Below are positions 1 to 39,386 of a DNA stretch of 39,386 nucleotides, in pieces. Both the position numbers and the translations under genes were made by a program. The stretch lies in contig NC_057758.1 in NCBI RefSeq assembly GCF_004010195.1, positions 3,498,750-3,538,135 of the forward strand, given 5' to 3'. This DNA comes from Chiloscyllium plagiosum (taxonomy: Eukaryota). The notes below the pieces were generated by a model. The model saw nothing but the letters and a program-made list of their open reading frames with translations, made no database searches and was not told where the DNA came from. The first letter of the stretch is position 1. The number at the start of each line of letters is the position of its first letter.

Positions 1-2285
1 ACGCTCAATCACACTTACACAGACCTTCTCCCCCCCTCCCCACACACACACACTCATGTCCACACACATTTGCCGGGACCATCCTCCCACAAGCAAACTC
101 ACTTACACAGATCCTCGTATACGCGAATGCACACACATTTATGCATACATACACAAACTTGAACAGACTCTCTTCCACAAACTCACAGTCACACAGACTA
201 CCATACACACACACACTCACAGCCTCTGCCCACGCACGCACACACTAACACATACATACACACACTCACAGACCTTTTCCCACGAACTGACACTCACTCA
301 CATACACACACACACTTGCACGATTTGTCTCCCACACAAATATACTCGCTCACACTCACATATACTCACACAAGCTCCCACTGTCACATAAGATTACACA
401 GATCATCCACTCAAACACTTACACATACACACTCACACACATGCTCAGATCATTTCCCATACGCACTCAAAAACACGACACCCACTTACACAGTCCCTCC
501 TCCTACGATCACACTCACAAACACTGGCACACTTACACAGACCCACCCCTCCCCTCACCTCTCCACACAGACACAGGAACGCAGACTATCACAGATCCTC
601 CTCCCTCACTCATACATACTTGCACAGAGCCTCTTCTGCAACACTGACACACACTTACGGAGTCCCTACTCGCACACTCGCACATTCGCACATGCACACA
701 AACACATCTCCCATGAAGACACACATTTATACAAATCCTTCTCTAATACTCACCCTCTCACATACATGCACATGTTTTCTAACACACAGTCAATCACACT
801 TGCACAGACCTTCGTTCCACATTCGTACACCCATGATCACACAGTGACACACACTTACACGGATCCACTCCCCATACCCAATTCCCCCCCACACGAACTC
901 ACATAGACACTGTTACACACATTGACACAAATACTCACACACTCACGCGTGATCACTCAGGCCCTCTACATACGCCCACTAACTCACCCTCATACTTGCA
1001 CAGATCATGGGTCAATGTATTTGTGAGTATGTGTGAGTACATGCAAGCGTGTGGGTTAAGGTGCGATGTAAGTGAATATGTGGCATATGTGAGTGTGTTT
1101 GAGTGTGTGTATGTGGGAGAAGTGTGTAAGTGTGCATGTGTACACGTGAATATGCGTGTGGGAGACAGATAGTCTGTGTCTGTGCGTGTGAATGAGTGTA
1201 GGAGGAAGGTTTCTGTAAGTGTTTGTGAATGGGAGAGGAAGGTTTGCGCAAGTGTATATGTGTAAACAGGTGAGTGTGTGTATGGAGCCGGTGTCTGTGC
1301 AAGTGTATATGAGTGCTTCTGGATGGGTGGGATGCCAGTCTGTGTAAATCTGTTTGAGTGTGTGAGTGCGTGTGAACGTCAGTGTTTGGGAGAGGTTCTG
1401 TGTGAGTCTGTGTGAGTGTGAGGTTGTGGGAGGAAGTTCTCTGTAAGTATATATCGATACACTCTCACGCACTCACATTTATATTCGCACATTCTCATAC
1501 ACACATACCCATGTAGACTCTTACACAGAAAGTGCACACACGCACACACTCACGCACATATACATGTCCTCTCCCAAACACACTCACATAATCTAAGGCA
1601 GACCCGCCTTCCTCCCTTGCATCCACACTCACTGCCACTTATACAGACCCTCTCTCTCGCTCACACACAATCACAAAGACACACACAGAAACACTCACAC
1701 CCTAACGCACACCTGCACAGGCCGTCCACCAACGCACTGACATTCACGAACAGTCACATGACTTTGCACAGACGTAGAATCCCTAACCCCCACACGCACT
1801 CTCACAAACTCACTTATGCAAATGCACACCTCACACAGTCATTCTGACACAGAATCTCCATCTACATTTAGATACTCGCACTCACACATCTGTACATGCC
1901 CTCTCTCCCACACACACACTCACCGAGATTCAAACACATTTAGGCAGAACCTCCTCCTGCACTCACACAAATACTTACATTGACTCACGCCCACACACAA
2001 ATTCACACGCACGTACACAGATTAACTTCCACAAACACGCACACGCACCCACTCACTCACATTTAGATAGACCTTCTCCCCTACACACTCACAAACACTT
2101 AGTCAAACACTCTTTGATGCACTCACATGTACTTACAGAGACCTTTCTCCCACTTACTCACACTCACGCACACTTTCACAGAACCACTCCCACATACTGG
2201 CACTCACACGCACTCACACACACTCACACACTCACATTGACTTACACAGACCCTCATCCTTCACACTCAACTACACTAACATACG

Positions 2286-2432
2286 AGGTAAAAACAATGA
2301 CTGCAGATGCTGGAAACCAGATTCTGGATCAGTGGTGCTGGAAGAGCACAGCAATTCAGGCAGCATCCGAGGACAGGCAAAATCGACGTTTCGGGCAAAA
2401 GCCCTTCATCAGGAATAAAAGGAATAAAGGAA
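2286..2432 (+). mobile_element. Short Penelope-like element terminal fragment with 13-bp target-site duplication
   Basis: 2286-2419 matches 38951-39084 base for base by eye; flanked by TACACTAACATAC at 2272-2284 and 2433-2445; family name from recall of shark repeats. Confidence 0.75.
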
Positions 2433-2735
2433 TACACTAACATACATTTGCACGACCTCGTCCCATACACACACGCTCTCATGTACACACGCACACTCAC
2501 ATATACCTTACTCCTACATTCACACACAGATACACAGACTTTCCTCCCAAACTCACACTAAACACACCTACACAGACCCTCTTCGCCCCCCATACAAAAA
2601 CACACACTCATATGTACTCAGGCGCATTTATATAGACTTTCTCCCACATACACTCAAACACACTCACATGTACCACATATTCACTTACATCGAACTTTAA
2701 CCCACACATTTACAAAAGCTCACACAAACTCACAA

Positions 2736-2957
2736 NNNNNNNNNNNNNNNNNNNNNNNNNNNNNNNNNNNNNNNNNNNNNNNNNNNNNNNNNNNNNNNNN
2801 NNNNNNNNNNNNNNNNNNNNNNNNNNNNNNNNNNNNNNNNNNNNNNNNNNNNNNNNNNNNNNNNNNNNNNNNNNNNNNNNNNNNNNNNNNNNNNNNNNNN
2901 NNNNNNNNNNNNNNNNNNNNNNNNNNNNNNNNNNNNNNNNNNNNNNNNNNNNNNNNN
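2736..2957. other. Assembly gap (N run)
   Basis: 222 consecutive N. Confidence 1.
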
Positions 2958-3325
2958 CCACTCCCAAACACACATACACACACCAACACCGACCATTCTC
3001 CCATCCTGCACTCACCATTCTTACACAAAACGTCGCCTTCACACACATACTCGCCTATGCACACATATTCAAACTCACACACTTCCCACACACTCACACT
3101 CACACTCATGCACACTCAGATATACGCACAAATTCGCAAACACAGAAAAATCCTCCCATTCTCACACTCAGACAATTACACAAACTCTTTCCCACACACT
3201 CACATTCAAACACACTCACATGTACACACTTACTCACACCGGCGTCTTACAGACACTCTCTCACACACATGCATAGACTCTCCCCCCACACTTACAGTCA
3301 CATACACTTATACAGACGTTCTCCA

Positions 3326-3360
<35 letters not shown>

Positions 3361-6300
3361 ACACACACAACACACACACACACACACACACATATTAAGG
3401 CAGAACCTCATCCCTTGCTCACAGACACACTCATGCTCAGTGACATAGACTATTCTTCTACACATACACTCACACTCGCACACACTTATATGGACATGCT
3501 TCTTCTCATGCACACAGACATGCACACATGCACAGAACGTCTTCCACACACACTCTCACGCACTCACATACAGAGAAGCATTCACATACACCTACATTGA
3601 CCTGCCTCCGACACACACAGTCATGCACACTTACACAGAACCTCTCTCCCACACACAGTAACATGCACTTAGACAGACCCTCCTCCCACACACTCACACT
3701 CACACAAACTGAAACAGACACAAACACACAGGCACACGCGCACACCAGCACACATAGACACACACATGAACAAACACACATTGCACATATAAACACACAT
3801 ACACACATATACTCTCTCATACTCACTCTTACACATATAAGCACACAAAGAGACACACACACACTCAGAGACGCATGCATGAACTGTCTCACACACAATC
3901 ACAAACATACGTACAAATACACACACACTGTCTCTCGCACACATACATATGCACACATATGCACACACCCAAACGCATACACAGGGACATACACACACAG
4001 TCACACACGCCTACCCAGAATTTCTTCCCGAAGCAACAGCAAACACTTACCAAAACACTCTCTCTCACACACACACAAGCTCACAAACACTCACACATAC
4101 TTACAAAGAGCCTCTTCGCACACACTCATACTCTCAGAGACTCGTATATACACAATACTCACATACAGTGATACAGACCCTCCTCCCACGCACAGACACT
4201 CACGCGTACGTGCACAGATGCTCTCCACAAACGACCGTTGATGAACACTCGCATATGCACATATTCATATACACTTAAACAGTCCCTCCTCTGACACACA
4301 TGCTCAAATACAGTTACACAGACCCTTCTCCCACACACATCACACTCGCACACGCTCATATATACACATACACTCACACACACTGACAAAGACCCTCCTC
4401 ACTCGCACTCACACTCACACACGCTTGCACAGCTGCTCTCCCACACACTCACATATACTCATATATAGCACACTCACACACTTGCACTGATGCTCTCCCG
4501 CACACTCACACATACACCGCCAAACACTTATACAGACCCTCTTCCCCGCATTCACATACACGCACGTTTACACAAAATCTCATCCATACATTCACATTCA
4601 TACCAACTTGCATATAATTAAACATTTACATACACTTACACAGACACTCCTCCCACATACTCACACTGACATATACTCACATATACTCACACACACTCAC
4701 GCAGACCGTCCTCCAACACACACACCCGCATACACACTTACACAGACTCTGTCCCACACACAATCACACACACTGACACAGACCCTCCTCCCACAGACTC
4801 AAACTCATACACACTCACATATACACACTTTCACACACACTGACATAGGTCCAGTACAACAGACACACACAAAATCACACACACTGACAGACAGCCTCTT
4901 CCCAAAGACTCATAGTCGCATGTGCTCACATTTACACACACACTCACACAGCCCCTCCATCCACAGGCTCACACTCTTACACAGACCTACCTCCCACAGG
5001 CTCACACTCACAAACACTGACACACAGACCTTCTTCCTATGCACTCACATACATTTACACAGAGCTTCTTCGTATGCACTCGCAAAGACGCACACACTGA
5101 CGGTCTTACATACTTACACAGACACTCTTTCACACACTCACTGATAAAAGCTTATGGAGTCCCTCTCGCTCACACACAAAACACACGCACACACACACAC
5201 ACAAACTCACATGCGCATGCACTCTCACGCATACTTCTCCAGACCCTCCTCCCATACACGCACACATTTGAATACACTCTCACTCATTCTGACTTATGCA
5301 CTCCCATTCTTATACCCATGCACACACATGCACAAGCACTTATAGACACAGGTACGCTCTCTTTCCCACACACACTCACAAACACACACGTGCACACATA
5401 CACACGCACTCTCACACACACTCACGCATATACACACATACACAGACTCTCCAACACAGACATGCACGCATACATGCACACACACATATGCATGCACACA
5501 GACACACACGGATGCATGCACATACACACATTCTCTCAAACTCTCTCTCTGTCTCTCACGCACAGTCTCTCTATCTCTCTAATGCAATCTGGCTGTCTCA
5601 CAAGCACAGTCTCTCTCTCTCTCTCTAACACTGACTCTCACAAACAATCTCTCTGTCTCTTTGACACAGTCTCTCTCTCTTACACGCACTGACTCTGACA
5701 CACATTCTCTCTGTCTGTCATATACAGTCTCTCTCTTTCATGCACAGTATGTTTCATACACAGTCTCTCTCTGTCTCTCACACACAGTCTGCCTCACGCC
5801 CAGTCTCTGCCTTTTATACACAATTTGTCTGCCTCTCTGACACAATCTCTCTGTCTCTCTCTCACACAGAAAGTCTTTCTCATACACAGTATCTCTCGCA
5901 CACAGTCTCTCTCTCACACACACAGTCCCTCTGTCTCTCTAACATCGTCTGTCTGTCTCATACACACACTATCTCTCATAAACAGTCTCTCTATCACTCT
6001 TTGTCTGTCTCTGCCTCTCACACATAAAGACTCTCTGTCTCTCACACCGTCTTTCTTCGTCACACACGCAAACACACAGTTTCCCTGTCTCACTGACACT
6101 GACTCTCACAGATGGTCTGTCTGCCTCTATAAAACAGATTCTGTGTCTCACAGGCAATGAATCTCACACACAGTCTATCTGCCCCTCTAACACAGTCTCT
6201 GTGTCTCACACATACTATTTATATCTCAAACACACAGTCCCCCTCTCTCACATGCACAGTCTCTGTATCTTGCACACAGCCTCTCTTTCACACACACACA

Positions 6301-6676
6301 AACACACGTATGCACACGTGTACACAAACACACATACACAAACACACACATTCTCTCTCACACACACAGTCTGCCTGTCTCACACACAGAGTCACACTCT
6401 CTCACAAACACACAGCCTGTCTTGTCTCTCTGCCCCTCTAACACAATCTCTCTGTCTCACATACACTGTCTGTCTCTCTGTCTCTCTAACACAACCTTTC
6501 TGTCTCACACACAACGCCAAGCTCTGTCTCTCTCGCTGTCTCTCTCTCTCTCTCAAATACACACACACAGTTTCTCTGTCTCTCTAACACAGTCTGTTTG
6601 TCTGTCGCACACACACTGTCCACCACACACAATCTCTCTGTCACTCGAACACATTCTTTCTGTCTCACACACTGAC

Positions 6677-6880
6677 AGTAGCACGATTGCTCAGTGGTTA
6701 GAGCTGGTGCCTCACAATGGCAAAGGCCTGGGTTTGACCACAGCCTTGGGTGATTTTCTGCATGGAGTTTGCACATTCTCCCCGTTTCTGCATGGGTGTC
6801 CTCTGGTTGTTCTTGTTTCCTCTCACACTCCAAAGATGTGCAGATCAGGTACATTAGCCATGCTAACTGGCCCAAAGTAT
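6677..6880 (+). mobile_element. HE1-type tRNA-derived SINE (diverged)
   Basis: tRNA-like head GCTCAGTGGTTAG followed by core TGGAGTTTGCACATTCTCCCCG...CCAAAGATGTGCAG. Confidence 0.85.
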
Positions 6881-7081
6881 TAGGTGCTTTCATCATAGAG
6901 AAATTGGTCTGGGTGAGTTTCTCTCTCGCGTACACTTTCACTATCTCTCTCACAGTCTCTCGGTCTCATACACACTGACTCTGACTCACAGCCTCACTAT
7001 CTCACACGCTGTCTGCCAGTTTCTCTAACACAGTCTCTATCTTTCTCTTTGACACACACAGACACGCACATGGTGCCTCAG

Positions 7082-7150
<69 letters not shown>

Positions 7151-7244
7151 GGCACAGAGAAATCCTTGACATCCAATGGAATTCCCATTGCTGATTCCGA
7201 CACAAGGAAACCCCTGGGGGGTAATCATTCACCAGAAAGGAACT

Positions 7245-7370
7245 GGAACAGCTACACCAATCCTATCGCTACAAGAGCAGGCCCGATGTTTGGGGTAACT
7301 CCTGCCAATTGATTTCGTCCATATTCTAACACTCGAGGGCACTGATGGGAGTGGAGTTGGAGAACTGTAC
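7245..7370 (-). pseudogene. Possible highly degenerate beta-defensin-like exon 2
   Basis: Pyrimidine-rich AG acceptor, then ALEC*NMDEI... and a C-x5-CS(AGC) remnant in other frames; weak. Confidence 0.25.
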
Positions 7371-7500
7371 CTCGTAAAAGAAAATACTTTTTTTTTCAGG
7401 ATTTGCTATATTTACGAATTTTCAATTGTCTGAATAAAGCTCTGGGATATTTTGGGACTGTGACCGATGCCAAAATTTCTTTTCATCCATATTAATGCCG

Positions 7501-7664
7501 TCATCTCCTCTTCACAGGAGGCTCCCAAGCACTCGGGATGTCACCTATACAGGGGATGAAACGTCTGCAACACAAATTCCCAGCTCGGCGAACAGAACCA
7601 CAACAACGAGCATCCGAGCTACAAATCTTCTCACAAACTTTGAGTAAATAAGGGGGAATTATTT
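7501..7664 (-). CDS. Beta-defensin-like exon 2 with open frame and altered cysteines (may be a pseudogene)
   Basis: Phase-1 AG; IIPPYLLKVCEKICSSDARCCGSVRRAGNLCCRRFIPC...*; aligns to the 32.5-kb peptide (IPP start, x10 and x5-CC spacing) with C1->Y (TAT) and C4->R (CGC); no leader found. Confidence 0.55.
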
Positions 7665-7794
7665 CTTTCAGAGGATTGTCAGCCTTTTGAACGCCAGACC
7701 GCGGTGTTGGGGGATGTGGTCCAGAGTCCTTATATTTCAGACTGACAGAGTTCGAAACTTGATCAATCGCCGCAATAGAGAGATATAGAGAGAT

Positions 7795-8529
7795 AGAAAG
7801 ATGGGGTACTGGGCTAATGGTCGGATACTTGGTAGTGTGGATGAGCAGAGGGATCTTGGTGTCCATGTACACAGATCTTTGAAAGTTGCCACCCAGGTAA
7901 ATAGTGCGGTGAAGAAGGCATATGGCGTACTGGCTTTTATTGTTAGAGGAATTGAGTTCCGGAGTCCTGAGATCATGTTGCAGTTGTATCAGACTCTGGT
8001 GCGGCCGCACCTGGAGTATTGTGTGCAGTTTTGGTCGCCATACTATAGGAAGGATGTGGAGGCACTGGAACGGGTGCCGAGGCGGTTTACCAGGAAGTTG
8101 CCTGGTATGGTAGGAAGATCGTATGAGGAATGGCTGAGGCACTTGGGGTTGTTTTCATTGGAGAAAAGAAGGTTTAGGGGTGACTCGATAGAGGTGTACA
8201 AGATGATTAGGGGTTTAGATAGGGTTGACCGTGAGAACCTTTTTCCACATATGGAGTCAGCTATTACGAGGGGTCATAGCTTTCAATTAAGGGGTGGTAG
8301 GTATAGGACAGATGTTAGGGGTAGGTTCTTTACTCAGCGAGTCATGAGTTCATGGAATGCACTGCCAGTAGCAGTGGTGGACTCTCCCTCTTTATGGGCA
8401 TTTAAGCGGGCATTGGATAGGCATATGGAGGACAGTGGGCTAGTGTAGGTTAGGTGGGCTTGGATCAGCGCAACATCGAGGGCCAAAGTGCCTGTACTGC
8501 GCTGTATTCTTCTATGTTCTATGTTCTAT
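7795..8529 (+). mobile_element. Young 5'-truncated CR1 LINE (ORF2 C-terminus, 3' UTR, (TTCTATG)n tail)
   Basis: ORF 7801-8448 carries RDLGV, LVRPHLEYCVQFWSP, LGLFSLEKRR, TRGH and FFTQRV..WNALP motifs. Confidence 0.95.
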
Positions 8530-8769
8530 ATCGAGGGGAGGGAAAGTGGATGCGCGGAACTGTTGGACCAGAGATATTCCTACTTCAAGGAGGAAAAGGA
8601 TGGAGGGGGCTGTAAGGTCGAATGATGTGGCTATTTCTTACAGACTTACGGTATCCACATTCTCTCCTACTGTTTGTCTGCGCCTCCTCCTCTTTTTTGT
8701 CTCTCCCTCTGTCTCCATACCTTAACCAGCCGTCTGGATTCTTAAATATTTCTATCTTTGAGCCGTGGT

Positions 8770-8897
8770 AGAGTAGTAAGACATTCCCCTCAGAACCGGA
8801 ACTCCCTTATTCCCGTACTCCAGCTAGTCTGAACCACGTCAGCGCAATTGTCAGGAATGAGCCGTACACGGTTGTGATCCAGCAGGTCGCAGTCTTT
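8770..8897 (-). pseudogene. Degenerate beta-defensin-like exon 2
   Basis: cag| KDC-DLLDHN-R(CGT)-VRLIPDN-C...F(TTC)..*, then TAC TAC where CC is expected. Confidence 0.35.
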
Positions 8898-8944
8898 CTG
8901 TGCGAGCGCACAAATACAGAGTGAGCATTTGCCATCCAGGTTTC

Positions 8945-9810
8945 AATCAGTCAATTGGAGAGGACAGTGATGCAGATTGATAGGAAAGAGAATGCACAGG
9001 TCAAGACGGCATTATTGAGTTGGAAGATTGGATCTGGGAGTGTGTGGGGTGAAGTGAAACGGGGGAAACCGCTGAAATCCACATTGATCCCGTGAGAATG
9101 GTGGCACCCGAGACGGAAGATGAGGCATTCTTCTTCCAAAGGTTGGGTGGTTAGGGAGTGGCGATGAAGTATGCTCATGATCTGCAAGTCCTTGGTGGAG
9201 TGGGAGGACGAGTTGAAGTGTTAGACCATGGTGCGGCGGGATTGGTTGGTGTTGGCGCCGGCGACGTATTACTTGAAGTGCTCCACAAGTTGGTGTCCAG
9301 TCTCAAATAATCCTGCCACATCTGACAGAGATTTATCTGTAAGCGGACCACTTCAACTCCCCATCCCACTTCACTAAAGACGTGCAGGTCTTGGGCCTCA
9401 TCTATCGCTAAACTCAAATCATCCGAAGCCTGGAGGTGGAAGGCCTCCTTTTCTGTCTTTGAACCCTCCAACGCCACGAGATCAATGGGGATTTCACGAA
9501 TTTCCTGATTTACGCTCTCTTCCACCTTATCCCAAATCTAACTCGGCACTGCCCTGTCCTATCTAATTATCGTCTATCTATTTATCTACTCCACGCTCCT
9601 CTCCAACCTTTCACCTTCCCACTACCTTCATCTTCTAATTCTTCCTAGCTACCTTTCCCTCAGCGTCACCAACCTCCTGTTTCACTCTTAACCCCCATGT
9701 CCCTGATGAAGGGCGTTTGCCCGAAACGTCGATTCTGCTGCTCCTCCGTAGCTGCCTGACCTTACTCTCAACTCTGATCTCCAACATCTGCAGTTTCATC
9801 TTCTCCCGCA
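8945..9810. mobile_element. Rearranged, diverged Penelope-like fragments in both orientations
   Basis: GAAATCCACATTGAT...GAAGATGAGGCATTCTTC resembles 39325-39386; 9700-9805 is a reverse copy of the 2286/38951 terminus. Confidence 0.7.
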
Positions 9811-9849
9811 GCTTTCAGACCTCAATTCGGTATTGTGCAGGTTTTCAAC

Positions 9850-9997
9850 TTCAGCACATGGACCTCTGCAGTGCCAGAGGAGTGGTGATTGGTGCTGAGC
9901 ATTCATCGGTGAACGTCCACCTCTCCTGAACTTCGTAAGCAGCTGAAGATATTTGGGCCTCAGCTATCACTCTGAGAGTCTTCTGCTAATGATGCTC
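9850..9997 (-). pseudogene. Degenerate beta-defensin-like exon 2
   Basis: tttgcag| phase 1 GASLAEDSQSDS*GPNIFSC-LRSSGE-V-DVHR-*(TGA)...; frameshifted C-RGP..TGC TGA end. Confidence 0.4.
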
Positions 9998-9999
9998 CT

Positions 10000-10720
10000 G
10001 CAAACGGCACACTTGGCCATCAGAGTGAGAGATCTCAAGTCCAGGATGTGGAAGGTCTGTTTCAATTGGACAGGTCGGACCATATCTGGAGCACTGAGTG
10101 CAGTTTTGGTCTCCTTCCCTGGCAGAGAGACGCCCTGGCTACGGAGTTTAACAAACTGGTTATAGGGTTGGCCAGACTCGTGAGGGATGGCCGAATGTGT
10201 AGTGCCGAGCTTTCCCCCCTCAACGTTAGAGGAATGTAGGGGCGGAAGAAACTGACAAAACTCCACGACATCCCGCTTGCCCTGGGTAGCTGCTGTTCCA
10301 CCACATGAAGGAAACCTGAAGCCAAGCAGGGACGGAGCAGCACCCTCCCTGCTGGATTGGCATCAAAACCCCCCACTGCTCCCTCTCCAACCAACGCTCA
10401 GTAGCAGCAGTATGTAACGATCTCAAGGCGCAGTGCAGAAACTCACCCTGTTCTAGCATCTCGCTAACACATGGCCACTTTCGTCTCGAAAGATGCGCTG
10501 TGTGGGAACCTGAAACCCTCTCCTTAAGATCCCCTTCTGAGACCCTCACCGTACCAATGTGAGAATATTTTGGACGTCCCTACAGTGTGGCTGGGTCAGA
10601 ATACTAGGACTTGCACCCTGAGGGACATTTTGGGTCGACCGTCCAGCACATGGGCTGCAGCAGTTCACGGGGTGGGGGCGTCGTGGTTTGCGCACTAACT
10701 TCTGACCCAGCTAGCAGAGG
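10000..10720 (+). mobile_element. Old LINE remnants (CR1 ORF2 piece plus 3' end of a second LINE family)
   Basis: Decayed VRPHLEYCVQFWSP-coding DNA near 10075; 10340-10720 resembles 29770-30110. Confidence 0.7.
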
Positions 10721-10726
10721 CACCAC

Positions 10727-11302
10727 TGCCGTGAGAGAATAGAAGCGAAGTGTTCATGAAGGTGCTGGTGCAGTGGTTACTGAGGGAACCTTCTCCCCCA
10801 ACATACCCTCCATGGCAACTCACTGAAGGATAGTCCTTCCCTCGGCCTCACTGCGCTCTCCAGACTGGATCGGGATACAGCTTAGTTGTTGCACGTGTAC
10901 AGTGAGAAATGAACAAAACAGGAATCCTGATACTAATAGTATGGAAGTCACTCTCGCATTTATGTAGTTGACTTAGTGTAATAATGCATGTCCGGGGTCA
11001 TATTACATGGTTCCCGTAACAGATAGGTGCTGTGATAGGTTAAGTGCAATGTCGGGAAACAATGTGGCAGATGATGTTTAGTTTCGAAAGGCAGAGAATG
11101 CCAGTATGATTGGTTGCTCTAATGTTATCCAATAAGCGCGGGAACAACAACTGTATAAACTGCAGAGGAACAAAGAGTTTGTGGGTCGTCAGGGAAGACA
11201 TTTTTCTGTCTGCCACAGCTTTGATTTTGCAAGATTAATGTTCAACTTCGTTAAGCGTCTTGGCATTTTTTAAAAACAGAACACAGTGATTCTTCCACAA
11301 CA
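10727..11302 (+). mobile_element. Putative 5' LTR of an endogenous retrovirus/LTR element
   Basis: TG...CA ends with imperfect inverted repeats (TGCCGTGAGAGAAT vs ATTCTTCCACAACA, 10/14); CCAAT near 11129 and TATAAA near 11154; followed by a PBS. Confidence 0.6.
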
Positions 11303-11306
11303 AATT

Positions 11307-11324
11307 TGGTTCCCAAGCTGGGAC
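11307..11324 (+). promoter_or_regulatory. Primer-binding site, tRNA-Glu-like
   Basis: TGGTTCCCAAGCTGGGAC, 4 nt after the LTR CA end; about 14/18 match to the complement of a tRNA-Glu 3' end as recalled. Confidence 0.6.
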
Positions 11325-12764
11325 CAGGAAGAGAATGTTTCCTCTGAAAAGAGGCTTCAGCTGCAGGGCACTTCCAATTTGAACGTGAGGTCTCTTGCAA
11401 CAGACAGAAGATAACGTTTTGCCTCCCACAAAATAAAAAGTAAGCATTTAGCTGATAATTTGGACTATATTCAGTCAAGTCAGTGAGGTTCTCGGAAACA
11501 CAGAATTCCAAGGTAAGCCGCTGATAAGTCACTGATTCAAAGAACCATAAGGTGGATGGTTAATTAAAATTTGAGGAGACGCAGAGGATTGTTCAAGAAA
11601 ACAGGCAGGGGCGTGAATAAGTATAGAATATAAAAATTGAGACAAACGTCCACGTGGTGTATTTAAGATTCTGTGAATATCGCGCTATCTTTAACAAAAT
11701 AAAGAAAAACAAAGCAAAAAGATAACGAAATATGGGGACTACACGGACAGAAACAGGTAAGGATTATTTTATTGTTAGTATTAGTGATTTTGGATGAAAT
11801 TGAAAGCCCGAAAGATTGGTGGTTGATGGATAAATGGAAAATAGTAGAGGATAGTCATAGAGTTAAAGTGTTAGCAGACTGTTGAATGTTTAAGGCAAGG
11901 CCTATACGTAATTAGACTGTAATTTTAGAAATGAAAAAAAAAAAGGTTTGTTTTGTCAAGGCTCTGTGTCTGAGAGGGATAGAGAGAGAAAGAGAGGAGA
12001 GAAAGAGACAGAGGGAGAAAGAAACTCTGGCTCAGTGCTGATATTGTTGCTCTTTGCAGAAGTATTCTGTCTTTGTGTGTGAGTGTCTGTGTGTGTCAAT
12101 GTGTGTGTGGGTGTGACTGTGTGTGTGCCATTGTGGGAGAGCGAGAGAAGCATTGGCTTGCAGATAATTTTCGTGTGTGTCTGTGTGTGTGTGTGTGTGT
12201 CTGTGTCTGTGTCTATGTCTGTGTGTGAGAGAGGGAGAGATAGAGATAGAGATAGAGAGAGAGAGCAAAGCGCTGGCTTGCAGAAGGGCCTTGTGTATGT
12301 CTGTGTGCGCGAGAAAGAGCGAGAGGAAGAATCAGTGGCTTGCAGAAAAGTTTTGTGTCTGTATGAGAGAGAGAGAGAGTTTAACTATTTAATATGGTTT
12401 GTATGCACAATTGATTATTGGTTGTTAACTCCGCCTTTTCCCTGGAGCTCGAGATGCGGGAGTGCTTTGCTTTTATTTTGCACTGTAGGGAGTTAAGAGT
12501 GTTTTATTAGAGACGTTATTCAAGAAACTACTAGTGATTTAGTGCATTCTGCTGATGAAGTACTAGAGCAGCTTAGGCAGCACGAATGAGAATTGGTTGC
12601 TTTAATTAATTATTTGAAAGCAAGGAAGTTTAGTGACTGGTAGATTGGGAAGGAAAGATCGCAAGTTGTAGAGTTAGGGAATACTTATAATAAATGATGA
12701 GGCAGTATCCGACTTGTAAGGCATAAGGGAACATTGTGAGAACAGAGATAATAGATAAGCTGCA

Positions 12765-12823
<59 letters not shown>
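12765..12823. repeat. (TA)n(TG)n microsatellite
   Basis: Direct reading. Confidence 0.95.
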
Positions 12824-12979
12824 ATCTCAGCATAAATGCATGAATAAAGAGACTGCAATTGAAACACTGAGTAAGATATTTCAAGGAGCTTGAAATAATA
12901 TCGTTAAATTTTCTGAAAGATGGGAAAGAAGAACGAAGGATTTATTAACTAAATAGCCGAAGAGAGTACCTTTGACATA

Positions 12980-14902
12980 AATATGTGCGATGAAATGGAA
13001 GGGTTAATTCAGAATTACAGACATTGGATAATTCAAAGAACAGAATACCGAAGTGGGAAGAAGATGTGCAAACTTTCAAGCTGTTGAAGGAGAGGAGTGT
13101 CAGAAACTTTGTCAGGCATTAGTTGCAACTGATGGAGGTGCCAGAGAGGAGAATAAGCACTTTATGTGCATAAAGGCTGGGGATGAGACTATGTCCCCGT
13201 GCTCAGTGCAGAACAATGAGCTTTCATATATGGAGGCCCAGCAGTGGACAACATTTTTTTTTTATTTTGCACGGTGGAAGACTTGGAAACTGCTCTCACC
13301 CGCTATTTAGGTGGACAGAATGTAACGCACTATTCTTTGATGGGCTGTGCAAAAGAGCTCTAGGGGAAATTGAATTGGGAAAAAACCTACCTTGAACAGA
13401 ATGTCTTAAGAATAAAACGAGAGAAGAAAACACAGACGAGGAGGCAAGCAGAATTAGAAGCTATTGACTTGTAAAGAGAGAGATTTCGAGGGGAAATTCA
13501 GAAGCTATGCAGGTTAAGAGAAGGAATGGATTAGGAGACATACTTAAATCATAGCAGGGATGTTAGGCTGAAACAGCCAGAGAGTGATAGGGGAGTGACC
13601 GGGGAAGGAAAGATTCGGAGGCAGTAGTGTGATCAGGAAAATGAGCCCGAACAGAACAAGCGGAAAAAAAAAAGATTATCAAGAGATAGAATTATGGTTT
13701 GAAGTGGAATCTGTGGAGAAATTACAATGTAGCAGCTTTAAAAATAAGGGCAAGAAGCCCCCACCTGGGAAGATAATGCCTTTGATCATAAAAGGGTGAA
13801 GATAGCCACAATACATTCCTTGTGGAACCCAGGATCTGGAAGAGCTAATAAATGTGTTGCCCAGTTGACATGATGGAGCAGGAAAGTGAATTACAACCAT
13901 TGAGGACGAAATCACAGAACGGTTCTTGGCATTGGGGGATTTGAAGGTACTGTTAATAAAGGTGGTGGGACTGTCACAACTAAGAGAGATAATGAATTGA
14001 GCTCGCTCGAAAAATATAGTGGGCAATCCGATGCTTGATGATGCTGGGTTTGATCGAGACAGACAGAATGCATGGCGGGCACGTGGAGATTGTTATACGC
14101 CTAATATTGATCCAAAAGGTTGAACAGGGGATCCACTCGGATACACTGAAAACCCGGCAGCTTATTTGGAAAACCAGTTGAAAACGTGGAGGCTTGAAAA
14201 AGATTGGAAGGTAGTCAGCTGTTGAACACAATGTTCTGGACTGCTTTATTGAAGCAATCTTCCCTCAAGTCAAATCTAAGTTAGAGGAGCTAGAGGGTCT
14301 GACGTGCATGGCCCGCCAGGAATTCAGAGATTATGCAATCAGAGCGTTCAAAAGACTTGGGAAAGACAAGACGAAGCTGGCAGAACAGCAGGAGGAGGTG
14401 CAAAGAAATCTGATACTGCTGCAGCTCGAGGAACTTAAAAAGAAAGAGAGAGAAAAACAAAAAACTGTTGCCTGTGACAACTGGATTGGTTGGCGCCGAT
14501 ATGATGAGTAATATGCTGCTCCAGGAAGAATCATCTAACGCTACCTTGAAAGGGCCAGAAAATGCCATTCAGATAATAAACATTTTTGGGGGACTTTTCC
14601 ACAGTTACCATACCAACAGCAAAATAAACTTAATCAACAGCATAGAAGGGACTTTTGGGGGGGGGGGGGGGGGGGGAATTGGGAGGGTGGGGCGAGAAGT
14701 GTATGGTGAGAAGTCAGATACAGAGAAGATCAGGAATTGTGTGTTGGGGGTCTTGTGACCCATGCCATTTAAGACGAGATAGTCTTATTGGCCCTGGCCC
14801 TCCTGGTCCCAAGTTGTACCGATGAGTCAGGAAGGTCTGGCTGTCCTGCCACAAATCCCTACAGGCTCGATGGAGCCTGTAAATATGTATATGATGTGCT
14901 AG
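12980..14902 (+). pseudogene. gag: Decayed retroviral-type gag
   Basis: From 13776: MPLIIKG..PQYIPCGTQDLEELINVLP..DGAGK*I...LALGDLKVLL; coiled coil 14308-14470; degenerate zinc knuckle VCWGSCDPCHLRRD at 14739-14780; many stops; 5' boundary approximate. Confidence 0.75.
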
Positions 14903-15125
14903 GATTGCCCAGAGAAACCGAGTGAGAAGGGGCAATATTCTATGATAACGCAGGAAGCTGAACATGATCCTTTTGTCCAGGTTAGTGTCGAAGGACGGTT
15001 GAGGCCTATGATGATTAATATTGGAGCTACGTGGTTTTGTGTACAACCGCATATGCCTCGCACCTTCCCACATTAGGTACATGGTGCAGATGTGTTGCGT
15101 ATCTCGTGCAGTAGGATTATAGGAC
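14903..15125 (+). pseudogene. pro: Retroviral aspartic protease remnant, truncated
   Basis: In frame after TAG(14900-14902): DCPEKP...DPFVQVSVEGRLRPMMI-NIG-ATWFCV, with the DTG catalytic motif decayed to NIG. Confidence 0.7.
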
Positions 15126-15129
15126 ACAG

Positions 15130-15720
15130 AAGCACTTAGATCAAAATATCAATATGACATACACATATGCAATATATTGAACAAATATAGATTGCTGTTA
15201 AGTCTTTTGTCTTTTAGAATGGGGCTGCAGGTTCCTATTCCTTAATATGTAAATCCCAGAACTTCTTTCAAGTTGTATTCCCGAGATAATTAAAGGTTGA
15301 ATTTAAAAAGAAGTCACATCTCAGCTCAGACAAAACAATAAAGGAGTGAGTTTAGAGTCTGAATGTATTCTAATATTGAGTCAGGAGTGAGTTTAGAGTC
15401 TGAATGTATTCTAATATTGAGTCAGCCTGATTATATTTTCAAAGTAGGATTGTGTAAAATGATAAAACAATACTGACTGCCGACAGATGGTGTGGTTTTT
15501 GAACAAAATGTAATGGATATGCAAATGTAATTCTGCAAATGGTCATTCACCCAATGGACTTTTGTGTGTTTCTGTGTGCATGTGAGGAAGAGAGGTCGTG
15601 AGAGAGAGAGTGTGTGTGCATGTATGTGTGAGTGCGAGAGTGGGGGAATGTGTGTGTGTGTCTGTGTGTCTGTACCTGTGTGTCTGAAAGAGAGTGTATA
15701 TCTGCAAGAAGGTCTGCGTA
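15130..15720 (+). mobile_element. Interspersed repeat (probably Penelope-type terminal region) truncating the ERV, containing a 41-bp tandem duplication
   Basis: GGAGTGAGTTTAGAGTCTGAATGTATTCTAATATTGAGTCA at 15343 and 15384; family assignment from recall. Confidence 0.5.
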
Positions 15721-15759
15721 AGTATGTTCAAATGTAAAAGGGGGTGTGCATCTGGTCTC

Positions 15760-17960
15760 ATGACTGTGCTGATCATCTCCACTTCCCTTTCCTGCAACTC
15801 CTGGATAATTGCTCGATTCCCTTCCTGACTGAAAATCTGCCAACCTCACTGAATGAAAATGCACTCCATGCTGAAGAATTTCACCGTTTCAATGCCCTTT
15901 AAAAGAAGATGACCGTCTTCGATGCCGACTTAAATGGGCTACACGTTATCCAGAGCTGATGCACTCTGGTCCATGATTCTTGCACAATGGTAAACAACCT
16001 CTCCTGTTCTCCACTGAATGTTTTTTTTCTAAGAGTCTTTCATGTTTCAATAAGCTGAGATCTCATTCTTCTCAACTCCCACCAATATTGACCTGTCCTA
16101 CTCAATCTCTCCATAGCTGATGTCAGTTCCGTGATCTTCTCTGGATTGCCTCAAATTCTGCTCCGACTGGAAACAAAGAAATGGCTGAGGAGCTGAATGA
16201 GTAATTTGCATCAGTCTTTGCTGTGAAAAGGGTGACTAACATCGTTGGGGTGTGGGGGTGGACAGCAGAAATTAGTGCGGTGGCCAGCAACAAGGAGAAG
16301 GTGCTGAAAAAAAACTTTAAGTGGGCAAATTACCTGATAAAGATGGGCTACGTACCACGGTTCTGATGGAGATAAGTGAAGAGATCGTGGAGCCTTCAAC
16401 AGCGATCTTTCCGGTGTCACTAAATTCCGGGGGACTCCTTGAATACTGGAAGCTTACTAATGTTAAACCCCTGTTTCAGAAGGGAATTGGGAGAAAGATA
16501 GGAAGTTACAGAATGAAAATCTGACCTCAATCAATGGTCAGATTTTGGAATCCATTGTGAAGGGTGGGATTTCTGAATACTTAGAAATGCATCGGAAAAC
16601 AGGGCAAACTCAGTATTATTTAATGAAGGGGATTTTAAAATTCTTTGAGGGGGCATAGAGAAGGTTAGACCAAGGAGAGACAATCGATGTTGTAAATCTC
16701 CACTTCCAGAAGGTCTCTGATAAGATGCTGAAGGAAGCAACATAGTCGGAAACAGCCAGATGTTGTCAAACGCCAGGTATTAGCATGTATAGAAGATTAA
16801 CTGTCTGGCAGAACGCAGAGAGTGGGATAAAATCAGTCCTTAACAGAAAAGAAACCCGTGGCCAGTGGCTGTCCACAAAGCTCAGTGTTTGGAATACAGC
16901 TTTTCACTTCATATATTAGCGATCTACCTGAAACAACTAAGAGCATTCTGACTAAGTTTGCAGATGAGACAATGATAAGTAGAGGGGATGGTAAAATTGA
17001 GGAGACATGTGGGCTTCAAACAGCTTTAGAGATTAGGAGAGCGGGTAGAAGTATGGACTATTTTCTAAATGGCGAGAAAATTCAGAAATTTGAAGTTCAA
17101 AGGGACTTAGAGTCCTGATCTATGATCCTCTTCAGGTAAACATGCAAGTTGAGTCGGTAATCAGAAACGCAAATAGAATGTTTTCATGCATCTCGAAAGA
17201 CGAGAACAAAGACTCACGGGTGTACATCTGAGGCACTCTAACTCTGGTCATTCCACATTTGGAGTATTGTGCACAGGTTTGGGTACCATACCTCAGGAAA
17301 GATGTATTGGCTCTGCAGAGGTCTGGAAGGTGTTCACAAGAGTCATTCGAGGAATGAAAGACTTAACATTTGAGGAAGATTTGCATACTCTGGGACTGAA
17401 CTCGATGGAATACTGGAAGCTTACTAATGTTAAACCCCCATCACTTATACCTGATTGAAACTTACAGAATACTGAAAGTCCGGGAAAAAGTGGAATTTGG
17501 AAGGTGTTTCTATTGGCAGAAAAAAACGAGGAATCGAGGAGTCAGCCTTTGAGTGAATGGAAGAACTCTTAGCATGGAGATAAACAGAAACATTTCGAGA
17601 TAAGGAGTGTTGATTCTATAGGATTCATTGTCACAGACGTTCATGGAGCCAGGTCACTGAGTACATATAAGATTTACATAGTTAGGTTCTTGGTTCGGAA
17701 GGTGATCAAAGTTTACAGGAAGAAAGCGGGAAAATTGCGTTGAAAACTCTACCAGCCTTGTTTGAATGGCAGAGCACTCTCGCTGGGCGGAATGGCCCAA
17801 GTTCTGCTCCTGTGGTCTTCCGATCTCATGATCTTTCCTCAGATAAAGTGCCCACCATTACTTATAATATTCCACCAGTGCTTTGACGAGAGTCTTGTTC
17901 AGCCTTTGCAAAACGTCCTGACCTTTACACACCAATCTCATGGAACAGCTATGAATGTAT
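15760..17960. mobile_element. Old CR1 LINE fragments (mainly + strand ORF2, 16170-17820)
   Basis: Decayed WKLTNVKPLFQKG, SGCPQSSVFG, KFADET, RDL and HLEYC motifs; CR1 3' UTR near 17760-17820. Confidence 0.85.
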
Positions 17961-18089
17961 TTTTGAACAAATCTGGTGGAGCTGTTTTCGAATCACCGTG
18001 TTCAGCGATGTGGTTACACGCATCTGGAGTAAGTACGGACTGAAACCAGGCCTTCCTGGCTTACAGTTGGGACATTTCTATTGCAATAC

Positions 18090-18483
18090 TACAGCTGGCT
18101 CTCGTTGAAATGCAGCATGTGGATGTGACTACTGAGATGACAGGGAATAGCTACTTGGTCATCAATACTTATAATAAGAAAAGAAAAACAGGCGTACAAA
18201 TTCTGCACCCAATGGGAATTCCACTCAGTGTTTTACTGAGTGGATTTCTTTCTCTTCCAAGATGACAAAAACAGTATGTGCTGACGGAATCGACACACAT
18301 GAGACTCACAGATGGCAGCACACATCAAAAGAATACATCAGTTACTGTTCCAAGCCATGCTTCCCATGTTTGCCAAAGCTTCTGCAACTAAGACGAAAAG
18401 TAGAACTTACCAATTGTGGTGGCTTCCACGAATAACAGTGTCGCCCACATCATCTTTGTGGTTATGAGAGAAGAAACGATCAT
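18090..18483 (-). pseudogene. Defensin-like gene remnant: signal exon plus truncated exon 2
   Basis: 18483-18411 MIVSSLITTKMMWATLLFVEATTI-G|gtaagt; strong acceptor near 18168 then DDQVAIPC-HLSSHI-H-MLH-F(TTC), cut by a SINE-like insert; also VCCHL* near 18305-18325. Confidence 0.4.
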
Positions 18484-19279
18484 CCTCTCTTTATGGGTTC
18501 ACAGCTTACGCTGGTGGTATCAATCATTGATACAATGGCGACTGGCTGCACTTTGCGTTCTAATAGGGTGTAGATCACGACATAAAACTGACAGTAACTG
18601 GAATGAAAAATTGGAAATATCTCCTTAATGCTTACATCATAAACTGAGCAGAGTTAAGGGCCTGAGTAATGAGTGAACTGTCGAGGATTGAAGTCAATTT
18701 TTCATAAGTATGTAGGTATAGGAATGGGCGATTTGGCAGATTGAGTCTGTTCAGCCACTCAGGAAGATCATGTCTAATCTGTAACACAACACCATATGAA
18801 AGGCTTGGGACCATATCCCTTGATCCTCTGCCTTAATGAAAATGATCAATCTCACATTTAAATGTAACAAATGAATTAGCATCGCTAACCATTTGAGGGT
18901 GTGCGTCCCAAACCTCCAGAACTGTTTTAGTTTCGAAGTGGGTTCTGTCATCTCTCCTGCATTGCTTGACCCTCGTTCAGACTATAATATGGACAACTCT
19001 GGTTGGGGGCAAACACAGAATGCCCAACCCGTGTGGTCTCTGTGAGGATGTGATGGTGAACTGCCTTCTTGATTCACAGTAATACATACGTTGCATTTAC
19101 CCACAATGACCCGAGGGCGCGAATTCCGTGATTTTGTACCAGCACATATTTGACTTCAAAGTTATATAGTGCACATTGTTTGTCCTTATATATCTTGTCT
19201 TTCCCTGTTGGTAATCCGAACCTTTGATTACATCTCCCAATAACCTTCCAGATTCTGTGAGATTTCAAGCCTTCCTCAA

Positions 19280-22200
19280 GAACATAGAACAGTACAAAAC
19301 AGTAAAGGCATTCGGTCCTTGGTGTTATGCCGGCCTTTTATCCTACTCTAAGATCAGACAAACCGACATACCTTTCATTGCACTAATAGAATTAGAATCC
19401 CCACTGCATGGAAACACATCATTTGGCCAACATGTCCACGTTGGATCTCTAAAGAATATCTCATCCAAACCCATGGCCCCACACCTATGAATCTACATTT
19501 CCACTACCTAATCGACCTGGCCGACACATCCCTGACCACTAATGGCATTTTAACATGGCCAATTCACCTAACCTGCATATAGTTGTGGCTCTGAAAGGAA
19601 ACCAGAGCACCAGGAGGGCAAGCACGCAGAAAAGGGGAAAACGTGCAATTTCCACATAGACAATTCAGTGAGGATGGAATTGAACGCTGGTCAGTGATGC
19701 TGTGTAGCAGCAGTGCTAACCACTGAGCAAACGTGCCGATGGACTAGTCGCTTAAAAATATATCTGATTTTATTAACACTGTTGACAGTATATTCCACAC
19801 ACTCACCACTGCCTGTGTAAACAAGCCAGCTCTCACATCTCCTCTGATCCTTCCTACAATTAGCTTAATTATTCCCCCTCGTGATAGACATTAACGCGAT
19901 GGGCAATAGTCTGCTTATCGATTCTATCTATGACTCTCAACATCCTATGCAAAAAAAATCAAGTCACCTCTCATACCTCGCCGCTTAAATGGGAATAGCA
20001 ATTACTTGCCTCAACCTTCCTTCATAAGATATGCCCCCCAGTTCAGGCAATATCCTGGGAAATCTTCTCCACACTTTCTGTCAATCTTTCTTTTAATGAG
20101 GCGATCAAACAAAATGCAATGTTCCAAGAGTGGTCTAACCAGGGGTCTATAGAGCTGCAGTATAACCGCGCAGCTGTAAAACTCAATCTCCATGCTAATG
20201 AATGTAAACACATCATACACCTCTTTAACAAAACTATCAACTTGGATGGCAACTTTAGTGGATCTATGGACATTGTTTCCTCTGTTCCTCCGCATTGCCA
20301 AGTATTCTGTACGTTGCGTTAACATTCGACATTCCAAAGTGAATCACTTCACACTTTTGCAGGTTGAACTTCACCTCCTACTTACCAACCGATGTCTCCA
20401 ACCTTGCAATGTCCCGTTGCAATCTACAACGGCCCTCCATACTATACACAACTCCACCAAACTTCGTGTCATTCTTAAACTTATGAACCCACCTTCACTT
20501 CCTCATCAAGGTCATTGATAAAATCACGAAAAGCAGAGGCCCCAGAACTGGTCCCTGCAGAACACCACTGATCACCGAAATCTCGGCTGTAATCTTTTCA
20601 TTTACTATCACTCTCCATTTTCTATGCGCCAGCCAATTCTATATCTGGACATCCAGATTTCTCTTTATCCCAATCCTCCTTATTTTCCGAATAAGCCTAA
20701 AATGGAGAACTTTATAAAACGCCTTGTGAAATTCCATGTCCACCACACCGACTGCTCGACCTTATTTAACATGTGTTGTCAAATCCTCAAAGAATTAAAT
20801 CAGGTTTGTGAGGTATGACTTGCCACTCACAAAGGTATTCTGACTATGTATAATAAAACTACGGTTTTAAAGTAATAATAATCCTGTCTCTCAGAAAATT
20901 CTACAAAATTTTGCCCACCCCCGACGTAAGATTAGCTAGTCTGTAATTCCCAGAAAAATCCAAATATCCTTTCCTGAACAAGGGAATAACATTTGCCACA
21001 CTCCAAAGATGTGGCACTAAACCAGAACACAGTACTGACGCAAAGATCATCGCCCGAGGCAAACTCTTGCCTGGCTTCCTGTAATATCCTAGAGTACATT
21101 CTGTTATCCCAAGGGATTTATGTATTCTTGCATTTTTCAAAATATTCAGCACAACCTCCTTCCTAACATCAACGGCTCGATTATATCAGTCATGATATAA
21201 TCAGATTTCCATTATCTGTCATCAGAAACATTAAGGGCGCCAGCTGTCGTGAATACTGAATCAAGGTATTTATAAATAACTTCCTCTGAGTCTAGGCGCA
21301 AGTTCCCTCCATCAGCCCTGATCGGCCCTAACTCACAGTGGCCATCCTCTTGTCCCTTAAGTAAGTGTCGAGTGCTTTCGAGTTCCCCTTAATTCTAGGT
21401 TCTGTTGCTTTCTATGGCCTCTTCTAGCTCTCCTAAGTCCACTCTTCATGTTCTTGTAATCTTCTGAAACCCTGTATGATCTTTGCCGGAAAACCTTAAA
21501 TCAACTTCCTTCTCCCTCATGACCAGACGTTCCATTATCCTTGTCACACAAGGGTCTTTCACCTAATATTGCTTCCTTGTCGCAATTGCACAAACCTATC
21601 CAGCACTATTAGCTGGAGCTTCCGAAGCAACCTTCACGTTTCTGTCGTGAATTTTCCTGTGAACATATATTCCCATTTAGGAGCCCCAATTGCAGACTGA
21701 TAGAATTGTAACCACCCCTCCTCCAATTACATACCTTCCTATACCGTTTGTTCCTACCTTCTCCACGAGGAACGTAAACGTCTGGGAGTTGTGATCACTG
21801 TCGCTGAAAAGCACTCCCACTTGCGATCTGAAAACCTGGTATACCTCATTGCCAGACACCAAATCCAATGTGGCCTTCTCTCTTGCCGACCTATCCACAA
21901 TTTGAGTCAGGAATGCAATCTGAACACACCCCACAAAAACTGCCCCCTCCAAGCTGTTTGAAATAAATAGATTCCAATCAATATTATGGATGTTAAAGTC
22001 ACCCACGATAACAATCCTTCTACTTCTGCACCTTTACAAAATCTGACTCCCTGTCTCTTCCTCCGTGCCTCTGTTGCTATTGGGGTGACTGCAGAAAACT
22101 TCCAATAAAATGACTGCTCCTTTCCTGTTTCTGACTTCCAACCAGACTGACTCTGGAGACAAGCCCTCCTCCACGATCATCCTTTATGCAGCTGTGATAT

Positions 22201-22700
22201 TATCGCTGATTAGCAATGGCACTCCCCCACCTCTTTTACAGAACACGTTCATTCTGGTTTGAAACGTCTAAACCGTGGAGCATCCAATACCTCTCCTGCC
22301 TTTTGATATCCAAGTCTCTGTAATGACCACAACATGACAGATCGAAGTATTGATCCATATTCTGAGTTGTTCACATTTATTCTTGATACTTGTATTAACA
22401 TAGCCACACTTAAACCCATCACAATGACTGCACCTTTGCCTCATCAAGAGCTAGCTCCTTCTCAGAGATCCTCTGTAGGCTGTGTATTAGAGCTGCACGA
22501 ACTACCGCACCATCTGATCCATAGCGCTGTTCCAAATCCCTTACCTGACTAGTTTGAACCCTCCCAAAGAACTCCAGCAAACCTCACGCAGAGGGTCTTA
22601 TTGCCCCTCCAGTTCAGGTGCACCCGCACTTCTTTTACAGGTCCCATCCCTCCAGAATGTATCCAATAGGATTCGGAAATTACTGCATGGAGTCTACTCC
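19280..22700 (-). mobile_element. Long decayed CR1 LINE (endonuclease + RT ORF2) with nested SINE
   Basis: GDFN and LDLV..N / SDH endonuclease motifs (21677-22006), ANVIPLFRKG..GNYR, LVRPLLEHC; CATAGAA tail near 19283. Confidence 0.9.
19390..19740 (-). mobile_element. HE1-type SINE nested in the CR1 3' end
   Basis: Reverse complement reads GGCACG..GCTCAGTGGTTAGCACTGCTG... Confidence 0.85.
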
Positions 22701-22769
22701 GCCATTTAATCCTAGACAATAAGTTTCTCGTTTTCATTCTTCTGCTTCCCGCCCCCCCCCCCCCACCCC

Positions 22770-23030
22770 CCGCCCCGTAATGTTTGATCCGATGGTAATC
22801 AAGAATCTATTTATCTCAGTCTTAAAAGTTCTCAACTACCTGACTTCCAGAACCGTCATTGACAGTGAATTCCATCAATCTCTGGCTGAAGAAATTTCTC
22901 CTTGCTTCGTTTCCTAAAGGGCTTCTCTTTACTCGCAGGCTGCCTTGTCGGGTTTTATTCTCTCGTACTAATGGAAACATCTTTAAAACATGCAGTCTGA
23001 ACTGGCCATTCAATATTCCGCATCTACACT
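22770..23030 (-). mobile_element. CR1 3' fragment
   Basis: MFPLVRENKTR..SLRV...EARRNFFSQR motif. Confidence 0.8.
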
Positions 23031-23034
23031 GTTG

Positions 23035-23504
23035 GTAATCTAAATGCAATTCTTCAAATAGCCATCTCTTTGGCATCCTGTGCGATTGGGGAAAATGATC
23101 AGCAGTTTGACCCAATGAAATAGAAAGTGAAATTTGGACAGTCTCTGAGATGCCAAGGCATTTTGATGGAACAAGCCCCGGAAATATCAGAATGTGAGTA
23201 CGGATGCGAATGATTTAAAACACTCACGGATTTGACCTGTCCCGTTCCATATTCATAGGAACGAGGGCTCTGTCATTCTCTTATTGGTCTGTTCTGTTCA
23301 GAACAACTCAGCTCCAGGGAGTTAGGACGGACCTTGTCTTGAATCGCTTCTTACAAACCTGCGTGTGAGCCAGGAAGATGAGTCATAGGAAAAAAACCGT
23401 CAGAGAAAGTATTGTGTGGAGCAGAATCCGGAAACAAAAAGTTCAAATCGGTGTTCAGAGAGTCGACAATTCAACCAGGCAGCTGTAGTTAGAGAATGAA
23501 AGAC

Positions 23505-23559
<55 letters not shown>

Positions 23560-24575
23560 TTGAGTCACAGATAAAAGAGAGGCAGGGAGAGTGAGAGGCC
23601 AAATGTGAAACGGAGTGAATCAGCTTGGTCCACAACAAGTGAGAGTGAGACGAGAGAGAGTGAGTGAGACAATGTGCGTCACTCTGGCAAGCAACAGTGA
23701 GAGATGAGAGAACGGTGTTTGCATGTATCGAAATAAACATAGAAGCAGTCAGAGTGAGAGTGACAGAAAGAATGACAAAGAGACATAGTGAAAGGCAAAA
23801 AGAGAATGAGATATATGGGTGAGATGCAAAAAAGTGCGAGAAAAATAAGGAAGTGACAGGCAGTGACATAGCAATGGAGGAAGATACAGCAGCATAGATT
23901 CCACGTTTTAAAAGGTCTTCCCTTTACTCTCAGGCTGTGCCGTCGTTTCCTATTCTACCCTGCCAACATCTTCCAAACATCACTTGGACCAGACCATTCA
24001 GTTTCAGCTTATAGACCACCGGGATTCTAAATACAAATCTTGGAATAGCCATCTCTCTGACAGCTGGTGGGATTATGGAAAACGAACAGCAATTTGACCC
24101 AGTGAAGGCGGCAGTGAAACTTGGACAGATTCTCTGAAATGCTGATGCAGTGAGATGGTGCAAGCCTGGGATTTATCAGAAGGCGAGTATGGACTTTAAT
24201 GATTTCACGTGGTCAAGGATTCAGCCTGTCGAGTACCATACAACCAGGAACAAGGGCTCTCTAATCGTATTGTTATGGACCTATTGGGTTCAGAGCAACT
24301 CAGCTCTGGGGGGTTAGGACGGACCTTGTACGGAATTGGTCCTCAAAACATCTCCGGGCTTAACAGCACCATCCAAGACAAACCCTCAAACACAGCCCGT
24401 TCACTTTGGAGTAAAGAAGGGGAAGCAGTGGAATTCACCTGGAGTGTGACAGGAAAGTATTCCACTGTAAAAGAACAGTTGGAGAATATGCAATGGGAGA
24501 AAAATTCCGAATCTAAAGCTGCAAATCGTTGTGAAGAGAATCGACAAAGAAACCAGAAAACTACAGTGAGAGTGT
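23035..24575. repeat. Diverged local tandem duplication: 23035-23490 vs 24025-24575
   Basis: Colinear shared blocks AATAGCCATCTCT, TTTGACCCA.TGAA, TTGGACAG, CAACTCAGCTC, GTTAGGACGGACCTTGT; each copy is followed by a GA-rich tract. Confidence 0.9.
24360..24464 (-). pseudogene. Beta-defensin-like exon 2 (frameshifted)
   Basis: ttcttttacag| GILSC-HTPGEFH-C-FPF-F(TTT)-TPK /shift/ VNGLC-LRVCLGW-CC*. Confidence 0.6.
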
Positions 24576-25365
24576 GAGCGAGACAGAGACAGATCAGAGA
24601 TTGAGAGCATGAGTGTTTGTGTTTGAATGGCAGAGAGAGGAATGGAGAGAGAGTGAGAGAGGGGAGAGGGACGGACAGTGAAACAGGCAGCTCGACAGAC
24701 AGTGATAGAAAGGCAGAATGTTTGAGAGTAAGAAAGGAGATGGGAAGAGTGAGAGACAAAGAAAGTCACATATATCTTAGTGAGGCAGTGGGAGTGAGAG
24801 ACGTTAAGTGAGTCAGATTGTTACATAGTGAGGGAGACTAAGACGAAACAGAACAAGTGAGACAACGTAAGAGTGACAAGTGACGCAAAGGGATGAGATA
24901 ATGAGAGAGGTAAATTGAAATCAATATAGAATCAGCCATAATGAGAGTGACAGAAATAATGACAGCGAGACGGAATGGAAGACAAATAGAGATTGAGCAA
25001 TATATCAATGTATGAAATAAAGTGTGAGAGAAACGAGGGAGTGAAAGACATAGAAACGAGGGACATAGAAACAGAGTAAGTTATAATTGGGGGCAGTGAG
25101 TGGCTGAGTGGGACAATAGAATGAAAGAAAGGGTGATAATCATGAGAATGTGTGGGACAGAGAAACACAGGTACAGGCTAACAATAAAAAAGATAAGCAG
25201 AGCGACAGAGTGAACAATAAAAGATGGAGACAAAAGATGAGAGAAAGACAGACTGTGGGAGAAACGAGAGAGATCGAGTGAGAGAGAAATAGAAATAGAG
25301 TGAGAACATGAGAACAAGACAGAAGTAAACTTAGAGACAGAAAGAGGCTTAGAAAATCTTTGCCG
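24575..25365. repeat. GA-rich low-complexity tract
   Basis: Purine-rich cryptic (GA)n; similar tracts at 23500-23880 and 26945-27425. Confidence 0.9.
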
Positions 25366-25732
25366 ATATTCACAATCCAATTTTTACTGCTCTTTTCCAG
25401 TTATCACGTTTCAGGATTCGGCTTCTCACTTGCCTCTTAAAGTGGGGCTGTTGGAGTCAATTTCCATGAAACTGGGATTGTAAACGGTGTCAGATTCGCT
25501 CTGCCCACTGTCCTTTCCCGGCTGGGAGGAGCTGACTAGAAGAAGAAAGGAGTATTATTCCTCCTTCTTGGGTTCCTGGCCGTGTCTGCAATCAGGCCAT
25601 CACCTTGCCATGGACTTATTTAATTCTCAAAGGTTAGCCACCACCACATTGGGCGTGAGGGTGGGCCTTTTCCAAAGGCTGGACCTCACAGTGAAAATCA
25701 CTACACACTGTCCAAGGAGATGATGGATGAGC

Positions 25733-25980
25733 CTAATCCCAACCATCACTCCATGCAGTGCTACTGGTCCCGGTGACTCTCCACTCCCCATCAGTCCGAC
25801 GAAGGCATTGCCTTCTCTCATATTTTCAATATGCAGCTTGCTGCTCGTTTTCCCTTCGAGAGAAAGGAAGAGCAGGACAATGGCAGGGAAAGAGATGCAT
25901 CCACAAAAACACATATACCCAGAGAGAGAGAGACCCGCAAATACATGCAATAGGAGCGCAAATAGACCAACTGGCCCCTC
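25733..25980 (-). pseudogene. Beta-defensin-like pseudogene (signal exon + exon 2)
   Basis: Leader-like VGLFALLLHVFAGLSLSG|gtatat; acceptor at 25853; ASC-ILKI-*(TGA)-EK../QC-LRRTDGEWRVTGT-S(AGT)-STAWSD-GW(GGT TGG)D*. Confidence 0.5.
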
Positions 25981-26489
25981 ACACCTTTTCCGTGCCTCAA
26001 CATGAGCAGAACTGGTGCTCTCCTTGAAGGCCAGGCAAACAAAAAGACAGACCGACAGACAGACAGAGAAAAACACACACTGACAGAGAGAGATAGACCC
26101 AGAACTACGAAAACTAGGACCTAGTGTCATCTCATTGCCGCCTCAATCTGATGGTAATTGATCCTCGACCTCAATGTCATATTCCAACTTACACTCCATA
26201 CCACTTGATGTCTTTTAAATAATACAAAAAGTTTTATTTTCCTTCAAATATTGTGGCCCCAGCAATAATCTCTGTGACATTCCAGTCTCACACATATGTG
26301 TTGTCAGACCCTGGCTTTCAGGCAAGCCCCCTTTTGAATAGGTAGGAAAATTTAAATTAGATATATGTATGTAAGCTGGGGAATAGAGCGAGAAGTTTGT
26401 CAGAAGATCTGTGGAGCAGCTTAGAGGTTTATTTTCTGGGTGTTGTTGTCGATTCCCAATTGCACGCATCCCCACTCTGTTCTACTCCA

Positions 26490-26594
26490 AAAAAAAAACA
26501 ATTTCAGAGTCAAAAACATTTCACGGGCATTTGTTTGGGAAGATTAATGTTGCAAGTGCCCGCCCCTCCAAATCCCGTTCGCTGACACTCGTGG
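26490..26594 (-). pseudogene. Beta-defensin-like exon 2 with in-frame stops
   Basis: cag| one frame: HEC-QRTGFG-G-AGT-C-NINLPKQMPVK-C-F*L*N-CF. Confidence 0.55.
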
Positions 26595-27446
26595 CTGTCA
26601 GGTGAGACATGTCTTTCGCTTAACTATCTGTTGTCGTGAGGTTTTGTGCGAGTGAAATTAGATTTGATTCTTCACAGTGTGGAAACAGACCTTTTTAGCC
26701 CGAGAAGCCTAAACCGACCATCCAAGGGTAATTGTGCCTGTGTCGGTTAAATGAAAGTGAACCAGTGACCTCCCACAGTCCAAAGATATGCAGGTTCATG
26801 TTCAGTTGCACGAACTGTACACGGATGTGCAAACAAGGTGGGTTAGCGATGAGAAATATAACAAGGGTTATGGTACTGGGTTGTGAGCATTAGAGAGTCG
26901 ATGTGGGCTCGATGGGCCGAATGGCGAATTCAATGGGGATGTTAAGAAAAAGCTGGGGAGAATCAGCAAAACAGGTAAAAAGAGGGAGAAACAGACAGAA
27001 AATTTATGGGAAGAAACAGAAGGCAAATACAAAGAGTGAGATATAAAACAGGAGTAAAAAGGGAAGGGAAATGGGGAGAAACAGCGAAACAGACACCGAA
27101 GGAAATAATAAGAGAGGGAGAGAAGCAGGTAATGGAACGAGACTGGTGCAAAACAATGGGAAATAAATAGCTGAGAAAAGAAAAAGTGCAAAATACAAAG
27201 GAAGAAGTAGACCAGGTTAAATAAGGCGTGAGAATCAAGGAGAGGTGAAGGGATGGAGAATCACAAAGGAAGAAACAGAAGTGATAAAGAAAGACCGAAG
27301 GGGAATGTTGGGAACAGAAAAATACCGAAATGAAAAGAGAGCTGGAATGTTGGGGGAAACTTAGGCAAGGAAACCGGCAGTGGGAGATGTGTAGCAAGAG
27401 TGCAGAAATGAAGAGATAGACACAGCTAGGGACAGTAATGGAGGGG

Positions 27447-27801
27447 TCAGTGGCATTGGTTGTGTAGATAATAATACAGCTCCATGATGGCAATGTGTCC
27501 CTCCATTTTGGACCTCTCTATTTCTCCTGTCATAGTGTGCATAAACTAATCTCTGTGAAAAACTGAGAGACGACCAAGATGTGATAATTAATGCAGTGAG
27601 CATTACTCCCATCTTTTAGAAAGCAGTTGTTCAGGGGATGGTTAACTTTTCAGAATAAAGCAGAAACCGATTGATAAAAATGACAGCGAGCATTAGTCGG
27701 AAGTCAGATGACTCTTACAGTCGGAAGACACCCGTTTTTGTGTCACATAATAAAGCAGCAGATGGCATTGAAGGAGCATCTCCTACTACATGCAATCTCA
27801 T
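27447..27801 (-). pseudogene. Beta-defensin-like pseudogene
   Basis: Leader remnant (MRLH.. / MLLQCHLLLYYV..|gtaaga at 27719); tttttcacag| phase 1 at 27552: ISLC-TL*QEK-*-RGPK-W(TGG)-RDTLPSWS-C-II.. then TGC CAC TGA. Confidence 0.5.
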
Positions 27802-28734
27802 TTGCATGACAGTCTTCTTCTCTGCAGATCCCTCCTTTCCACTCACGTTCCAGCTCATTAACTGCGAAAAGTAAATGAGGTCTCAATTAATAAAATGTTC
27901 AATACATTGTGGCATCAAAACAGCATCACACTGAGCATAATGGAGATGAGAACTGTGCACCATACTACGGTGCTCCTAGTATGGTCTAACAGAGGTTTGT
28001 TATTATTGGAACAGTGTACATTACTTCCAGTGTGGTCAAACTTAGAGACATGGAGAATCGAACCATGCACAGTGATGGAAATTAGGTATAACTTCGAGGT
28101 CATTGAGGTAAGTACATTAACAACACTTAAAAGGCATTTGGACAAATACTTGAATCCGAAAATCTTAGAAGGATATGAGCGAAGTGCTGGGAAATCGGAT
28201 TAGCATAAGTGGACATGTTTACCAAAATGGATCAGCTTGAGCCAAAAGTCTGTTTTTAAGCTGTATGACATGTTAGAGGGATTTGCAAGGGAAGTAAGGA
28301 TAGATTAGTGGCGGGCAGTCGTTTTGGCTACTGTATTGAAAATGATAATGCCATTATTTTCATCAAAATGGTTGATGCTCAGCTTGATAGCTTTTCCTCT
28401 GAATATGTTTTCTTTTATTTCCAATTCTGGTATCACAATTTTCTGATTGTATGAAGGCACACATCAATCATGATCATCCTTCATGGCAGTACAGGTGCAA
28501 CAGGCTAATTGGACGCCATCTGTGCTAATCAATATTTCAGAAGATTGAGCACTTCGAGATGTACCAGGAAAAAATAAGCACGACATCTTTCATTGGCAGC
28601 AAAAGCTCCCACCAGATGAAGGCTGCCAGGATCACTAGCAATCTTTTCCCTAGTTTGCACTGAGTTCCTCGGAGGAGCTATCAAATGAGTGGTGCACGCA
28701 CACCCTTTCTATGAGATCTCAAATGATTCTCCAG

Positions 28735-29016
28735 TGAATAGTCCCAGAGGCCCGTGCGGATTGGGTTCAAACCATGGTCATGTGAATGGAACAGTCATGT
28801 GAATTGATTACTCTTCACTGCTTGAAATGCGAAGCAGTCTGCATTACTGTGAAACATTCAGTTGACCATGTGATAAATAATTACAGATACCCACACAATC
28901 TATTATATCTTCCGGATTGGCCAACGCCCATTGATGCAGTTACAGCGTTCTTACTGCTGTCTTCGCCCCGTCAGCAGCAAAGCGAGCACAGCTCTTCCAC
29001 TTGCGAAAATTCTGAT
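28735..29016 (-). pseudogene. Beta-defensin-like pseudogene (two exons, 108-bp intron)
   Basis: ATC(for ATG)-RIFASGRAVLALLLTGRRQ|gtaaga, phase matches tttcacag| at 28846; NADC-x7-S(AGT)-x4-*(TGA)-x12-R(CGC)-x5-Y(TAT)S. Confidence 0.45.
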
Positions 29017-29099
29017 GCGTGTGGCAGCTTTCCGTGTTCAAATTGGTTGCCGTGAGCAGTCGCACTTTGTAAACAGTTTTGCTGCTCAGTGGCGTTGGA

Positions 29100-30120
29100 G
29101 ATAGATAATTCAGTGAAGGCTGTTTTTGGTATTACTGCCTTTATTGGTCATTGCTTTCACTGGAGGAGTTGGAGATCGTGTCGTAGCCGTGCAGCACATT
29201 GATTAGACTACTTTTGGGATATTGTGTGCAATTCTGTTCTCTGTGCTATTGGAAGGATCTTGTGAAATTTGAAAGGTTCAGAAAAGTATTACGAGGATGT
29301 TGTCAGAGTTTAAGGTTTTGAGGCTGAAATAGAGGAAGAGGCTGATTAGGCTGGGGCTATTTTTCCTGCAGAGTCAGGAGCTGAGTGATGAACTTATAGA
29401 GGTTTATAAAATCATGAGGGTCAAGAATAGAGTAAATAGACAAATCATTTTCTCTGGAATAGGGAGTCCAAGGAAAAGGGCGTAGGCTTAGCATGAGAGG
29501 GAAAATATGTAGAAGGGACCAAAGGGGCAACTCTTTCACACATAGATTGTGAATGATTAGAATGAGCTGCCCAAGGAAGTGGTGCAGGTTTATAATCGTG
29601 TAACATTTAAAAGACTTCTGGATGGCTATGTGAATAAGAAATGTTCAGAAGAGTGAGGGACAAACAAAAAGTGAAATTGCTGGAGAACTTTGCAGGTCGG
29701 GCACCATCTGTGAAGTAAAAAAAGAGTTCACATTTCATGTTGCGGTACACAGGCATGACGTCCCTCCGCATTCAATGCACAGTAGCAGCAATGTTTACCA
29801 ACTACAAAACGCACTGCTTAACTTCTCCAAAGATCCGCAGACAGCAATTGCCAAAACAATGACCACTTCTGCCTGGAAGGACAAGGCCTGCAGATATATG
29901 TGAACATTACACCCTGCATGTCCCCACTCCAAGCCACTCACAATCCTGACTTTGAAATATTTTGCTGTTCCTGCATGGTCAAGATCTTGGAATTCCTTTT
30001 GTAACGGCACTATGGAATTTGTCTACAACACTTGAAATATAATATTTCAAAAAGGCACTACGTTCTGAAGTGGCAATTGCGTATGGTGATAAATACCAAA
30101 TCCCTGAGTGAATAAAATAA
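29100..30120 (+). mobile_element. Decayed CR1 3' fragment (29100-29660) and second LINE 3' end (29770-30120)
   Basis: Decayed YCVQF, LGLF and WNELP-coding DNA; similarity to 10340-10720. Confidence 0.8.
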
Positions 30121-30419
30121 AAGAAACATTCAAACGTCTGGAGAAGTTGAATCTATCAGGGAGAAAGAGGGTGAGATGTCACGAGACATTGAAAGATGGG
30201 GAAGCAGAGAGAGACTTAACTCATGAAACCTCATGATAGAGAAAGGGAAATATACTCAAAAAATGGATGCACAGCAAGATCACAAAACGAAAATACGGTC
30301 ATGATGGCACAATCTGTTCCACCGATGCCATTCTGTGTGTAAATATTAGGTGTCCACTGAAAGAAAGACGGAATATCAGAAAAGGATCCGAACGCAATTT
30401 GAATCCAAGGTGAAGACTG

Positions 30420-30530
30420 CCTCGTGTGGTGTGCTTTTGAGAAACATGGTCGTACTCCGATATCCAGACTCTGCAAGTAACATCTGATGGAACAACCTCT
30501 TCCAGTAACACCTTCCTTCATCTAACAGCC
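30420..30530 (-). pseudogene. Beta-defensin-like exon 2
   Basis: GC*MKEGVTGRGC-SIR-C-YLQSLDIGVRP-C-FSKA-HH; ATG-less hydrophobic stretch LRIIVIVLWIPVSP upstream near 30890-30935. Confidence 0.45.
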
Positions 30531-31149
30531 CAACCCAAATCGAGTGTTAGAAGCTGATTTTAAAATGCTTAAATTCAGGGAGATCCGGTTGAACACACAG
30601 AGTTTGGGCTCAGCCACATTGACCAATAGATTTGGATGGAATTTGTGTTTCTGATCTCGATGGGCAATGGACAGAGTTCCTTGCCCTAGGCTTTGGTCAG
30701 TGGGTGACTGATGGCTCTCTTTGGGGACCGACATCTTTCACTGGGCATTGTGAATGGGGTCAGAAAAGCACAAAATGAAACATGCAGACCTGCATGTATC
30801 TTTGGGGACATAGCTTCACAGTTGAGAGTGAACAACATTTGACCTTCTCTCCTGCAGCCTCAATGAAGCCTCTCCCTTTTGGCTTGGATGGAAGGAGAAA
30901 CAGGAATCCAGAGTACTATTACTATTATTCTCAGCGTTTGGAATAGAGACTGGTTCGTCTCCGGGCCCCCAGGACTTTCGCATTGTTCCTGTGGACTGAC
31001 ACACAAGCTGAAAGATAGAACCCTTTCACAGACGGGTGGAATTGTGGGAGGAGAGACTGCCATTGCTCTATTCATTGTACAGGGACCCTCTGTCGGCTGA
31101 ATATATTAGAACATACTTCTACAATCAGTAGAATTTGAAATCGGGCCTT

Positions 31150-31472
31150 CTGTCTCAGTGGTTAACAAAATGGGAAATCGCCAGTGGAACTCAGCAAGCC
31201 TTTCAGCACCTACAAACAGACAACTCCCAGTGTCTGCGTGTGTTTTCTCCGAGTTATCCGGTTTCCTCGCACAGGCCAAAGGTATGCGGGCAAGCATAAT
31301 TGGCCATGCTAAATTGCCTATAGTTTTCAGGAAAGTGTAGTTTAGGTGCGTTGGATAGAGGAAAAGTAGCGTTACAGGGTAGGGGAATGCGTCGAGATCG
31401 GATGGTTATCGGAGGCTCTGATTGAGCCTGTTGGGTCTAATGGCCTGTTTCCACACTGTCAGTATTCTATGA
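31150..31472 (+). mobile_element. HE1-type SINE (diverged)
   Basis: CTCAGTGGTTA head, ATTGGCCATGCTAAATTGCC core, GGCCTGTTTCCACACTGT tail. Confidence 0.85.
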
Positions 31473-31513
31473 AATCAGAGTGAATGTTTCGGAGCTACAT
31501 TCAAAAGCATCTG

Positions 31514-31836
31514 TTAACAACACCACGGACGCTCTGAAAAAACAGTGTGAACCAAGTTAATAATGGACTGCAGAGATTCACCAAATCTCCCTGGCGATCT
31601 GTACACAAAGTCAAGGTAATATGAATTGGCAGAAGTCCGTCAGGAGTGTTCTGAGAGGATTATGCATGAGGAATGCGCTACAACATTATTCAAGATATTG
31701 TGATTGTGTTAAACCCCATAGCGTCACATGAATGCCCGAATTGGAACTTACTGATCGGTCCAGGCTCTGCTCGATTTCGCTCAATGACTGTACCCAACAA
31801 CAGAAATGTGTCCTCTGTGTGAAGGCAACATTGCAT
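31514..31836 (-). pseudogene. Beta-defensin-like pseudogene (two exons)
   Basis: 31836-31752 M..FLLLGTVI..|gtaagt; acceptor at 31650; LC-TDRQGD-L-VNL-C-SPLLTW../HCF/SERPW-CC* with two frameshifts. Confidence 0.55.
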
Positions 31837-31858
31837 CTTCACTTGGACTGAGTGGCCT

Positions 31859-31978
31859 TTATTCCTACCAATGATTATGTGGATAAATGTATTCGAGGAA
31901 GGAAGATTTGAAAGATGGAAGGCAAGGACATTATTTACCTTTCTGTGATTTCCCTCACCAAGACTTTGACACTCAAAC
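31859..31978 (-). pseudogene. Degenerate beta-defensin-like exon 2
   Basis: ttag| FEC-QSLGEGN-H../C-PCLPSFKSSFLE-Y(TAC)-IYPHNH-W*. Confidence 0.35.
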
Positions 31979-32084
31979 CTAAATCAATTTGAATAGGCAT
32001 TGGCGAAGCCAAGGCTCTTAAGGTGAAGGCGATTAAATGCCGAAAGCCAGAATGATTTAGGATTTCTGACTGCTTACCAACAAT

Positions 32085-32351
32085 TTATTCCTGTTGTTTA
32101 ATGTTGTAGAAGACAAGATCGTCAGCTGAAGGAGGGTGGTAGGTGCAAACCAGAATGACGATTCCTTTACCAATTCTTCCAATATGACAGGTTTCCCTCA
32201 GAATCGTGACAAATGGTTGTGGCCAAACGATATAACTCTGTGAGGATGGCGCTGTTGGAATAGTTCTGCTTGATTTTACGACCTCCCCCTCGCCCCCATC
32301 AAATGGCGGAGAAACTACAGCATAGACAACAGGCAATGCAACTAATTTTAT
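32085..32351 (-). pseudogene. Beta-defensin-like pseudogene (two exons, 56-bp intron)
   Basis: ATA(for ATG)-KLVALPVVYAVVSPPFDG-G|gcgagg; cacag| phase 1 at 32237: LYRLATTIC-HDSEGN/+1/C-HIGRI-G(GGT)...ADDLV-FY(TTC TAC). Confidence 0.5.
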
Positions 32352-32468
32352 TTATACAAATCAGAAAGCAGTAAGTCAAGTGTCATTTGATCAACACAAT
32401 GGAACGCAGTTGATCAACAGAAATCAGCTGGTCCCTCACACGGTTCTCACATTAGATGTTTTTTTGCT

Positions 32469-32593
32469 TCACATCCGGTTTGACTTGCAGCAGTAGTTCT
32501 CTGCGAGACAAACGTCACTTTGTCGAATTTCATGCGGAAGACAACGGGATTCCCTACAAATTTCATTTTTGAGTTCACAAGGTGGTATGGGGA
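32469..32593 (-). CDS. Beta-defensin mature-peptide exon, intact six-cysteine motif
   Basis: ttcctttttgtcttacag| phase 1: (V)PIPPCELKNEICRESRCLPHEIRQSDVCLAENYCCKSNRM* = C-x6-C-x4-C-x10-C-x5-CC. Confidence 0.85.
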
Positions 32594-32765
32594 CTGTAAG
32601 ACAAAAAGGAACAATTCAATGAGGACCCCACCAGTAGGATTAACCCACCGTCTGTCATTTTGCCAAGTAGTCAGGTCAGCAGAACTGTATCCATTGCTGC
32701 TGGTGTGGTCCAATCGAAGCAGGCCGACACCAAAACTCTGCACAATCTTCCCAGTGTAGACTTAC

Positions 32766-32816
32766 CAAGGGATGTAAAGAGAATAACAGTGCCCAGTGCG
32801 CTCAGTACTGTCTCAT
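32766..32816 (-). pseudogene. Signal-peptide exon for the 32.5-kb defensin, apparently 1 nt short after ATG
   Basis: ATGAG-ACA GTA CTG... = TVLSALGTVILFTSL-G|gtaagt (phase 1, 172-bp intron); the ATG is out of frame by one base. Confidence 0.65.
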
Positions 32817-33596
32817 TAAGGGAGGTAAAGACTAAAAGTGTCGATATACTCCAAGTGTGGTCACAGAGAAAGGTGTGATCTGACCTACAAATGTCATCGA
32901 ACTGAGATATGTGGAGACCACAACTATGTACAGTGTGGTCTTACAAACGGAGTTGAAAATATCTCTATATACAGCGAAAAGGTGAAGCTTAACTAAAGGA
33001 TATGGGGACAAGAAAGTTGTACAGAGCTCCCTGGGGGATTAAGGAAGGTATACAGAGACCAGAAATGTGCACAGTTTTCCTACTGTGACTTAGTCGAGCC
33101 ACATGCAGTCCAGCGCTATGCATAGTTCTCTCAGTGTTGTATAACCGAGGGATAAGGAAAGTAGGACGCTTCACAGATTTCTCATGTCGTCATACCAAAG
33201 AGGATCGAAGCCATCCCTCAGCACAATGTTTCAAGTAGTGTCCTATCGAGAGACATGTGGACCAGAAGTAAGCATAATGCTTCCCGTGTGACTTTATCAA
33301 TGGATATGTATACCAACTCTGTGCACAATGTTTTCTTTCATACAGAAAGTTAAAAAAAAAACAGAAGGATATATGCAAGCAGTTTACCAGACACTTTTGT
33401 ATCGTGCTTCATTTTAAGTACTGTTTTAGAGAAAAAAAACTGTGTTCCTACGGAGTGTATTCCACAGCTCGGGGCTCAGACAGTTGAATACAATCCAAAC
33501 AATGACTGACTGTCTGATCTCTAAATTTATCATAATTAGAATAGTATGGGGATCCTGAATTGTTGTCGCGACTGAAGGATATTGCAGAGATCGGGA

Positions 33597-33958
33597 GTGG
33601 CAGGTCTAAAAGAGATTTGAAAACATGTTGAAACCAGGCTGCTTAGAACAGTTCTTCGTGCATAGTTTTGAGGGTAGATAATTAGCAAATTGAATTGAAC
33701 AGTTCTTCGAAAATTCTCCAAAATGAGATGTTAACTTTTCATTCAGAACTGGCAGGAATGGGATTCTAGCTGCTTGAAAGAAAGCAAAATAAATGTCAAA
33801 ATTCAATTGCAAAACAGCACACGATTGAGGAGCTGATGGTGATGAAATCCGTTTTGAAATAATTGTACTTACAAACAAAAAAAAACTCTAGATTCTCCAT
33901 CCACAGTAATGAGCTCGAAAAACACCAAGACGATGAGCAGGAAAACCAGTGATTTCAT
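33597..33958 (-). pseudogene. Defensin-like gene: intact signal exon plus decayed exon 2
   Basis: 33958: MKSLVFLLIVLVFFELITVDG..|gtaagt at 33872; acceptor at 33772; KNC-SIQFAN-Y(TAT)-LPSKL-C-TKNC...* ACC TGC CAC. Confidence 0.55.
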
Positions 33959-34102
33959 CTTTCCCTGTTGAGTCTGTCCGCTGCACGATGCGATGACCGG
34001 AAGAAGGAGACAATTCATAGCAAATGAGAAACTATTCTGTACTTAATAATCACAGATCAACGTTGAGGATTGGATCCACGTTGTGCTCATTATAATGACA
34101 TT

Positions 34103-34267
34103 TCAATAACTAAGACAAAATGTAACTAGAATCCGAACCCTATCTCGAACATTTGGTTTACTATGCACTGGTCCTTGAAGATAACAGTTCAGGTATATAA
34201 GATGGATTTTAGAAGATAATTGGATATTTGATTTTAGAAGGCATATTGGGTAACTTGACGTTATTAC
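34103..34267 (-). pseudogene. Degenerate beta-defensin-like exon 2
   Basis: ttgcag| YPIC-LLKSNI... (cf. PPCELKNEI) and NC-YLQGPVHSKP/C (cf. CYLQ at 30470). Confidence 0.4.
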
Positions 34268-34339
34268 CTGCAACATGCAGTACATAAAGTAGACGGAATC
34301 ATGGACAGTTACGAAGATGATCATAAATTGAAGAAGGAC

Positions 34340-35178
34340 CTTAATCAGGCTGAGAATTACCAAATAGTGTTTAGTATGGATAAGAGTGAGGCCTTGCATT
34401 TTGTAAACTCAAATCAAGATTTGATTTTCATTGTGAAAGTTAAGGCATTAAGGAGTTAACTGGAACGGAGTGACCTTGGTTTTCAGGAGCGCAGTTCCCT
34501 GAAAGTGGAGTCACAGGTAGACAGAGCAGTGAAAAAAATCTTTTGACACACTGGCCTTCATCCGACAGGACGTTGAGTACTGAAATTGAGAAGCTACTTT
34601 GCAGTCGCACAGGACGTTGGCGAGGTCGTATCTTGGAGTACTGTGCTCAGTTGTGCTCAGCGTGCTATAGAAAATTTGTTATTAAACTGGGAAGAGTTCA
34701 GAATGTATTTACATGCATGTTGCGAAGACTCAACTTTCAAAGTTATAGGGAGAGGTTAGACAAGCTAGAACATTTTATTTATAGCATAGGAGACTGAGGG
34801 GGATCTCACCGGATTGGATTAGATCATGAGAGACAAGGACAGTTTTTCCCGGTGGTGGGGAGTCAAGGACAAGAGGGCATCAGTTAAAGGTTAGATGGGA
34901 ATGAATAAAAGGGAACACGAAGATCATTTTTTTTATGCAGAGGCTGGTCGGCATATGGAATTATCAGCTAGCGGAATTGGTTCAGGCGAGTACACTAGCA
35001 ACATACAAAATGCGTTTGGACAAATACATTGGATTGGAAAGGTTTAGAAGGATAAACCAAGAAGGGCCAAGTGCAGGGATATGGGGTTAGTATGCGTGAC
35101 CTTTTAGTTGGTTTTAATCAGCTTGGGTGAAAGGGCCTGTCTCCGTGCTGCCGGACTATATGAATCTATGACTATGAT
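34340..35178 (+). mobile_element. Decayed 5'-truncated CR1 LINE
   Basis: LEYCAQLCS, SYRERLDKL motifs; CTATGA tail. Confidence 0.9.
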
Positions 35179-35568
35179 TAATTTTGATGAAAACACTGCC
35201 CTTATTTTAAAGTTGGTTTCGTGCTTCCTAGGTATGATGAAGAAATTTGGGAGATGAATCTGGATCTCCTGAAACAAAGAGAGAACACTTCCATTGCACC
35301 ACTTGAGCCCTCAGTAACTCGACTTTTATTGTGGAGAATCAGTCTGTGAGAATCAACTGCAGACTAAACTCAGAACACGAATAGAAAAGCAGCCCAAACG
35401 CCTAGTGGATGGCACAATTGACAGAAATACTTACATTTCAGTGATGTGACAGGAAGCAGTCTCTGACCATTTTGAACAGTTCATCTGTCTGTTAAATATT
35501 CGCCACCAACACGGACTTCACTGTCTACAAGGCTCCATTCAGTCTGAGAGTTTAACAAAGTTTGCATT

Positions 35569-35682
35569 GTCACACAGTAAAGACTAGAAATGGTCCAGCT
35601 TGTAAGCTCTCTTTGTAAGCTTGTGTGTTCAATGTTCAGACTGTACTCTGCTGCAATTAAATGCGATCCCAGTGTTGTGAAA
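35569..35682 (-). pseudogene. Possible degenerate beta-defensin-like exon 2
   Basis: ccttttcag| AFNC-SRVQSEH-*(TGA)...F(TTC)-*SLL-CD; weak. Confidence 0.3.
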
Positions 35683-36059
35683 CTGAAAAGGTAACTTGTG
35701 GATTGTAAGGCAGGAAGTTAGAATTTTGTTGTTTGCACAATGCTGGCATGAAAGCATTGCATGCCCGCTTGTGTAGATGATGTCCATTTTCTGTTCTTCG
35801 AGATTTAAAATGGATGACGGTGAGCAGTAGCTTGAAAGTTTGCAAGTACACAGAAAGCACCCGAACTGAAATGTGTATCAAAAGGCCGTAAGTCATTAGG
35901 ACAATCAGCAAGTTTTTTTTAACCAAGGTAACCGGCTTTTGAATTGAGGAAATCAATTTGAACCAGGTGCTTAGTTTCCTTAAATTTAAGCCTGATGGTT
36001 CTGACAACACAGGACCAATCCGATATTAAAACGTACTGATATCTCACCAATTGTATAAA

Positions 36060-36271
36060 AAGAAGGTGGCAGTTGAACAAAGGCCTCAGAGTTGGCTGCC
36101 ATCTTCCAAAACTAACGGTCATCAGCTCCCGACAGAAAATGTCTAGCTCTCACAGGTTCTCTACGACTGAGGGGAAACACTATTGAAATAGCAACGGTAA
36201 CTTCGACACAACTAGAGAATAATGCTGATGTAGAATCAACACAGAAGGCAAAACAGCACCGCGGAAGACAT
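36060..36271 (-). pseudogene. Beta-defensin-like pseudogene
   Basis: MSSAVLFCLLC*FYISII leader remnant; tttcccctcag| phase 1 at 36166: VENL*(TGA)-ELDIF-C-REL (cf. C-ELKNEI-C-RES)...FN-CH. Confidence 0.55.
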
Positions 36272-36510
36272 GTAACTTGGTTATAATTTGGTAGACAAAA
36301 TTCTAGCTTTTCTTAAAGAGGTGGGACCTGTATCTATTGGAACAGCACGCCAAACAAATCTTGTCAGGTTTCTTTATGAATCTTTTATTAGGTATTATTT
36401 AGTAAATAGAAGGGGGTTATTCAGTTTGTTAATACTTCAGTTAGTTTGTTCAATGTTAGAGTTAGATAAATGAATTGTCACTGGGTGCTTTATAAATTAG
36501 TGTCAAGGAT

Positions 36511-36650
36511 TTATTTTGCTTTACCATAAGAATTTGATGAAAAGCAGTTAACACTACTTCTCACGCTGTGTACATTGCAGTACTGTAGACATTGCATCAC
36601 ATAGATAATACAGAGTCTGCACAATTCTGAGAGTCCAGGTATCAGTTGTC
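36511..36650 (-). CDS. Beta-defensin-like exon 2 with open frame, terminal CC replaced by YG (likely pseudogene)
   Basis: tag| phase 1: ...ELCRLC-IIYVMQ-C-LQY-C-NVHSVRSSVN-C-FSSNS-YG(TAT GGT)-KAK*; no leader found. Confidence 0.65.
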
Positions 36651-36947
36651 CTACATAGTAGACATTATATTGCTGTCGATGGCATGCAAGTGCAGACTGC
36701 TGAGTGTTCAAATATCAGTTCATATGGTGGTGCAATGTTATAGAGTATTCCTATTTCCACATATTTCCTGTCATTGTCCCTGGTTTACGGTAAAATGGAG
36801 TTGGATTTGGGCTTCTGAGCACGGGGTCGTCTGCTCAATCGCTTTTATTTTCGTTTCTTTACTTTTCTCTTCTCCCGTTGTCATTTTATAATCTTCTATT
36901 TCCTTTTATTTGACTTTCAGTGAAGAGCTCTGTGGCAATAAGTGGGC

Positions 36948-37069
36948 TCAGCAGCGCGGACAGGTGACCGTGGCTTCTTCATTGTCGAAACAGTCTGAAC
37001 GCAGATTCCTTGAGGCAGTGGTCGAGGTGTGTTTGAGCCTCGTACGACACCTGGCGGCCTCAGCCAGGG
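36948..37069 (-). pseudogene. Degenerate beta-defensin-like exon 2
   Basis: atgtag| phase 1: LAEAARC-RTRLKH...SDC-FDNEEATVTCPRC*. Confidence 0.35.
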
Positions 37070-37337
37070 CTACATGACCGACGGATGTCCGAAATCGTCT
37101 CGGAGAAGCACCTCGGACAAGAGCAGGAGGAGGGTATTCGGCCTTTTGAGCCTGCTGCATAATTAATCATGACCATGTCTGATTGCCCAACTCAACAACC
37201 TCATCCTGATTTCTCCCCAAAATCAACAGATTTGTAAAGCATAATTTCTCCTTCACAAATCCATGTTGAACCTGTCTGATCCAGCCAGTGCTTTCTAAAT
37301 GCTCATGGTGACGGCAGGTTGCCAGATTCTGCACCAG

Positions 37338-37475
37338 TCAGCAGCAGTGCTGTCTGTGTTGGTGAAGTCCAGCGAGGACTCATAGTGGCAAAGGCATCAG
37401 TTGAAGCAAATGACGCTGAAGAGGAGCGATATTTGTTCCAGTTGCAGTGCCAGAGCAACCCTCGTGCCTGGCCCC
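37338..37475 (-). pseudogene. Beta-defensin-like exon 2
   Basis: ctctttcag| phase 1: LLWHC-NWNKYR-S(TCC)-SSAS-F(TTT)-x12-W(TGG)../QH-CC*. Confidence 0.55.
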
Positions 37476-37504
37476 CTGAAAGAGCAGTAAAGTTGGAGAG
37501 TTTC

Positions 37505-37700
37505 TGTAATCCAAAGATATGCAGGTTAGGTGAATTGACCAGACTAAATTGCCCGTATTAATCAGGGATGTGTAGATAAGTGCATTAGTCATGGGAAATG
37601 TAGTATAATAGGAGAATGAATCTGGACGGTGTACTCTTCAGAAGGTCTGTGTGCACCTTTTGTGCCTACTGGCCTGTTTTCACACAGTAGCGATTCTGTG
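37505..37700 (+). mobile_element. HE1-type SINE 3' half
   Basis: CCAAAGATATGCAGGTTAGGTGAATTG...GGCCTGTTTTCACACAGT. Confidence 0.8.
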
Positions 37701-38065
37701 AATTATCTGATGTTATTTATTCATTTTCTGACATTATATTCTGTGTTTTTACATATGTTTCTTTTGCTTTAAGATGGCACTAGAGAGTGGCGACAGTATA
37801 AAATACGTTTCATGACGTTTAGGAACGAGATATGAGTGACATTAAATATATCAATGAATAATTAAATCAACATCAGACAGCATTCCCACCTCAAAATCCT
37901 CCTGTTATTTTCAAAACAATTCATACTTTCTCACGATCATTTCATTTGAGATGACATTCCAGAAACCACATTGTGATGTTGGTTTAAACAGTATCACCAC
38001 TTCCACATATTCCAATTATTTTGGACAACAACCTTACTAATACATTTCTCTTTATTTTTTATATA

Positions 38066-38198
38066 TTATAGCTTCCAAATGTTTCCTGTTTTTATTGGAC
38101 ACGATTCCCACTTCCACGTGTTCACTGATACGATCAGCAAAATTTGCACTTCCATCTGTCCCTCTCTTTTCAGACAATATTCCCGATTCCACATTCCC
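38066..38198 (-). pseudogene. Degenerate beta-defensin-like exon 2
   Basis: REYC-LKREG./W(TGG)-KCKF-C../ES-C-PIKTGNI-W; AATAAA just downstream. Confidence 0.45.
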
Positions 38199-38276
38199 CT
38201 GTTATTTTGGCTGGAGTTGCCACTTCCACATAATTTTTCTTGTTTAGGCAGTGTCCGCACTTCCACACGTTCTCTG

Positions 38277-38408
38277 TCATTTAAGGCAGCATTCCAAGTT
38301 CCTCATGTTGCTGTTATTTTCTACTGTTTTGGAGAAAGGTTTTCAAGAGGACTCCTGTGCCATGTGTTTAGACATTGACCTTTGTTCGGAGCTCCTTATC
38401 AATTCAGC
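38277..38408 (-). pseudogene. Beta-defensin-like exon 2
   Basis: ctctcccag| N**GAPNKGQ-C-LNT-W(TGG)...; frameshifted end RNLE-CC-LK*. Confidence 0.5.
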
Positions 38409-38495
38409 CTGGGAGAGGTCATTGGGGACAGAGTCCAATGCATTCTGCAGACTCCCTACCTCCTAATATAGTGTAGGATGTTCACACATTTCTCG

Positions 38496-38638
38496 TTAAA
38501 ATAATTGCTTGCAACATTGATATCAGGGATTGCCACATCTCCTCTATTCGTTGTGCCCTTCCAAAGGCATTTGACAGCTGCATCGTAACGGAGTGGACGA
38601 TGAGTGTCATCTTATGCAGCTGCTATTTAACATTTTTC
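38496..38638 (-). pseudogene. Beta-defensin exon 2 with three in-frame stops
   Basis: tcttag| phase 1, one frame: KMLNSSC-IR*HSS-S(TCC)-TPLR-C-SCQMPLEGHNE*RR-C-GNP*YQ-CC-KQLF*. Confidence 0.75.
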
Positions 38639-38792
38639 CTAAGACATACATTAACATTTCAGTACATACTACATGCACAAAACTTGTACTGCAGTTTTGA
38701 AATCGATATGCAACTCTCCCCAACATTTGTTTCTCCTTGCTGTTTCTGAACTTTACTCAAACTGATTGTGTGGAATCTGGGCTGAGGCGACC

Positions 38793-38880
38793 TTAGTGGC
38801 AGATTGAAGCAGGATGTTCGGTGAGGCCAATTTCAATTTTGAGATCATCTCGCTGCCTCTTGTTCGTTGTTCTCAATGGG
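38793..38880 (-). pseudogene. Possible degenerate beta-defensin-like exon 2
   Basis: *(TGA)-EQRTRG-S(AGC)-EMI../KIEIGLTEHPASI-CH*; weak. Confidence 0.3.
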
Positions 38881-38950
38881 AATGGTGAGATTGTCATCAG
38901 GTTACCCCTCACCGTGAAGGAGTGGAAAGGACAATGCTATGCTTTCATCC

Positions 38951-39386
38951 AGGTAAAAACAATGACTGCAGATGCTGGAAACCAGATTCTGGATCAGTGG
39001 TGCTGGAAGAGCACAGCAATTCAGGCAGCATCCGAGGACAGGCAAAATCGACGTTTCGGGCAAAAGCCCTTCATCAGGAATAAAGGCAGAGAGCCTGAAG
39101 CGTGGAGAGATAAGCTAGAGGAGAGTGGGGGTGGGGAGAGAGTGGCATAGAGTACAATAGGTCAGTGGGGAAGGAGATGAAGGTGATAGGTCAGGGAGGA
39201 GAGGGTGGAGTGGATAGGTGGAAAAGAAGCTGGGCAGGTCGGACAAGTCCGGACAGGTCAGGGGACCGAGTTTCTGGAGGTTAGAAGCTAGGATGAGGTG
39301 GGGGAAGGGGAAATGAGGAAACTGTTAAAATCCACATTGATGCCCTGGGGTTGAAGTGTTCCGAGGCAGAAGATGAGGCGTTCTTC
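38951..39386 (+). mobile_element. Young Penelope-like element end running off the window
   Basis: First about 134 bp identical to 2286-2419; continuation resembles the older copy at 8945-9300. Confidence 0.75.

Follow-up and report, generated by a model that had tools for sequence, protein, structure and literature searches.

This locus raises the question of whether a 39,386-nt stretch of shark DNA (the window) conceals a dense array of 25-30 beta-defensin units, nearly all dead and all on the minus strand, as a sequence-only reading had claimed, or a few genuine genes among look-alikes. Our main reading, to which we give a probability of about 0.85, is that the window covers one part of a sparse cluster of beta-defensin genes on contig C49 (9.98 Mb), with three decaying copies in it, genes A, C and E, and that the other 20-plus proposed units are chance cysteine patterns in repeats and introns. 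External-only profiles, trained without the window, find two mature exons in it (32593-32469 and 27861-27743). The features discussed below are as follows.

34043..34052, minus strand: conserved promoter element of gene A, about 94 nt upstream of the ATG and the sole minus-strand match in the window
33873..33958, minus strand: first exon of gene A, 86 nt long, with the ATG and coding for a hydrophobic signal peptide and a short pro-piece
32594..33872, minus strand: gene A intron, 1279 bp, collinear in paralogues
32469..32593, minus strand: coding part of gene A exon 2 (acceptor, 2 nt, 4 codons, six-Cys motif, stop)
32347..32468, minus strand: 3′ UTR of gene A, closed by AATAAA (32352-32347), whose sequence context recurs in the intact genes
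28565..28650, minus strand: probable decayed exon 1 of gene C, with no ATG and an internal frame change, followed by a 703-bp intron
27743..27861, minus strand: gene C exon 2, with the family acceptor position and spacing and five Cys, scored by the external DNA profile at 51.9 bits (E 2e-15)
25543..25632, plus strand: orphan exon 1 of gene E, a signal-peptide frame with the start codon lost and an internal stop
25633..26655, plus strand: gene E intron remnant; paralogue homology ends at 26655, just short of the expected exon 2, at a repeat-like insertion
36511..36628, minus strand: rejected candidate with four Cys in family-like spacing, its 3′ third a dispersed repeat

The identification of the family as beta-defensin stands, supported by Pfam and by predicted fold. 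PF00711 matches seven of nine aligned members (best E 8.9e-06), and the member at C49:5.71 Mb passes the cut-off with 24.3 bits; two other members tested with it give no match, and gene A exon 2 falls below the cut-off of 21 (17.6 bits, E 0.0039). The predicted model of gene A exon 2 (pLDDT 80.8) consists of a helix and three strands (H4-7, E11-13, E21-24, E33-37), and Foldseek and VIA both place human beta-defensins 1 and 2 and duck AvBD3 at the top ranks, with scores that by themselves are weak (Foldseek E 0.94, TM 0.63; Z 4.4, rmsd 1.8 over 36 residues). The top three entries in the ESM atlas are defensin clusters (recognition 3213), at scores of 0.76-0.82, under 0.9. A PDB sequence search returned gallinacin-2 only (E 0.93) and a genome search with PF13841 gave five weak partial matches. 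Protein collections held no relative of exon 2 alone (22-70 aa), of alignment A2 (longer proteins) or among 1.84 billion representatives, a weak negative given so short a query and largely microbial collections.

Across this assembly there are 143 distinct exon-2-like places at E<=0.001, 12 of them on the window's contig; 98 of the places are matches on small contigs, many of which may be alleles or assembly duplicates. No stop lies inside the match in 111 of the 143 and one does in 32, with other defects scored for few copies, and judged from these sequences the family is not mostly dead genome-wide. Three fully intact two-exon genes, at C49:3492481-3489068, at C49:5.71 Mb and on C101976, were read outside the window, with a phase-1 exon 1 of 91, 94 and 97 nt, a phase-1 intron of 1.3-5 kb and an exon 2 that also holds the UTR with AATAAA, in line with the expected design of a signal exon followed by a phase-1 mature exon. 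Of the large, mostly dead cluster that had been described, the cluster itself exists, but it is sparse, with six exon-2 units in 139 kb, on both strands. Multi-kb cassettes have been copied whole, an inverted, 70%-identical copy lying 38-64 kb away, and on contigs C88159, C97561 and C101847 A-like and C-like exons occur together, 2.8-4.4 kb apart. After copying, Cys, splice sites or frame are lost; the cassettes were probably copied by unequal recombination between repeats. The expected birth-and-death evolution holds for this family. In subfamily B, six Cys are kept in seven of eight copies with zero stops; outside the Cys the pN/pS is 0.84 and the distinct-change ratio 1.35, with no purifying signal.

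By its sequence, a live member carries a hydrophobic leader and a short pro-piece in exon 1 and, in exon 2, a six-Cys domain predicted to take the beta-defensin fold of a helix and three strands. By analogy with the family, the peptide would be secreted, trimmed and closed by three disulfides (1-5, 2-4, 3-6), and would have antimicrobial and chemotactic action at epithelial surfaces. With so low a charge (0 to +3, exon 2), blunt membrane lysis is no more likely than signalling or narrow-target binding. Many mammalian beta-defensins act as chemotactic ligands or reproductive-tract peptides, and a similar role, not mainly antimicrobial, is possible for the live members here, if tentatively held. 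Exon-2 net charges of only -2 to +3 (gene A 0, gene C -2, other members +1 to +3) argue for such a role and the rhodopsin-family receptor genes interleaved with the cluster are suggestive only, whereas the pro-piece may add charge, adjacent genes show no ligand pairing, and PMC8231796 describes two teleost defensins, with charges of +1.8 and +3.9, as cationic antimicrobial peptides.

We consider gene A most likely a young pseudogene. Its exon 2 has an open frame, C-x6-C-x4-C-x10-C-x5-CC, with C1 at 32579 and an AG acceptor 14 nt upstream of C1; all six Cys are present, and the spacing of 6-4-10-5 fits the range C-x(4-7)-C-x(3-6)-C-x(7-10)-C-x(5-6)-CC given for vertebrate beta-defensins in PMC4571063. 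Exon 1 scores 167 bits with a leader profile built from five external genes, and paralogue alignment agrees (signal peptides were judged by direct reading of hydrophobicity). This genuine leader lies 1279 bp upstream of the exon at 32469, rather than the 55-250 bp that had been suggested for leader exons, and the intact relative at C49:5.71 Mb has an intron of 1330 bp; a sequence resembling a leader, 55-70 bp before exon 2, is intronic and holds a stop in almost every copy. The 10-nt promoter motif, which may resemble an HNF1 site, also occurs at -88 to -94 in all three intact genes compared, and the TATA-like box after it is present in intact paralogues and degraded in gene A.

The case for a pseudogene comes from splicing: exon 1 is in phase 2 at the strong donor at 33872, and gene A is likely dead because use of this consensus donor shifts the frame and ends translation six codons into exon 2. 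Single-cell RNA (one sample of unstated tissue; two runs, 2% and 6% read) mapped to 27400-34300 gave almost all repeat reads; about one fell on exon 2, none crossed a splice junction, and nothing was placed from the second run, so that these reads speak neither for nor against expression. No RNA run was among the sequencing runs listed with a match, and the T run near the end of exon 1 did not appear in the DNA contigs. A living gene A, which would yield a secreted in-frame peptide by splicing at 33876, a weak donor lying 4 nt upstream, or because the length of that T run is an assembly slip, is unlikely. The six Cys, acceptor, ATG, good hydrophobic core and AATAAA are all intact, the promoter motif is present, the phase-1 alternative donor leaves the frame open, and the run of nine T together with that weak donor leaves the death of the gene unproven. 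However, it is the donor matching the consensus that breaks the frame, the TATA-like box has decayed, and paralogous exon 1s are mostly out of phase too (of A-like exon 1s outside the 5.71-Mb gene, one of six others compared is in phase). Subfamily A (10 copies) is moreover near-neutral with frequent Cys loss: it has five Cys-losing changes and one copy with two stops, a nonsynonymous/synonymous ratio of 0.87 for distinct changes, and an identity in exons that does not exceed that in introns.

Genes C and E are filed as family pseudogenes, not working members, because C has five Cys and E is without exon 2. In gene C, the Cys1 position at 27847 reads CGT (Arg), where a paralogue has TGT, and a decayed poly(A) signal lies downstream; the paralogue on C97561 retains both Cys1 and AATAAA. 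Gene C exon 2 has 12 genomic relatives at E<=0.001, itself included. Its exon 1 is weak alone (6.7 bits, E 0.053), the inverted paralogue scores 28.7 bits, and alignment agrees. Gene E exon 1 scores 12.1 bits with the leader profile (E 0.0012), against 4.6 at most in 20 shuffles, and in its inverted paralogue exon 1 is intact (85 nt, phase 1) and precedes a six-Cys pseudo-exon by 812 bp. The insertion at which the gene E intron ends is presumably a SINE, and no exon 2 was found downstream. The gene E remnant sits on the plus strand, at odds with the rule that all units would be on the minus strand, and the proposed exon at 26490 is the antisense of its intron remnant.

The dense array itself was approached with a loose scan of 7245-38880 requiring at least three true Cys, with remaining positions being single-base neighbours and an AG upstream, a neighbour rule under which 14 of 64 codons qualify. 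This gave 37 matches on the minus strand, two of them genuine exons, and 24 on the plus strand, against 24±4 in dinucleotide shuffles (n=12) and 19-34 per strand in control DNA (three 30-kb sets). Minus-strand trinucleotide shuffles gave 30±4 (max 38, n=12) and tetranucleotide shuffles 32±4 (max 41, n=12). The minus-strand excess over dinucleotide shuffles (37 vs 24-25) thus drops to 1-2 SD against the shuffles that preserve short words. Loose matches to a hydrophobic leader followed by GT were similar (23 minus, 20 plus, 19-30 in shuffles, n=6). Equal density on the plus strand or in shuffles, which had been named as refuting the array, is essentially what was observed; permissive reading of Cys patterns turns up one false defensin in roughly every 1.2 kb of each strand.

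Of the six exons named as clearest, five fail the external profile and two are wholly or partly dispersed repeats. Only 32469 scores (53.5 bits protein, 71.0 bits DNA), those at 38496, 24360, 7501 and 26490 reaching <=2.9 bits each. The 38496..38621 candidate (minus strand) has the wrong spacing and stops in every copy read (four paralogues), sharing only the terminal Cys-Cys. The one named 7501 (7510..7643, minus strand) is a young dispersed repeat with 1201 candidates, the best 39 non-self matches being 93-97% identical and on many chromosomes. At 24360..24520 (minus strand) a frameshift is needed, and the 70%-identical paralogue lacks Cys at the first two Cys positions and keeps the terminal Cys-Cys. 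The 36511 candidate scores 1.0 bits as protein and 8.9 bits as DNA (E 0.028, exceeded by 2 of 30 shuffles); its repeat is present on at least 12 large contigs among the matches listed, the terminal CC occurs in none of seven close and three distant paralogues, and neither Pfam nor the ESM atlas gave a defensin match. That its 5′ part is a remnant is improbable. Also set aside were a five-Cys match at 29942, within a high-copy repeat (depth 6000-10000 vs 150-770 in cassette DNA), a leader at 18410 with no match to leader profiles, and a plus-strand DNA match at 26505 (7 bits), which is within noise. The notion that 25-30 very old minus-strand pseudogenes lie beyond profile detection, for which one could cite the 37 vs 24 loose matches, an AG at the family position in 5 of 37 minus-strand and 1 of 24 plus-strand matches (genes A and C being two of the five) and the E value at 36511, is very improbable, given that k=3 and k=4 shuffles and one control strand come near the same count, that named units are repeats or unconserved in paralogues, that genuine units occupy both strands, and that true decayed copies score 21-52 bits, far over noise, with the same profiles. 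The dense array is largely refuted. That ORF-based detection misses these genes did hold: Pfam on 147 of the 168 window ORFs (>=62 aa, E<=0.01) gave one endonuclease-RT match, two sub-threshold matches and no defensin.

The window itself, with its three broken genes, is ordinary, but the family to which they belong is not. Going by sequence, we lean towards a shark beta-defensin repertoire divided among at least four subfamilies and counting >100 loci, many of them functional, with a two-exon ancestral design and a shared promoter element, which would be unreported and exceed any teleost or bird set. In the same joint reading, one portion may have grown by cassette duplication on a small chromosome unlinked to cathepsin B, and another, of 76 places over at least 10 chromosomes, may have spread as if mobile or segmentally duplicating. 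If true, massive birth and death of defensins dates to the base of the jawed vertebrates, and dozens of candidate salt- and urea-adapted host-defence peptides become available. The infection resistance of shark skin is often cited, and the family gives concrete candidate peptides for it. Literature searches listed no paper on shark beta-defensins, and the family seems not to have been described in sharks, in line with the earlier remark that such clusters are poorly described in cartilaginous fish. Section 14 of a 2019 review (PMC6795676) lists just three isolated antimicrobials for sharks and skates, transferrin, squalamine and kenojeinin. A large two-exon set in a cartilaginous fish would be informative about when defensin clusters originated and about the ancestral gene structure.

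Among known systems, the venom and egg peptides crotamine, platypus DLP and gallin, together with big defensins, have the fold in common, at Z 2.5-2.9, below true beta-defensins; the big-defensin N-terminal domain is absent in the three intact genes read. Tetrapod beta-defensins (PF00711/PF13841; reference structures hBD-1 2nlb, hBD-2 1fd3, mallard AvBD3 7lzl, crocodile CpoBD13 7t9q and chicken gallinacin-2 2lg5) share the six-Cys frame, the predicted fold, the signal and mature exons and clustered birth and death, but identity is only 21-32% and charge is low here. The 6-4-10-5 spacing is that given for AvBD8 (PMC4571063, Table 2). Birds have 14-22 genes against 143 places here, spread over megabases and several chromosomes. 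The avian cluster has CTSB and TRAM2 on its flanks, but here the cathepsin-B-type propeptide PF08127 is found only on C9, not C49. Teleost beta-defensins are alike in their six Cys and prepropeptide of ~65-70 aa, but divide the mature peptide between exons 2 and 3, and anionic fish members are described in PMC8231796. The same source gives teleosts up to seven beta-defensin genes with three exons; in contrast, the shark genes have two coding exons, with the stop and AATAAA in the same exon 2, an arrangement that it calls ancestral.

We put the probability at roughly 85% that the window holds three decayed beta-defensin copies (genes A and C on the minus strand, gene E on the plus strand) within a sparse live cluster. 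It occupies C49:3498750-3538135, C49 being a 9.98-Mb contig of a 3.56-Gb assembly of 101,977 contigs, and its bases 1-7200 are low-complexity, CA-rich DNA. The repeat types fit a shark-like genome. A six-frame scan found one six-Cys motif, at 32579 on the minus strand, and one five-Cys motif outside the CA tract, at 27847; the plus strand had no six-Cys motif and, outside that tract, no five-Cys motif. External exons were gathered from a genome search with the 32579 exon (14 matches) and from Pfam hits, and all of them are spaced 6-4-10-5, with the acceptor 14 nt 5′ of Cys1. Profiles from six external exons and UTR picked out just two units inside the window (252 and 52 bits for DNA, 63.5 and 21.3 bits for protein) and six across the surrounding 139 kb, the window's two included. 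A second, broader profile, built on 13 external exons, recovered both again and no others (71.0 and 24.9 bits, DNA); its next-best window match scored 8.9 bits, and shuffle maxima averaged 5.0 with a top of 14.8 (n = 30).

Features of the defensin genes and of nearby receptor frames (plain numbers are window positions; signed kb are window-relative)
34043-34052, minus: gene A promoter element, conserved upstream of three intact genes
33958 (ATG) to donor 33872, minus: gene A exon 1, 86 nt
1279 bp, minus: gene A intron
32593 (start) to 32471-32469 (stop), minus: gene A exon 2
32352, minus: gene A AATAAA
27861-27743, minus: gene C exon 2, Cys1 read as Arg, poly(A) signal decayed
703 bp upstream of that exon, minus: probable decayed gene C leader
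25543-25632, plus: gene E signal-peptide exon, start codon lost, interrupted by a stop
+62.6, -9.6 and -18.7 kb, minus, and -29.6 kb, plus: four further exon-2 units from the six-exon profiles
L018:2117-3040, about +72 kb, minus: rhodopsin-family receptor ORF (PF00001, E 1e-16)
L016:8352-8747, about +58 kb, minus: rhodopsin-family receptor ORF (PF00001, E 3.6e-07)

Each line of evidence on the peptide is modest, as expected because it has only 40 residues, and the profile and fold lines are consistent with one another and with how the gene is built. For gene A exon 2 the PF00711 match has E 0.0039 and falls short of the cut-off; seven of nine aligned family members match that model. The predicted fold of gene A exon 2 (AlphaFold, pLDDT 80.8, pTM 0.50) combines a short helix with three strands. 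Its first ten Foldseek matches, with a best E of 0.94, belong to human beta-defensin 1 variants and AvBD3, and its first eight VIA matches are beta-defensins without exception, the best having Z 4.4 and rmsd 1.8 with 36 aligned. Live members would be secreted, disulfide-bonded and active in host defence; that they are mainly signalling or reproductive peptides is conceivable, and we hold it as the lesser option.

Gene A is likely dead, judging from its reading frame. Exon 1 of intact relatives is phase 1 (91, 94 and 97 nt), and the 86-nt exon here is phase 2, which predicts a stop six codons into exon 2. Its death is not certain because a weaker donor 4 nt upstream of the 33872 donor gives an in-frame splice, and because exon 1 ends in a run of nine Ts whose length the sequencing-read contigs did not resolve. 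A working gene A would draw on these two points, and against the predicted stop we consider it unlikely. Subfamilies with only 21-39% peptide identity share the promoter element and the TATA-like box behind it. We take it to resemble an HNF1 site, a resemblance that hints at gut, liver or kidney expression.

The C97561 paralogue of gene C retains both Cys1 and the poly(A) signal but carries a 34-nt internal duplication, also present in contigs from both DNA sequencing runs. Gene E has an inverted paralogue with an intact phase-1 exon, 812 bp upstream of the six-Cys pseudo-exon at -18.7 kb; homology between the two ends at 26655 in the window, and exon 2 of gene E is gone.

The sequence-only reading had proposed 25-30 defensin units, all on the minus strand, a list that overlooked gene E; real units also lie on the plus strand (gene E and the -29.6 kb unit). 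Its observation is thus confirmed in part, and its interpretation is partly supported. Its loose rule, as coded here, asked for defensin spacing with an upstream AG, let each Cys position hold either Cys or a codon one base away from it, and tolerated stops. With at least three true Cys this gave 37 matches on the minus strand and 24 on the plus strand, against 24.2±3.7 in dinucleotide shuffles and 19, 34, 21, 23, 20 and 23 in control DNA, controls that are not wholly independent because they came from defensin-bearing or neighbouring contigs. At least four Cys with one frameshift gave 32 and 22, against 22 in shuffles and 20-34 in controls. TGC is richer on the minus strand (527 vs 462), and loose leader matches were equally frequent on the two strands. 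A count of 25-30 is the chance yield, and a dense array is highly improbable despite the minus-strand figure of 37, since external profiles detect only two exon-2 units in the window, shuffles preserving 3- and 4-letter words yield 30 and 32, and one control reaches 34.

Among the exons singled out in that reading, 32469 proved real, being gene A exon 2. The 7501 exon is a 135-nt dispersed repeat with copies 93-97% identical on many chromosomes. The best of the remainder, 36511, has four Cys and an acceptor exactly in place; a dispersed repeat makes up its 3′ third, the terminal CC occurs in none of seven close and none of three distant paralogues, Cys1 or the frame is lost in the distant ones, and the ESM atlas recognised no defensin in it. 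We keep a small chance that it is a truncated defensin remnant because the frame is open in eight of eight close copies and the 5′ half scores E 0.028. At 38496 the unit and all four paralogues read have a defensin-like terminal Cys-Cys, yet the spacing is wrong and each has stops. In the inverted paralogue, none of the four Cys codons of 26490 is Cys, and 24360 has lost its first two Cys and retained the last pair.

An inverted copy of window 22.8-33.8 kb lies at -16 to -31 kb (63-71% identical), and the 1.8-kb unit of gene A recurs at 85-89% identity, its exons no different from its introns. Summed sequencing-contig depth was 145-770 for cassette DNA (the multi-kb duplicated block with a defensin gene) and 13-19 for those contigs that match the window exactly, which fits a many-copy cassette but does not give its copy number. 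A 15-kb block with all three genes is present in the window and absent in the paralogue L051, because L051 joins 34953 directly to 19773; the 34953 end falls in multi-copy DNA. Cassettes may change by recombination between repeats.

Window 1-7200 and the preceding 15 kb form one long tract, CA/CT-rich, degenerate and satellite-like, that contains a 222-N assembly gap and an intact gene of subfamily B, one of the groups of exon-2 copies. Single-exon rhodopsin-family receptor ORFs are interleaved with the defensin genes, and their CXCR4 likeness in PDB is only weak. On the minus strand, 18482-18603 holds a 120-nt core (acceptor, 88-nt open frame, donor) that distant paralogues, confined to C49 and small contigs, conserve better than its flanks. 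The core may belong to a different multi-copy family, as one of its exons; it had no Pfam match, and no relative turned up for the neighbouring frame at 19077-19337. Window 38978-39386 and L015 (window-relative 41520-41928) form an inverted 409-bp pair, 99% identical, and 2286-2419 and 38951-39084 share an identical 134-bp stretch; these are probably young retroelement ends. Open frames and terminal-like stretches at 11200-15500 resemble an old LTR-type element, and those frames had no Pfam match.

In five single-protein genome searches, the rows at E<=0.001 numbered 14 of 14, 19 of 38, 25 of 59, 12 of 19 and 76 of 86. Taken together, they mark at least 143 distinct places (32 with an internal stop), a lower bound on matches and not a count of genes: 45 are on contigs numbered 51 or below (12 on C49, 17 on C8, 5 on C48), and the other 98 lie on small contigs and may include alleles. 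Three complete genes were read, and 14 further exons all have the family frame and mostly six Cys; these exons include one of the 76 dispersed-type copies. Subfamily A shows neutral-looking evolution. Subfamily B retains Cys and frame with no purifying signal elsewhere, a pattern that, from the sequences compared, would fit diversifying selection or, equally, copies that are young and neutral. The dispersed type is a divergent defensin-like exon that has six Cys and keeps the acceptor where the family has it, at C8:50850259-50850378 (L073) and 75 other places (C6, C7, C8, C11, C16, C23, C32, C38, C39, C48 and small contigs); copies are 46-100% identical, and 24 of 76 have stops. The scatter of these copies suggests that their carrier is mobile or segmental.

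The window itself is of low note, and the weight comes from the family's size. Among titles and abstract openings, a coverage that largely leaves out subscription journals, no shark beta-defensin paper was found; the antimicrobial section (section 14) of a review names none (PMC6795676), and in the available text of a shark skin proteomics paper the word occurs in a reference only (PMC10707392). The shark family is probably novel to the literature. The avian cluster, as described in the portion available, has 14-22 genes between CTSB and TRAM2 (PMC4571063), whereas here the sole cathepsin-B-type propeptide match is on C9, not C49. The family also differs from the teleost set, for which the accessible text gives three exons and up to seven genes (PMC8231796). 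It resembles vertebrate beta-defensins in its six-Cys motif, predicted fold and gene plan, and on these it would belong among them.

Follow-up and report, generated by a model that had tools for sequence, protein, structure and literature searches.

Introduction

Passages of two articles (PMC5381368, PMC7203481) describe mammalian beta-defensin genes as having a two-exon layout with a conserved phase-1 intron, and teleost beta-defensin genes, according to passages of PMC11541337 and PMC3978493, have three exons with the cysteines split 4+2. Parts of PMC3978493 also give teleost precursors of 60–77 residues and report low-pI beta-defensin members in olive flounder. Clustering, a conserved signal peptide, a divergent mature peptide and frequent loss are described for defensin clusters in sections of PMC5381368. 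The section on antimicrobial peptides of a 2019 review (PMC6795676) names no shark beta-defensin, and our literature search, with subscription journals and supplements outside its scope, found no title on defensins in sharks or cartilaginous fish; gene lists may include the family.

Here we analysed a locus on the minus strand of a 39,386-nt stretch of DNA (the window, meaning the whole stretch). The best fold matches to its peptide are products of mammalian-type two-exon genes (PF00711, PF13841; hBD-2, 1fd3; hBD-1; mallard AvBD3, 7lzl), with which the locus shares a signal-peptide exon, a phase-1 intron and six cysteines all in exon 2; unlike these genes, it is frameshifted, its peptide has a net charge of 0 and has lost a conserved Gly, and sequence similarity is weak. 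Six cysteines are likewise found in teleost beta-defensins, but in contrast to the three-exon teleost genes, all six lie in one exon here. The surrounding family resembles the birth-and-death clusters of birds, reptiles and mammals in that the paralogues lie in clusters, the signal peptide is conserved and the mature peptide divergent, and loss is frequent; it differs from them in that 12 of 18 complete copies examined are broken and in its host, probably a cartilaginous fish as repeat types suggest. We consider it probable that the window copy is a two-exon beta-defensin-type gene with one extra T in exon 1 (33958–33873), and a recent pseudogene.

Results

Exon 2 and its predicted peptide

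The window copy comprises the following features.

34014–34019, minus strand: decayed TATA box, reading TATGAA and lying 61 nt before the ATG (TATAAA there in intact copies)
33958–33873, minus strand: coding part of the true exon 1, signal-peptide-like MKSLVFLLIVLVFFELITVDG plus a short pro-piece; 86 nt, phase 2
33885–33877, minus strand: T9 run with the frameshift; length differs between samples
33876–33871, minus strand: GTTTGT, a weak candidate donor that precedes the main one by 4 nt and keeps the frame with T9 only
33872–32594, minus strand: intron GTAAGT...TTACAG, 1279 nt (sister introns 1330–2199 nt in the five intact genes measured)
32593–32469, minus strand: coding part of exon 2, a 40-residue six-cysteine beta-defensin-type peptide, net charge 0
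32352–32347, minus strand: candidate polyadenylation signal AATAAA

Re-reading of the minus strand bore out the exon 2 sequence, canonical acceptor and rough charge neutrality given in the preliminary description. The acceptor (CTTACAG/TC) lies at 32594/32593, and the frame runs from 32591 to a TGA at 32471–32469. The peptide carries one His, and its cysteines at residues 5, 12, 17, 28, 34 and 35 follow the beta-defensin spacing C-6-C-4-C-10-C-5-CC; all six are invariant across the 15 six-cysteine family peptides chosen for alignment. The exon had been called perfect, which goes too far: residue 10 is Glu in the window copy and Gly in 13 of the 15 aligned peptides. We take this Gly to matter for the beta-defensin fold.

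Beta-defensin identity was upheld by the cysteine spacing together with the predicted fold, which was beta-defensin-like. Against Pfam PF00711, the window peptide gave an E-value of 0.0039 (17.6 bits, below the cut-off of 21), and 11/15 family peptides matched at E ≤ 0.1 (best 3.1e-5). In an Atlas search, the top three hits were beta-defensin clusters, with scores of 0.76–0.82 that are at lead level. An AlphaFold model built on a 15-row family alignment (pLDDT 78) comprised a short helix and three strands. With this model, the top nine Foldseek rows were beta-defensins, with probability up to 0.98 but E-values of 0.3 or worse, and the top eight VIA rows were also beta-defensins (Z 3.7–4.9; for example 1fd3, rmsd 2.8 over 36); low scores from both programs are expected for only 40 residues. 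From the fold match, the disulfide bonds would be C1-C5, C2-C4 and C3-C6.

Searches of other collections returned little: a sequence search of the PDB gave 0 matches, and neither exon 2 against longer proteins nor the family alignment against proteins of 20–79 residues yielded a candidate. The sole match in a library of 1.84 billion proteins, a 746-residue Ig-like repeat protein, was rejected as a chance match. The family is absent from the protein collections searched and is apparently an undescribed large beta-defensin-type family. Within the 39,386-nt window, no second defensin copy was found.

A leader-like intron repeat unit

32816–32766, minus strand: stretch formerly taken as the leader; one unit of the array below, by unit alignment and a 19-copy comparison
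33360–32730, minus strand: intronic array of roughly 12 degenerate 51-nt units, by self-match by lag

The preliminary description had placed a leader immediately upstream of exon 2. Its observations were borne out on the minus strand: a GTAAGT donor stands at 32765, 172 nt from the exon 2 acceptor, and the ATG at 32816 misses the frame of TVLSALGTVILFTSL by one base, with no in-frame upstream ATG before a stop. The leader-like appearance is real: across both strands of the window, two of 31 G/GTRAG sites follow a stop-free 15-mer with a mean hydropathy of at least 1.2, and the stretch at the 32765 donor has the higher hydropathy of the two.

This stretch was nevertheless found to be an intron repeat unit. 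Over 33360–32620, self-match at a lag of 51 nt was 0.388 (best of 200 shuffles, 0.33), and at lag 102 the array gave 0.34; 33872–33400 showed no 51-nt period, and a narrower test of 32900–32700 alone (0.413 vs 0.44 for the best shuffle) did not rise above the shuffles. The leader unit aligned to the next unit with a score of 38.5, vs at most 28 in 1000 shuffles, and the distance from ATG to donor is exactly one period, with the ATG aligning to a donor-like word in the next unit. In 19 aligned family copies, the stretch measures 51 nt in 15 (including all 10 copies of the window clade), 50 nt in three and 52 nt in one; the ATG is present in eight and in frame in none. The earlier assignment of the leader as exon 1 therefore fails, the true exon 1 lying at 33958–33873, and so does the proposal that a base was lost after its ATG: no insertion was listed at 32810–32816 in any of four DNA runs, and a contig from X1, possibly the assembly's own sample, matches 32694–32880 exactly.

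The array is clearer in the intron of an intact copy, C49:5712215 (L056; 0.42 at lag 51), where two frames are open for 101 and 113 codons. It was found only at family loci or on unexamined small contigs.

Exon 1 and the frameshift

The true exon 1 lies about 1.1–1.3 kb upstream of the supposed leader, and the frame from its ATG at 33958 reaches a peak hydropathy of 3.9, vs 2.27 for the leader. Across the family, 20 of 30 rows (19 distinct exons) have a phase-1 exon 1 of 91 nt, a tally in which four clade rows were caught at the upstream GTTTGT, their main-donor lengths being measured separately. Members of the window clade have an exon 6 nt shorter than this; in C87047 and C98223 it measures 85 nt and stays in phase 1. 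Exon 2 requires phase 1; up to the homologous donor, the window exon measures 86 nt because of one extra T in the T9 run and is thus left in phase 2. The product predicted via the main donor has 34 residues and lacks any defensin domain. Joining exons 1 and 2 gave open precursors of 69–76 residues in all five intact paralogues tried; in six paralogues the signal-peptide exon is in frame through the phase-1 intron and in the window copy it is not, which marks the latter as a probable pseudogene of the beta-defensin family rather than a working member.

The lesion was seen in DNA from four runs, which represent at most four samples from two studies (X3, X6 and X7 come from one study, and X1 is possibly the sample behind the assembly itself). 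Contigs from X1, X6 and X7 each span exon 1 without difference or gap (T9), and in the X3 contig the run is one base longer (T10), likewise out of frame. Since T9 or T10 occurs in all four, the extra T is no assembly error. The preliminary description had offered an assembly error or a recent pseudogene; the first is contradicted by these contigs, and the second stands, with a different lesion. X3, X6 and X7 also contain contigs that lack one base at 33877; the two among the matches listed are paralogues with 6–7 other differences (140 pieces are unlisted). Summed contig depths at 33050–33150 and 33640–33820 reached several hundred, vs 10–24 for copy-unique contigs; depth is no copy number, and these sums hint at a family larger than the assembly shows.

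RNA runs X19 and X20, both from one single-cell sample and read to about 2% and 6%, returned 6 and 0 reads, and X21 returned 0; in this limited sampling, none was ≥95% alike, and there were no spliced joints and no family transcript.

Decay of the paralogue family

A genome search with 32300–34100 gave 60 matches, with copies 67–89% identical through both exons and the intron. The family occupies at least 34 exon-1 places and at least 37 exon-2 places (95 loci), some small contigs among which may be alleles; Pfam PF00711 was unusable for this count, with 0 matches across the genome from 150 of 232 candidates scored. Eighteen copies are complete, their two exons sharing a contig. Of these, six look intact (C95001, C100892, C86353, C96081, C88992 and C49:5712215, five of which were translated), so that the window copy is not a last survivor, which had been one of two options proposed for it, and 12 are broken, counting C87047, which keeps its frame and has lost two cysteines. 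Two further copies that lie on the contig of the window copy likewise have a broken exon 1 beside an exon 2 with six cysteines. On C77720 and C88159 exon 2 is intact, and each contig stops short of exon 1.

Charge was +3 to +8 in the three intact exon-2 peptides measured. Among the 10 exon-2 copies of the window clade, three keep six cysteines, and charge ranges from −1 to +3, which makes neutrality a clade trait.

All six intact copies have TATAAA 60–61 nt before the ATG, vs none of 11 broken complete copies (C74828, whose upstream sequence is missing, was omitted; Fisher p 8e-5, inflated by kinship of the copies). Over all 33 exon-1 rows, TATAAA stands in 16, some of them damaged (C64015, C16895 and two C49 copies for which no exon 2 was found), and is absent from all seven clade copies examined.

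Two further family loci have unusual layouts. L088:2591–2701 (G000:C49:5913102) is a more distantly related exon that follows a good acceptor and encodes a seventh cysteine besides the six, and no exon 1 was recognised within 2.6 kb upstream; at L082 (G000:C101900:52285 and 53542), exon 1 and its flanks are tandemly duplicated before a single broken exon 2. In another species, X11, many relatives match along the whole stretch, and no orthologue was identified among them.

Timing of the break

Compared with C77720, the window exon 2 differs at 5/125 sites and the flanks at 74/561 (p 0.003; two of nine such exon-vs-flank comparisons fell under 0.05). On the window-copy branch, with changes derived from distances between present-day copies, exon 2 took 2–3 differences vs 7.4–8.6 expected (P 0.009–0.062 over six non-independent trios). 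The simplest reading of this slow change in the sequence would be function until recently; continued function could also yield it, and so could gene conversion, to which an excess of exon-2 changes in the C85787 group would point. Between clades, exon 2 is 59–62% identical, vs 77–80% for the 3′ flank.

In trees of the two halves, the window copy branches as sister to all other members of its clade (support 97 and 84), which makes it likely that its extra T arose separately from the longer exons in C85787, C83882 and C4939. The Gly10 to Glu change is private to the window copy. The TATA change is common to all seven clade copies and is hence older than the apparent exon-2 constraint; it may not silence the gene.

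Discussion

Intact copies would encode a precursor made of a signal peptide, a short pro-piece and a disulfide-bonded peptide, the last presumably secreted for host defence. In the window copy, an A-to-T change likely lengthened the T run beside the exon 1 donor, and the lengthened run would then have slipped to T9, and to T10 in one sample. With splicing at the normal donor, exon 2 is predicted to be read in the wrong frame, and its well-preserved look probably reflects a recent break.

A broken allele in the samples seen might coexist with an in-frame T8 or T11 allele elsewhere in the species that makes a working defensin. The difference in run length between samples, the recently constrained look of exon 2 and the presence of some one-base-shorter contigs beyond those listed in full are consistent with such segregation; however, all four contigs clearly belonging to the window copy are out of frame, and both the TATA box and Gly10 are altered in the assembled allele, and we regard this explanation as unlikely. 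Somewhat less likely still is that T9 is rescued by the GTTTGT donor, giving an in-frame 68-residue precursor with run length as an on/off switch. With T9 only, the allele of three of the four samples, this donor yields an 82-nt phase-1 exon, exon 2 is better conserved than the flanks, and passages of PMC2423196 describe four-nucleotide shifts as the preferred type among tandem donors in human and mouse. The same passages find the double-GT pattern at 5% of constitutive exons and G and A enriched in used upstream donors, where GTTTGT has T and T; moreover, it matches the consensus at 4/9 positions vs 6/9 for the main donor, and its presence in in-frame sisters indicates that it was not made for rescue. 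The broader proposal of a T-run switch in a charge-neutral beta-defensin, with segregating lengths of which T9 works via the tandem donor, T8 and T11 via the main donor and T10 is null, is held to be just as doubtful.

Two further explanations concern the 51-nt stretch. The unit ending at the 32765 donor could serve as the middle exon of a gene with three exons and so restore the frame: its GT is kept in 19/19 aligned copies, 15/19 of which have an open, hydrophobic unit. Yet the unit is a repeat unit, it is frameshifted in four of the six intact genes, which keep their frame without it, and GATAAG or AGTAAG stands at the donor in several other copies, making this a very improbable account. 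The least probable is the original model, in which 32816–32766 is exon 1 and one base after the ATG was lost in assembly; although a hydrophobic stretch with a consensus phase-1 donor at its end speaks for it, the exact X1 contig, the four runs without a listed insertion, the ATG of eight copies that is never in frame and the complete family-wide exon 1 with a promoter upstream largely refute it.

As a likely recent pseudogene, the window copy is an ordinary casualty of gene-family turnover (birth-and-death), and its value is as a marker of a large two-exon beta-defensin-type family that is mammal-like, not teleost-like. If the host is a cartilaginous fish, this would suggest that, among jawed vertebrates, the two-exon layout came first. 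The intact paralogues, rather than the window copy, are worth assaying.

Elsewhere in the window, 22940–23380 and 23920–24460 form a diverged segment pair, 74–76% alike in pieces, in which no Pfam family was found. The second segment has at least 33 long genome matches, several on defensin-bearing contigs (C49, C100892, C101847, C97561, C95311), and the pair may represent a decayed gene that was copied along with the defensins. The window also contains a 222-base run of N (2736–2957) and an exact 41-nt tandem duplicate (15342–15425). A 134-nt repeat piece is 100% identical at 2286–2419 and 38951–39084, 36.7 kb apart, which suggests a young mobile element.
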